Source: Amoebophrya sp. A120 (Eukaryota; Protista; Dinoflagellata). Taken from it: a stretch of 64,000 bases of DNA. The notes below the pieces were generated by a model, which saw only the letters and a list, made by a program, of their open reading frames with translations, did not search any database and was not told where the DNA came from. The stretch is taken from positions 2,060,391 to 2,124,390 of the forward strand of contig CAJINV010000004.1 of the NCBI GenBank assembly GCA_905178155.1, in the 5' to 3' direction. Positions 1-64,000 of this stretch are shown here, piece after piece (within the stretch, counting starts at the first letter, position 1; each line of letters opens with the position of its first letter). The position numbers and the translations under genes are program-made.

Positions 1-1234
1 TGAGTGCGTGCTGGCGTCCACCGGGGACGCACCACGGAGTTTTTCTGAAGCTTGACTCATTGCCAGAGCAATAAAAAATCAATATACTTTTCTGGTTCAA
101 TAATGTAGCTAAACACTCACGGAAGTTCTAAACTTCGCTGCAATTCGTCCTTCGAGCGAGGAGACCAAAAAGCGGCCGAGCGGATTCAAAAAGCAAACGA
201 AGCCGACGAATCGACGACCAAGATTTTCAAAGAGAGCAGTCACTCCTTCTGTCCCTCTCGTCTCTCGCCAAGATGTCTTCTTTCTCAGCACGATAACAAT
301 GATGAACAATCAAACCAGATCGATGTAATAATGTGTTCGCATAAAGCCGCGGTGAATCCTCAGGAAATGGGGAATACTCAGTCGATGTACCTTTTATGGT
401 CAGAATGAGGAAACAAGAATGAGCACTCCAGGAGAGTGGTGATTGAATGAGGATTTTTGAATGGAATGGTTACGGAGCATGTCGCGCAGCACGGAGAAGC
501 CCTGCAACCCGCGTCAGCGATTTCCGTTGCCCGGAATTCGCCCAGCGAGGCTCGGTTCTCGTGACACAATAAATTTGGTTTGTTGATACTCCTCTGTCAC
601 TAGCACAATCTCGCGATGAACTGGCGATTTTTCCGACGAGAAACGCTAGTCAACCGCTACTGTGAGTGGTAGAGGTATGAAATCGAAAATATCAAATCGT
701 AGCCAGTTCTATCAAAAAAATCAGGTAGAGCTTTTGCAACGAAACATCGTAGTTCCGCAATAATAGTGCGACACTAAGAGCGTCACACCTGTGAAGGAGT
801 TTGATGGTAGATAGACCTTTGTTCGGACCTCTACATGGAGGTTTAGAAGTTACGGCTTGTTGCCTTGCTCACGAGGAGCCACCTTAGGATTCGCTCTCGA
901 AAAGGGTGATACCCTGGGGTCCACTCAACAAGCTAGGAATCATACAATAATTACCAGATATAATTTCTCGCATCAGAATAGTTAACTGCTCGAAAGTGCT
1001 GGAATCACAAGGATCATACAAGTTCAAATTCGTGTCTTGGTCTCGGAAACATGCATGGACAATTGTTATTTTCTTGAAACTATGACTCTGCTTCTGTTCT
1101 CCGGTGAAAGAAGAGGATGAACAGGAACAAAAAACTTACATAGTTATATCGAGAACAGAGAACCGTAAGAATGCACAAATAGGAGCTCAAAGACTGAAAT
1201 AAATGCAGTCTTTTCATCTTGTCGTACCTCGTCC

Positions 1235-4200
1235 CTAACGCGAACGGAGCTTGCCCCTTCCCTTCCCACCCGCGCGAGCCGCGCCGGCGCCCTGCATGCG
1301 CTCCAACTCGTCGGCTACGAGTTCCTCAACGCCGGCAGCCGGCTGCAGACACACGGCCACCTTGGTGCACTTTTTCCCGACGCTGGCCCACATGGTGGAC
1401 CTGTTTGCCATGCACTTACTGTTGCCGACGATGGTGAGCGACTCTTTCGCCCGGGACAGGGCCACGTTGCAGCGGTTCGGATTGCTGCAAAACCCGATGG
1501 TTCCCTCGGCGTTGGACCGGGAAGTGAGCAGGATGATGTGGTCGGCTTCCGAACCCTGGCAGGCGTCCACCGACACGATTTGCAACCTGTTTCCTGCAAG
1601 TTCATCTAGACCCGCCTTCCGCCACACCGCTTGCGCCAACCGCACCTGCGGCTTGTACATGCAGATCACGTACACGCTGCTGTTTGCACAGGCCTTCAGC
1701 TTGCGGGCCGCCTCGCGGACGGCGACCACCGTCTGGGCCGCGTTACAGAAGGACGTGCCCACCTTCGCTTCCGCTCCAGACACCTCGACCCAGCGGAGCC
1801 GGGGGTCACCCGCCGCGTCCTTCGTACCGCGCAGCCGCTGCTTGTTCTTCCCGGTGCGGAGCTGCTTTTGGTAGAACAACTCGGACACCAAATCGCAGAT
1901 TTCCGGGGGCATCCGGTACTGCTCCTTCAAACTTTGCTGGTCCGCCCCCGCGTCGCCGCACCGCTCCATCAAACTGCGGTCGATCTGATACTCGCGGGGC
2001 GGATCGCCTTTCACGAGCGGACGCAACTGCTTCGTGTCCCCGAGCAAAAGCAAATTCTCCACGCCCGTTTCTGAGATTTATTTTTTTCCGGCGAATTATT
2101 TTTCCAGGTCTAATGGTACTGTACAACTGAACGAAGATACTGGTAACAAACTGTAAAACCACGCGCCTGACAAAGACAATGGCACGAGCTGCAAGTACAC
2201 ATCGCTACTCTGTCAGAACGAACGTGATGAGTCAGATCTTCAAATAATAGTATCTTCAAGTGTACCCAAGATGAGTGGAGTGTGGCTTTCGGCCGTGGCG
2301 CCAGCTTCGTCCAAAATTCCGAGCGTAATCTTGGGGAGGTCGTACTCGTCCTGCAGCTGCTTCATGCGGTAGCCGCTGGCGATGGTGAAGAGGAAGCAGG
2401 TCGTGCTGAGCACTATGCGTTTCGCTGCGGTCTTTTTCGCCCAATCGTATAGGCGGTCCACGCGGCGGAGGATGTGCTCCAATTCCGACGTCTCTCCCGT
2501 CAATACAACAACGCGGTCAGCCGCAAATCCGCAGTACTCTTCGGCTTCGTACTCGCGCAGATCGGTTTCGAGCTTGTCTTCCAGTTTCTTGTAGTCGGCA
2601 AGCAGCACCTTCTTTGTCTGCGTGGGAAGACTGAACGGACGCGGCCCGCGGGACACCAGGGACGCCAGCACGCCGCTCCCTGCCAGCCTCTCGCGCTCGG
2701 CAGTCTCGTGGGCCGCTTTCGCTCGGACGTACTGCTGTTCAAATTGCTCACGCACTTTTCTGCTGGCCACCACCGCGTAGTCTCGTTTCACCTTCTCTTC
2801 TAGGAGGTAGGGTTTCGCGTCCACACCCACGCGCTCCGCGTTCCCGAGAACAAGGGATCGAACGCCTTGACCTGTGAAACAAAAATGAAGAGTGTCCTCT
2901 TTAAAAAGCATGAAGATCACGCCTGCCCTCTCGGCGCGCAATTCTTGTTGGAACGAGCAGCGGAGTCAATCATTCCCCGGAGAGATGAAGGGTGCTAGGA
3001 CTATGCTTGAAGAAGGAAAAGTACGTAGATGATTAGTCATTTTTGCATGTCGCTGTGAAAAAAAGACTGTGTCATTGATGTTGAGGTTGGAAAGTAGCTA
3101 TACTGTGTAATAAGTACCTTCGCATTTGTGCAATTTCTCCATGATGGCATTAATGGCCTGGTTGGTGACGCAGGTAATCAAGGCGGCGCCGTTTTTCTCT
3201 CCCCGTCCCGCCTGTTGCATCGCGTGCACGGTGTGGTAGATGGTGGTGCTCTTGCCGGTGCCCGGAGGCCCCTGCGCACAGGTGATCCGATTTTCCCCGA
3301 TGGAGCATACCAAGCGTTCTTGCTCTGGATTGCTGGGAAACGCGCCGGGGCAGAAGCGCGGCACCTCGCAGGTTCCGCCGGCTTGCTGGCTCGGGCTCAG
3401 AATCGCCTTCAGCAGCGTTTCGTCCACGCGGGGGGATTCCCCGGTCGCGATGCGGCGGGCGGCACCGAACCGACCCAGATAGTCCTTCCCCAGAGTGAGC
3501 AGCTCAAAGCGGTAGCCAACCATGTCCCGCCGCGAATTCGCGGTCTCACGGTCCAGCGCAGACGAGCCAGACGTGTCCGGACGCCGCTTCCCCCGGACGG
3601 AGATGCGGCTGAACTTCGGTTGAATGTAGCTCAGGATCTCGTCCCTCCCACGCAGTTTCACCTCTCCCTTCCCCGTTTCCACGTACAAGGTTTTATTCCC
3701 AATCATTTCGACTACCTTGCCCTCGGTCCCGACGGGCAGCTCCTTGGATCCGGCATTGTACGCTTTCACAAAGCGCACCAGGTCGCCTTCCCGGTAGTCC
3801 GCGCTCGGCACCAGCTCCACACCGGTCACCAACCTAGAAAAATTTTCCTCGTAAATCGCGCCCCGGGCACGTGGAAGACAGCAGCCCGAATAATTCCATC
3901 AACCTTCTACGGCACTTTTTATAGCAATTCACTAGCAGCATGAGCATGCATAGTACATGATACAGAGCGTTGTTTTACGAAAAAAACATGAAAGAAATGT
4001 TTGTTCGGAGCTCTCCCTCGATGATCTTTTTTAGGATATGTACCAGATCTCCTTTGTGTTGGCGTTCCGCATGAGGAAGTCCTTGCTGCCCTGCATGATT
4101 TCGTACCAGTTTTCGAAGGAGCGTGCCGATTCGCCCACGCGCTCGGCCACGAAATACCCGCTATTTTTGTCGCACGACTCCGAGACGCGAAACTCGGCTT

Positions 4201-4498
4201 CGGGCTTAGTGTCCAGACAGTCGACCGCACACTCCGCCACCACGTTTTCCATATGCGTCGCGGCCCAGGTGGACGTGGCGTCGGGCGGGTACGATGTCTT
4301 CACCTTCTTCCATTTGACGATCTGCGAGTCCCCGCGCACCTTCTCTAAAGTGCTATTCAAGTCGTCCAGAAACGCGTCCGTGCTTGTCAGCGCCGCGCCG
4401 CCGTTGGCAGTGGGGCTGCTGCCGGTCATAGACCCAGCTTTTTTACCGCCTTCAAAAGTCTTCCGCGATCCGAAAAGACTTTCATCAAAAAATTTCAT
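1235..4498 (-). CDS. Superfamily-1 (Upf1/Nam7/senataxin-like) helicase, 4 exons (4498-4044, 3833-3118, 2871-2266, 2070-1235)
   Basis: Walker A GPPGTGKS, DEAG, GDTKQL, QYRM, VDACQGSE, NPNRCNVALSRAK; three phase-compatible GT-AG introns (3834-4043, 2872-3117, 2071-2265). Confidence 0.9.
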
Positions 4499-5229
4499 CT
4501 TGATGGTGTTTTTTCGACAAAAATGTTGTGTCCTGGTGTATCAAAGAAGCTGTGTGAGAAACTTTTTGCTCCCGTGAATGGAAAGTTAGAGGCCGTTGTC
4601 AGGCAAAGCCAAAACAAAGCCAATAAAACTGGTGAGCCTGAGGTAGCGTAGGGCAAAAAAAATACCAAGTGATTATACAGAAATATGCAGGGGAAATTAT
4701 TGCAATTTACAAGGGTGAAATTGCGAGGAGATAGAGGCAGTGAGCTCCTTCGCGAAAGATCCCTCGTGCACGCGGATCTCGTAATGAGGATCCTTGTCAC
4801 AGTTTCAAGATCGACGCCCTCGAAAGTTCCACGTCTGTTGTCGTGTGTTGAATTCCAAACACTAGTATAGAGCGAAAAAGGATCAATCTTTTTAAAGGCG
4901 AATAAAGAGCTGGGACAGTGTACTAAAAAAATTCCACGATACGTATACTTCGAACAACAGCTGATATCTACACGCACGTGCCATACATAGTGCCAGATCA
5001 TGAAGATCTTGATGTTGTGTGAAGCTCTTTCAGAGACTCAGCAGACTGATCAGGCGTTGAGCGAGGGAGCGCGACAGGCGAGTCGTCTGAAAATGTGCGG
5101 CCGTTGAATTCGCGAAGTGCGACGTCAGTGACAAACAAGATGAAACACGCCTGCACGCAGCTAGACCTGGACTCACAGGATGTTGCTTTGTTCGTGCCAC
5201 GACTTGTCAGCCGCGCTGACGCACTGACT

Positions 5230-5400
5230 CTATCGAACGTTGCGCCAAAAATCCTCGACGTCAGACCACTTTAACCAATCAATGTCGTGCCTTTCCAGTT
5301 CGTGCTCCATCGCCTCGCGAAAGAGGGCAATTACTACAGCGCGTTCTAGTTTTTCTCCGATGGTCTTGAGATCGAAGAAGTCTCGTAGCGGTTCAGCTTC
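5230..5400 (-). pseudogene. Diverged duplicate of the 3' end of the 5578-7092 gene
   Basis: Translates GEKLERAVVIALFREAMEHELERHDIDWLKWSDVEDFWRNVR* versus GEKLERAGVTACFREIMERQLKTHNIDWLKWSDVEDLWRNS*. Confidence 0.8.
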
Positions 5401-5577
5401 AGGGAAGCATCACTTGCTGTTTTTTATTCTATAAATACAAGCTCATTTTTTTTTTGGGTAACGATTGGGAAACGAAGGAAACAGTAAACAAAGTTCGAGT
5501 CATCTTTTTCAGATGTAATAGTGGAAATACCGTTGGGACAGCGCCAACAGCAGGTGAGTAACGTTTTCATTTTTGAC

Positions 5578-7092
5578 TCAAGAATTGCGCCACAAATCTT
5601 CGACATCAGACCACTTGAGCCAGTCGATGTTGTGCGTTTTCAACTGTCGCTCCATGATCTCGCGAAAGCAGGCGGTCACTCCAGCGCGTTCGAGCTTTTC
5701 GCCGTTGGTTTCGAAAAATTTGTTTTTGTACTCCTCCATAATAGGCTCCAGATCGCAGTCGATGTCGAGTTCGTCGAGCATTGCCGCGAACCGTTGGAAA
5801 ACCATCAGACCCTGATCGCAAAAATTCAAGATTCTTGGGAGGATTTCGTCGCCGAGGAGTCTGCGTGCAGATGCGACAATTTGTTCTGGAGCTTGTTGCG
5901 ACTGCACACCGGTCATCACAGTATTGACAAAGTCTCGCGCCGAAAAGAATACAATATCGCGGTGGCGGGACCCCCGTACGGAATACCTTAACTTGAAGTA
6001 GTCAAGCAGCTCCCCCATCTCGTCTGTTCTGGCAAGGCACTTGACGAGCAGTCTGATTCTGTTGTAGTCGTGGTCTTCGCGGCAGAGGTGTTCGTGGATT
6101 GCTTCCGCAAGAAGTGTGTAGTTTTCGTCGGCTGGTTGTCCCAATTCGAGCGTCTGCTCCAACAGTTCGAGATAGTCTGCAGACAGATGACCTCGATCAT
6201 TGTTGATAAAGTATTCTCCTGGACGTGTCAATTCCAACGCTACGCCCACACAGAAGTCCTGTCTAAATTCGAACGAGAAGTACAGTCCATCACTTAACTT
6301 TCCGTGCTTTCGCCACTCCTCGCTACTCAGCGCGACCGCCGCACGCACCAGATTGCAGCGGCCGAGCGTCGACATGTCGGGCTGTAATACGTCCTGTTCG
6401 TCACCAACCGGTATGCAGCCACGCAGGACTTCCTCGTACTTTTCTACGGGCACACACGCGTAGACGCGGTCGTAGATGAATGCTTGCGCGTCGTCCACAG
6501 TTTTCAAACCGTTAACCGCCCCACGCACACGAGTTTCCCACTCCTCCAGCGACTCTTCCTCTCCGCGACGCAGGTCGTGTCCGCTGTGCGCGATCACGAA
6601 TTGGTACGCAACCTCTCTGCCGAACTCTATCTCCGATCCTGCATCAAGAAAAGCACTCGGCGTCGCATCACTGTGCTTATCTCCTGCTGTTTCGCCTTGT
6701 TTTCCGCGCGCGGTGGTTTCTCGCCTAGTTGTATCGTCCCCGGCTTCGTTGCTGCAATCACCTCCAGTGTAGTCAAGATCTGCGCCGTCATCACAACAAC
6801 TGTTGGCACCGTCTGCCTTGTCCCCATCCACCTCATCACGGATTTGGATCCAGCGAACCAATGAAAAAGGTGGAACGAGCTCCGTCTCCAGATCGAGAAA
6901 CAGGGAGAGGACGTTCGTGTTGTAGAGATCGCCCACCGTCGACACTTCGCTCGGGTCTACCCTTACCGTGTGCTCCAGTCCTGCAAAATTCCGGATCCGG
7001 ATTTCCTCCGTGGATGAGCGCGCGTCGACGTCCATCGGTGGCGCACCGGAGAGCTCTGCTACAGCTCCTTGAGAGGTCATTATTGAGTTCAA
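5578..7092 (-). CDS. Uncharacterised ~500-aa protein, paralogue of 18705-20394
   Basis: Long intronless ORF; N-terminal blocks IRN...V..GDL, PP...W, acidic linker and YQFVI shared with the paralogue. Confidence 0.75.
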   Translation of the reverse strand: MNSIMTSQGAVAELSGAPPMDVDARSSTEEIRIRNFAGLEHTVRVDPSEVSTVGDLYNTNVLSLFLDLETELVPPFSLVRWIQIRDEVDGDKADGANSCCDDGADLDYTGGDCSNEAGDDTTRRETTARGKQGETAGDKHSDATPSAFLDAGSEIEFGREVAYQFVIAHSGHDLRRGEEESLEEWETRVRGAVNGLKTVDDAQAFIYDRVYACVPVEKYEEVLRGCIPVGDEQDVLQPDMSTLGRCNLVRAAVALSSEEWRKHGKLSDGLYFSFEFRQDFCVGVALELTRPGEYFINNDRGHLSADYLELLEQTLELGQPADENYTLLAEAIHEHLCREDHDYNRIRLLVKCLARTDEMGELLDYFKLRYSVRGSRHRDIVFFSARDFVNTVMTGVQSQQAPEQIVASARRLLGDEILPRILNFCDQGLMVFQRFAAMLDELDIDCDLEPIMEEYKNKFFETNGEKLERAGVTACFREIMERQLKTHNIDWLKWSDVEDLWRNS

Positions 7093-7369
7093 AATCGGTC
7101 TAAGAAAATACCTGCACTTCTAACTCCGAAACACTGGAAAATGTTGTAAAGGTTGACCTCTAGTTGAGCGAGCAACGAAACCAAGAGAATCGGCAGAGAA
7201 ATCTGCGAGTCGAAAACACAAAACTGCTCCGACTTCCAAACTCGGTTGCAGTCTCTCAAGAGATAAATTCGAAAGATGAATCAAAGGCGATCATCGACAA
7301 GCAAGCCCTCTCAAGTGCTCAGTCCTCTCAAAAGGATACTTTAATCTTATAGTGGAAATCTTTTTTCAA

Positions 7370-7910
7370 TCGGGACGAGCGGTCAGGAATGGAACAACGA
7401 GTAATCAAAGCACAATATCAACTGTAAAAATGTCTGGGTCTGGAAGAATCCAATTTGTCATGCTGGTTTTGGATTGTAAAAAAATCTGTATTGCATGAGC
7501 AGCAAGAAAGAGAGTCCAAGTTTTGCTGCGCTGAAAGAGCATTTGTCATGCGGTATAGGCATCAGGTAGCCCTCGCAAAATCTGTGATGCTAGGGCATGC
7601 ATCACAGACGTCAGGGGTCATGCAAAACATGCATGACAAACCTGGCAATCTTCCAGACCCAGACATTTTTACATTTGATACACAACATCCATTACTTATC
7701 AACAACGTACTACAACAAGACTACAGCGTTAATACTGCTTGCCTCAAAAAAGACGGGTTTTATTGATTGCCACAGGCATCCTTGAATGATCTCTTCGTCG
7801 TTTATTTCTTGATTTCCTCATTCCATTCCCCCTACTTCTACTCGCTCCACAAAGCTGGAGTTCGATGGTCCGTCGTTGCCCCTAGCGCATCCACAAAGCT
7901 GGAGTCGATC
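7370..7910 (-). pseudogene. Degenerate duplicate of the 3' end and downstream flank (8700-8910) of the large secreted-protein gene
   Basis: 7811-7883 matches 8841-8910; 7371-7693 minus the inserted element matches 8702-8754. Confidence 0.8.
7416..7680. mobile_element. Family A TIR element at a non-coding site
   Basis: TIR TATCAAMTGTAAAAATGTCTGGGTCTGGAA; TSD CACAA; empty paralogous site at ~8742. Confidence 0.93.
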
Positions 7911-8847
7911 ATGTTGCTGTCAACTTCCCAAGATCGTATCAAATCAGATTGTTCAGAAAGAACAGTACCAAAATTGTGATTTCACGAATACCTTGCATTG
8001 CGTGTGCGTTTCCTTTTCCAGCTGCTGGCGATACTTTCGGGTATGCAAGAAAAAAGAGAGGTCGTGCACTGAGAGAACTTCTTCTTCTGCCTTACAAGAG
8101 CCCTCTACTACACGGACTCTTAGCTTCTTTCGAATATCGACGAACATGATGATGGATGACGACTCAATAGCACTGCTTCAGTTGTACTGATAGATACTAC
8201 ACAGAAAAATCCAGCGTTTGGAAGTACTTCTACCAGGTACATCTTCATTTCTGGAACGAGAACTAGAACTTACATACTTACTATTCTCTACGGCAGAAGT
8301 TGTTCAACACACCTTCGCGCAGCTGGTTTCTTGCTCGGATACAGGGTGCTTCGCGAAGTTACCCAGTATCGGTTGTAGTGGGCTCGAGGTTGCGGCCTCG
8401 AAGCAGCGCGGACCCAAGAGACAATCGGCCGGTCCGAGGTTCCCGCCGGGCAAAAAAATCGCAAGGACATTATTCATACTGCGCTCTGAACACGGTGCAG
8501 GCGTCCTCTTTAGCTGTTGTAGCCATACGTCGCCTCCAACGCTTCTAAGATAGTCAAACTGTAACGTCGCCCCCTTCTCCGAGAGCCCCGTCGTCTCGTA
8601 GTCTCCACACTGCGGGGAGTACTCTTCGTGCGAGGTGAAAAGTTGTAGCGGTACAGGAGCCTGGTTCGATACTTAATCTGAAGTGGAAGTCTTGTTTCTC
8701 TCGGGACGAGCGGTCAGGAATGGCAAAACGACCAATCAAAGCGCAACATCCATTCAAGGACGTAGTACTGCTTCCCTCAAACAAGAGGGCATTTGATTCA
8801 TCACATTATTGCATTCGTTCTTTGTCGTCTATTTCTACCTGATTTCC

Positions 8848-11800
8848 TCATTGCGTTCCTTCTTCTACTCGCTCCACAAAGCTGGAGTTTGATGTTCCGT
8901 CGTTGCCCCTCTCTCCCACCTCACCTCGTCCTGTAGTACTCAACGTCCCGGTGGAAAAATCCCACCGTGCGCGACTCGTTACCTTCCCGCCACCTCCGAA
9001 CCGCTCCAACACTTCTTGCACATTTCGCACCACATTCTTCCATAAACTTTCCATGCTAGCCCGCACCATGTCCACGAAGTTTCTTCCCAGGTCGTAAAAC
9101 AGCTGCACGCTGTCGTCGAACGCGTTTTGCAGAAATGTTTCCACTTTCTCCAGCAACACCGGGTTCTGAAGCAAAATCGTCACCACGCCCGGTATCAGAA
9201 TGGAAAACGTGACGCCCAAAATCGGCCCGGACAAGCCGCTCGTAGCCACCGCGGCGGAAAGGATGAGCGCGAGGAAGTCGCACACCAGCGCGATCAGACC
9301 GGCCCGGAAGGTTTGCACAATCAGGAACCGAACGGTGCCGGTGAGGGAGTTGGGGGATAATTCTGAAATCGCGGTTTTCAGCTTGGAGTAGATGTTAAAC
9401 TGGTGGAGCGCGGCGAGGTAGTTGGAGAAGGTGGAATTATGGGACGGAATGGGAGGTGTTGTAGTATCATCGGCGGATGTCCCAGTAGTTGTCGTGTTGT
9501 TTTTCATGCTGCTCTTTATTGTTCCTGATGCACGATCTTGTGAAACTGGTAGTGCCGGTAGTTGGTTTTTCCGCAACGTCGACGTTGACTGCTCCACCTC
9601 TGGCTGCTCTTTGCTATGCTCTTTATTCTGTTTGGAGGAAGCGCTACCACTTTCCGCACCAGTTGTATCACTTCTATCGCTAATTGAAGGGCGGGTATCT
9701 CCTTTCGCCCCTTCCGACGAGTCCGCTGGAGATACGTTTCTTGCTCCTGCATCTTCATCCCGTACAACTATCGCTTTTGCCGTGGGACGAGAGGCAGATG
9801 TAGTTGAAACAGGCTTTGACGTTGTCTTAGGCGCGGTTTCATCTTCCTTGTCTCCTTTCCTACTTCTCTGGGAGCTTTTGCTACTTCCAGCACGAGTGGA
9901 AGTAGAACTGGAGCCAGCACTTCGCCGACCGGACTTGCTGCTTCTCGAGGCGGTTTTCCCCGTGTTCTTGCTACCACCTGCCGAACCAGCATCGTCTGGC
10001 TGTGCTTTCGACGAGCTGCTAGTGTTACGCCTACTAGTGGTACTTGCTTTGGAACTCCGATTTCTCGTACTGCTAGAACTCGAACCCTTGCTTGATTCTG
10101 CTGCTGAAGGTTTCTTGGATTTTTTGTTTCTCGAAGTAGTGGCCGCAGAGTTTGAAGTGTTCCCTTTTTTACCTCCAGGTGCTCGTCGCGAACGCGAAGA
10201 TTTCTTGCTCGATTCGTCCGCCTTTCGTCTAGTAGATGCGTTATTTGCTGGTGGCTTCGAGTTATCCCCCTTGCCGCCAGCACGCACAATATCCTCGGCG
10301 TCAGCTTTTGCCAGCATCACCAATCGCAAGTAGGAGGACGGAGAAGTCGTCCACCTCTCGAAAAAATCTTGGGGATAAACAATACTTTCGCTCTTGCGGT
10401 CCTTCCGTTCCAGGAAAGCAGAGCTAGTTGAAACTGCTGCACGATCGCCAGCACGACCAGGAGTAAAGCCATCCTCCCCCGAAGAAGTAGTAGACCGTGC
10501 GTCCAGAAAGTCATCTAGCTCTTCCAGCTCCTTCGTATCCTTCAAATGTTCCAGATTCGCAGCGAGCTTAGCTGAGTCAGAATTTCTTGCAACCTGTTGC
10601 TCTTGTCCCCCTTCCGATTCTTGTCCCGTCCCCTTCGCGGTCGCAGCGGTAGAAGGTGTTCTTGAATCCAGTTGTCGGCTGCTTGTCGATGTAGCAGCAT
10701 GAGGCGAATCTTCTTCTTCCCCCCTTCGCAGCTCCGCGACAATCTTTTCCGCGACGAAATCTTGCTTTTTGAAGAACAGATTCCAGACCAAGTTCACCAT
10801 GGACTGCAGCGCTTTCGCAACAATGCTCTTCGCGAACCGGAAGGTCTCCTCGAAGAACGATTTCATACGCACCAGCTGCTGCAGCGCCGCATCCAGCGCG
10901 GCCCGCAGCACCGGCCCCAGGGCCGCAAAGGACGCGGTGGCCACCGTACCGTGCACAAACCCGGTGGCGCCGGTAATCACCTGCACGCTGTTCACCATCA
11001 GGTTGGCACTGCGCCGCGCGAGGTTGTTTGCCACCTCCGCGCCCATGCCCTGGATCAGGATTCCGCCCGTTTTGTCGACGAAGGACTGCAGTTTGTCGAA
11101 AACAAACTGGCTCGCGTGTTTTAGTGTGGAGACGATCGAAGTTTTGAGCTGCGCCAGGCCATCGGAGGTCGTCAACATTTGCGAGATTTCCTTCGCTTTA
11201 GCGATGCCAGCAGAAAACAGCTGCCTCGCGTTGTCCTGCAGCATTGTCACCGTGGTGAGAAAATTCTGGAAAAACGACTGCTTAGCCGGCGCGTCCGCGT
11301 CCGGTGCGCATTGGTTCGACAGCTTTGGCACCGGTCCATCCGTAATCACGGCGCTCCCCGTCGGCGTCAGTTCAAACTGCGTAGTTATCTCCCCGCTTTG
11401 GAGAAAGGTGGAGTCAATTTTCATCTCAGAAAACGAACTAGAAGTAACTGGCCCCCCCCTCGCAGAATTGGATGTATTTGCATTAGTGGAAGAAGTAGTA
11501 CTAGTGCCAGAACGACCGCCAGCTTCCTCATAGTCACCCACTGCTGGACACTGTTTCTGCCACGTTGGGATGATTCTCCAAACGGCATTGACCGTCAGTT
11601 CCATCCCGCTTTTCGCCACCGTCTGCACTTTTTCCGCGAAATCGTACGCCCTTTCCTTTACAGCGTCTTTCACCAAATTGAAGACCCAGTCGAATGTTTC
11701 CTTCGACTGGGAGATTTTGTTGCCGAGTTTCACGAAAAAGTTCCCAATGTTTTCGTTCGTCAGACACTATGAACTGCAAAAGTATCGTACTCGTGTAACT

Positions 11801-14800
11801 GCATTACAAATTTCCTCAGCATGAGAAATGAAAATTTGTAATGCGGATTTACCTATACCTTGAGAAAAACTTTTGTAATGCATGATTGCAATACGAGTAC
11901 GATACTTTTGCACTGGATAGACACAACGCGTCCACCGCAGCTGCGAACTTTTGCTTCAACAAAACTTCGTTTTCCTTGAGCAAAACCATGATCGCGCCGG
12001 ACACCGCCGCCTCCAGAAACCCGACGATCACCCACTGGACGAGCGGGATGAACGTGAGACCGGAGAGCGCCAACTCCACCATGTTATGCATTGCAAATAT
12101 GTCTGTGCCTGGAAGGATGCAAGAAGGTCTGTCGTGCATATTTCGCATGCTCCCTGATGCCTGTAATGCAGGGCTTAGCGTGACAGATGATGTGTAGAGG
12201 GCTTGCTTCTTTATCTTTATGCCTATTCTGCATGAGAAATGCCCTCTCCGCGTAGCGCAAAGAACTGGACCTCTCTTGCTGGTCATGGTGCAATACAGAT
12301 TTTTTTCGAATCCAGAGACAGCATCACAAGTTGCAACCTTCCAGATCCAGACATATTTGCCGTGGATCCATGTCCGCGAGAAACAAAACGATCCAGGAGA
12401 TCGCAGCTGGGTAAATGTAGGCGTGCCAGTAGTCGGTGATGGAGTTGGAGAGAAACTTTTTGATCTTCCCAAACCCGGCATTCCAAATGTTTTTCACATT
12501 TTGCCACACGGATGCAGTGGAATTTGTGCTTAAGGTTCTGTTCAACTCTAGCTCGTTCTGGAGTTCTTCTTCTCTTGTGAGAATAGATCTACTATACTGA
12601 CCTCCTGCTCCGCGCATCCAATCCGTGAATTTTTCCCACTTCCGCCCGATGTTCTGCCTTGTGTCGGCCAAGAATTTCCTTGTGTTGTCCTTCGCGGCTT
12701 GGAAAGCCGTTGCGGTGTGGTTTTTCGCCTGGTGGTATGCGGAGATCGCGGTATCTTTCCACTCCGCCGTTCTGTTCGCGATCTGGTCGCGCATTTTCTG
12801 CCAGGAGAAGTTGTTTATTACACTATTCTCCGGCAGGAGCCAGGAAGAGAACTTCTTCTGGTTTTGTAGTTGAACTTCCAGCGCCGACGCGGTCCTCGGA
12901 AGGGCTTGATGTGGGCCGGGATCTGTAGTCGTGGTTCTTCGCGAAAAAGGTCGGTGGGAGTCGTGCTCGTAGTCTTTACTTTCCCTACTGAATTTGGCGG
13001 TAACTACAGCAGAAGCACCATCAGGGTGCTGGGCATCATCCACCCTTTGTTGCTCCTGCTTCTCTGCATCGGCGCTCGTCGTGCCGCCCTCGTTATTCAC
13101 AACAACAGCCGTTTTTTCGACAAAACTCGCTCCAATCCGTGTCCCTTCCTGGGCCTTCCCCCCCAACGGTGGGGCTTTCTTAGCGGCAGGAACAAAGGGG
13201 CTCTCGTCCACCGGGTTGAACATCGTTCCAAAGACCGTCGCCGTCTTCCCCCCTCCCTCTTCATCCGCAAGAAAAACCCGGTCCCGGCCCATCCACCCCG
13301 CCTGCATCGACTCGAAGATGGACCGCAAATTTCTTTATCAAATGTAAAAATGTCTGGGTCTGGGAACTTGCGATGCTGGGCGGCGTATCATGATGAGGCT
13401 ACAAATGCTGGCTCAGCATGACAAGTGTCTGAGCTCCTAGGTGTTGCCTATTCTGCATGACAAGCTGCGCTTCTGCATCACAGAAAAACGGAGCTCTTGG
13501 GTAACGTGCATGGCAGTTTTAAGAGTCATGCCAGACAAGCATGACAAATGTTGCATTCTTCCAGACCCAGACATTTTTACATTTGATATCCTTCTCGTGT
13601 AGTCGAAAAACTGCGAAATGAAGTCCAGCGGCGAAAAAACCCGCACCGCCACACTGTTTGCCGTGTCCAAAATCGCTCCGAGCGCGTCCGTATCAAATGT
13701 AAAAATGTCTGGGTCTGGAACATTCTGACACTTGTCATGCACGTTTTGCACCTTGATATTCCCGATTCACACTCGGGGGAACTGGAACTTTCGCGAGACC
13801 AAACGAGATGGCAAGCGAGGTCCGCGCGCCCCCCCTGGAGGTGAGATGCGAGGGTGGCCCTGTATTGTGATCTGCAATCTGCATTAGACCACACAGGAAA
13901 TGAGGAAGTTGGAGAAGGATCCTAGATGATCATGAGCGACACTATGGAACGCTCCAACAACCTCAGCCAACCACTGCCCTCGCATTCACAAGAGACCTGC
14001 CAAGGCAGACTCAACTCCGGAGAATCTTCCCGAAGCCGACCTCTAAGTTCGGCCTGGTCGGCAACGAGGCAATGTCCTCAGGGGCCGTTAGGAACCTCCC
14101 GAAACAACCGTCAACGAGCTCCAGCGCCAGGAAGCCGCTGACGAGAGAAACGCACAGACTGTTCCCAATGGCAAGAACAGAAAGGCAGGGACATAGGTGA
14201 ACCGACAGTGACACCAACTCGACCAAGGTAACCCAGAGTTCCAGACCCGGGGAACACTGGGGACCACGCGGCAGAAGCGCAGCACAAAGACGCCTGAAGT
14301 GTTCCCATGCATGAGCCCTGATGTGTGTGATGCATGCCCTAGTAGCATCACAGATTTTTCCAGAGCCTCTTGATGCCTATTCCGCATGACAAATGCAATG
14401 CCCTCTCCGCGTAGCAAAAATTACATTCCTTTTGGTACTCACGCAATACAGATTTTTTTGGAATCCAAATGCAGCATGACAAGTTGCATTCTTCCAGACC
14501 CAGACATTTTTGCATTTGATAGTCCGGGATGTACACGCGGAACACCAGGCGGAAGACCTCCGGGAGAACGAGCGCCAGCCCGGGTAATATTTGCGCCACG
14601 CCCGGGAGGGTCGCGATGGTCACGGAGGTAAGTTGCGAAAACCAGGCGGCCAGCTTCTCGATGACCATGGTGGCGAACAGGTGGAACCGCTCGCTGCCGA
14701 TCAGAAATTGGAGGAACACATCGCTTATCAAGTGCAAAAATGTCTGGGTCTGGAAACTTGTGATGCTGTGTGGCATATCATGAGGAGGCCACAAGCACAA

Positions 14801-16764
14801 TTGCTGGCTCAGCATGACAAGTTTCTGAGCTTCTAGGTGTTGTTTAATCTGCATGACAAACTACGTTTCTGCATGACAGAAAAGTGGGGCTCTTTGTTAA
14901 TGTGCATGACATCGGTGATCTACGGGCAGGCTGTCCCGGTGGCGCTTTGGCCAATCGTACAGAGAAAAAACAAAAAATAACAACACAAGTTAGGTAGGAA
15001 TACATGTGAAGGTTAAGATTGAAGTCAAAAGTCGTAGAGACATTAATAAAGTAGTTCCTACGGGCATGGTCACGATTGGGCTTTAGTGGGTAGAGCAACG
15101 AATTGTTACACTTCTATCCGCTGGTCAAGTACGAGGAAAACGAGAGCAGCATCGAAGAAGGGAAAGGCGCGCAAGCAGAGCAGCCCAGCAGCAGCAAAAA
15201 ATCAAGACAAGAAGCAGACTACCGCCACCCGGGGTCCTACCCGACCGAAAACTGTACTGGTATGGGCCAACATACCACAAAAGGTACAGAAGCAGGGTAG
15301 GTGCTCGCGTAAAGAGAAAGATGACCAAACCTACAGCGCCCGAGGGTGCATGCTCACCACTGTAGGATAATCTCTTTACCGTCTGCCAGCAGACAAGCTG
15401 CTGAAAAACAAGGAAGTGCAAAGCAAAAAACAGGTTGGAGCCAGCAGGCCAACCGCAACAAGACATCCACCCAAGCGATTGGAACCAGCAGGTCAATCAG
15501 AGCAAAGCAGCAGAGGTCATGCGTCGAGGGCCGGGCACGCGCGAAGAGAAATGCAGCATCTACTTAAACGTTGTGGGTCGTGCAACGAAGGTAGTTCAAC
15601 GGAATCTCAGTGGAGTGATTGACGTAGTTCAACGCATTCACACGAAAGACGTACCGAGTGATAGCGTGCACTTATCATCATGAGAGCGCAGAACTAATCG
15701 CATATAGTGTTTGCTTTTTCGTTGTAACGACAGATTTAAGAGTCATTTTTCGTTGTTAATGTGCATGACAGATTTAAGAGTCATGCCAGACAAGCATGAC
15801 AAACTTGCATTCTTCCAGATCCAGACATTTTTACATTTGATATCGCTGCTGAAAAGCGAAAAGTCACTCGAGAGGGTCAGGTTCGTCCGGTTCGCGATGT
15901 AAAACTGAATTTGCGTTTGGTAGGAGCTATCAAGTGCAAAAATGTCTGGATCTGGAAGAATACAAATTTGTGATGCGCATTTCAGACAACAGAAAAATCT
16001 CTCATGCATAGGCAGCAAAAGTTGCCCACGTTCTGTCACCAAAGTGGGGGATTTGTCACGCGGATTCGGCATTGCGCAAGCTTCTCGAAGCCTGTGATGC
16101 TAGAGCTTCCATGCCAGACCTTCTGTGTCATGCAACAACAGCATGACTCTTCCAGACCCAGACATTTTTGCACTTGGTAGGAACTCATGGTCTGCGACAC
16201 CGCCTCAATCTTCGTGCTCAGCCACTGTCGCTGCGCCTTGTCAGCGATGGTGGAGGAGAGTCCAAGCGTTGCGTTTTTGATGCTGGACACCGTGTCGGAC
16301 GCTTTCGACGCCAAACTCCGAATAGAAGCGGTGGCATAGTTGAAAAAATCGCTTTTCTTCAACATCGTGACCGCTAGCTTGTTTCTTCGCTCGCGTCTCT
16401 TGTTCTCCTGTAACAAGTAGAGGACTGAGCTGGCAGACAATTTTCGGGCTCGTAGTGGTCTCGCATGCAGTTCGTGAGGGTCGTGAGATTTTTGTTCCAA
16501 GGTGGTGTCGCTATATACTACTTCGCGGTGGTCCTCGTCGTGGTTGTGCCTGCTTTCAACTAGAGGCCGTCGCTCCTCCGGTGTGAACGAGGAAAAGCTC
16601 TCCGGAAAAATTTCAGCTGCACTGCTGGCCTCGTCCGCAGCAGCGGTGTCGTGCTCGTAACTGGAATCGCGGGTCCTAGTGGCATCCGCGAAGGTAGGAA
16701 AACTGACGTACAGTTGGAGGTGCAGCAGAACTGCTAATTTCAGCAGTAGTTCACACGGCGACAT
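8848..16764 (-). CDS. ~1665-aa secreted multi-module protein; 7 exons, all 6 introns are TIR elements
   Basis: Signal-peptide-like N-terminus MSPCELLLKLAVLLHLQLYVSFPTFADA; exons 16764-16180, 15922-15843, 14720-14522, 13685-13589, 13330-12369, 12079-11920, 11762-8848 sum to 4998 nt in one frame. Confidence 0.8.
11768..11919. mobile_element. Family H short intronic TIR element
   Basis: TIR TATSMASTGCAAAAGTATCGTACTCGT; TSD GACAC; junction ALCL-TNEN. Confidence 0.9.
12085..12368. mobile_element. Family A intronic TIR element
   Basis: TSD CATGT; junction FLADM-VELAL. Confidence 0.9.
13336..13588. mobile_element. Family A intronic TIR element
   Basis: TSD TTCTT/TCCTT; junction YTRR-NLRS. Confidence 0.9.
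13691..14521. mobile_element. Family A intronic TIR element with nested 557-bp insertion (13751-14307)
   Basis: TSD GTCCG; junction YIPD-ALGA; interior alignable to the 7416 element on both sides of the insert. Confidence 0.88.
14726..15842. mobile_element. Family A intronic TIR element with nested ~0.84-kb insertion
   Basis: TSD TCGCT; junction FSSD-VFLQ; interior alignable to the 58829 element. Confidence 0.88.
15928..16179. mobile_element. Family A intronic TIR element (opposite orientation to 33093/38687/53761)
   Basis: TSD GGAGC/GGAAC; junction MSS-YQTQ. Confidence 0.9.
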
Positions 16765-17036
16765 TTTCCGGCTCAACTTGGGATGATCGCAGGGCCGGCT
16801 CGCTACCTCCGCCGAGGTGGACCAGGGGTCTTTACAGACGATTCATCTTTGCAACCTAACTGACAATTGTAATTCACTTTCACATCGATGTTTTTAGACG
16901 CGAAATAGGATGAAAGAGTGTGGTTGTACACCACCAAATGAAAGGGAGTTTATTCAAAATCAAAAAATAGCCATTTTACAACTTCTGGTCAGAAGTAGGT
17001 ACACTTTTAGTACCAAATATAGCCGCCGGGGCGGGG

Positions 17037-17739
17037 GTAGTGAGGTCGTGGGCGTTTTTTTGCCGACCGCTGCCTTGGCCGCGGCTTTGCTTTTTCTGGG
17101 CTCGCCATACCGCCCTGAGTCACGTTATGCCGCACGGTATGGCGGTCCCTTGAGAAACGTCACAAATTTCAGCACATTTGCAAAGCCCCTTTCCGAAGGC
17201 CAGCCCCCATGCTATGGGGCCGATCCGGGCGCCACGGGGGGCGCCCAAAAAGCGAAGAAAAATCGGGCCCATAGCATGCGGATTGGCTTTGCGCGTGCGG
17301 GCCGCTTTTTCTTTTTCGCGTTTTTATTTTTCACGCTGGCGCTTTTTGCAAAGCTTCCCAGGCTCTGAAACCGGCGAAAAGGCGGCCGCTTTCGCGGCCG
17401 CCCAAAATGCTCCGAAATCGCGGCCGTGCCATGCTGTTTCGCTGTTCTGATTTTGGGCGTATTTTTTGCGCGCCCCTTTTTGGACGCCCCAAATCGCCAG
17501 AAACTAAGGCGGTGGGCGCCTCAGAAGGGCGCCCCTTTTGCCAGCTCCCCTGCGTCGTTTTATCAAGTGCGAGTCGATAGCTTTCGACCGGGCTTGTTTG
17601 ACGGCAAAGCCCCGCGCGCTTGATAATTGAAAATTTTTTATATCAAAAAACGCTTCCGGCCGCTTGAAAACTGCCGGCCGTTTTGCTGTCTGGGTGGCAA
17701 AAAAACTCCCCGGTTAGAACCGTTCGGTGACCTCACTAC
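17037..17739. mobile_element. Putative intergenic MITE unrelated to the intronic families
   Basis: 11-bp inverted repeat GTAGTGAGGTC...GACCTCACTAC bounding a compositionally distinct block of GC runs and A/T tracts. Confidence 0.45.
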
Positions 17740-18704
17740 ATACAAAAAAACACGAACTGTGATAAAGAATCTTACTTTATCCTCCACAGAAGACGAGACC
17801 TTCGAAATGGACCGATAGAGAGGATCAAGCGACACGGCACGATGATGGCGATAGTAGAGAAGTCGTCTGACTGTGACAGCACGATGACGATAAAGCACTA
17901 CCTACCCTGTGAGAACGTGATTGAGGTTGTAATACCTCTCCACCTACAAAATAAACCCTGCGCACGACAAAAGCGACCGACCAGAGCGGCGACCGATACC
18001 TCGTTTCACAGAGACAGAGAACTAGACTGCACCGAGTCTAACGCAACACGACGGTGAGGACCCTGATTTAGGAAGACATGTCTCTTATAGAATCCTGGTG
18101 ATACTGCTCGTCGTTTCGTCTAGGAAAAGATCTTGTGTGCGCCGCCCCTTCACCCTCTGGAAAGAAGGCCACCACTTTGAAAATAAGTAGAGCTGTGCAC
18201 CCCTCCAACTCAGATCCATCGTACCCACTTATTCTGAAAGTGACTGGCGAGCAAGGGGACCTACCAGTAAAATTTCCTGGTATTAGGCAGCACAACATCC
18301 GTGCTCTCCAGACCGAAATCGGACACAGAGAAAAGTGAAACACAAGAACAACGGACATAGTTCTTGTAATCCAAACAACCCAATATTTACTGTGCTGTCA
18401 AGCTTCCCAGCCTTAGCTTCGCCCAGTCACAGGACGGCATCACATTATCACTGTTCTACAAAAAGCACGGGCTTTGTCTACAGAAGTTGATTAAAACTCA
18501 TTCTCCGTGTGTCTTTCAGATTCTCCCACTGGATCGAATTGTGTCCTACTGACCTTCTTTCATCACGAAACGCTGAACGGAATCAGGAGCCTGCGACATC
18601 AAAGGGACCGGACCAGAAAAAGGAATAAGAAATAGGTTTTGTTATTTTGGAAACCAGTGCAGCACTGGTTCTCTTCACGAGATCGATCCAGGTAGCAACC
18701 TCGG

Positions 18705-20394
18705 TTAATCATCCATCTCGCGTAACCTCGCCAATGATCTCCTCATCAACTTCGCCTTCCCTGGCCAACCTCTCGCGACAATCTCCTCGAGCGTGCAAGG
18801 CAGATTATTCTCAGCGATCATCGCCTTAATTTCCGCCGCGACCCCGCATCGCTCCAAGGCCCGCAAAAAGGTCATCTCCCTACAATTTCCTATAATTTGT
18901 TGGTATGCTGCAATTTCCGTCGCAAAGCCAAGGTCCAGCTGGAGGGCTTTGGCTTCCTTGTCGACCAATCGCAGGCAGATTGATGCAACCGGGAAACAAG
19001 GGAGCTTCTTTATCAACGGCCTCCACCATTGGCGCCGGTCCAGGTCCTCGCGGCACTGTATAAACAAGAGTACGAGTGATTACCGACGAAAAAAAAATTT
19101 TGCACAAATACGAATTTAGAACTGAGAGCGAAGTACACCAATCGACCTCCTAGGCTTCGGGCGCGAAATGAAAAGCCTGGCACTTAAGTGCGTAACAGAC
19201 GAAGGAATCATCAGCTTAACAACTTGAGTCAACAAACCATAACACTAAGTATACCTCCAAACGAGCAGAGGGCGTGGAGATGTCCCTGGATACAAAAGTT
19301 TTCCAATATCTCGACATCTCCTCTAATCCTATTGTCTTCTGCAGCCGCGAAGAAAACTGGTGCTCTTCGCCCTTCGCCTTGAGTGCGTCCAGTAGCGTCC
19401 GCACGACCGGAGCAACGACGTCGCTAAGCATGCCCGGAAAATCGTCGTCCACACCAGTGCCGGCGCTCCACTCCCACTGGTGGGATGTGATGACGCTGTA
19501 GGCAAGCCCGTAGATTGCATTCGCCGCCTCACCGGCTCCAACATCCACCGACTTCGCCGCAAGATGAGACGCCACCACAAAATCAGGGTCTGGATCTTCA
19601 CCACCGGTGAGCCACTGCGAAGATGAAAAGAACCAGTGAAGAACCTCTTGTGCGTACGCGCCCCGACGCGCCCTCGCGAAAATGGCACCGCCCCCCGCGC
19701 GTTCATGCTTGTCGGCTTCCGCATCCGGTAACTCGAGCAGGGCACGACCGAGACCCCATGGTGCGGTGCCAAGCGGCAGGGATAAAAAAGCCCCTGCCCT
19801 GCTCTTTTCGGCTTCTCCTCCCACCTCTGAATCCCCCTCGAACAGAACCAGCCAGCTCTGATCGTACAGGAAGCTTCGAGCGCCATTTAATTCCATCCCT
19901 TGTAACAGAATATAGCTGAGGCGCCAGTCGTAGTCCCTTTCTGTTTCACCCGGCAGCCGCTCCAAGTTCACCACCGGCTCCACACTCGTGATGACGAACT
20001 GGTAGGCGCAGCACGCCTCGTAGTCGATCAATTCCTCGTTCGCCGCGACGCGCACAGTAGTTTCCTCAACCGCCGGCTCATCCTCCTCGCCACTGGGGCA
20101 GTAGTTGCTGCAGCCGTCGTCACTCTTATCCTCCTCGTCACCACCACCAGCCCCGCCCTGCCCTTCACTCCCTGCACCTCCTTCTTTCGGGCAAATCAGC
20201 CACTGAATCCGGTGGAGCGGCGGCAATAATTGGTCTTCGTCGAAGAGGGGTTCGATGAGCTTCCAGGAGGAAAGGTCACCAATCTTCACCACTTCCTGCG
20301 TGTTCACCTGGACCATGCAGCTCTTTGCCGCATTCCGAATCTCGAGGAAGGCGGCGGTCTCGACCGGCGCCGGTGGTGGAGGGGCGGAGGACAT
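18705..20394 (-). CDS. Uncharacterised protein, paralogue of 5578-7092; 2 exons
   Basis: 392-aa ORF joined to the 18705-19055 exon by a phase-0 GT-AG intron 19056-19254. Confidence 0.72.
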
Positions 20395-21082
20395 TTCTTT
20401 TGTTCGTTTTGTCTATCTTGCGTCGAAGTTCTTTGAAAATCAGGCTGAACAAGACCTGTGCGTCGTGATAAATGAATCGGAGATTTTCCCTCGAGGATAA
20501 GTAGACTGCAAAACCAAATCAATGTGAAAGGTGTGAGGATACGAGAATGAGAGTCCGCTTTTTTTCGAATCAAAAGGTTACTTCGCAAGTGCTCATAAAA
20601 GGAACTAAAAAAAATCGTGTGTGAAAAAGACGCAGAAAAACCTTTTGCAACAAATGACTATGTCGCGCGAGCACTGATCTTTTTTCCTTTCGATCGATGG
20701 ATTCTTTGTCGCATGCGCGAAAGCGAACTGGCTGACGCTTTCCGCGTAAGTATACGTGCGCGTGCGAATATTGCGACACGTCGTGCTACAGGCGATTGAT
20801 CACCATCTTGCGAATAGAACTAGTCATGATAGAACATGTCTTCTGGAGTGAACATTGCTTCAAGACAAGCACCCGCGCTCGTAGGGTAGAAGTACAACTT
20901 GATTTTTTCCTGCAGACTCTTATCAGCACGAGATCGAGAAAGAAAGGCAGGCTTCTTGATTAACAGTGCGGAAAAGAGTACTCGACCAAAGATTCCCTAC
21001 TTTCATCGGTTCCAATGCGGGTGACAGCAAGAGCATTTACAAGGAACTGTTGCTTGCTTGTCCCCCTACCTCCTCGTCCACC

Positions 21083-23302
21083 TCACACCGCCGGTGCCTG
21101 CAAAAACGCAATGTCCCTCGCCTCCTCCAAGAGTGCCACCGTGGCCCCACTAGCGGTTTCCGCGAACGGCTGCAGCGTCGCTGCGGTGGCCCCGTCGCTC
21201 GGTCCGCTCTCCTCCTCTCCAATCGGGCCGGGGACAATCTGCGATAGCACGTAGTCTCCGCTACCGGTTTGGTGCAACAAAAACACGGTACTTTCGCCGT
21301 CCGTGGCACAGCTCTTCCCGTTCCGTAACCCCTGGAGGACAACGTGCGGGGAAGCTAAAGACGAAGCTTCTGTCCCACCCACCGCTGCTTCCGCCGTACT
21401 TCCGCCGCGGGCGGCGAGAAATGCCGGGGTCACATGGGTTGACGCGACAGCCTCGGGAACGGGTTTTGGGAATTTCGGAATCGCGAACAGAGCGTCGGAG
21501 CAGGAGGAAGCGGTGCCGGTCCTGGACGTAGAAGCTAATGTTGACACCTGTCCCGCTCCTGCCGCACCATTCCCACCTGCACTATTTCCAGCAGTAGCTG
21601 TAGCAGTCACCGGGCAGCTTTGCGCCAGGTACAAGAGCTGCTGGGCGTCGTTGCACACCACCGCGGACGAAGATGCGCTGTTGGTCACGGTTTGGAGCAA
21701 CCCGTGCGTGCTTCCGTCGTCGGCGATCAAAAGCTTCTCGACGTCCCCGGTCGGATGTGAGGGGGCAAAAGTTCTTTTCGTTCCTCATTTTTGGACGCCA
21801 ATGGAAGCAACGGCACAAATGTAGTTTTTGCATGACAAATTGATGTAAAATTCAACATGCTGTTTCGGCTCCTTCCGGATCATGAACCTGTCATGCATAG
21901 AAGTAGTGACAAGATGAAAGAGTTCATGTTCTAGTTCGCAGAACAAATCATGTATGAGGGAAAAAAATCCTGCACTCTCATACCGCTGCGCTGTGCGAAT
22001 TCAGTACGTACACATCCAGATCGTCGGCGGAAACGGCGTTCGGCAACCCGTGCGTGGAGAATCACAGTGCACAACGTCCCCTCCCCTTCGCTTGTTAAGC
22101 ATCAACAGCAATAGAAGCGTCGGCGAGCATGCAGCTTTTGCATAAAAGGGAAGGAAAGTTGCTCCGTGTCATATTGGCAGCGGAATTTCGTTCACGGGCA
22201 GTTTCTCGAAGGAGCGGAATTCCTTCAGTGCTAGTTTAGACAAATCCCTGCCACTGTACTTCAAAATCTTCCCCTCCGCGGCGTTCTCCGGCACACCGAT
22301 GAACAGATCTCCCGACGCCGGGTTGCAATTCATATCCAGGATCTGTTTGCCTTCCATCAACGCTATCCTGTGTGAAAAATGTCACCTCCGTCCCGAAGTC
22401 ACGTTCGAATTTCTGCTTTCTCCAGCTGACGATTAGGAACGCTTTTCATACAGATGCGCATCAGAAATGCTCCTGCAGTTGAAAGTCTGCATGACAAGTC
22501 TGGTTCAGACACGTTTTTCCTCAGGATAACCACCCGGGGCTCCTCGTCCAGTACCGACAGGCGGCCGAGCTGGCCGGCCGTCGGGCTTCCCGCAGCCGCG
22601 CTGTCCTCGTCCGCCTGCACCACCAGCGAGAACTGGAGAATCTTCGGCTTCTCCCGCAGCACAGAAGCGGTCGCGGTGGGGTCGTCGGGGGTTGGCGGAA
22701 CCACGGCCACGTAGAGTTGGTTGCAGCACACGGCAATGGACGAAGAGTACCCTCCCGGAACCGCCGGCGACCCGTGGATCAGGGCGTGCTGAAATAGTGG
22801 AGATCGATACGGATACATAGATTGCAGCACCATCAATCACTCGTGCTCTCTTTCGAAGGTCAGTGACATAATCGACGACGGAGTCGTTGTGATCATTCTC
22901 ATTGGATTATTTGCAACCATAACGACCTGTTGTACTACTTACTAGACGGTCTACCTTATTATCCCCGTCCGTGATTGCCTCCGACTGCTTCGGATCCACC
23001 TGAAAGTAAGAAACTCCGCTGTAGTCGGAGACCAGCAAAAACCGATACAAGTCCCGCCCATTCACCGGATTCGCTGCCACGCAGAATGGCTTGTCGTTGA
23101 CCGCGTCGGTTTCTTCATTTTCTCCGAGCGAAACGAGAGACGAAATCGACGTCGACAAAGCGGACACTGTTGGTAAGAGAAAGGAGTTCCATTGCAGCAA
23201 TAGAAAGGCGATTGGCTGCGAAAATACGAGGCGGTAGAGACAGAAGGTGGCGCACGACGACCGACCTCCCGGGGGAGGGTGCGCTTCCGACCACCGACGC
23301 AT
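21083..23302 (-). CDS. Multi-exon probably secreted protein, possibly beta-propeller-like
   Basis: Hydrophobic N-terminus; exon ORFs join in frame across three decayed TIR elements; 3' end uncertain. Confidence 0.55.
21756..21982. mobile_element. Heavily decayed family D intronic element
   Basis: Right end TGCACTCTCATA, internal GCATGACAA; TSD 2/5; frame restored (HSAA-AGDVEK). Confidence 0.5.
22060..22173. mobile_element. Short decayed family D intronic element
   Basis: Ends AATCACAGTGCACAAC / GTTGCTCCGTGTCATA; TSD 2/5; frame restored (PLP-THGLP). Confidence 0.5.
22364..22528. mobile_element. Short family B-like intronic element
   Basis: TATCCTG...CAGGATA; TSD AACGC/ACCAC; junction PRVV-MEGK. 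Confidence 0.75.
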
Positions 23303-24079
23303 TGTCTTTCACCTCCCGTGTGCGCACAGGATCTTCTGCGGTGCAGCACAAGACAAACCAAACTAGTTTGTGCCGCTTGGGCAGTCAACTCTCTTCATTT
23401 TCGTGTTTTTTCCTTCGCCATGTTAGCCATTCCAGCGAGTGGCATTGCTGGATCGAGCTGCAGTCGTGGCTCTAAGTGGTCCCTTAGAGGAAGAAAAGTG
23501 TTATAGTGCGTTCGAGCAACATAGAGGTGAATATGAAGCAAGGCGCTACTATGGTTCTCCAAAACGACAAAACGACAGAGGAATATTTGACGACGTGGTC
23601 TTTCGGCAGGCATAAGATATTTTTGAAAGTACGTATGCGTCGCAGTGATTCGACTTCGAGACAAGGACGAGCAAGGCACTGCATACACCGAGGCCAGTGT
23701 ATGACCACACACTGTAGAGCGATCTGCTCAGAAAAACAGAGATAGAACCGATATCACACGACTTTTCATCTTCTCCCTCGAACAACATAGACTTTCCATA
23801 AACACGCCAGAAGTCCTGACGCTCCTGGTACCAGCAGACAGAAAGCAAAAGCGCTCTCCGCCATGCGATTTGATGTTCAAACCGCAGTTTTTTTTGGTGT
23901 GTGGCAAGAATTGTTATAGGGTCCAATACAACCTCGAGGAATTGTTCACAGTACTATCCGCTCTTGCGGATCGCAGAAGACGTGTTTGTTCCAAACATGA
24001 TCTCCCGTTTCACATCTCGCATCAAGCAAAACATCCGATATGTAGTCTTTTCAGCCTACGACAGACACTTCATCGCGAT

Positions 24080-26169
24080 TTACGCGGACTTGGCCTCCAT
24101 CAGGTAGTCACTGAACTCCTGGTACGGGTTGATCTTAAACGCAGTCGGCTCCCAGAGCTCCGGGGTGATGAAGCGGTAGGTGTTGCGGAGGGCTTCAAAC
24201 GTGGCCTTGATGAAGTTGCCCTTGGTGCGGGTGTGCCCGGAGGAGCAGGAGAAGACGTCCTGCACGCCGGCGAAGTATCCTGAGTAAAAACGTCCCCACA
24301 CCATAGTCAAGATGGTGACTTTGCTACACAAATCAACAAGTTTTGGCTGTTTCGCATGACAAATTTAGACTCGTAGTGTAGTTCTGTTTGAAGTAGTGCA
24401 GCTGCATGACAAACCGACTACCCTATCCTGATTCCAGCATCACAAACTTCCAGATAGCATGAGAAAATGTCTCTCGTGGGGATCCGCATGAGAAACATTT
24501 CCAGCATGCATTTTTGCATGACAACTCTGGGGTGGGGACGTTTTTACCTAGCATACGAAGGCCATGATCTTCTTCAAAGTCAGGGACCCAACCACGGCGC
24601 TACCACGCGGGGCCGGGATCAACCGGACCATCACGGAACCGCACTTACCAGTGACCTGGGGTTATAGTTTGGGATTGTAAAATTCCGCATTAGCGCTTCT
24701 GCAAACGACAGGGATTCTCGTATGTTGTGCATTTTTGTATGACAAAGCTTTTACCACAGACATCTGTACATTAAACGCAAGAATGAAAAACATTTGAGTG
24801 TGTAAAATCTTTACCTTCATCGGGACGGTGTGGGGAAGACCGATCTTGTTACCCCAGTACCCACGGCGGACCGGGATCAAGTTCAACTTGGCGCAGATGA
24901 CAGCACCGCGGATAGCGGTAGCGACTTCCTTTCCGACCTGGTAGTTTGTGCATCAACAAGGATTATAAGACCGCATGTGATAGACAAACCAATGCCATAC
25001 TCCATCTCCATCTCCATCGAAAATAAATCTATCAGCATTACAGAATTGCAATGAAACAAAAATCAATTGAAGGTTTCTTCATAACTCGCATGAACAATTA
25101 AAAACCACTTATACCTTGGATCCAAGACCGATGTGTCCGTTGCCATCGCCGACCAGGGCGTAGCAGACGAAGCGGTTGCGCTGACCGGCGGAGGTCATCT
25201 TCTGGACCGGGTGGATCTTCACGACCTCGTCCTTCAGGGCGCCGGGCTGGCCAGCCGGGGCCGGGAAGAAGTGATCAATGATCTGGTACTCACGGATCGG
25301 CAGGGAGTGCAGGTAGATGTCCTCCAGGGTGGCGATTTTACCTGATAGATGGGTCGTAGTGGCGGTTTAGAAGAAAATTTTTTGGAATTGAGTCGTGATA
25401 AGCGGGATGATGACACGGCGCTCTGGTGTGGTAAAACTAAAATGCCACCCCGTCACACCGATGAAATAAAACAGCGATTTCTACCGTACGGCTTCTCCAC
25501 ATTCAGGAGTGCACATTGAGGAACTACTAAGTATCCGCTCGAAGTAATAAACTTGTGTTGCTAGAAGGTCCTTGTCAGCTAGGTGTAGACTCGAGTGCAG
25601 CTTATGTCACTGACCTCTTCAATACCGCCCTCAATCACATAGTCGTGCTTCGCAACTTTTCAAGCTGACACTGTTCCGACACAATCATTCTAAATCGCAT
25701 TCACAGCGAAAAAAAAATTCTGAAATTATACCATCCTTGACCAATCGGCCGAGCTTGGTGCAGGGCACCCACTCCTTGTCTGCGTCACCGCCCTTCTTGC
25801 CTCCCTTCTTGTATCCTGAGTAAAAACGCACCCACACCAGAGTCAGGATGGGGATTCTGCAACACAAGCCTGGGAGTTTTGTGAGTCACGCATGACAAGT
25901 TGCGCTCGGCAGTGTAGTGCAGGTTAGCAAGTGCAGCCGCGTCACAGATTCGTCTGCTCATCCTGTTCACAGCATCACAAATTCCGAAAAACGATTGGAA
26001 ATGGCTCTCATGGGGATGCGCATTACAAGTCTTCCTGTCTTTGTACATCTGCATTACAACTCTGGTGTGGGTACGTTTTTACTCAGGATATCTTGCCGCC
26101 CTTCTTTCCCTTACCTCCCTTCTTGCCCTTGCCGAAGCCGCCTTCCTTTCCGAAGCCACCTTCTCCCAT
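24080..26169 (-). CDS. RPS2: 40S ribosomal protein S2 (uS5); 6 exons
   Basis: Gly/Lys-rich N-terminus, [66 protein letters not shown]; GT-AG introns 25342-25731, 24938-25114, 24656-24814 plus two TIR-element introns. Confidence 0.97.
24276..24555. mobile_element. Family B intronic TIR element in RPS2
   Basis: TIR TATCCTGAGTAAAAACGTCCCCAC; TSD CGAAG; junction IMAF-AGVQDV. Confidence 0.95.
25812..26090. mobile_element. Family B intronic TIR element in RPS2
   Basis: TSD TCTTG; junction GGK-KGGKK. Confidence 0.95.
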
Positions 26170-27754
26170 TTTGATGCTTGTTGTGATTCCACGAGGTGTC
26201 TTGAGACTATATTTGCCACACAGGCTTTTACTAGTTTCCCTGATGAGATTGCGGAGACGGAATATTAGGTCGTGAGGTGGTCATTCACAAGTGATCATCA
26301 TGGCATATTTCAGACCAAAAAGTGCTTAAGGTTGATTTAGATTTCTCTGACGGAGCTAGTCAGGCCGTAGCTATGTGTCGGATCTTCCTTGCCTCGAATT
26401 TCAAGGAATTTAGATCAATGACGACATGTATGCCGGGATTGATCCCTAGTTCTGATCGCTTTGCGATTTGCGGATCGCGAACAATCGAAGATCAACATTC
26501 ATTATTTAGATCGTTGCGAACGACATCAAATACTTCCAGATCTTGTGTAACTATGGGATCGAATAAATTTAGAGCTTGTTGACAGATTCCATATATCTCA
26601 ATTACCACGACGGAGTATCATCTGAAACGCGCCGTAAGCTACTTCGATCCATGGACGCTCCACTGCGCGGCTCAGATCCTTACCTTGTATTATGTAGCGC
26701 TAATATCAGGATCCCTGCTCTAATACCGATACCACAGCCTGTGAGCGCAACGCTATTTAACAGAACAACAAATTGGCCGCTAGACTCTGGCTCCATTTCT
26801 GCTCGCTTGATGAGATTCTGAGACCATGCTATTAATTTTGAATTGCGCGAAACGCCATGGTCATCTAAATCTGTATTCAATGACTATGGTACCTAGCTGA
26901 TGGTATTCTCGTGCTAAAAAAACAAAACTACCCCCTCTCCTGCCGATACCAGCGCCTAGTAATCGAGCCCCAATATACTTCTTGAAACGCGAAACATACA
27001 TTAAAATTTTTGATACAGGTGTTTACATTTGAGTTCCAATTTCAGGATGAAGATGGAGATACGGTTAACGATTGAGTCTATCCAACAACGTTGTTTTTTC
27101 CCGATCGTTTCTGGTCAACTTTTTGGTCACCGTTCGGTGTCTGGACGTCCTCTCTGAACATGGTCATCAACATCATCATCTACTAGAGTAAGACAGCGAA
27201 GGGCTGCTGGGGTTGTGGGACGCTTTGCCTTGTTTCATCCCTCGGCGCCCATGATATGAGTAAAAAAAAGTCATTCTATATATTTACACTAGGAGGATGA
27301 GCCTAGTCGTCGTCGCGCAACTTCAACAACTGGGCTTATCCTCACAGCGCAACCGCGAAGTGCGGAGATGTCCCTCCTGTTTTTTGATGTATTGGATCAT
27401 CTAATACTTACCCCCTGAAGCCCAACGAGGTGTTTTTTTGTGTTTTGCCGCTCAAGCTTGCAGCCCGACGAAGCGCAATAGTCCCGTAATTTCGATTTCG
27501 CTAAACTAAAAATTATCAGGTGACAACGCTGCCCCTAAAATCAATGCTCTTCCTCTCTTGCTCAACACTGAATCAATACCTTCTCCGGCTTCCGCCCCGG
27601 CGATGCGCCTGCATGTGGGCCGCGCTAGTCGCGGCGCTCCAATTCGGGCGGCTCCCGAAGGTACGGGGTCCGAGATTGCGGTTTGGTTCGGGGTGCGAGA
27701 TTGAGGTCGAGATTGATGGCATGCGTGGAGCCGGCGCGGCCCGGCTCGGGCCCT

Positions 27755-27910
27755 TTGTGGCCGTGCCCCCTGTGCTCGCCGTGCCCCCTGTGCTCGCCGT
27801 GCCCCTTGTGCTCGCCGTGCCCCCTGTGCTCGCCGTGCCCCTTGTGCTGGCCGTGCCCCCTGTGCTCGCCGTGCCCCCTGTGCTGGCCGTGCCCTTTGTG
27901 CTGGTCGTGC
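27755..27910. repeat. 18-bp tandem repeat (GCCGTGCCCCYTGTGCTS, ~8 copies)
   Basis: Visible directly; reads GHGEH[RK] or STGGTA on the minus strand. Confidence 0.92.
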
Positions 27911-28259
27911 CATTCGCGGTCGTGCCCAGTCGGATGCGGTCTCTCCTGGTGTGATCCAGACCCAGTGGCATGTGTGAAGCCGGTGAGGTCCGAATCGGGC
28001 CAAGGGCAATCCGTTCGATCCTGGTCTAGTCCAGGCCCAGTGGCATGTGTGGAGCCGCTCTGGTCCGCCTCGTAGCCGGACTCGTCCGACTCGTGCCCCT
28101 TGCGGTCATGCCCAGTGCGATGCGGTTGCGCGTGGTCTTTTTCGGCGCCCATGTACCCAATGCCGACGAGGGGCTCCTTCAGCTGCGACCCAACTCGCAG
28201 GAACTCCAACTCGTTAGCATCAAGAGGCCCGACGCGCGCCGCTATCGATGCTGCCGTTA

Positions 28260-28348
28260 CTGGCGCTCCTGTCGCTGCTGGCGCTGCTGGCGCTGCTGTC
28301 GCTGCTGTCGCTGCTGTCGCTGCTGTCGCTGCTGGCGGTGCTGGCGCT
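28260..28348. repeat. 9-bp tandem repeat (GCTGCTGKC)
   Basis: Visible directly; encodes ATA/APA repeats on the minus strand. Confidence 0.9.
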
Positions 28349-29655
28349 TTGGCTAAGGCTACGTCCTTGCTGTGGTCACCTGCAGATGCCGTTTTTTTGT
28401 CGCCGTTGGGCAAATGGAAGCGAGCCGCGTATTGAAATAGTTTTAAATATTCCACAATTCGCATAATAGCAGTCCTGGTGTCATAGGGAACCGCACCAAT
28501 AAATGCACACCTCGAAAATAAATATCTGCAACAGATTGGCACCGTTTTCGAGACCCAGCTTCTCGGCCATTTCTCGCGCCTCTTTCTTGTGCGGGTGCTG
28601 ATCTGGTAAGTCTTTATCCTGACGATAATCGTTGGCTGTGAAGCCCATGTATCCAATGCCGACGCGAGGCTTCGTTTCAGGATTATCGAGTAGGGGCCCA
28701 ATCGAGTCGCTGCCGCTGCTCTCGTCTTCGTCGATGGTTATTTCACCTGCAGATGCCGTTTTTCTCTCGGCGTTGGGCAAATGGAAGCGAGCCCCTTATT
28801 GAAATAGTTTTAAGTAACTACTCCATAATTCGCACAACAGCAGTCCTGGCGTCGCAGGGAATCGCACCAATAAACTCAAAGAGAGAGAGAGAGATAACCT
28901 ACATAGGTGAACTAGGCAGGACAGTATACGACGAACATCACACAGAAGAACGCTGGCCTTGCTCCCGTCCAACTGCTAGCGTGATGCCTCTCCGCCCACC
29001 TCGCAGCGCCTTCAGAAATGGCCCGGCTGACTACTCTCGGGTCGGATGCTGCGTGCGGATGCTGCTTGGTGTTATCTTGTTGCCCTAGCCGAAGTTCTCC
29101 TTTCAGGTAGTACAAGCCTGGTAGAGGACGACGATCTAGACCGAAGACTAGAACGCCCCCCAGCTACCGCGAGGTTTTTAGTAGTCAGTTTGCGTCAAGG
29201 CCGGCCGGAAGACACTGGGATAGTTTACCTGTGGCCTTGTAGCCCGAGTCTGGTTCGAACCGTTCTACGCGCTGATGTCATCCCCCATGTCCGTGAAGAG
29301 TAAGGCGGCAAGTTAAGGGGGATTTGAGATGACGGGGAACTTAAAAAATAAAAGGCAATCGAAAGCAAACTAGTTCCCCGGCTCGACATGCGGCGGCGCT
29401 GCCCTTCCACGCAGCGCCCCGGCGAGCAGTTGACGGGGCACTCACTCACCGGACAGGCCGTCTCCCGCTCAGCGGCGTGGCGCGGCTGTTCTACCAGGAA
29501 AGCGCTACACATAGCTTTGCCGCTACTATTTCTATATTTTTCTTTCTATATATTTTTTAAGCTACTGCAGCGACGGACCTCGGCGGCGCATCCATCCGGT
29601 GAGCGAGTCAGGGCAGTTTGTGCTGGACGCATATTGTTTCTGTTTTTTGACCGAC

Positions 29656-29674
29656 GTGTGTGTGTGTGTGTGTG
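29656..29674. repeat. (GT)n microsatellite
   Basis: gtgtgtgtgtgtgtgtgtg. Confidence 0.85.
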
Positions 29675-30139
29675 TTTCTTCGTCAACGTCCTTATGTGTG
29701 CACCCATGTGAGACTAGCGCTACCGGGGGGCTCTTCCTGTCCCCCCGGGTCCTAATGTGTTTTGATTTGAAAAAGGGGTAGTATCCGTTCTCAAACAAAT
29801 GGAAGATTGCACCAATAAACTCAAACACTTCGAAAATAGATATCTGAAATAGATTGGCACCCTCTTCATTGAAGAGCTCCTCCTCCATTTCGCCCACCTC
29901 TGTTTTGAACCTGCGCTCCTTCTGCGATCCCTGTAGTCGTGGTGAGCAACAGATTTGGAAATTTTGATAGAGGTGACGATCCTCACAAACGCTATGGGCT
30001 TTTACCAATTGCGAACTCCAGCACTACGCTATTTTGGGTCCACAAACAAGCCTGACATCGCTCCATTCAAAAATGCACATCTATCCTCTTTTCTTCTTCA
30101 TCGTTTTCTCATCGTGCTGTTTGAATTCTGATTAGAGCG

Positions 30140-30637
30140 CTATATTAGAAGCCAGTTAAGTAGTGTGTGCGAGACTACGACGATAGGCGTACGATGGTCC
30201 GAATAAGTGTGCTCTGAGCGAATGCCGATAGTAGTAATTACTTTCGCATTCAAACAGAAATCGGGTGTAAGTACGTCACTATCCGATGACATGATAACGT
30301 AAGACGCGGAATCCGATGGCGCCTGTGCGAAGTGCCTGCCATGCTGCGACGGTCCGCGATGTCTCGCGTCGAGCTGTACCTCCACGAAGGATGACTCGCA
30401 AGAAGGCCCGCAGCCTCCCTCCTGGGACTCCGCCGAAAACGCGTGGGTCACGTCAGCATTCTCCTCCTCGTCAGTAAATTCCGCGTCGTTCGACGATGGC
30501 TTTCCCTGATCCTCCTTCACCACCGCTCTCCTTTCACTGTCATTCCCGTTGTCAAGTGATAGCGCAGCATTTGTTGTTGCGCTCGTCGCTGACGAGAACG
30601 ATACTACAGCCCCCACCGTCGCGGCGAGGCGATTCAT
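30140..30637 (-). CDS. Small putative secreted protein (possibly only a first exon or a remnant)
   Basis: ATG, hydrophobic N-terminus, acidic stretch and SFVE motif. Confidence 0.45.
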   Translation of the reverse strand: MNRLAATVGAVVSFSSATSATTNAALSLDNGNDSERRAVVKEDQGKPSSNDAEFTDEEENADVTHAFSAESQEGGCGPSCESSFVEVQLDARHRGPSQHGRHFAQAPSDSASYVIMSSDSDVLTPDFCLNAKVITTIGIRSEHTYSDHRTPIVVVSHTLLNWLLI

Positions 30638-31898
30638 CTTTCTTGTATTACTTACATGGCAGCTTTTGTTCCTTGGTGGAGTTTCTCATGGCCAGTCCGC
30701 CTCCGAACTCGTCACGGGAAAATAAAAATAGACTTGGTCACAGATTGATTCACATTATCATCAAATGCTCCAATGCATTCTTCTTCCCTGCGACGTCAAC
30801 ATTCGAGTGAAAACGACACTACTGTCCTTCGGAAGCAAGGCTCTGCACTGTGAAGCTCCTGTCTCTTCATCCGCTCCCTGAACGAACTATGCCCTCAACC
30901 CCCTACGAGCTTGCATCGAATACTTCCACAATTACAAGAACCCCAGATGATGACATCGCCAGCGATAAACAAGAGGACTTGAGACGTTTACTGTTACTGG
31001 AATTGACTTTCACTTCCATTTGAGAAATCTCAATCGTACAGGCGCACGGACATGCCCGTGACGAAAACAAGAGCGTCGACACATAAGAAAGAGTACGGGA
31101 TCCACCCCCCAGTACCGACACAAAAGACTACGGACGAAAGAGAATCGATCGCCTCATGCCAGCTTTCCGCTTCTGCTCGCGACAGTTTGGTGCGAACAAA
31201 TTTCGGTAGCGAACAAATCTGGGCAAGAAGCTAATTTTTTGATTTACCCATCATCGTCATTTTCAGTTCTCTTTCTTCGCAAAACACGTACAATTACAGC
31301 GAATTCTTCAGCTCTCTATTATATCTCTGCAGGAAGTGAAAAGCGCCCCTAGCAGCTCATCCCCATCAGCATTTGGTGGACAACCGCGGTCATTGTCCCA
31401 TACGACCAAACTTTTGGACGCGCACGGTAGCAAAACAAGCACGGTCCGCGTAGCGTCGCATTGTATCTACTGCTACCTTCTCTCGTTAGTGTGTCAAGTT
31501 CGAGGAGAATGAAAATACTCCAAGACGGAACCCGCGGCAGTTTTCCTTCAAAAAGACGATTTTGGTACAGTAGAAGTGCAAATCAATTTAATTTTCCGAG
31601 CGCTCTTCACTCCTGCTGCGTTCCTAAATACAAAACACCTTTGCTAAATCTCTTGATTACCTGTTTGCTAAATCTGTAATTGCTAAATCTCCTTGTCTCT
31701 GAGTTTGTTGTTCTTCGGGCATGATCTTCATGAAGACGCATGCCTTCAGCACTCCTCGCTCCTGTTTGCTAAATCTGATAAAATAGATGACACCACGTGA
31801 TTGCTAAATAAAGGGAACCAGCACTAGTATTTTTGCGGTTTTCAAACACAAATCCCCTGTTCTTGTTGCTGCGACAGTCTTTATTTCTCCATCTCGCC

Positions 31899-34800
31899 TT
31901 ACGACGCGAAATCCCGGAGGAATTTTTCCTGTGACTTTTTTATCTTTTCCATCCGCAGCGACAGTGCCTCCGCGACCCCCACCATCTGCCCGAGTGACTC
32001 CTGTACCCGCAGCACCTCTATTCTGACTTCTATGCCGCACGCGTGTATCTTGGACAGCACCCGACCCGCAAGATTTTCCACCGCACGCATCACCTTTATG
32101 AAAAGGCGACAAAATCTCTTCCCGTCTTTCGATAGATCTGCGTGTATCCTCCGTGCTCTTTCAAGAATGCACATGGGGAGTTCAGAAGGGTTGATTCTCA
32201 CGAGCCATCAACTCTACGTCAAGATTCATTATGACGACACACAAGTGGGAGTGGCCGCAGTTTGATGAGTTTAAACTCAATATGCATCACAAATCAAAGA
32301 AAAGGGAGAACGATTTTGACCTGTGAATAGTCTGAAGTTCGTCGGTATGAAAACGATTGATCATGATATTTAGCTCTTTCCATATGCATATCTGCAGCGA
32401 ACTACTCACATATTACACCAAAGGCATGCCAGAAAGCACCGTCGCTAGAAGCGCTACATGTGAAAGAAGCAAAATACAGATTTGAATTTGATGATGTGTT
32501 GTATGAAAATACTAGCCCCGCCAAACTAGAGAACTAGCAGCAGCCATACCTCTGCCGGAGTGAATTCCTTGATCGTTTTGCTCATGTTTTCCGTGCTCCG
32601 CATGCCCAGGATCGGCATATTGTCGTCCCGCGTCATGGACTTGTCCCCGTCCTCCAGTGCCGCGAGACTCTTGCCCGTTCCCTCGAGCGCCTTGAGTTTG
32701 TCGTCCTTGTCGCCTCTTATCCTGTGCAAAAACATCCCCCCCAGAGTTGTCATGCAGATTTGCATCTACAGCAACATTTGTAATGCGGGTCCTCATGAGA
32801 GGCATTTCTATATCGTGTTTTGGAGTTTGTAATGCTGGAAACCGGGTGAGCAGATGGATTTGTGATGCGGTTGTCCCTACGAACCTGCCCTACACTACGG
32901 ACTGCAACCAACTTGTCATGCGTGGCTCCCAAAATTTGTAGATTTGTGTTGCGAAGTTCCCAACTTGACTATGGAGTGGGCACGTTTTTACACAGGATAC
33001 CTCCCTTGCCCTCTTCCTTCTCTTTTTTGTTCCCGTATATCCTCTTGTAGAGCCCCGGACTCAGCTGCTTGATGCGTTTCTGGCACTGACAGTATCAAAT
33101 GCAAAAATGTCTGGGTCTGGAAGAGTCATGCTCTTTTTGCATGACGCAGAAGGTCTGGCATGGAAGAGCTAGCATCACAGGTTTCGACCTGCTTCCGCAA
33201 TGCCGAATTCGCATGACAAATCCCCCATTTTGCTAGTAGAAAGTGGGCAGCTTTTGCTATCTATGCATGAGAAGTTTTTCTGTGTTCTCAAAAGCGCATC
33301 ACAAGTTTTTGCTCTTCCAGACCCAGACATCTTTGCATTTGATAGGCAGGCGGCCGTTGCATACTCCCGCATCATCTGCAGGACCACCACAATTGCCTCC
33401 GACTTCTCGTCCTTCTTCTCCTCTGTTTGAGGGTTTGAGAATGGGAATTTTGAAAATGTCTTTTGATTTTTTCCTGTGGAGTACCACTGACTTCTCCTCG
33501 CCGCATGAGAGGATTCCTTTTTCACAACACAGTACTCTGCACTCGTCGAACTGCATGATATGAAGGAAAAGTCCTAGCCGTCTAGTGTAGTAAGTACAGT
33601 ACCTTTCCTCGTGTCATACGTCGCCTCCATCAGCGTGGCGGCCATGATACTGAAGAAGACGTTGATCGCGACCAATATCACGACGATGTAGTAGAGCAAG
33701 ACAAATATTGCGCCCACCACCGCGTCCCGGTCATAGATGGGCAGCACGTCTATGTCCGCGCAGACGGACCTTATGGTATACAACCACCCCGCTGCGACCT
33801 GACAGTAAAATTTGCCGTGCGCACGATAAAATATCGACACCACTACTTCTACAGCACAAATAAACTCAACTTGTTCTCATCTACGGCATAGACTTGCAGT
33901 TTTTTCTCATGCACAGCAAGTAGATGCCATCAAATTCGTATAGTCCTAAACAACTCAGGTTGAATATCAACAGGCGAAGTGAAAAATACCGAGTTCAGCT
34001 CGCCGAGCACGTCTCCAAAAGACACGACGAAGGAGATGACAAACCCGATCTGCACGATGGCGAAGACTATGAGGAAGTAGGCGAAGTAGGCCATGGATTC
34101 CTTGATCGTGTTGAAGAGAAAGTGGACGTAAGGGAAGAAGCCGACGTATTTCACGCATTTGCCCCACAGCAGCACCGCGTTTATTGCGTTGATCAGCCTG
34201 CTGGTGTCTACTTTGTTGGCGACACCCTGTAGCAGCGTAAATGCCTCGTCGGCGTTGGCCGCCGTCTCCTTTTCCCCGAGCGTTCCGACCGAGCCCACTT
34301 CCATGTAGGCCGTCATGCGGATGGTGTAGGCGGTGAGCAGCAGCCCCATGTTGATCCAGTCCAGGATGTTCCAGCCGTCCTCCAAGTAGCCCCACCGCTC
34401 CAGCGAGATTTCGGACAGCTCCTCGGCTATGTAGTACAGCACGTATCAAATGCGAACATGCCTGGATCTGGAAGATTGCGAGATTTGTGATGCAATCTTT
34501 CCAAGCTCCACGAAATCTGTAATGTAGATCTTACAATCACAAGTTCTGCATTCCCTTGGTAATGCCTATCCTGCATGAGAAATTCCCTCTCAGCATGGCA
34601 CGAAGTAGGCCTCTTTTGCGGGTCAGGCAAGACAGATTTTTGTGTGACCCGCAAGACGCATTACAAGTTCCCATTCTTCCAGACCCAGACATATTTGCAA
34701 TGCATAGCACGAAGAGCAGGACAATGATGTCCATGATATTCGCCACCATATCGGCCGCGGTCACGCCCCCAAAGATGGTCAAAACCCGTTGTGTCAAAAC

Positions 34801-36247
34801 TAACGTCCGCACCTGCGATTGCACCTTCCCGACCGCGGGGAACTCGAACAGAATTTGCACCGCCGAGTACTGGTCTAAATTGCTGTTCCATATGCTAAAA
34901 GTGAGAGCCACCTGTAGAGATAGTGGGATAAACATTTCATCGAGATGAACTCGATTGTTCTGAGGAAAAGGGTATTTCGGCATAATCCGCTATGAAACGG
35001 CTGTTTCGGAGCGGTCCTGCTGCTAAATTCCCCGAAACAAGGTGGCAAATCTCAATTTCAACATCAAAACGCGTTGCTAATTCTGGTTCTCATATTCACC
35101 TGTCACACCTCTGCCAAACGAAGCAAGTACTCACTATACCGCCCTCGTCTGTATGTCCACAAAGTTATTCGCCTTGTAGCGTGCTAATTTGGCCAGTGCT
35201 TTGGTGCTATTGGTTGACATCTGCATGAAGAAGCCCCCCGCCGGGTAGTCGGACACCTCCCCGGTTACGGAAACGCCCTGTAGCGGATCGGGTGCGCTAT
35301 ACGTGAACAAACCGTCACCGTAACCCGCTTTTGACTCCGTTGCGCTGTTTTGGTTTATTTTCATCGTGAGGGTAGTTGTAGACCACCTTCCAAAACTATT
35401 CCGATGTTCTTCGAATGAGGAACATACATTAAACGGTCGGTGTTCATCAGGTTCACGACCTCTTCAGGATGAGCGAAAGGAAGTCACTCAAGACGAGCTT
35501 TCTCTCTTTGCGTTCTCCAAAAAACCGAAAGAAAAACAAGAAGAGATAACGTTTCATACGTTGAAAAAACCGGGTAGCAGTCGGTTTTGTATTCGGAAAA
35601 CATGGTCCCGACCTGACATTGCGCCACCTTGGTGACGCGCCACTGCCGTATCTGCACGGAGCCGAAGAGTCGGTTGCTGCTGTCCAGGGGTACCATCACC
35701 CGGCTGCGATCCTTTGCAAGCTCCGTGTCGGTGGTGTTGGTGAAAATCATATCGAAAAAATTTTCCGTGTACTCGTAAAATGTGTCAACGGAGGAGACGG
35801 ACTCAAGTGGCACGGAGCTGTTCTTCATCTTTATCACCTCCTGCGTGCGGGCGACCTGTCGGCGCGGAGTGGTGTTTTGATACTTGCACGATGAAGCTCA
35901 TTCAGTGTGATAAATTCACTAATTCTGTTCAGTCGATGTCATGGCATGACACCAAAAAGGAAACAAACGAAACTGTGATCTTGAACTTGATCTTCTGTCA
36001 CAACCTTGCATAAAGGAAACAAACGAAATAACTTTGACCTTTTGTACAGGCCTCTTACCAACAAACTGCTGTCTGCCGACAGGGATGCCAGGACGACAAT
36101 CGTAAATGCGGCGAGAAACACGCCGAAGATGCACATGTCCTGGCACACTTTGGCGGCAAGCTGCCGCTGCCGCTTCCGGCTGACCACCTCATCGTAATCC
36201 TCATCCTGCAAATCTGCCAGGTATCCCTTCCCCTCCTGGTCCGGCAT
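31899..36247 (-). CDS. Polycystin-2 (PKD2/TRPP)-like cation channel, multi-exon
   Basis: FGSVQIRQWRV, DYPAGGF, FVDIQTRA, FEFPAVG, YLEDGWNILDW, S5-pore-S6 ending INVFFSIM; termini approximate. Confidence 0.88.
32718..32999. mobile_element. Family B intronic TIR element
   Basis: TSD CCTCT/CCTCC; junction GKGG-DKDD. Confidence 0.9.
33093..33344. mobile_element. Family A intronic TIR element
   Basis: TSD GACAG/GGCAG; junction AAC-QCQK. Confidence 0.9.
34444..34706. mobile_element. Family A intronic TIR element
   Basis: TSD GCACG; junction LFVL-YYIAEE inside a transmembrane helix. Confidence 0.92.
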
Positions 36248-37579
36248 CTTCTTGTCCTCTGTGCGGATTTACCGTCGTCCGCTCCAGAGGTTCGTCGCTG
36301 CGACCACTACGGGAGAGTTGTAGACCAAAACGGCCTGCTGGTGGTTCCTCTCTCGTCCCAAATTCCTTCTCCGCTTTTATTTTCCTCTGGAAGATCTACT
36401 TCGTCGTTGCTTATGCTTCCGGAAGATCTTTCGGTCTCCCGCCCTACTAGCGAGGTGGACCCATCATGATCGCGCAGAACCGTCCTCGCGGCGCTCGGCT
36501 ACTTTACTACCCTCCGGCCCGGGCCAGGTGGATACTTGGGTAGGAGTATCCACGGCCGAAAACCTTGTTTCTCTCGATACTGGATACTTTATTGTTCCCT
36601 CAACTTTCTAAAGGGGAATAAATTCGAATTTTTTTAGGCATGCTATCATGCGTACAGAGTAGTGAACGCGCAAGGCCGCTGAAACGTGAAGAAAACACGA
36701 AGGGTCGTTGCGATGAGTGTTCTTGATCCTGTATTTTTATCTCCTGGAGATTATGTGCAAATAGGCGCTTCGAAGAACGGTGTCGACGAAACCAAAATGT
36801 AGAGCAATCACTATGTAGTTCTCTCCTGCTCTCTTGGTTCGCTTGCTCTCTGACTCGAGCTCGGCATGCTCTTTGGATATCAATCCACTCTTTTATTTCT
36901 CTCTTTGCTCGAGGCATTCGTCCGCATCTTTCCGATACGGTATCATGGCTTCTCGAACTTGTTTCACTCTCGTTTCTCTCAGCACGCGGTTTCGCATTTT
37001 GTACGAACAGAACTCGCATTGCTACGCATGCGGCGACGTGTTTTTCGATGAAGAGACTGCAGTGCATGTCTCTACTTTTCACGGGCTTGTTACCACCTGC
37101 ACTCTTTGCATTGCGTCGTGCGTCTTGCCTGCTTCGTATTTTTACTTGGCCTGATCCTACAAAGTAAACAGCATTTAGAATTTTTACAAGTCACATTTTT
37201 TCACCTCCTGTTCCTCTCAAACACAAGAGAAAGCAGCATCTTCCCTTTCACGACACAGGTGCATTTGACAAAAAGCATCGGCAGGTTGTGTGTCGACGCG
37301 TTTGATAAAACGCAGCGCGCTTCTTCTCCCAAATCGCGCCACTGTGGTGCTGGTGTCCGGCAAGACTGTGCTCGATTTGCGACTATATTCCGTATTGTTG
37401 AACAAAGTAACCCATACCCATTGTAGAAGACTTTTTGTTTCTGATTCACAAGACTTGTTTCTGATTTGTTTCTGTTCGTAAGGACTTGCGTTGGTTTTGT
37501 AAGACAAGCTGCAACCGGTTTCAAAGATTTTATTTCAAGACTGAGATTAGAGGAGGAAGCCTACTAAACTTCCATGAGC

Positions 37580-40500
37580 AACAAAGATCAGATCATGATC
37601 CGAGCCATCGCCCAACCCTCCTTCTGGTTTGCTCCTCCGACGCACCACGCAGGAGCCCCGCGCACCGAGCTGCGATTTGTCGTCCACGACGTCCCCAGGA
37701 AGACCGCGGTAGTATCAGCTGATCATGACCCATTCTTTCCTCTGTGGATCGTACTTCAGCTGTTTTCCGTCGTTATTTGGGAGGTGCGACTCCTCCGGTA
37801 TCGTGAGTAAAAACGTACCCACACCAGAGTTGTAATGCAGATTTGCAAAGACAGGAAGACTGGTAATGCGCATCCCCATGAGAGCCATTTCCAGTCGTGT
37901 TTTGGAATTTGTGATGCTGTGAACAGGATGAGCAGATGAATCTGTGACGCGGCTGCACTTGCTAACCTGCACTACACTGCAGAGCGCAACTTGTCATGCG
38001 TGACTCACAAAACTCCTAGGTTTGTGTTGCAAAATCCCCATCTCGACTCTGGTGTGGGGACATTTTTACTCAGGATATCCGGGTACAGTTGACTCACCGT
38101 TTTGTGCACGCTCCGCATTAACGAGGTCAGGGTGGACGTGAGCGGGCGGTCTGTCGTGTCGTGATATCGTAAAATATTAAATGCAGGAACAACGGTACAA
38201 AGCTGATCCAGTTCAGCAACGCGAAAATCAACATGCGCCAACATCATGCAGGACGCGCTATGAACTACGATGCACGAGTCTCTTTACGCATTATGCATTA
38301 CAAAATCCACTCAACTGTACATTCTCCTTTCGGTCCCGCGAGCGGGCGGTCGTCATCTTCCCCGACACCGGACAGATCTTCTTCAATCTGAAAGTTCGCC
38401 TCCTCCTCGTCGGATGAACTTTCGGCGAGCTCCTCTGACAGCGCGCCCTGGTGGAAATTTCATTCAATTTTTTGCTATTATAACATCGCCTTTAGTATTT
38501 TGTTCTTTGTTTTTTCCAGCAACAAACCTGTTGATTTTGATGTGACCCGGCTACTTTTGGTGAGCCAGCTAAAAATCCTATCTTCCATTATATCAACAGA
38601 AGATAGAAGTAAGATGCATCGGAGAAAAAAATACGTCCAGATTGTGCGACAGGAGTCGGACGATTTCGTGGTAGCCGAGCCGAGAGTATCAACTGCAAAT
38701 ATGTCTGGGTCTGGAAGGGTCATGCTGCTTTTGCATGACGCAGAAGGTCTGGCATAGAAGCTCTAGCATCACAGGTTTCGAGAAGCTTCCGCAATGCCGA
38801 ATTCGCATGGAAAATGCCCCATTTTGGTGACAGAAAGTGCGCAGCTTTTGCTGCCTGTGCATGAGAGATTTTTCTGCGTTGTGAAGTTCGCATCACAAGT
38901 TTGCATTCTTCCAGACCCAGACATATTTGCATTTGATAGAGAGGCAACCTGCATGGGCGTGAGCCCGTCTTCGTTGACCAGGTGCGCGAGTATCAGAATG
39001 AAAAATCCCCCCTCCCCGTATCAAAACGAAGTTTCTGATGCTGGATTTGCGTACACAAATTAGATTTGTCTTGCTGGCGAGGACTGCAGGCCCATACTAA
39101 GCCTGAGTAGGCAGGCTTTGGCCTAGGCGCTTAGCATGACAGACGTCTACGCTGTCGGTGCAACAGCATGACAAACCCCCTGTAGAATGCGGCCGAGCCT
39201 GTGGAGCTGCCTTCATGCAACACAGAGACGATTTGTGGTCACAAATCAGCAACACAAATTCTCAGAAAAATGCCTTGTCAATATGGGGAGGGAAGATTTT
39301 TCCTTTTGATAGCGAGGGAGGTGTCGCAGCTGAAATAAATCAAACACGCCACTGCGTCCACCTGTCCCAGCCCGCAGGCCTCGTGGAGCACGCTGGGCAG
39401 CGCGCCCGCGGGTTTCACCGCGTTCCAATCGGCGCCCGCGTCAAGCAGCGACTGCACGCAGGGAGAGTAGCCGTAGCGGCAGGCGTAGTGCAGCGGCGTG
39501 GCCCCCTCGCCGTCGCGGACATTGACGTTCGCATGGGAAAACACCAGCAATTCCACGGCTTGGTTGTAGCCTCCCGCCACCGCGAAGTGCAGGGCCGCGC
39601 GCTGGTAGGTGAGGTCCACCAAATCCAGCGCATCGCGGCAGAAGTGGCAGTAGAGCTGCAGATACGCAATATTTCCCTCCAAGGCCGCGTTGAACACCGT
39701 TGCGGTCTGCCGGGGATCCTGCCACAGACTCAGACCGAGCTTTTCGTTGCGCCAAAAGGACTGCGGATCTTGGCTGGTTGATGTTGATGTATTACCCGGA
39801 GTTGTAGAACTGCTGGAGGCAGCCACTGTTTGCGCTTGGTGCTGCAAAATTTCGCCCGTCGGGGAGACAAGTTCCCAGCGGCCGAGCACGTCTTCGAGCG
39901 GTATTACACAGAACAAAAAAGCTTTTATGTAAAACGCAAGACTGATTAATACACAAAAAAATCACTCTGGCATGCTTTAGCCAGCACTTGAGTAGAGATC
40001 TTCTTTTTGTGAATTCATTCTATGCCTTATAATTACCCGCTAGTTTGTTTCTGTGTGATAAGTTCGTCCGGCTGCTCCCACACCGACTCCCCGCGCTCCG
40101 GGTGGTGAAAGAACATGGCCCCCTGGTTGTCGTGTGTGACCGTCCATCCTTTCCACTCCGGCTGGCTAGGGTAGCTTTGGTGGACAGTGTGGCCGCCACC
40201 GTGCTGTTGCTGGTCCGGGACGTCGGCAAGCAGGGGCTGATCTGCCGAATTCGTGCCCCCTCCGCTCTGCCTTCGGTTCTTTTGCACCACGGCGGCGAAG
40301 TAATCCTGTCCCTGCGCCGCCCAGTTCGCGCTTGGGTGCGCGGGGAGGGCAGAGTCGGAATTGTCGGCAGCAGGGCCGCCGGATTGGTGCGTGTTGACGT
40401 TACTTCCTCTAGTATACGTTGCGTTTTCGTACGCCGCGCCAGAACCTGGTCGTGCCGAACCGGCGGCTGAGCTGGAACTACTGCCCCCGTGCTGCTGCAG

Positions 40501-43500
40501 CTGCTGTGGGGGCATGTTGTAGCTCATATTACCTCCTCCAGGGTGCTTTTGATTTTCGTGCTGCTGGTGGCTAGTTTGTTGGTAGCCAGAGTTCACTGTG
40601 CTGTCGTGCTGCTGCCCGTGCTGCCCGTGCTGCTGGTAGCTGCCCGGAGGCTGTTGCATCGTCGCTCCGGCACCTCCAGCCGCCGGTTGACCACCACCAA
40701 AAGTGGTCGTGCTTTGGTTTTGATGCCCAAGTAGAACCCCCGATGTGCTGCCCCCGCCCGGAGGTGCTCCTGCCTCCTGTGGCGCGGTACCATTAGGTGC
40801 GGGCGTTATACCAGACGGGCCACTACCACCAAACCCCGAGTACATGTAACTAGACCCTCCTTGCGCCGGCGGGGATAGTACGCCTACACCGAGGTGCTGC
40901 TGCTCCTGCGGACCGGTGCGACGAGGGTTGGGCGGCAAGCCCACGTTCGCGGGCACGCCTGCGTGTTGGTGCAGTGCTGCAGAAGGCCCGGTGGAGGACG
41001 ACGACGGAGTGGAGCCTGCAGATTCTCGTCCTGCCGCAGCAGGCCGTTTGTTCCCCTCTTTGTCGTCGAAGAAACGCCGCGGGCCTCCTTCCACCACAGC
41101 GTTGCCAACCTTCGGTGTGAAAACTCCGTTTGAAGAGGACGTTGTGGCTGCAGCTACACCGCCTCCCCCGGGCGGTCGGGGCGGCGGCGTGAAGTCATTC
41201 ATGCTCTTTGCACTACTAGAAGTAGTTCCAGCAGCACTTGCAGTTGTCACTGGTCCCTCCACCAGCCGCACCGGCTTCTCCGGACTTACCCGCCCGGCCG
41301 GGTCGACCACCACCGCACTGTCGAAGGCAGCAATGGGGCTCTGGCCGTCCAGCACACTGCTTTTCTTCGCGTGCAGCTTGTCGACGCTCGGGGGACTTGC
41401 GCGGCTGTCTCGGTGCGAAGAACCCGTGAGCATGGAAGAAGTGTCCTGGTGGTCCTTTGTATCAACTGTAAAAAACGTCCCCACGACTACTTGAGGGTCA
41501 AGATGGGATTTTTTTTTTGCGTACACAAATCACACAGCTTTGGGGGCTGTCGCGCATGAGAAGTCTGGGCTCGTCGTAGTTGTGCCATCCGATGTTCAGC
41601 CATGATAGTGCAGCCCAATTAATATGCGAAGTCGGTTCATCCTGATTCGACCCTGACAAAAAACTCCCAGGTAGCAGTTCGAAACTGCCCGTCATGTGGT
41701 ACAACTAGCGCATGACAAACATTTTCAGCATTGCAGAATTACACGACGCATGTGGGGACCACGTCGCTTTTTTACCAGGAAATACTGCGGCGAGTGGAGT
41801 GTGCTGGTGTCGGGAGAGGAGTTATCAAAATGAAAATAAATCCCCCCTCCCCATATCAAAATGGAAATTTCTGATGCTGATTTCTGTACACAAGTCCGAC
41901 TTTTCTTGCAGTACGGCACTCCTGCCAGATCCGCAGCCTGGGTGGGAGCGCTCAGGTCTAGTTGTTCAGCATTGCAAACGGCTGCCCTCTAGGACCAACA
42001 GCATGCCAAATCGCTTCACAATTGGGCGGATGCCTCTGCACTTGCCTTCTTGCATGACAAACCTGATTTGTGGCCACAAATCAGCAACACAAATTTTCGG
42101 AAACTTAGCTAAGAAATATGGGGAGGGGGGATTTTTCCTCTCAATAGGAGTCTTGACCGAACCGGGGCACGCGGCTGGTCTGCTGCACACTTTCCAGCGT
42201 ACCGAACGCCTCCTGCGGATTGAAGGAGCCGCGCCGCGGTTTGTCCCCTGGGCCTCCGCTGGCGAAGGAGTCCGGCGAACTGCAGGACGGGGAGCTCGGA
42301 ACGACATCAGTGCCCCGCCCACGATTTGCGGCTCCGATTCCATAATTCGACGAGGTGTTGTCGTCAACATTTGATGTTTTCCCGTGTCGTTTCTGGACAT
42401 CACGACTCGGAGGTTCTTGCTGCTTCACGCGGTTCATCTGGATGGGCCCTGTTGAAACAACTGCATGATCCGGGTTTGATACATTTGGTGTAGTGCCATT
42501 TTTGTTGTACTTGTTTTGCAGGTCCGCCAATTCCGTATCCAGCTCCTCGTCGAACACGTCGCTTAAGCCGTCCTCCGTGTCTTCGTCCTCGTCGCGCTTG
42601 AATTCCGCTAATAATTTCCCCGCGTGCGCCAGACGCGCCAGTTCCTCCTCGCGAAACTTTTGGAAGTCGCGCATCGGTATCAACTGGAAATAGGTCTGGG
42701 TCTGGGGAAAACTTGTAATGCTATTGCTAGCTTAGGAGTAATATTAAGCGCCCTGCAATTGTGCACTGCCAAGCTGCATGCTGACACGTTTTTGTGTGAG
42801 GAATATGCCTTTATTGGCAGCGTGCACGACGAACTTCGTTTTTGCATCACGGGTGAGGGGGCCTGCATTTCGTCGTGGCGAGGCACTACAGAGCTGAGAG
42901 TCATGCCGAAGAAATCCTGTACAAATCTTGCAATCTTCCAGACCCAGCAGACACAATATTTACGAATTGGTAATCGCGGCGGTTGTCGGTGTGGTGGGCG
43001 AGGCGGCGCCCGAGAGCACGCGGCCACGGTGCAGCACGCGCGGAGTGCTGTGGACGCTGGAAGCGTTGGAACGCGGCGTCACCATGACATCCTGCTGTGC
43101 AGCAGTTTCTTCCTTGGCAGAAGATTTTTTACTTTCTGCTTTTTTACTATTCATACCATTTCCAGCGGTTGCAGGACCGGCCGGGCCACTCTCCTTGGAA
43201 GAGCTCTTCTGGTCGAACAACTGGCGAATTTTCGAGACGCGCGTGCGCTGCTCGGAAGTATAATTGCTCGGCACGATCGGATATTAAATGCAAATATGTC
43301 TGGGTCTGGAAATTTGTGATGCTGAATGGCGACGAGTGACTGCACCTGTAAGAGCAGTGTAGCATGACAAATGTTTCAGACACTTTCTCATCCTTAGTGC
43401 GCATTACAAACTGCGCTTTTTCATGACGAAATTGCGGCACATTTGTTGCTCTTATGCAATACAGATTTTTCTGGAATCCTGGACACGCAATACAAGTTGC

Positions 43501-45320
43501 ACTTTTCCAGACCCAGACATATTTGCAATTCATATCGGATCCGCCAACTGACCCTCGTCCTCGTCATCCGAGGCCATTTGAAAGTGCTCGATCACCGGTT
43601 CGACGGTCGTGTGTTTATTTTCCACGCTATCGTTCGTCGTGCCCGTGACCGGTGGCACAAAAAATGTGCTGCTCCCACTGCTCGCTGGGAGGTCTGGCGG
43701 CTTGAGCTTTTGCGCCATCGTTGCCGGCGCAGCAGCTCCGGAGTTGTTGATAATATCGTAGTTCAAAAATATTTGCTCGCCCCCTTCCTTGATTTCTGCG
43801 AGTTTTCGCAGCCGGTCGCGTTCCTGCTGCGCCCGCTGGAACATGGACAATGGGGGCTCCGCGGAGGTGGAGGCTCCGCTCTTCAGCACGTTGTGGCGGC
43901 TACCGGAAAGGGAGCGGTTTAGGTAGCTCCCGGACGTGTTGGAGAAGCTCATGGAGGAGGACAGTGGGGAGCTGCTTTCCGTGATCGGTTCGCCGTTTCG
44001 GTTTCGTCTGCGCTTGTGCTTTCGCTTCGCGGAGGGGCTGGGCGTGGGCGGCGGCAGCGCCAGAGTGCTTGCGCTCGCCGCATTCGCTTTGTGGTTGGGC
44101 GTCGGGGGAGGGAGGATCATAGCAGAAGTAGTGGTTGCACCAGAAGAACTTTGAGGTTGCACCAGCCCGGGTGCCGCCACGGGAGTTGCGTAGTTCCCAC
44201 GGCTGCTCGAGCTCGTCGTTGCGCCAGCCGCGCTCCCCGTATGTTTCCCTCCTCCAATCGGCGGCGACATCCGGACCAGGTTCTCGAGCGTGACACTTAT
44301 TTTGCCATTATCCGCCAACGACGCAGACTTGGGGCTTGGTGGCGAAGCGGTGGAGCGATAGGGTTGTACTACTACACCAGAAGATTGCTGTTCGTGCGGA
44401 GCAGGAGGTCGGGAGTCAGAATTGATTTTCACTTCATGACTATCCTTCCCGACGTCCGAAAAGCCCCGCTGCAACTCCGGCGGCGGCTTGCGCCCCCCGC
44501 CCGGCGACCCCGGAGGGGACGATGGCGACCCCCGCGGCTTCGTGCTGTTCTGCTCCGGGCTCGACTTCGGATCGAGAAACCTCGCTCCGTCGCTTTCGGG
44601 GGACAGCATCTGCTGGTCGGACGGTGAGGATCGTGCAGGAGCTGCAGCCTTTGTTCCAGAAATCTTCGCAACCATTTCATCCGCGACAGCACCACCAGGC
44701 GTTTCCTTGTTGCGCGTCGGGGAAAATAAATCACCGTACACGCTCCGGGCCACGGCGGCGGTAGTCGTCGTAGCGACTGGAGGAGCTGGTGTTTTGTTGT
44801 TCACAGCAGCTGTTATAGCGGAACCTGTCGCGGCCGTGCTGCTGCTGGGCGTTCTGGTTTTTCCAACTCCAACAGGGTCGTTGCCGTCCGCGACCAGTAC
44901 CACCTTTTCATCCGGTGCGCCGGCTTTCACCGTCGCCGCCTTCGCCGTGCTCTCGGCCTGCACGAAAATGTCCTTGAAATCCGGTCTATGCAGTTCTCAG
45001 GCGTTCTTACGCTCTCATTTGTATATCGTACACGGTTCTTTATCATTGTCGTACAGAACCACTATGTATAATCACGCTGGTGCACACGCTCAAGCTTTTC
45101 TACATGGCAAGTTCCCGGCACGCTAAAAAAACAGCATTATCCGCACCGAGTCTGTAATGCAAGACGCTCAAAGTCACCCGTTTAGCTGTTGCTAGTCAGT
45201 CTTGCATCACAAATTTTTCACCCAACAGCAGTTGAGAGTGCAATGCTTGAGAACGCCATATGCCCCGAAGCTCGCGTCGAGCACGTCGTGCTCCGATCCG
45301 GGCGGTGAGCTCGTCGACAT
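37580..45320 (-). CDS. Large low-complexity protein with WW domain and ankyrin repeats; 9 TIR-element introns plus canonical introns
   Basis: WW GWTVTHDNQGAMFFHHPERGESVWEQP; ankyrins AALHFAV, GATPLHYAC, GLTPMQVASRLGYHEIVRLL (assembled across two elements); 3' end approximate. Confidence 0.78.
37799..38077. mobile_element. Family B intronic TIR element (reverse complement of 25812)
   Basis: TSD TCCGG; junction LYPE-ESHL. Confidence 0.93.
38687..38938. mobile_element. Family A intronic TIR element
   Basis: TSD GAGAG; junction VAS-RLGY. Confidence 0.93.
38991..39311. mobile_element. Family C intronic TIR element
   Basis: TIR TATCA...AAAAATCCCCCCTCCCC; TSD GCGAG; junction SLA-HLVN. Confidence 0.9.
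39902..40060. mobile_element. Short decayed intronic element (family I)
   Basis: TATTACACAGAACAAA...TTTGTTTCTGTGTGATA; TSD 2/5; junction PDEL-EDVLG. Confidence 0.7.
41460..41784. mobile_element. Decayed family B-like intronic element
   Basis: Left end TATCAACTGTAAAAAACGTCCCCAC; TSD CTTTG/CTGCG; junction SPQ-DHQD. Confidence 0.65.
41823..42146. mobile_element. Family C intronic TIR element
   Basis: TSD GGAGT; junction QDS-SPDT. Confidence 0.9.
42678..42972. mobile_element. Decayed family A intronic element
   Basis: TSD ATCGG/ATCGC; junction TAAM-RDFQ. Confidence 0.82.
43282..43534. mobile_element. Family A intronic TIR element
   Basis: TSD TCGGA; junction ADPI-VPSN. Confidence 0.92.
44987..45260. 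mobile_element. Heavily decayed family E intronic element
   Basis: Ends TATGCAGTTCTCAGGCGTT / AATGCTTGAGAACGCCATA; TSD 2/5; junction SFGA-DFKD. Confidence 0.6.
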
Positions 45321-46316
45321 AGCGAGGCGTCAAAACGTCAGAGGCCGAAGAGAACTGGCAGGTTGTGCTGCGGCACGAAAAACGACCGTGAACGTGGAAG
45401 ATGAAAATGTTTCGTTAAAGTACGCTAAAGATAAAAATAAATGCGATCCTCATACTAATTTGCACAGGAAGACGACCATACGCTCCTCGGACAGCGTTGG
45501 CATTGTAGAAATACTTAGACTCCATCTCTCAGAAGCAGAAAAAATTTTCTACATCAGGCACAATACGATCCACTCAACATCATTACCGCTCCAGAATAGT
45601 TGCCATGGTGCTTTTCGTTCTCCAGTGTAGAGGTCGCGCGCAGGAGGAACGCAGTTTCGCTCGCGGTCCGTCCCTTGACCCTGTCTTCTAGGAGAGCGAG
45701 AGCTCAACAACTTGAATACAATTCCTTCATAGTTTTTCTCTGTGTTGCTGCAGCCGCTCCTTTGTCGTCCAAAAATGGAAAAATCTACAGCACCTTCGTA
45801 GTAGCAATTTACCCGTGGAAAAGATTTTATTCCACAAGTTCAAATCTTCAATACATAGTACATTTCCTGTGTCCAAGCCAACGTGTGTACAGAAAATAGG
45901 TTTAGCCTGGCAATCGACTGCCAGCAGCGATAGCCTCCCGCCGTTGCGAGCGTAGTCGAAGTACTGTTCTTGGTGATAAAACTTGGCAACATTATAAGCA
46001 ATTTCGGTAATCATATTTTTCATCGCGTTGTAAAAACATTGTGATAACAGTTGGTTATTTTGTTTGTGTCAAAGTGTGGCACTGTCAAGCTTTGCGCCAG
46101 CCATGGTGACAGCAGCCCTTCAATAAATTACAACCGCAGTAGCTGCTCTGGCACGACCCAAGAATTGGTGCGGAACAAGCGTGGTAGAACTCCTTCGGAA
46201 TAAAAGCGGCCTGCTTCTTGCTTCGTCGTTGAGAGTCACAGTGTTTGTATGTACATGCAGTAGCCCGACACAGTACCAGCATTCGTGTCTCCTCACAGCC
46301 ACTGGCTGCCGCGTAC

Positions 46317-48715
46317 CGTATCCGCCATTTTCTTCTGCGCAAACGAGACTTGGTCCAGCAACTCCTGTTTATGGATTGCAAAAGTGTCTGGGTCTGGAAG
46401 AATGCAAGATTTGTCATGCATATTTCTCATGGCCCATGATGCCTGTGATGCTTGACCTAGCATCGCAGACTTTTAGAGGTCTTCCTGATGCACCTTTTGC
46501 ATGAGAAATGCCCTGTCCGTGTAGCACAAACTGTGCGTGTGCCCCTCTTGCTGGTCACGCAATACAAATTTTCTTAGAGTCCAAAAACAGCATGACAAGT
46601 TGCAATCGTCCAGACATCCAGGGATATTTGCATTTGATACTGTTTCTGCCGCAACAAGTCCTTTTTCATCTTTTCGATCTCCAACCGCCGGTCTAGGTTG
46701 CGTGTCAAATGTAAAAATGTCGGGGTCTCGAAGAGTAATGCTGTTTTTGCATGACACAGAAGGTCCGGCATGGAAGCTCTAGCATCACAGGTTTCGAGAC
46801 GCTTCCGCGATGCCGAATGTCGTGCATGACAGATGTCGCCCCATTTTGGTGACAGAAAGCGGGCAGCTTTTGCTACCTATGCATGAGAGATTTTTCTGTG
46901 TTCTGAAATGCGCATCACAAGTTTGTCTTCTTCCTGACCCAGACATATTTGCAATCCATATTGCGTGACTCCTCCTGCTCCGTTTTCTCGCGCGCGAGCT
47001 GATCGATTCGATGTCGTGGGTAGGAAGAAAAAAGATAGAAAAAATTGAAGACCTTTTTTACAAATAATCACTTTGCTGCATAAATAAATTCTGCGGATTT
47101 AAAACATCAAACATTTCGATGTCTGTGTACAACTCCTCGCACTGATCGAATAGAAAAACACGAAATTTTCAAACCTACCTTCTCTTTCTTCAATTGCCGA
47201 TCTAGTGCCACCCGTTCCGCGTTGACCCGCGCGCGCTCCTTTATGACCCGCTCAGACGTTACAATATCTCAACTGTTACAATAGAGTCTGGATTTTGTGA
47301 TGGAAGAAGTGCATGATCTAGCCAAATCGCACAGGATTGCGCATGACAAGTTCTGGAGTGCCAACCCGCACTAGAATCTCGCGAAACCTGTAATGCGAAA
47401 AGCGCAATACTGGGTACGCTCCTCATGCTCTTCATGCAAGGCAAATTCCAAACTCTACTGTGACGTTTGAGATTGTAACACCTGAACAGGTTATATCCTC
47501 CGCGTCCAGTTTTTCGCGCTCCTTGAGCTCCTGCCGGTAGTTCGCGTGGTCCCGGTTGTACAGATAGCTATCTTCTATCGCCTTCTTGTCGGCCTCCCGC
47601 TCCTGCCGGCGACGCTCCTTCTTGAACGCCTGATAATCCCGGGATTCCAGCAGGTCCCGTTTCCTCGCGTCCTCCCGCTTCTGGTCCATCAGTTGCTTCA
47701 ACGCGCGCTCTATCCACAGAAGGCAAATCGGTGTCTGGACTGTTCTGGAACATAATTTTTGCAACACGTGAAGTGCTCATCGTAATCTCCTGCGTCATCA
47801 TCCCATATATAACCTCTGTTAGTTGCAAGCTCAGGAATTTTTCATTGAAGCGCTCCTTTTTCCTCGTCATGCAAAAGCGCGACTTCTCACAAAAAATGAC
47901 TTATCATGCACGACTCCCGATGTATAGTGCAGCAGTCGACTACACGACTTTGTCCCTGATGTACTACTTATCACCATGATCAAAAATTTACTATAAATTC
48001 CATTTCCAGTCCCAGATCCATACTATTTGCGGTGCATACGTTCGTTTTCGGAACGCCACTGCCGCAGTTCCTCCAGCTCTTCTTGCTTGTGCTGTATGGC
48101 TTGCTCAGATGTTACAATCTCAAACGTAGTTCCAATAGAATCTGGATTTTGTCTTGCATGAACAGCATGAGTACCATACAGAGCCTTGGGCTTTTCGCAA
48201 TACAAATTTCGTCAGATTCTCATGGGGTTTGGTGCTCCGAAACTTGTCATGCGCGCTCCTGTGGGAGTAGGCCAGATGTTGCGCATTTTGCAAGACAAAT
48301 TGCAGACTCTATGGCAACGTTTGAGATTGTAACACCTAAGTGGGTTATATGCTGCTGGACCGTTTTTTTCTCCTGTCGCTTCAAGTCCCACCGGGCCTGA
48401 GAGGGAAATCAAATGGATGTTGTGTTTCCTTTTTGGGATTGTCCTTGTCACATTCTCCTTGTCTGAAGCGGATCTCGCATCAGCAGTACTTAATACCGCC
48501 GTCGAGGGAAATGAGTCGATGCATATTTAATGTTGGAGGTACTCGAAGTTACATTAGTTTTAGTCCCACATCTCGCAATAAATCATGTGTTAGCCTACAG
48601 ACAGCACCTTGGATTCCTGGCTCTTCAGCTCTCGCACCTCGCGCCGCATTTGCTCCAATTCGATTTCATAGTCAGGTAAACCGCCGAGCGCGATGCGCCG
48701 CGCCTCCGTCGACAT
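46317..48715 (-). CDS. Charged coiled-coil protein (E/R/K-rich); 3' end unresolved below 46317
   Basis: MSTEARRIALGGLPDYEIELEQMRRE start; exons join in frame across 5 TIR elements and GT-AG introns. Confidence 0.7.
46370..46639. mobile_element. Family A intronic TIR element
   Basis: TSD CTGTT; junction RQKQ-ELLD. Confidence 0.88.
46703..46960. mobile_element. Family A intronic TIR element
   Basis: TSD TTGCG; junction EESRN-LDRR. Confidence 0.88.
47242..47495. mobile_element. Family E intronic TIR element
   Basis: TIR TATRRCYYGCTCAGRYGTTACAATCTCAA; TSD TCCTT/TCCTC; junction DAEE-RARV. Confidence 0.88.
47711..48038. mobile_element. Decayed family A intronic element
   Basis: TSD CGCTC/CGTTC; junction ENER-ALKQ. 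Confidence 0.75.
48095..48349. mobile_element. Family E intronic TIR element (reverse complement of 47242)
   Basis: TSD TGCTG; junction TVQH-KQEE. Confidence 0.9.
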
Positions 48716-48878
48716 CGTGCTGAAGTCTGACTTCGTCGCGCTGATTTTTTTCGGCAAAGTATGTACAGTTCACTGCGTATCCTACTAGCTTCTATTCCTC
48801 ATGCAACAGCATTCCTGTTCACCGAAAAGGAGTAGAACGGTGTTCCGCACAGGAAAAAAAAACGAAAAAGGAAAATTA

Positions 48879-51171
48879 TCACTTATACCTTCCAAAGCTC
48901 TGACCGGCCTCGCGCGCGGCGGGTTTCGGGCGGGGTTGGGCAGTGAGAGGACGTGTGTTCTTCAACAGCTGCGGAGACTTGTTCTGGGCGGCGGTGTTCG
49001 GCCGGGGGCGCGAGGACGAGGAAGCAGTAGAAACCGCTGATTTATTTGCGGACGCGGTGACAGCCCGATGGTTGTTCGCTCGCCAATCCGAGCCACTGGA
49101 GGGAGCGTAGGACGAACGCATCGTCGGTCCTGTAAGTATAGGAAAGAAGATTTTCTGCATTTTAATCATTCATGCCGAAGTCCTTGAGAAATAAGAGATT
49201 CCTCGGATATCTACCAAAAGAAGTCCTGACGTTCTTCCTCTCGTTCTTGCGAGCGCGAGTGGCATACATACAAGTTTATTCTGCAGCTCCAAAAAAACTG
49301 GAATTCAGAAGTACCAGCAGACACAGTCGCGCCAGGCCGCTCGATCACTCTTCGTATGGAATGGAAACAATCAGGTTGGATGTGGCCCGTGCAAAAGTCG
49401 AACCGTTTGTGCCGCACTTATGCCTATGTGCACATTGAATAAACGTAGTCGACGGAAATCATTTCAGTGCAGGTCTGTGCACAGTTCTATGATAGGAACC
49501 AGAACCTCAATATTTTTTTTGAAAATAAATCATGACAAATCAAGAAGGCACAGTGCCCCTGTGATGAAGACGAAGAAGTTTTCTCCTTTCATAGTCCTTG
49601 CGGAAGATGATGAGGACACCGCGGAGCCTGGCGGGCCTGGCTGTGGTCCACCGACCTGCGGCTTTCGTCGCAGTTGGAAGTAGCTGTACGCAGAGTGGAG
49701 CCATTCGTGCATCTGGTGGGCCACCGGGTGTGCCTGTGGCTCGGGGGATGAACCTGATCAACAGCTGCTCTTTGTTCACATCACTAATCTTCCGGAATTC
49801 ATCCATTAATCATGCTAATCTCGTCTGGAACTGAAATTTGCTCTGTTCAACATGCCCTCCGGATGATCACGATGAAAGTGATTGCATACTCGTATAATTA
49901 CCTGACTCCACGTAGTTTCTGACCCTTGAGATTGCCGCGTCGGGGATTCGTCCGCTGTCTACGGCGTAAGGAAACCTCCGCATGTATTGTGAGGAAAAAC
50001 CCCCCCTCCCCATATTGAAAAGGCATCCGTCGAAAAATTTGCGATGCAGATTTGTGGCCACAAATCATTTTTGTCTTGCAAGAAGGCAAGCGCTGAGGGA
50101 TGCGCCGCATCATGGATGCGATTTGTCATGCTAGTTGGCCAACAGGGCAGGCGTTTCCAATGCGAAACAGCTAGACCCTTGCGCACCTAAACAGCCTAAC
50201 AATCTGGCCGCGCTTCCTCACAGCAAGACAGACCTCATTTGTGTACGCAAGTCCAGCATCAGAAATTTCCTTTTGATATGGGGAGGGGGGATTTTTCATA
50301 TTGATAGCATGGCGTTGATGTAGTGCCCCGGCTTCCCCATCACCCGTCGGGCCTGGAAGTAATGAATTGCAATGAATTTTTAATACCCGGGACAAAGAAT
50401 ACTTATCTTCGTGGGGCTGCAACATGTCATATCTGGTCCAAGATACGGACAACATTCAAACTGCACACTTTTACTGCACCGAGCGAAACAGTTGACGATG
50501 TTCATGTTGTTGCCATGATCTTCAAGTTCAACGCTGATCATGATTATGCCCAAAAATCTACTCTCATTTGCAGTCGAGTTAATAGTACAGAATCCCAGTC
50601 CCGGCCGGAGACATCCACCGCCAGGGTGTTATCCACTTCCGTTACCAAGCTGAGCGCCGCTTCGCTTTTGTTGTGAGGAAAAATCCCCCTCCTCATATAG
50701 AGTGGGAAATTTGTGATGCTGCCTTTTCGTACACAAGTCCGGCTTGTATTGCTAGAAAGGCAAGAGACGCATTTGCGGCCGTGTTTGCAGGCAATTTGTC
50801 ATGCTGTTTCCCACTTCCAGTTGCCCCCTGTCATGCTGAAGATGCAAGGCTTTGTTCCCACGCCAGCAAGCACTACAGTCTGCATCTTTTCTTCTCTAGC
50901 ATGACAGCATGATTTGTGGTCACAAGTCAGCAGCACAAATTTCCAATTTGAGTATGGTTTGGGGGCATTTTTCATTTGGATAGCTCCCCTGTTCCACGGC
51001 TTTGGATACCACGGGCTGCTCCCGAAATTCCGCGATCTGCTTCACGGAAAGTTTTTCCAGGGGCGCGGAAAGGCCATCGTACGCGACTTTCCGCTGTTCC
51101 TTTAGCGCCGCTGCGAGGTCGCCGGGACTCCCAGACTGCAGCGGGCTCGAGCTCGCTGGGGCCACAACCAT
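48879..51171 (-). CDS. Multi-exon protein of unknown function
   Basis: ATG at 51171; exon ORFs separated by two family C elements and apparent GT-AG introns; exon structure only partly resolved. Confidence 0.55.
49985..50306. mobile_element. Family C intronic TIR element (reverse complement of 59695)
   Basis: TSD GCATG. Confidence 0.9.
50669..50982. mobile_element. Family C intronic element, decayed
   Basis: TSD GCTTT/GCTCC; junction EQGS-EAAL. Confidence 0.8.
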
Positions 51172-52207
51172 AGTGGTGTTAAATTCTGATAATGATGTGT
51201 TCTATACTTACTCGGTGATGTGATTATTCTCTTAAAGTTCAAATCTATGTGACCTAGCTAGGCACTACAAGGTGCAGTATTGCGGTCTTTTATGCGATTT
51301 CAGACCACGAAAGTAGAACCATGATGGCGGAGAATAACCACAACTAGTGACATTGGTATTTCTCCGCCGCACTATACCGATTTATTTTTTTTTGCTTCAC
51401 TAGTAGGAAGACTTACTTGAACAACACCTAAAAATCGATAACACTGCACCTCCTGCCGCCCCGCTCTCGCATGAAAGAGAAACGGAATTTCGGTCGTAAG
51501 GCAAGATCCATCACACGACAGGACGCTATTATGAGCCACGTGGAGACCACAACTTGTGCAGTCGCAGTGTAGCTTTGTACGAACACGAAAGCTGTCTGAT
51601 CTTCTGCACAAAAAATGCAGACCAACGGCTTGCTCGATTCTCCGCGGAAAGACAGCGACAGCGTAGACTCTTGCCACGCGGAAGATTCATTGGGGTCTTC
51701 GTACTGAAAGCACCACCTCCAGCCGGTGAATGTCATTAGATTGGTGTAGCAGTCTGTCAGATGCGTCGCTAGATAAAAATGCCGCTTCGTTCATTCTTTC
51801 AGTTATACAGCAAAGGTTTTTGTTGTGCCGGTCTGGCTGCTCGTAAGAAGAACAATTCGAACTTGTTCTTTCTTCGCGTTCCGCTGGTTTTGTCGTTTTC
51901 AAGAACGTATGTGTTTCATTTAGATTATTCTACTCGATAAAGCTCTGTGCCAGTACAACGCGTCGACCTGCGCCGCTGTTTTTTGTCGCAAAATATATTT
52001 ATAACCAGTCGGTACGTCTACGTCCGTCGGAAATAAATAAGCTTAGTTCAGTACTGGGTACTACTTACAACCACGTGCATTCCCATTTCCATCCCTTGCA
52101 CGTCCTCGCGGTCTATTTGGCCGTCTCGCCGTGTGAAATATTTATTACGAAAGTAGTGTCCGAGAAGCCCCCAAAGAAGGTCCAACATGTCGACTTTTTA
52201 ATATCAC

Positions 52208-55200
52208 TTACAACTCGGTTTTCACCGGACTCGGTGTGCTGGTCATCGCTTCCACCTGCGAAATCTCCTCGGGCAGCCAGTCCAGTTTCACTTTTTTGCT
52301 CGTCTTCGCCACCAACCGCTCCCGGCAGCTCTTCCACACCTGCTCGGAGCACTTCGTTTTCTGCACGTCGGTATGCCTCACAAATGCCGATCTGGCCCTG
52401 GGAGAGGTGCCATTTGTGATGCTAACGAAGTAGATAAGCAGACAAAAAAATCTGTCTTGCCTGAGCAACTGTTATAGGTGCCCACTTTCTCTTAGCAAGC
52501 AAGACAAGTCGAGCTTCTACTCCTACGGTTGCGGGGTTGGACTTCTAGGCATTATTTGAGGCGCTTACTTCGCAACGCCTGCAAAAATGCTTTGCATACA
52601 TTCCCGCTCATGCTCATCTATCTGTGGCAAAAGATGCATGACAAGCAAGTGCACTCTTCTGACCCGGCAGACACATTTGCAGTTGATAGTCGATCAACTT
52701 CGAGATTTTGCCCTTGGAGTATGAGAGTGCACAACGCCCCCTCCCCCTCATTCGTCATGCGAAACCCCAAATATCCAAGCACTTCCCATTGGCACCATTT
52801 GCATGACAGATACCGGAAGCCCAAACAGTACTACACTAGAGCTGCATGAATTTGTCATGCTCAGCCTCCGCGTGTAGTGGTGTTTGTACTGCTGTTCATG
52901 CAATACAAATGAGGAGGAGGGGGAGTTGTGCACTCTCATATGGAGTTCAGGATTTTCGCACACGTGGAGAGCACAGACAGAACCGGCTGCGGCACGTCCG
53001 ATATCCACTGCAAAAGTGATGTCGATTCTAATTGCAACGTTGCATGACAAATCTCGTCGTTTCTATACTGCCATATCAGCAAGACCAGCGTCATGTCGAC
53101 TCTTTTTGAAGATAAAATTTGTGATGCAAGTTATATTACTAAGCGGCACTTTTGCATTGCATATCGGAGTCCTGGACTTGACGGACCTGCTGGTCAAGCC
53201 TGTGTTTCATTGATGAAGAGGTTGTTGATGTAGGTGCTGCAGATATGTCATTGTGCTGCGATGGATCTGTGAACAAATTATGCATGACACTGTGCATAGA
53301 AAGATCATCATCTCGATCTCGAAGATGAAAGGAACTTCTGTATTATACCACTGGTAGCTCTTTTCGTTGAGGCGATCGAATTTGGTCTCCTGGGCCTTGA
53401 TTTTTTCCACCGCGTCTTCGGGCTCGTAGCAGAAGGCCAGGTTGTATCAAATGCAGAAATGTCTGGGTCTGGAAAGTTGTGATGCATGTTAGTGAATAGG
53501 AGACACATTGCAATGCGCCGCCAAGCATGACAGATTTTTCCGTGGCTTTGTGTTGCGTATTCCGCATGAGAAACTGCGTTTTTGCATGACAAACCAGAGG
53601 ACCTCTTGCTGGCCACGCAATACAGGGCTCAGTGTCATGCCAGACTAGCATGACAAATCTCGCACTCTTCCAGACCCAGACATATTTGCAATCCATAGGT
53701 TGAACTGCCGATGCTGCGGGTTCCAGACGGTGTTGCGCACGATGGCCTCCACGACCGGAGTATCAAATGTAAAAGTGTCTGGGTCTGGAAGAGTCATGCT
53801 GTTTTTGCATGACACAGAAGGTCTGGCATGGAAGCTCTAGCATCACAGGTCTCGAAAAGCGTTCGCAATGCCGAATCCGCATGACAAATCCCTGACTTTG
53901 GTGACAGAAAGTGGGCAACTTTTGCTGCCTATGCATGAGAGATTTTTCTGTGTTCTGAAATGCGCATCACAAGTTGCAATCTTCCAGACCCAGACATTTT
54001 TACATTTGATACGGGGGCTGGTAGAGCAATTGCTCGTAGTAGGAAATTATCACTTGGAAAACTGTCGGGGTCAGCGAAGCAGTTCTTGTGTTACCAGTCT
54101 GTGAAAAATGATCATGGGTAGTCGTACACAGACTGCAATAGGCAGCAGAGCATGACGAGTCTTTGCGCTGCTAGTTTATGTGTTGTAGATTCCGCATGGC
54201 AGACTGCGTCTTTCTTGTAACATTCAAGGGGAAGATGGGGATCTACTTTTATTTTCGCGCCTATAATGCATGATCACAGAGCACCAGCGTCAAGTCAGGT
54301 CAGACAGGCACGACAAATCCATTGCAAGCTTCCAGAGGACCTCGACATTATATATGCAATGCATAGAAATGGAATCTGCGAGCGAAAGGCTGACGCGAAA
54401 CCACCCGGGGGGAACAAAAATGATGTCGCCGGGTTCCTGGTTATGACAGTCCACAACTACGCCCCCTCATTTGTATGGTCGATGTTGAACAGCAATACAA
54501 AAACACCAGCACGACGACACGTGAAGCCTGTGCATGACAAGAACTTCATCCGGATCGAGTGTAGTTGTACTGTTTCTCATGCATATATAGTGACACAAGG
54601 GTAGTACTACAACTACACCTGGACCTGGAACTGTCACTGTGGTGTCTTTCGCATGAGAAATGAGAAATGAGAACGAAGTGAGTAGTTGTGCACTCTCATA
54701 CTGGTTCACCTCTATGTACTTCTTCAGCCCAAATTCTTCCTTCAACTCCGGGAGCTTTTCTTCGAAAAACATGTACCTGCAAAATTTTTAAGTAACCGCC
54801 TATGCTGTATGACACTTAGTCGATGACAGTGTCTTTCACTCATGCAGTCGTCACTGCTGCACCACAAATCTTTATAACCACATTGATTCCTATGAATGAA
54901 ATAAGTACGCGCTGGTCTGCTGGAATTCCAGGGCCTCGCGAGCCTTCTCTGCGACCTGCTGGACTTCGTCTTCGGTGACCAAGAGCCAGCGCCGGAAGCC
55001 ATGCAGCAGGACGTCGTAAAACGGCAATCCGTTCTCAGCGTGCAGCTTGTCCCCACTCCCGGACGGCCCAAAGACAAAGTACCGGAAGTCTCCAGCCGCC
55101 TGCTGCTTCAAAAAGTCGCTGCCTGGAGAAGATAAAGATTGATAAATGGTTGCAAAAATAATAAATCGTGAGAATAAATTCTTGGTCGTCGTGTGTCTAT

Positions 55201-57406
55201 CGTGTTGTGATTTTCAGCGAGGTTCATTTACTTCTACGCGGGATCAAAAAAAACTTCTATCTGCTCTACGTCGATCTTATACTTTTCTTTTCAACAAGAA
55301 AAACCTGTCGTACTACTACCGAATAATTCCAAAACCGTCCCCCGGGAGTTGTGATGAATCAGTATTCAAGAAACTGCTCACATGAATCTTCAGAGAGTAC
55401 TACTAACTGAGTACCTTCCTTCTTGCCCAAAATTTTTTGCAGCTCGGAGGCAATAACCGCTGAGGAATTTCCCCCGTCAGGCGTGAAGATCCTCTTCGCC
55501 GCACGCTCCCAGTCGTGAAAAACGTTGTCGACGATGGGCGTTTTGCATCAACTTCAAATAAGCTTACTTCTGGATGGTCTGGCAAATTGGAAGGTTTGTC
55601 ATGGTCGTGCTTAATCCTCTGACAACATGATTCATTCTGAGCGCTGTGATGTTCAGGCATGGGCTCAAAATAAAGAAGCTCTGGCCCGTGCCATGCAAAG
55701 ACGTAGTCTGCCATCTGATGCGGAAAAAAAAATTACACGATAGTACAGTACACAATAAAGAAGTGCTGCATCACCACCTTTCATATAGAGTAGCGTCTAC
55801 ACGAAATGATCCCGAGACGACCGACCAGCCCGAAGAGGAATATTAAGTATTTGCAATTGCATATTTTGGACTTGGGCAGCTTGGTTCGCAACGCGTCCAG
55901 TTCCCCCTCCTTTTCCACCAACTTTCGCGCGCTCAGCGTGTGCTCGCAGTGCTCGGTTGCCTGGCCAGGGATCTTCGGCGCGGCCGGTGAGCCCAGGTAG
56001 CAGTTGGTCAGGTACCGCGAGAAGGGGATCAGGTTCGGCTCCGTGAAATAAATGCGGTTGCCGACCACCTTCTGCCGTGGCTGGTCGGGCGGAAAGTATT
56101 CCAGCACCGTGTTTTTTTCCAGATACTCGTTGGTGGAAAATTGCTCCGCGGTGAACTGCTCGCGCGCTTCCGCAAAGTTCTCGAACAGCGAGGCACCGTA
56201 TGAGCGTGCACAACTCCCGCTCCCCTTCATTTGTAATGCAAAAACGCAGTTCCAGCCACTGCCTCACATCGCTACCTTGCATGACAGACTTGGGAAAAAT
56301 CCAAACAGTACGTATAGTCCGCACGCATATTTGTCATGCAAAAACTACATCTCTGACCTTGTCTCTATTGCTGTTCTTGCCTTCAAATGAGGGGGAGGGG
56401 GGGTTGTGCACTCGGATACACCGTTCTTCACCAGAAAAGGCTTTTGGAACTCCAGTTTCTTGCCGTGCTTTTTCTCGTAGTCCTCCACACTAATCTCCGT
56501 CATCTTGTTCTGCTTCTTGCCCGGCTTGGCGCGCAGCTTCTTCAGCTCCTTCAGCTTGTACTTGCCTGTACTTATTTTTCAAATGTTCAGAAGAAATGGC
56601 ACTAGAATGCTGTGCTGTCCTATGTTCATCTATCCACAGTGCAATGACTTGGTGCTCTCATCATCTCAGCAGTGGAAGACGGAGCGGCAAAATTAACTAA
56701 AGAAACAAGTAGTGGACGAAGCATACAAAAACGCGATATCCATTTTTTCTTTGTTTATCGGAACAACAAATTGCATATCGGAAGATACAAGAATGAAAAG
56801 TACCGACAGTGAACGAGACCGCCTTTTCTTTTTTCACGGTTTCTTTCACCGTTATCCTGAGTAAAAACATCCCCACACCAGAGTCAAGACGGGGATTTTG
56901 CAACACAAGCCTAGAACTTTTGGGGGTCACGCATCACAAGTTGCAGTCCGTAGTGTAGTGCAGGTTCGCAAGGCCAGCTGCATCAGAAATCCATCTGCTT
57001 ATCCTGTTTACAGCATTACAAATTCCAAAACACGACTAAAAATGCCTCTCCTGGCGATGCGCATTGCAAGTGTTCCTGTCGCTGTCATTGGAAATCTGCA
57101 TGACAACTCTGGTGTGGGGACGTTTTTACTCAGGATAACCGTGTTTGCCGCTTCGTTTAGCTTTCTTAGCTGCTCGAGCATGTTGTCCAAAAAAAGGGTC
57201 AAGGACGAGTGCATTTTTTCCTTCTTCGCAAATTCTCCGAGTTGGACGGCTTGCTCTAAAATTTCCGTGGTGTTTTCCTTTTTCCCGACTGTCAATTTCG
57301 CGTGGATGTTGATGCTGTTCTGCGCTTCTACCGCACCGGGGAGCTGCTGGACCAGCGAAGTTGCTGACAGCAAGGTCGCGGTCAGGAAAAATCCTTTCGA
57401 AAACAT
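52208..57406 (-). CDS. Signal-peptide-bearing JmjC-domain protein (JMJD8-like); 10 TIR-element introns plus canonical introns
   Basis: MFSKGFFLTATLLSATS; KPFLVKNG; FVFGPSGSGDKLHAE...LLHGFRRWLL; QEPGDIIFVPPGWFRV. Confidence 0.8.
52372..52688. mobile_element. Decayed family A intronic element
   Basis: TSD GTCGG/GTCGA; junction KLID-VQKT. Confidence 0.72.
52720..52940. mobile_element. Family D intronic TIR element
   Basis: TIR TATGAGAGTGCACAACKCCCCCTCC; TSD TGGAG; junction LNSK-GKIS. Confidence 0.92.
53002..53163. mobile_element. Family H short intronic element
   Basis: TATCCACTGCAAAAGTG...CACTTTTGCATTGCATA; TSD TCCGA/TCGGA; junction QDSD-VPQP. Confidence 0.82.
53445..53697. mobile_element. 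Family A intronic TIR element
   Basis: TSD GGTTG; junction QFNL-AFCY. Confidence 0.92.
53761..54011. mobile_element. Family A intronic TIR element
   Basis: TSD CGGAG/CGGGG; junction YQPP-VVEA. Confidence 0.92.
54048..54365. mobile_element. Decayed family A intronic element
   Basis: TSD GAAAT perfect; junction DSIS-YYEQ. Confidence 0.75.
54442..54700. mobile_element. Decayed family D intronic element
   Basis: TSD CTGGT; junction EVNQ-EPGD restores the JmjC Q.PGD motif. Confidence 0.85.
55546..55863. mobile_element. Decayed family A intronic element
   Basis: TSD TTTTG; junction PKSK-TPIV. Confidence 0.7.
56199..56418. mobile_element. Family D intronic TIR element
   Basis: TSD CACCG; junction VKNG-ASLF. 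Confidence 0.92.
56853..57137. mobile_element. Family B intronic TIR element
   Basis: TSD ACCGT; junction ANTV-KETV. Confidence 0.93.
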
Positions 57407-58739
57407 CTTGTAGTTTGCGGCTCGTGCAGATCTTGAACTACTTTTCATCTTCCACAGGTTTTGGTTTTGCTGGTCTTTCTCCTGCATCATGACCGGGGTC
57501 AGTACTTGTTTTGCCTCTACTTCCACTTCGCCAGTTGTACTGATAAAACTTCTTCGCAGGCCAGTGTCAGCAACTACATGTTGTCCACAACTTCGGAGGT
57601 GACAACATTGTTCAAGCTGATCCTCATCCTGGTCGGGCCAGAACGTCGCATGATCTACTTGCGGTTCTTCATCTTGCACCAGCTCGTCCCCGGCACAGGG
57701 AGGTTGTTGCCTCCAGGAGCTCATCCACATGGTTGTCGTTGCAATATCCTCGTCCCTCAAGAAGTCCTCGCTGCGGCGCGAAAATCCCGGGCGGGACAAC
57801 TACGTTTTTTGATGCGGCTCGCACAACGTTTTTTGATGTCTTTTTGCCGTCTCAGATAATCAATAACGTCTGGTCGTGCTCGCTAGGATGTAAATTTAGT
57901 TATATTGCTTTACTTTGATATTGGTATAGTGATGCGAAAAACGAACTTGATGTGTCGTGCAAATTAGAATGTTAAATTATCAAAGTCTTCATAGTCAAGG
58001 AGGGTAAGAGGTTCTACTTCTGTCGCTAAAAGGGTCGCTGAGCGAAAAACGTTCAGGACCATGCGATATCAAAAACAGAAAAGAGATCGTAGAAAAGGAA
58101 GAACCGAAAATGAAATCTGATCAGGGAACCTTGCAAGAACTACATCAGCGTAACTACATTGCACAATGACCACCTTTTCTTGTCCACTGTCGTACTATCG
58201 ACAAATAGAAATAGTACTATGCCTCGATCCAATTTAAAAATGCAGAGCCAAGGTGCAGCTTCTCGAGAAGAAAGCGTGGTGAAGAATTGCGGCCATTCTA
58301 CTTCTCGCGGCCACGAGATGCAAACCGGGTCCCGGAAAAACGGGGAAGGCGAACACTGGAGTTGCAAAGGCAAAACGCTTTGTCTTGAGATTATTTTTTT
58401 ATTCTTTGGTTCTGAATCTGTACTTCTACTTACTCGTAGTTTTTCTGCCGATTGACTTTTACTCCCAGTTCCTTGCCTCTCTACAAGGAAGAGGCAAAAA
58501 TGTCCCGCAGTTGTGCCAAGCATCAAAGACGAAGATCAGAGATGCGGTTTTGTGTTAAGTAATTTCTTCGAAATCACACGTCGCACATCTGACTGGTGCG
58601 AGAGATCGTGGTCGTTTCTTTATTGCACTGCGAGACACATCTTCACCACCCTGCACTAAATCATCTCCCTTCGCTGGTGCTGGCTCCTCAGGAGGTCGTA
58701 AAAGCTGCTGTAGGACCGATCATCTACAGTAAAACTCAC

Positions 58740-61700
58740 GCACGGCGGTGAGGCCGATCATCTACAACTGCTGCGAAACCTCTCAGAGGCGTCCCTTCGG
58801 CATGAGTACCAGCTGCACCACAATCACATATCAAATGTAAAAATGTCTGGGTCTGGAAACTTGTGATGCTGGGTGGCGTCTTATGATGAGGCCACAAGTG
58901 CTGGCTCAGCATGACAAGTTTCTGAGCTTCTAGGTGTTGCCTATTCTGCATGACAAACTGCGTTTCTGCATCACAGAAAAGTGGGGCTCTTGGGTAACGT
59001 GCATGACAGATTTAACAGTCATGCCAGACAAGCATGACAAACATGCATTCTTCCAGACCCAGACATTTTTACATTTGATATCACAACGCAGAGAATGATT
59101 CCGTACGTTTTCTGGTTCCGGTTGGATTTCTGCGCTTGCGCGATATCCCACGAAAAAACTGTTTCACTGTGATGATTTTGCAAGATCTGCATCACAAGTT
59201 TGTTACACATGCTACTAAAAATTTCTCATGCGCACTTCCCAAGGGAAAACACGCTGGAAAATCCAATGCCTTGCATGTGTAGCAAGACAAATAGTTTTGT
59301 GTTATATTTTCTGCATCACAGGTTCACCGTAAAACAGTTTTTTCTCAGGATACGCGAGTACGGTTGAGTAGTACTGCACTACCTGCTGAAACATCGGCGA
59401 ACGGCTCGCGAACGAAGCCGCGGCACCAGCGGTTCCGTCTTGCGTTCCCTGAAGGTCGTTTTGCTGCTCATCGCCTGCTGTAGCTCGTGCATCATCTTCG
59501 TATCCCCCAGCCATGGTCAAATCGTAGTCGTAGGCCTCTTCCTCGGCGGACCCCTCTTCTTTCGAAGCTGCCGGAACAAGCTTCTTCTGTTTATTCAGAT
59601 TTAATACTTGTTTCCGCTGCCTCACCGGTAGGGAGTCCTGATACTTCTCCTCCTCCGAGACGGATGAGGACATTTTGCCCGAGGAAGAGGAAGATATCGA
59701 AAGGAAAAAACCCCCCTCCCCATATCAAAACGGAATTTCTGATGCTGGATTTGTGTAGACAAATCAGCTTTGTATTGCTGGAAGGCATTGCGGCCAGATT
59801 CCCAGCCTAGGTGGAGGCGTTGGGCTCTAGTTGTTCAGCATGGCAAACGGCTCCGCTTTAGGCCCAACAGCATGACAAATCGCCTCCATAATGGGGCGGA
59901 AGCATCTGCCCTTGTCTTCTTGCAACATAAATGTGATTTGTAACCTCAAATCAGCAACACAAATTTTCGGAAACATGCCTTTTCAATATGGGGAGGGGGG
60001 ATTTTTCTTTACGATAGAAGAGGATGAGGCTTTGTTGCTTTGCGACTCGGGTTCTTTCGAAGACGAGGGATTGGACCCGCGGTGAAACCCCGGCGACAGA
60101 AAAGCGGCGACGAGATTCAGCGGACCTTGGCGCTTCCACCGGGCGAGCCGCTCGCTCGCGGCCGCGGAAAACGAGGAAGTCGAAGACGACCCCGATGACG
60201 TGGAGCGGCCGGGGGGTCGCCGTCCTGCTCTCGCCGAGGACGAGACGGACCGGGTGTCGTCCTGCTCGAAGTAGGCCTCTGGTGCCATGCCTTCTACATC
60301 ATCTTGTTCCTGGTAGTAGGAAAACAACGGGCGTTCTACTTGGTACGCCGGCGGAGCAGTCTCGCCCTCCCGCTCGCGCCGCATCAGCGCCCGCGCCTCC
60401 TGGTCGTCCTGCCGGCGCTGCTTTAACCAGTCCGGCACCACGGTCGCATTGGCCCCGCCGCCGTAGCTGGTTTCCAGAGCCGTCGCCACGCCGGCACCGT
60501 ACTGGCCGCGGGCCGCGTGCAGGAGATCGTCCAGCGACCGTCGCCGGGCAGCTTTGCGCGCCTCCTCGGCCCTGCGCCGCTCCTGCCGCTCGGCCCGCGT
60601 GTTGCGCCACACCACGGACAAGTGGACCGCGACGCCCGGCTTGTTGTCGTAATAGCCACTGTAGCCGTGGCATGATCCTGTGCAAAAGCGATATTATCGC
60701 ACTCGTAGCAATTCTTGCAATTTTTATGCATGACAAATCTTCTTTCTCACCACGACCCTACCCCATCTTTCAAGTTGGAACAATTTGTAATGCAATCTGT
60801 ACTAGTGCGATTTGTTTTATTTGCAATGCATAGGTTGCCGTGCAAATAATTATCCGCGGCGTTGTTGTAGCCGCTGGTGCTGGATCCGGCCAGGAAACCG
60901 CTTAAACTCGGCGTTGCGTTCCCGGATGCTCCAGTAGTATTCTTAACTACCTCCCCGTCCGAGAGCACGCCCTCGTAGACTAGGGGCGCGGTCGACGTTG
61001 TGCCCCCATCCTGGTCCGCGAGGAGTGCTCGCTCCGCGTCGGAACCGCGACCGCTTCCCGCGCGGATCGTGGGCAGGTTACGGAACGACCCCTCGGACAA
61101 CAGCGCTTTGCTTGGTTGATTCACAGCGTCTGTCTTGCTTGTTTGAAAAGCCGGCGAGGATGAAGAAGCTGTGTGCTCTTCTATCCTGTGTAAAAACGCA
61201 CCCACGACCCCAGGGTTGTGTCATACAACAGTGCACCACTAAATATGTCTCTCATGCGCAGCCAAATGCATCTTCTTGGGAAGCGTTTCCTAGGGGAGTC
61301 CTGGAATTTGTCACGCTAAGTATAAAGTGATTTTAAATCACTAGAACTAGATAGAATTAAAGAGATCATTAATTTGTGATGTCGCGGCTGCACAACTAGC
61401 TGAGGATCGCATTTTTACACTACGATCCCAAAATTTTCATGCGCAACATGATATTTTCAAAAAAACCCTCTTCGATTTGTCTAGAAAAATTGCTATCTTG
61501 ACTCCGGGGTCGTGTGGAAATTAGTTTCCACAGCGGGTAGGATCGCCAACATCTTCTACTTCAGCAGCTACTGCTCCATCGCCCTCTTTCGCTGTCCGCG
61601 CAACCAAGAACTCGTTGCCGCTTATTTCCAACTCGGTCGTGGGAACCACAGCTGCGTCCGCTTCTAGAAAACCGCTCTCCAAAATGTTGGAGGACATCAT

Positions 61701-63950
61701 GCCCGATGCGACGCCCGACGCCACACCAGAGTCCAACAGGTCGGTCCGGGAGTCCCGCGTGGATGTGAACCCGTACAACGGTAGGTCCTTGTAGTGCTCC
61801 GTTGTCGTGACGCCTTGGTTGGGCACCCGCTCTATCGTGTGCCCTTTCAGCGTCTCCGTTTTTTTCGCCCCGTGGGCCTTCAGGACCACGTCATGGGGTG
61901 ACTGCGATCGCGGCCGGCTCGTGGAGACGGGGGAGGCGGGGGCTGTCCCGCCGACCGCACCAGCCTTCTTCCTCGCTTCCCGCTGCTCCGGATCTGGAGA
62001 GGAAAAGTACTTAACTCCGGCTGTTCTTCCCCAGTCACGGAACTGGCAGTGTAAGTAGTACTAAAAAATCAGCGTGACTTTTTTATGCAAAAATCAATCT
62101 CGGACGTCGCCGACGTAGTAGTCACGCACGAAAATTTCGCCAAACTGAGCAGATGTGGAATCTACCAGTGCAGGAGTTTCGGAAGTAGATGATGAATGTG
62201 CTTGCAGAAGATGAGTACGCAAGCAAAAATCGCGTCCTGGGGAAGAAGTCCTGGAGTCTCTATTCTTGCACGGGATACATGTCGGTCCTTGCTTTTTTGC
62301 ACCTTCGCTTCTTGACGCCTGATTCATCGATATTGTGGTCAAAATATTAAATTTTCTGATTGAATATTCCACACACCTCCGTTCTTGCGTGTCGTGTGCT
62401 TGCAGGCAAAAATGCAAGTGCCGGCGCTCTTGCAGGAGGAGCTCTACTTGCGCTACTAATTTTCTCTCTTCGAGGGGGAACAAGAACAAACAGAACGGGT
62501 AAAATAAAAAGTACAGAACTTTATTCTACCGCTGCCAGTCCTCCCTGTGCGATTGCGCCGCGCGGGCCTTTTCGTGCGCGACCTGAAACCGCTCCTGGAA
62601 CTTGCGCAGACGTATTACAGTGAAAAATGCCCCCACCCCCACAGTTGTAAGAATTTGTCATGCTAAGTTTCCAGATGAAAACTTTTTGTCATGCATGAAA
62701 GAAGTATGAATCTTTCTGATGCAGAGTAAAGTCGTATATCGCATCGCTTGCATGACAAGCGCCGCTCTTGCTGGGATCTTTTGCAATACAAATTTTTGCT
62801 ATTCACGATTGGAAATCTGTGATGCTGCTAGGTGCAAGAGGGCGAATGTTTCTTTTGGAAAGGTTTGCAATACAAATGCTCCCAAGTTCGGGGGTGGGGG
62901 CATTTTTTATTGTAATAAGACGCTTGAAGAGTTCGTAGACCGCCTCAAAGTCCTCCAACAGGTCCAGCACCGTGTCCTTGTGCGGACGGCTGCCTTTCTA
63001 TGAGAGTGCACAACTCCCCCTCCCCCTCATCTGTCATGCAAAATACCCAATCCACCCTCTACCTCTTGGCACTGTTTGCATGACAAGCTCTGGTAGCCCA
63101 AATAGCACTACACTCCAGTGCAAATTTGTCATGCAAAACCGGCATTCTTGCTGATGGCCGCTTGTAATGCCGTTTACACTACACAAACGAGGGGGAGGGG
63201 GGGTTGTGCACTGTCATACTTTCGGCATGTGCTTGTAGCCCTTTTCGATCATGGTTCGGGTGACGCCGTTCTCCGTGTCTAGCAGCATATCCTGTGTTAA
63301 AACGTCTCCACCCGCCCAGAGCTGTCATGCAAATCTGCATGCCAAAAAAAATTCTCAAGCGGAGCCCCGTGAGACGCATTTCCTCGTCGTTTTTTGGAAT
63401 TTGTGATGCTCGAATCAGCATGATGTGCTAGATCTGTGATGCTGCTGAACTACCTATAGTATAGGTATAATTATACAATACGAAGACAATAAATTTGTCA
63501 CGCGAACCAACCAAAGCAGGCTGATTTGTCTAGCAGATTTCCCATCAACATCTTGACTCTGGTGTGAGGACGTTTTTACTCAGGATACAGCATCGCACGA
63601 ATCTCCTCCTCCGTCTTGGAGCTCGAAAACGGCGTCAGCAGCACCGGCATCAGGTTTCGTTTCAGCAGTTTTTCGCACAGCTCGCCCGTCTTCGTTCTGA
63701 AGTCGTTGGTCACCGCTACCAGCTGGGGCAGGAATTCCTGCGACGTCGATGCCGCTTTGTCTTCGGCGTCCAAGGCCTCGACACTGCGAGCCGCGGAGGA
63801 GAGTTCCGCCTCCTTGGCCTTCGCGAACTCAGCCACGTCGTCCGCATCGTCTACGGACTTGAAGGCTTCCAACTTTTCCACAATTTGCCGCAAGCTCTGC
63901 AGGTCCGCGCCGGCCTTCCGGGCGTTCGTAACCGTTGGAAGTAGGGACAT
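58740..63950 (-). CDS. Large multi-exon protein (or two genes), low-complexity, with a hydrophobic segment near the C-terminus; 8 TIR-element introns
   Basis: In-frame joins RAML-LDTE, HMPK-GSRP, FKRL-RKFQ, HGNH-GYSG, TVLA-QAQK, ILCVV-IVVQL; continuity across 62050-62530 and both ends uncertain. Confidence 0.6.
58829..59080. mobile_element. Family A intronic TIR element
   Basis: TSD TCACA; close relative of 13336. Confidence 0.93.
59144..59352. mobile_element. Family G intronic TIR element
   Basis: TATCCCACGAAAAAACTGTTT...AAACAGTTTTTTCTCAGGATA; TSD CGCGA. Confidence 0.87.
59695..60016. mobile_element. Family C intronic TIR element
   Basis: TSD GAAGA. Confidence 0.92.
60674..60832. mobile_element. 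Decayed family H intronic element
   Basis: Residual TIR and internal motifs; TSD 2/5; frame restored. Confidence 0.62.
61182..61539. mobile_element. Decayed family B-like intronic element
   Basis: Left TIR TATCCTGTGTAAAAACGCACCCAC intact, right end eroded; frame restored with the 5-nt rule. Confidence 0.65.
62613..62917. mobile_element. Family F intronic TIR element
   Basis: TATTACAGTGAAAAATGCCCCCACCCCC...GGGGGTGGGGGCATTTTTTATTGTAATA; TSD AGACG. Confidence 0.92.
62999..63218. mobile_element. Family D intronic TIR element
   Basis: TSD CTTTC. Confidence 0.93.
63288..63587. mobile_element. Family B intronic TIR element
   Basis: TSD CAGCA. Confidence 0.92.
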
Positions 63951-64000
63951 AAAGACTTCTCGGTTCTTGTCGGTTAGTTTACCTAGTACTATAGCGGTTG

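What the first reader, a model, noticed from the sequence alone, without database searches (positions are those of the whole stretch)
7416..63587. One geometric rule for non-canonical transposon-introns: TA...TA element plus one 5-bp TSD is removed, regardless of junction sequence
Seen: 49 elements in ~9 TIR families, 48 inside coding exons. Each is bounded by TA...TA (a few mutated) and a 5-bp direct repeat of arbitrary sequence (CGAAG, TCTTG, GCACG, GAGAG, AGACG...). Deleting the element plus one repeat gives an open frame at the coding sites traced, and for most no register within the repeat yields GT-AG. Established: inverted-repeat/direct-repeat-flanked introner elements with non-canonical ends were reported in Amoebophrya (Farhat et al. 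2021), with the splicing mechanism unresolved, so the class itself is not new. Inference: the boundary is set by structure (TIR hairpin plus a fixed 5-nt offset), implying a second splicing pathway, or DNA-level excision, running alongside GT-AG splicing in the same genes.
Basis: partly seen in the sequence, partly recalled or inferred. Interest (0 to 1): 0.9.

Follow-up and report, generated by a model that had tools for sequence, protein, structure and literature searches.

The report
Transposon introns cut by fixed ruler
In this marine parasite, dozens of small transposons sitting inside genes are removed from the RNA together with exactly five flanking letters, whatever those letters are, and the junctions that can be read put the cuts one letter before and four letters after the element, which likely means its splicing machinery measures from short signals in the transposon ends instead of reading the usual GT-AG signals.

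Summary
Confirmed and sharpened. The window (Amoebophrya A120 by protein hits) holds 50 TIR elements with a 5-bp TSD, 49 in coding exons. RNA contigs (one sample) show or fit removal of element+5 nt at 27; only 1 of 50 could be GT-AG. Mismatched TSD copies fix the cut: all 12 informative junctions fit one polar register, 1 nt before the 5' TA and 4 nt after the 3' TA (N|TA..TA NNNN). This puts the TIR's TA at intron +2/+3, as in the host's GTA donors (22 of 23). Across 324 oriented elements (window plus a related genome) the 5' TA is mutated 2 times, the 3' TA 15 times; the A at -7 is also retained. The hairpin looks dispensable (no G-U excess; precise removal with little predicted pairing), nearby CAGs are skipped, and DNA contigs keep the elements. 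So 'structure sets the boundary' and 'DNA excision' are not supported. Best reading (inferred): a relaxed U2-type spliceosome using TIR-borne end signals. The class and a 5-bp repeat are published (Farhat 2021); I found no published register. The scan noted like elements on other dinoflagellate DNA.

The parts
7416..7680 (.). Family A element, TSD CACAA/CACAA, non-coding; empty-site paralogue near 8733
11768..11919 (-). element, perfect TSD
   Evidence: ORF restored
12085..12368 (-). element, perfect TSD; only one whose transcript-5' TA is mutated (+2 = G), still spliced
   Evidence: joint skips 289 = 284+5 in one low-depth contig
13336..13588 (-). element, TSD 4/5
   Evidence: ORF restored
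13691..14521 (-). family A element with ~557-nt internal insert, perfect TSD
14726..15842 (-). family A element with ~845-nt internal insert, perfect TSD
15928..16179 (-). element, TSD 4/5
21756..21982 (-). old element, TSD 2/5; register 2-4; intron GT..CG
   Evidence: joint 21751->21984 skips 232 in 4 of 4 runs
22060..22173 (-). old element, TSD 2/5; register 4-5; intron AT..CC
   Evidence: joint skips 119 in 4 of 4 runs
22364..22528 (-). old element, TSD 3/5; register 4-5; intron TT..GT
   Evidence: joint skips 170 in 4 of 4 runs
24276..24555 (-). element in ribosomal protein uS5/RPS2 gene
25812..26090 (-). element in uS5/RPS2 gene
32718..32999 (-). element in polycystin-channel gene; the only one that can read GT-AG, and only at register 4
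33093..33344 (-). element, TSD 4/5
34444..34706 (-). element, perfect TSD
37799..38077 (-). element in ankyrin/WW gene
   Evidence: junction peptide in P0001
38687..38938 (-). element
   Evidence: P0001
38991..39311 (-). element
   Evidence: P0001
39902..40060 (-). old element, TSD 2/5; register >=2
   Evidence: P0001
41460..41784 (-). old element, TSD 3/5; register >=3
   Evidence: P0001
41823..42146 (-). element
   Evidence: P0001
42678..42972 (-). element, TSD 4/5; register >=1
   Evidence: P0001
43282..43534 (-). element
   Evidence: P0001
44987..45260 (-). old element, TSD 2/5; register >=3, also by the A25 orthologue residue
   Evidence: P0001 and P0002
46370..46639 (-). element; GTA donor with a CAG one base beyond the cut that is not used
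   Evidence: RNA contig length
46703..46960 (-). element, 3' TA mutated
47242..47495 (-). element, TSD 4/5
47711..48038 (-). old element, TSD 4/5
48095..48349 (-). element
49985..50306 (-). element (segment length has 7 nt unexplained)
50669..50982 (-). element, TSD 3/5, 3' TA mutated; register >=2
52372..52688 (-). old element, almost no predicted arm pairing; register >=1
52720..52940 (-). element
   Evidence: RNA length and P0004
53002..53163 (-). element, TSD 4/5
53445..53697 (-). element
53761..54011 (-). element, TSD 4/5
54048..54365 (-). old element, perfect TSD, little predicted arm pairing
54442..54700 (-). element; GTA donor with a CAG one base beyond the cut that is not used
55546..55863 (-). 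old element, perfect TSD, 3' TA mutated
56199..56418 (-). element
56853..57137 (-). element
58829..59080 (-). element
   Evidence: 396 = 396 nt length match
59144..59352 (-). element
59695..60016 (-). element
60674..60832 (-). old element, TSD 2/5, 3' TA mutated; register >=3
   Evidence: P0003
61182..61539 (-). old element, TSD 2/5; register exactly 4; intron CT..AG
   Evidence: contig ends 61541 and 61177; P0003 reads DQ
61993..62277 (-). old element, TSD 2/5, decayed 3' arm; register 4-5; skips CAG at -5 and +6
62613..62917 (-). element
62999..63218 (-). element
63288..63587 (-). element
2071..62529 (-). 24 ordinary GT-AG introns in the same genes (23 tabulated: GT 23/23, +3 A 22/23, CAG 23/23), used as the comparison set

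Best explanation
These are non-autonomous TIR transposons with a 5-bp target duplication that are removed from pre-mRNA as N-TA...TA-NNNN (one duplication base on the 5' side, four on the 3' side at every junction that can be read), likely by a relaxed U2-type spliceosome that would read the element's own U+2/A+3 as the donor and set the 3' cut seven bases from a retained A, ignoring G+1 and the terminal AG. Shown: element+5 removal, RNA level, polarity, junction independence, selection on the 5' TA. Inferred: that register 4 holds for elements with perfect TSDs, that the spliceosome does it, that A-7 is the branch point. Because both TIR arms carry TAT, either insertion orientation presents the same signals, so any 5-bp site becomes a frame-neutral intron.
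For: Joints skip exactly element+5 at 4 elements; contig lengths fit at 23 more. Register brackets: 21756 {2-4}, 22060, 22364, 61993 {4,5}, 61182 {4}, seven more with lower bounds only; only 4 fits all. Register 4 matches 27 of 28 junction peptides in three database proteins, register 5 26, register 3 25, register 0 19. At register 4: +1 G14/C16/A14/T5, +2 T 48/49, +3 A 49/49, -7 A 49/49; host donors GTA 22/23. In 324 oriented elements 5' TA mutated 2, 3' TA 15 (p=0.002); third position 13 (5') vs 3 (3', = A-7), p=0.02, with no strand bias in mutation (T>C 36, A>G 34, C>T 28, G>A 25). Families insert in both orientations (47:36, 22:13, 20:12, 15:14). Near-complete U2 spliceosome with U1 undetected (PMC7789003); U2 spliceosome handles non-GT/AG introns in Fritillaria (PMC13326754); fixed branch point at -8 in Entamoeba invadens (bioRxiv 2022.06.08.495308).
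Against: No lariat, branch or snRNP data. The upper bound on the register rests on 2 junctions, the lower on 4, all from one RNA sample; database proteins are gene models and not independent of such RNA. Ordinary introns here stay strict (G+1 and CAG 23/23) while elements show no drift toward GT or AG and skip adjacent CAGs, so two recognition modes must coexist. 12085 is spliced with G at +2 (one low-depth contig). No shared branch motif around A-7 (U at -9 in 29 of 49); the A-7 test is one of three and post hoc. In young elements the TIR stem would bury the donor. TIR positions 12-13 are retained in both arms (11/1060 vs 130/4028), which a donor-only model does not explain. A DNA-only register test on TSD mismatches was uninformative.
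Confidence: 0.5

Rival explanations
1. A separate, non-spliceosomal RNA cut-and-join pathway (Euglena-like) recognises motifs in both TIR arms, perhaps through a TIR-binding or transposase-derived protein, and cuts at fixed 1 and 4 nt offsets.
For: Junction bases are free; CAG one base away is ignored even behind a GTA donor (46370, 54442); ordinary introns remain strict; positions 12-13 retained in both arms; a GCATGACAA-type motif is ~20-fold enriched in 48 of 49 window and 274 of 275 related elements, weakly in ordinary introns; Euglena has an analogous offset code (PMC12501133).
Against: Of six registers the one used is the one that recreates the host donor at +2/+3; selection is stronger on the 5' TA than on its pairing partner; no enzyme identified.
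Confidence: 0.3
2. One reading: the TIR hairpin itself juxtaposes the ends and a structure-guided nuclease/ligase cuts at a fixed offset from the stem.
For: Most elements fold end-to-end (mean 13 of 20 arm pairs).
Against: G-U 234 vs A-C 238; sense = antisense pairing, p=0.35; 5 of 27 RNA-supported elements have <5 predicted arm pairs yet are cut exactly; the 3' TA decays at about the background rate. Caveat: 37 C equilibrium folding.
Confidence: 0.12
3. DNA-level precise excision (IES-like) in the transcribed nucleus.
For: TA-bounded TIR elements in coding exons; only one DNA run was laid.
Against: DNA contigs of X1 span 9 elements unbroken at 41-47x like their flanks; RNA runs hold both forms (unspliced contig depth 4.7 vs 149.5 spliced at 52372); register is asymmetric and polar to transcription. 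594 joint rows were hidden and other life stages were not seen.
Confidence: 0.04
4. Reverse-transcriptase template switching across hairpin and direct repeat makes false introns.
For: Direct repeats plus hairpins are the known recipe (recalled).
Against: Exact removal with only 0-2 shared bases; same contig depth as GT-AG joints; needed for uS5, polycystin and for alignment to the A25 orthologue.
Confidence: 0.02

Closest known systems
Amoebophrya A120/A25 introner elements and non-canonical introns (Farhat et al. 2021, PMC7789003)
   Same: Same organism by protein hits; IR starting TAT...AAA, direct repeats at the borders (5-bp example in Fig. S19 legend), RNA-supported non-canonical junctions, mixed with GT-AG introns.
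   Different: The paper gives repeats of 3-5 nt, 'no clear splicing signature', splice sites 'variable' relative to the hairpin and border 'unknown'. Here one TSD length and one polar 1+4 register fit all families, with selection on U+2/A+3/A-7 and little need for the hairpin. Its figures could not be seen and may show part of this offset.
Amoebophrya A120 introner families in Gozashti et al. 2025 (PMC12130899, Dataset S2)
   Same: Classed as TIR DNA elements of unknown family with mixed splice sites.
   Different: In the 22 of 58 A120 rows seen, TSD calls are 2-5 nt or NA and mechanisms are mixed (co-opt both / 5' / 3'), i.e. no unified register.
Fritillaria borealis MITE-derived non-canonical introns (Henriet 2019, not held; PMC13326754; review PMC11282704)
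   Same: TIR/TSD transposons removed by a U2-type spliceosome without GT/AG.
   Different: There the ends have preferred dinucleotides (AG-AC, AG-AT) and U2AF is duplicated; here +1 and the last four bases are free and U2AF is listed single-copy.
Euglenid nonconventional introns (PMC12501133; review PMC11282704)
   Same: Co-dominant non-GT/AG class, inverted repeats set in from the ends by unequal offsets, direct repeats, probable MITE origin.
   Different: Signature N3CDG...CHGN5-6|R and base pairing, circular products; here N-TA...TA-N4, no exon base preference, no sign of selection on pairing.
Micromonas/Aureococcus introners (review PMC11282704)
   Same: Element supplies part of the signal, TSD the rest; frame-neutral removal.
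   Different: They need a canonical dinucleotide in the TSD; these do not.

Membership tests
Amoebophrya A120 introner elements | Terminal IR starting TAT, later A-run | tested here: met
   TAT at 91/94 per position, A-run at 11-15
Amoebophrya A120 introner elements | 3-5 nt direct repeat at the borders | tested here: met
   5 bp specifically
Amoebophrya A120 introner elements | Repeated families, removed from RNA, non-GT-AG ends | tested here: met
MITE / non-autonomous TIR DNA transposon | TIR, fixed-length TSD, short, multi-copy, empty site | tested here: met
MITE / non-autonomous TIR DNA transposon | Cognate transposase with the same ends | tested here: inconclusive
   None in 8 insert ORFs or 612 kb of related loci; no whole genome held
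U2-type spliceosomal intron | GT/GC...AG ends | tested here: not met
   1 of 49 possible in any register
U2-type spliceosomal intron | Donor U+2 and host-type A+3 | tested here: met
   48/49 and 49/49; purifying asymmetry p=0.002
U2-type spliceosomal intron | Branch-point A and lariat | not testable with these tools
   A-7 retained is only a candidate
U2-type spliceosomal intron | Dependence on U2/U5/U6 snRNPs | not testable with these tools
   needs knock-down
Euglenid nonconventional intron | N3CDG...CHGN5-6|R signature | tested here: not met
   +4 is T in 46/49; no exon base preference
Euglenid nonconventional intron | End-to-end base pairing under selection | tested here: not met
   G-U = A-C, sense = antisense
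Euglenid nonconventional intron | Circular excised RNA | not testable with these tools
   contigs only
Ciliate-type IES (DNA excision) | Element absent from expressed DNA | tested here: not met
   9 elements spanned by DNA contigs at flank depth; one run only

The most novel reading that the evidence does not exclude
Amoebophrya splices most of its introns by a code in which no terminal dinucleotide is read: a symmetric transposon end (TAT...AA) is both the transposition signal and the splice signal, cuts fall at fixed +1/-4 distances, and a dedicated machine (a re-tooled, U1-less spliceosome branching at A-7, or a transposase-derived RNA pathway) makes every insertion at any 5-bp site, in either orientation, a scarless intron.
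Probability: 0.55. Interest if true: 0.85.

Novelty: new variant of a known kind. Interest (0 to 1): 0.7.

Why it matters
About 65% of A120 introns are non-canonical with an unresolved mechanism and border (PMC7789003). A single register turns that into concrete tests (5' end one base before TA, branch at A-7, mutations at +2/+3/-7), explains why aligners scatter these junctions over many dinucleotide classes, gives a rule for annotating them, and shows how a host can make a transposon family harmless at any coding site. A sequence-independent, scarless intron would also be a useful engineering part.

Tried and rejected
No whole genome held. Brute-force intron enumeration gave too many solutions. 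DNA-only register inference from 68 TSD mismatches in related loci was uninformative, and showed no drift to G+1 or AG. Farhat Table S4: all nine top A120 classes are NT-NN, but eight are also NN-AN and annotations mix registers, so I do not count it as independent for A120; the nine A25 classes are all TT-NN, which is polar and compatible with U+2/A+3. Search for an autonomous element: a 6.2-kb candidate in L049 was a false pairing; insert ORFs had no Pfam hit. The viral-contig hit L145 is a chance match in a phage. Rfam: 0 hits. Protein-representative search gave only a low-complexity hit, leaving 7 nt in segment 49128-50983 unexplained. No branch motif seen in 23 ordinary introns. Rows dropped: of 489 elements called in related loci, 473 had full flanks and 275 passed orientation thresholds; one (M41) is mis-bounded, and without it the third-position count is 12 vs 2. 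The orientation model was trained on this window, so its 45/45 check there is optimistic.
Full report
Setting. All genes traced lie on the minus strand. Exon queries return Amoebophrya sp. A120 proteins at 98-100% and an A25 orthologue. Hosts include uS5/RPS2, a polycystin channel, an ankyrin/WW protein and a JmjC protein. No whole genome was held.

Observation. I delimited 50 elements, 14.5 kb of the window; 49 are in coding exons. Both ends are TA in 42; TSD identity is 5/5 in 30, 4/5 in 10, 3/5 in 3, 2/5 in 7. Without imposing a repeat length, strong TAT..ATA pairs carry a perfect repeat at length 5 in 19 of 31 cases and at other lengths in 0-3; 5 shuffles give none. A metagenome scan for the commonest TIR returned loci of a related genome (612 kb after merging), where 298 of 486 such pairs have the 5-bp repeat and 489 elements were called. 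TSD composition equals phase-matched coding sequence at 323 sites. Element 7416 has an empty-site paralogue near 8733.

Removal from RNA. Four contig sets guessed to be RNA, from one sample, show joints skipping exactly element+5 at 21756, 22060 and 22364 (4 of 4 runs) and 12085 (1 run), beside GT-AG controls. For 23 more, contig coordinates balance exactly: 396=396 for three elements; 191, 127 and 441 nt in the JmjC gene with introns of 238, 292, 149 and 132 nt; 595 nt with introns of 211, 148 and 180; 259 nt with one of 211. Two of these balances led me to elements I had missed. One segment (49128-50983) leaves 7 nt unexplained. The 10-element JmjC model is identical to P0004. DNA contigs of X1 cross 9 elements unbroken at 41-47x, and an unspliced RNA contig at 52372 has depth 4.7 against 149.5 spliced; 594 joint rows were hidden, and only one DNA run was laid.

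Register. Where the two TSD copies differ, the mRNA base tells where the cut falls. With r = bases kept from the upstream copy: 21756 r 2-4; 22060 and 22364 r 4-5; 61993 r 4-5; 61182 r = 4 (contig ends; P0003 reads DQ); 60674, 44987, 41460 r>=3; 39902, 50669 r>=2; 42678, 52372 r>=1. Only r = 4 fits all 12. It matches 27 of 28 junction peptides in three database proteins (the miss, 58829, is where P0003 takes another C-terminus); these are gene models, not independent data. The intron is therefore N-TA...TA-NNNN. The upper bound rests on two junctions. The only element that could be GT-AG is so at r = 4.

What is under selection. At r = 4, +1 is any base, +2 T 48/49, +3 A 49/49, -7 A 49/49; the 23 ordinary introns have GT 23/23, +3 A 22/23, CAG 23/23. 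In 324 oriented elements (49 window, 275 related) the 5' TA is mutated 2 times and its mirror 15 (p=0.002), near the 2.3-3.0% background; the third base 13 vs 3 (p=0.02, uncorrected), so A-7 is kept and T+4 is not; the trend holds at other thresholds. Mutation shows no strand bias. Pairing shows no selection: G-U 234, A-C 238; sense and antisense equal; 5 of 27 RNA-supported elements have under 5 predicted arm pairs. CAGs one base beyond the cut behind a GTA donor (46370, 54442) or at -5/+6 (61993) are not used. Against a donor-only view: positions 12-13 are retained in both arms (11/1060 vs 130/4028, p=3e-5, post hoc), 12085 is spliced with G+2, and there is no drift to GT or AG. A GCATGACAA-type motif is about 20-fold enriched in nearly all elements, in both orientations; transposase-binding repeat or splicing-factor site is open.

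Mechanism. Mobility: non-autonomous TIR elements with a 5-bp staggered insertion; the enzyme was not found. An A120 TIR family with Copia/Gypsy-like ORFs is reported (PMC12130899); that Copia integrases make 5-bp TSDs and some have TA..TA ends is recalled, not tested. Removal: RNA-level, polar, measured from the TIR ends (shown). I put 0.5 on a relaxed U2-type spliceosome (donor N-UA, branch A-7, no G+1/AG check), 0.3 on a separate motif-guided pathway, 0.12 on a hairpin-guided one, 0.04 on DNA excision, 0.02 on artefact.

Literature seen. PMC7789003: abstract, passages, sections 11-12, supplement passages and parts 3-4; figures not visible. [quoted passage not shown] PMC12130899: passages, section 6, 22 of 58 A120 dataset rows, two supplement files unsearched. 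PMC11282704, PMC12501133, bioRxiv 2022.06.08.495308: passages. PMC13326754: abstract, introduction, discussion part 1. PMC13149111: term search, no hits. Henriet 2019 not held; Roy 2023 not read. Searches found no paper giving a fixed register or nucleotide code for these introns; subscription papers and bioRxiv supplements were not covered. Two earlier scan notes report element-plus-TSD removal in other dinoflagellates (unchecked).

Verdict. Real; class known; the single polar 1+4 rule and the nucleotide-level selection are the new part. New variant of a known kind; interest 0.7.

Noticed in passing
window 17010-17743: GC-rich intergenic repeat with sub-terminal inverted repeat, TA at both ends but no 5-bp TSD; 87% identical full-length copy in L050 1120-1854; several variant RNA contigs lay on it. 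A different, unclassified mobile element.
   Followed up: partly
window 13750-14307 and 14912-15756: Inserts inside family A elements (the second flanked by a 16-nt direct repeat); variant RNA contigs show they are multi-copy; no Pfam hit; no match in related loci.
   Followed up: partly
window 49130-49558: RNA contig length needs 7 nt more removed than my GT-AG model; a GG..AG intron flanked by a 5-nt direct repeat without TA ends would fit; alternatively a decayed element ending at 49593.
   Followed up: partly
window 38151-38320: GT-AG intron with TA near both ends and element-type internal motifs; may be an old element turned canonical.
   Followed up: no
related loci L001-L144: Intron phase 0 at register 4 is enriched (124 of 275, p=2e-4) but not in the window (18 of 48).
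   Followed up: no
window 7335-7883 and 8668-8910; 5240-5364 and 5585-5709; 28376-28589, 28743-28874, 29809-29907: Local duplications of non-coding or partial gene sequence.
   Followed up: no
window 27505-28105: Low-complexity tandem repeats in a long minus-strand frame (GTAST-like units).
   Followed up: no
window 1238-3898: UPF1-like SF1 helicase gene with two GT-AG introns and no elements.
   Followed up: no
PMC7789003 Table S6: A120 lists two SF1 (branch-point binding protein) genes against one in A25, single Prp8 and U2AF subunits: a candidate for element-specific 3' recognition.
   Followed up: no

Follow-up and report, generated by a model that had tools for sequence, protein, structure and literature searches.

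A conserved internal motif, arranged in pairs, is shared by introner families of Amoebophrya A120

The introners of Amoebophrya A120 were described by Farhat et al. (2021, PMC7789003) as non-canonical introns of about 250 nt in co-oriented genes, with no transposase inside. Their inverted repeats consist of TAT, seven variable nucleotides and at least three A (TAT + 7 nt + AAA), direct repeats of 3–5 nt stand at the boundaries, families are reported by inverted repeat, and those authors report no transposase from A120. Gozashti et al. (2025, PMC12130899) list A120 TIR elements of 106, 149, 209, 234, 252–260, 278, 305 and 317–322 bp (41 of the 58 A120 rows of Dataset S7) and ascribe the A120 families to diverse or unknown mechanisms; one family in their supplement, fam38, has integrase-like homology and is annotated '5-bp TSD, TA/TA Termini'. 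CACTA/En-Spm transposons (PMC4219821, PMC9921582) carry a short subterminal motif in direct and inverted copies, which is thought to be bound by a protein of the element, TnpA, that joins the ends. IS3EU and GingerRoot elements have TA..TA termini and a TSD of usually 6 bp, while the TSD of Ginger2 is 4–5 bp (PMC10045372). The non-conventional introns of Euglena (PMC12501133) are found genome-wide, are non-GT-AG and have pairing ends, with a strand-specific code at the boundaries.

We analysed a 64-kb stretch of A120 DNA (the window) together with 528 kb of related contigs, 592 kb in all; the related loci were chosen by the TIR pattern of family A and represent less than 1% of a genome of the published A120 size. 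In this material we studied 405 elements in 14 multi-copy families, mostly 109–340 bp long. The repeats in the window are TAT..ATA elements with a 5-bp TSD, and splicing removes the element together with one TSD. In anatomy they match the published A120 introners, having TAT(N7)AAA ends, direct repeats at the boundaries and non-canonical splicing, and they are TIR elements of the same sizes as those in PMC12130899; they differ from the account in PMC7789003 in that every family here has, as its direct repeat, a TSD of 5 bp. For an rpS2 exon the matches named to species were dinoflagellates at 77–79%, and the best match overall stood at 93%. A window scan permitting 2–8 bp returned a TSD length of 5 for intact elements, and 343 of 406 TSDs were exact, with 63 matching at 4 of 5 positions in a search that demanded at least 4/5. 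TAT opens every TIR in a family-balanced matrix (100%, TAT being demanded by the search itself), and A stands at positions 11–15 with a frequency of 0.68–0.90, although the TIRs of F7, F8 and F11 deviate from this A-tract. TIR pairs in the transcript showed no significant bias of G.U over A.C (145 vs 123, p=0.2). Since only positions 16–30 are family-specific, an earlier, sequence-only reading of this DNA overstated matters in calling the TIRs of the families unrelated. The features of MITE-like, non-autonomous TIR transposons are present (short, non-coding, with TIRs and a TSD, in many copies). Two insertions in locus L014 are missing from the corresponding stretch of L037, where the target stands single (empty sites), and element copies common to L028 and L037, or to L014 and L037, are essentially identical.

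Inside the elements of all 14 families recurs a motif of about 12 bp, WGCA[T/A][G/C/T]A[C/G]A[A/G][A/G]T. The sequence-only reading had noticed it as a degenerate 9-mer; its recurrence and every coordinate quoted were correct, although the motif is longer than nine. It ranks first among the 7-, 8- and 9-mers of the 14 family consensuses. With a matrix built by leaving one family out, 3–7 sites per family were found against 0.03–0.37 in shuffles, with GCA and A-C-A near-invariant at 1.7–2.1 bits per position. Site density was 16.4 per kb in elements of the window and 15.1 per kb in those of the loci, compared with 0.39–0.57 per kb elsewhere. That the motif is rarer outside elements was also borne out by feature class: one site in 14.7 kb of intergenic/UTR DNA, one in 16.8 kb of exon (0.06–0.07 sites per kb in these two classes) and three in 4.0 kb of canonical introns. 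In viral contigs the TIR pattern had no match, and the 53 motif-pair matches, none within a TIR/TSD element and one with a spurious TA..TA pair lying off the match, were treated as chance. A shared internal motif or spacing is not named in the text of PMC7789003 that was searched, where terminal repeats alone are described, and a unifying internal motif is absent from the text of 12 of the 14 supplement files of PMC12130899. A literal search of the literature gave 517 matches, and the 40 of them that were listed resemble primer matches. As the sequence-only reading had supposed, we found no description of the motif or its grammar in the literature searched.

The motif is better conserved than its neighbouring bases: mismatch rates are 0.052 in the motif core, 0.191 in the interior and 0.077 in TIR positions 16–30, core substitution is 3.6-fold below that of neighbouring bases, and the core/interior ratio in nearest-neighbour pairs is 0.16–0.54. 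These values support the conclusion that the core is under selection, conserved as strongly as the TIRs while the spacers diverge. Private substitutions are also lower in the core (0.017 vs 0.041), a result compatible with some post-insertion selection. When consensuses were compared with neutral masking of motifs, 126 of 136 pairs showed no clear spacer similarity and kept the motif in all; related spacers were seen in the other 10 (F5–F10, F6–F10, F7–F10, F0–F1 and F4–F6 among these). Interiors alignable from end to end are therefore not the rule, but the families are not fully independent, and some interiors have common ancestry.

Within the window, family B (F4) is represented at 37799..38077 (TAT..ATA, TSD TCCGG) by six co-directional sites in three pairs, starting at 37830, 37861, 37909, 37942, 37991 and 38022 (TTGTCATGC-type on the plus strand); the reverse copies ending at 37838, 37869, 37917, 37950, 37999 and 38030 were verified, the degenerate two being GCATTACCA and GCGTCACAG. 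Another copy, at 56853..57137, has the opposite orientation and five plus-strand sites. Family C (F5) at 59695..60016 (TSD GAAGA) has pairs starting at 59737/59770 (−), 59838/59870 (+) and 59922/59954 (+), and the sites given earlier as 59745/59778, 59838/59870 and 59922/59954 were likewise verified, with GCATCAGAA, GCATGGCAA and GCAACATAA as the degenerate three. The same family occupies 38991..39311 (TSD GCGAG; pairs 39033/39066 (−), 39134/39166 (+) and 39217/39249 (+)) and, with a worn TIR and outside the automatic catalogue, 41823..42146 (GGAGT flanks; sites 41869 (−) and 42001, 42052, 42084 (+)). Family A is found at 38687..38938 (F0c; TSD GAGAG; sites 38766, 38859, 38890), at 43282..43534 (F1c; TSD TCGGA; five sites) and as the subfamilies at 53761..54011 (F0c; 53807, 53840, 53879, 53933 and 53964, all +) and 58829..59080 (F1b; TSD TCACA; 58861 (−) and 58909, 58948, 58968, 59001, 59032 (+)), for which shared offsets of about 80, 120, 173 and 204 were confirmed. 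Sites on both strands occur in F6 at 52720..52940 (TSD TGGAG; 52752 (−), 52801 (+), 52852 (−), 52900 (+)), in a 162-bp element at 53002..53163 (53042 (+), 53079 (+), 53119 (−)) and in F3 at 59144..59352 (TSD CGCGA; 59189 (+), 59223 (−), 59282/59313 (+)). F1a at 53445..53697 (TSD GGTTG) has seven sites of at least 9 bits, and a diverged F6-like element at 54442..54700 (TSD CTGGT) has four weak ones. Beyond the range first read, F9 (62613–62917), F6 (62999–63218) and F4 (63288–63587) all carry sites, as do nine further catalogued elements within 7416..34706, starting at 7416, 11768, 13336, 15928, 24276, 25812, 32718, 33093 and 34444. Two cargo-carrying elements (13691–14521 and 14726–15842) keep their motif arrays close to the ends.

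Direct pairs 31–33 bp apart, the spacing pointed out in the sequence-only reading, number 22 in 12 of the 14 families against 2.45 expected (0/5000 randomisations), F8 and F11 having none; divergent pairs at 46–50 bp (11 vs 2.0 expected) also belong to the grammar. The period of about 80 bp holds for family B but not across families, where spacing of 78–86 bp is not enriched (12 vs 9.6, p=0.22). A statistic for placement on one face reached its maximum of 0.48 at 10.4 bp (periods of 8–20 bp tested), compared with a mean of 0.234 and a maximum of 0.413 in a null with pairs held rigid (300 runs). A period of 10.4 bp is a signature of duplex DNA. In three reduced sets of eight families the phasing had p=0.005–0.035, and a period of 16.2–16.4 bp equalled 10.4 in score, so that a lattice of about 16 bp competes; in family B the phase drifts. 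Outward sites lie 32–33, 42–43 and 52–55 bp from the element ends and keep phase with the terminus, both among the consensuses of families (n=35, R=0.48) and among singletons (n=28, R=0.55). The minimal family, eight elements of 109–119 bp, is built as TIR, site, spacer, site and TIR, with a site interval of 32 bp in four of the eight and of 35 and 39 bp in two short elements. Indels per 100 bp are nearly equal in the spacers of 31–33 bp pairs (0.57) and in other intervals (0.67).

The 10.4-bp phasing, the selection on the core, the near-absence of the motif outside elements and the TIR-pair-TIR build of the minimal family all speak for the earlier suggestion of a common protein on one face of the DNA. 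We think it probable that the array is a set of DNA sites bound by a single mobilising protein common to the families, a predicted transposase or its DNA-binding partner. On the best reading, by analogy, it would work like the subterminal repeats of CACTA elements without these elements being CACTA members: a motif reiterated in direct and inverted copies inside the TIRs is common to both, but here the termini are TAT and the TSD 5 bp, rather than CACTA and 3 bp, the sites occupy the whole element in helical register, and one motif spans families with differing TIRs, whereas the soybean paper splits subfamilies by motif. Copies of the protein would line up along a single face of the helix, bending or bridging the 100–320 bp that separate the element ends, and would present the TAT(N7)AAA ends to an active site of DDE type, and the family-specific TIR segment (16–30) could drift freely while one machine mobilises all families. 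Selection on the motif would operate while a lineage is copied, with sites decaying once inserted, and splicing would persist after site decay, probably guided by the element ends. Among 48 + 48 ORFs from long elements, cargo and intergenic DNA of the 592 kb there was no relevant Pfam match to a transposase or binding protein, and the longest ORF of any long element (238 aa) is low-complexity. A motif copy in the TIR (position 4) was not significant (score −6.9 vs a null maximum of −6.8); such a copy would be expected if the transposase itself binds. Affiliation with IS3EU, GingerRoot or Ginger2 is only a lead: the TA..TA termini resemble the first two and the 5-bp TSD falls in the Ginger2 range, but the TSD differs from that of IS3EU/GingerRoot, and no IS3/IS481-like DDE transposase was found in the 592 kb.

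Phasing, strand indifference and constraint fit equally well with a host protein, DNA-binding or architectural, co-opted as a transposition cofactor by all families, each with its own TIR-specific transposase; this would lead one to expect family-specific TIR positions 16–30, and A120 is without a reported transposase. We nevertheless consider it rather unlikely. The background level of the motif in intergenic/UTR DNA argues that it has no ordinary host use here, TAT and the 5-bp TSD are common to all families, and in F3, the chief source of the small left-right TIR covariation, the TIR changes concertedly while the site map is preserved.

The sequence-only reading had also proposed that the motif licenses the non-canonical splicing, whether as an RNA-protein site or through paired RNA stems. 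Nine joints (among 15 listed of 41) skip an element plus 5 nt in RNA. Elements spliced out and carrying sites are F0a at 46370..46639 (TSD CTGTT, 275 nt skipped, one TSD included, five strong sites), an F0c-type element at 46703..46960 (TTGCG flanks, TGT at the transcript-3' end, 263 nt, four strong), F11 at 47242..47495 (259 nt, two strong) and at 48095..48349 (TSD TGCTG, 260 nt; sites alternating as 48149 (−), 48197 (+), 48244 (−) and 48290 (+) at intervals of 46–48 bp), family C at 49985..50306 (TSD GCATG, 327 nt, five sites), F10 at 50669..50982 (319 nt, three strong) and an old F0-like element with worn TIRs at 52372..52688 (322 nt, four strong). Spliced as well are an old F1-derived element at 47711..48038 (333 nt, no site of at least 12 bits) and an old TATG..CATA non-canonical intron at 49355..49593 (244 nt, no strong site), which matches no family assignably. 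Pieces of RNA contigs add two further skips, an old F0/F1-derived non-canonical intron at 55546..55863 (no site of at least 12 bits) and an F6-like element at 56199..56418 (TSD CACCG, three sites), which RNA contigs lack, along with one TSD, and DNA contigs retain.

A strong site is present in 8 of 11 RNA-confirmed non-canonical introns and in none of 7 canonical ones, motif copies pair mutually in six of seven folded consensuses, and the reduced private mutation of the core could also be taken in favour of a splicing role, which we judge very unlikely all the same. Three of the 11 non-canonical introns are spliced without a strong site, and orientation is random (elements relative to the gene 85:87, motifs 357 sense vs 359 antisense); among 38 elements with sites on one strand only, 23 have the motif strand and 15 the complement. 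A reading-frame test was set aside as circular, the strand of the gene having been called from the +5 junction. Core mismatch is the same in sense and antisense (0.054 vs 0.052, p=0.81), and core conservation has neither strand nor 5'/3' asymmetry, unlike TIR positions 16–30, which show slightly stronger conservation at the transcript-5' end (p=0.02). The motifs of family B cannot pair together, and the 10.4-bp period points to duplex DNA. Euglena introns are likewise non-GT-AG with pairing ends, but here the motif lies inside the intron, is indifferent to strand and, in old copies, is not needed for splicing.

It is highly improbable that the phased words simply bend chromatin or set its position (packing by nucleosomes or of DVNP type), favouring copying or co-transcriptional removal with no dedicated reader: the phasing, the AAAT tract that ends the motif and a size of 149–154 bp in the smallest large families would suit it, but the near-invariant GCA and A-C-A exceed the needs of bending signals, 78–86 bp spacing shows no excess and a 109-bp family exists. 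Least credible of all is a functionless relic of one ancestral element, spread through internal duplication and recombination, which the ten related spacer pairs and a cross-family spacer identity of 0.364 (0.299 shuffled) might recall, but which is already largely refuted by the slow core, in its mismatch and nearest-neighbour ratios; the 126 pairs that kept the motif alone and the mere 33–44% mutual likeness of the three family B spacers also speak against it.

Tentatively, and with well under even confidence, we raise the broader possibility that all A120-type introner families form one system, whose machine reads the helically phased internal word array and the TAT(N7)AAA ends, not the TIR sequence. 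If so, the remaining TIR need only be self-complementary, for RNA removal; the DNA code for mobility would be split from the RNA stem for scarless splicing, and this would account both for the diversity of families in the literature and for the absence of family-specific transposases. Amoebophrya introners number in the tens of thousands, and a shared and conserved motif in helical phase suggests a single machinery behind all the families. The motif supplies a bait for the mobilising protein, a profile for autonomous partners and a minimal substrate of 109 bp, and it separates mobility from splicing, directing work on splicing to the element ends.

A scan of metagenome contigs with the family-A TIR pattern returned at least 164 loci (528 kb once nine overlapping or near-duplicate loci had been removed and four trimmed), none of which overlaps the window; locus copies are up to 95% identical to window copies. 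Searching for TAY..RTA inverted ends with a TSD match of at least 4/5 gave 406 elements, or 405 after removal of one weak candidate, 30 of them in the window, and these sort into 14 multi-copy families and 26 singletons. Because family A is over-represented by design, cross-family tests were run on one consensus per family.

The internal motif is real and under selection. In the interiors of the families, GCATGAC, GCATGACA and GCATGACAA rank first among 7-, 8- and 9-mers respectively, and the trained motif matrix is about 12 bp long. Leave-one-family-out matrices found 3–7 sites per family in all 14 families, against 0.03–0.37 in shuffles, and a site of at least 12 bits is present in 403 of the 405 elements. 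Every coordinate in the sequence-only reading proved correct, although five of the 12 sites in families B and C differ from the word by one or two bases, and the motif is rare outside elements, with 16.4 and 15.1 sites per kb in elements, 0.39–0.57 in the remainder and 0.05 under a Markov model. The window remainder holds 21 sites, most of them in worn elements; hand-picked window compartments have one site in 14.7 kb of intergenic/UTR sequence, one in 16.8 kb of exon and three in 4.0 kb of canonical intron (20 introns). The elements are already known, but the internal word and its spacing are apparently undescribed: neither was found in paper searches (figures, theses and bioRxiv supplements lying outside their scope), in sections of the Farhat et al. 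text and supplement (PMC7789003), in 12 of the 14 supplement files of Gozashti 2025 (PMC12130899), in portions of reviews or in part of the Roy et al. preprint, a part with no mention of Amoebophrya.

The proposed pairing at 31–33 bp held up, with 22 direct pairs in 12 of 14 families against a null of 2.45, and the best 3-bp spacing window in 2000 nulls reached at most 13. Divergent pairs 46–50 bp apart are also in excess (11 against 2.0), and the 78–86 bp class, which takes in the period of about 80 bp noted in family B, is not enriched across families. A statistic that assigns every site in an element to the same helical face, leaving inverted sites a free offset, peaks at 10.4 bp over 8–20 bp (value 0.48); nulls with rigid 31–33 pairs had a mean of 0.234 and a maximum of 0.413 of 300, and the best of 60 nulls searched over 8–20 bp was 0.47. 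Three sets of eight less related families gave phasing p=0.005–0.035, with a 16.2–16.4-bp period scoring equal to 10.4 bp, and family B sites drift in phase. Two observations count against rigidity: indels per 100 bp are 0.57 in 31–33 spacers and 0.67 elsewhere, and two families (F8, F11) use only an alternating 46–49 bp pattern. Outward-pointing sites concentrate 32–33, 42–43 and 52–55 bp from the terminus, and eight elements under 120 bp have the order TIR, site, variable spacer, site, TIR, spaced 32 bp in four, 35 in one and 39 in one, the other two having one worn site. Terminal-pair spacers of F5 (family C) and F10 carry a palindrome, GATTTGTG-NN-CACAAATC (window 59745-59765, 59935-59953); other families' spacers often hold a weak third site, reversed, about 16 bp from the first.

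Simple common ancestry would account for only part of the sharing. Related spacers occur in 10 of 136 motif-masked consensus pairs (six of the 10 between top-level families), so shared descent and module exchange play a part. Descent alone is insufficient, since mismatch in 13 alignments of at least 10 copies is 0.052 in the core against 0.191 in the interior (0.077 at TIR 16–30), a core–interior gap present at every divergence level. Nor are the TIRs wholly unrelated, as had been supposed: they differ at positions 16–30, but have TAT and an A-tract at 11–15 in common. Separately, insertions inside non-coding elements measure +3 or +6 nt much more often than +2, +4 or +5 (family alignments; loci L028 and L037), which suggests a triplet-biased mutation process.

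The window is eukaryotic DNA whose genes, mostly on the minus strand, are broken up by repeats mostly 150–340 bp long, with an anatomy that agrees with A120 introner elements as given in sections of PMC7789003 (inverted repeat of TAT, 7 nt, AAA; mean 240 nt). Contigs of one sequencing run (X3; its RNA label is a guess) skip the repeats as well as GT-AG introns and carry a terminal poly(T) tail, and are therefore transcripts. They contain 41 splice joints; among the 15 listed, six are canonical and nine non-canonical, and what each of the nine leaves out is precisely a single TAT..ATA element and 5 further nt. In runs X1 and X2, DNA contigs include the elements starting at 54442 and 56199 without a break; X4 and X5 skip the second of the two. 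Worn TSDs narrow the splice position at 49351-49594, 47706-48038 and 50664-50982, whose joints, taken together, are consistent with a 5' cut 1–2 nt before TAT and a 3' cut 3–4 nt beyond ATA. Old copies (46703-46960, 50669-50982, 55546-55863, 54100-54367, 60672-60832) are still TAT(N7)AAA-like on the transcript-5' side, their 3' end being altered (TGT, CAT) or apparently swapped for an AG acceptor. The ribosomal protein uS5 (rpS2) gene (window 24060-26170) has two family-B insertions within coding exons, so elements are tolerated in highly conserved genes too. Matches to an rpS2 exon that carry a species name come from dinoflagellates.

That the motif marks elements for non-canonical splicing is not supported. 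In its favour, none of seven confirmed canonical introns has sites, and private substitutions in the core are low as well. With gene strand taken from a codon model (187 elements called, 165 uncalled), strand-called elements lie 85 in the same and 87 in the opposite orientation to the gene, with 357 sense and 359 antisense motifs; where the word is on a single strand only, it is on one in 23 elements and on the other in 15. Core mismatch, measured in 182 of the 383 relaxed copies, was 0.054 sense and 0.052 antisense (p=0.81), and 0.049 in the 5' half and 0.058 in the 3' half (p=0.13); the TIR on the transcript-5' side was somewhat better conserved at 16–30 (uncorrected p=0.02), and TIR positions 1, 2, 11 and 13 had the same 5'-kept trend post hoc. 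Moreover, among 11 RNA-confirmed non-canonical introns, three (47706-48038, 49351-49594, 55541-55863) lack a strong site, two being recognisably family-A derived and one having no assignable family. Splicing therefore does not require the motif.

Empty sites in L037, set against L014, reveal DNA insertion with a 5-bp duplication. Several elements are present in one of these loci and absent in the other, and a 7-kb pair, 89% identical, holds a fully identical element inside a near-identical tract (L028 and L014, each compared with L037). Longer TAT..ATA elements with exact 5-bp TSDs (window 13691-14521 and 14726-15842; L032:632-1465; L023:505-1608) retain site arrays near their ends around unrelated cargo of 550–850 bp that has no Pfam match; the published integrase-like homology of A120 fam38 might likewise be captured cargo. 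An intergenic low-complexity stretch (16900-17700; GGCGCC and T/A runs), also lacking a Pfam match, loosely resembles the L023 cargo. Searches of long-element, cargo and intergenic ORFs in the window and loci found no transposase; one ORF (L020:2628-4577) has a C-5 cytosine DNA methylase domain.

A common protein, whether transposase or host factor, had been proposed to bind the motif; predicted protein sites on duplex DNA are the best reading, and the lack of sites in intergenic DNA favours a candidate element-encoded protein over a host cofactor. TA termini and a 5-bp TSD would point to an integrase-type DDE enzyme: in sections of PMC12130899, A120 fam38 is annotated with TA termini, a 5-bp TSD and integrase-like homology, and parts of PMC10045372 give TA..TA termini and 6 bp TSDs for IS3EU/GingerRoot and 4–5 bp TSDs for Ginger2. 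The array would act like the TnpA-bound subterminal repeats of CACTA elements, as portions of PMC4219821 and PMC9921582 present them, although the TAT..ATA elements are not CACTA members. The internal word is thus most likely a DNA-level mobilisation code, an array of putative protein sites that would serve the movement of these elements.
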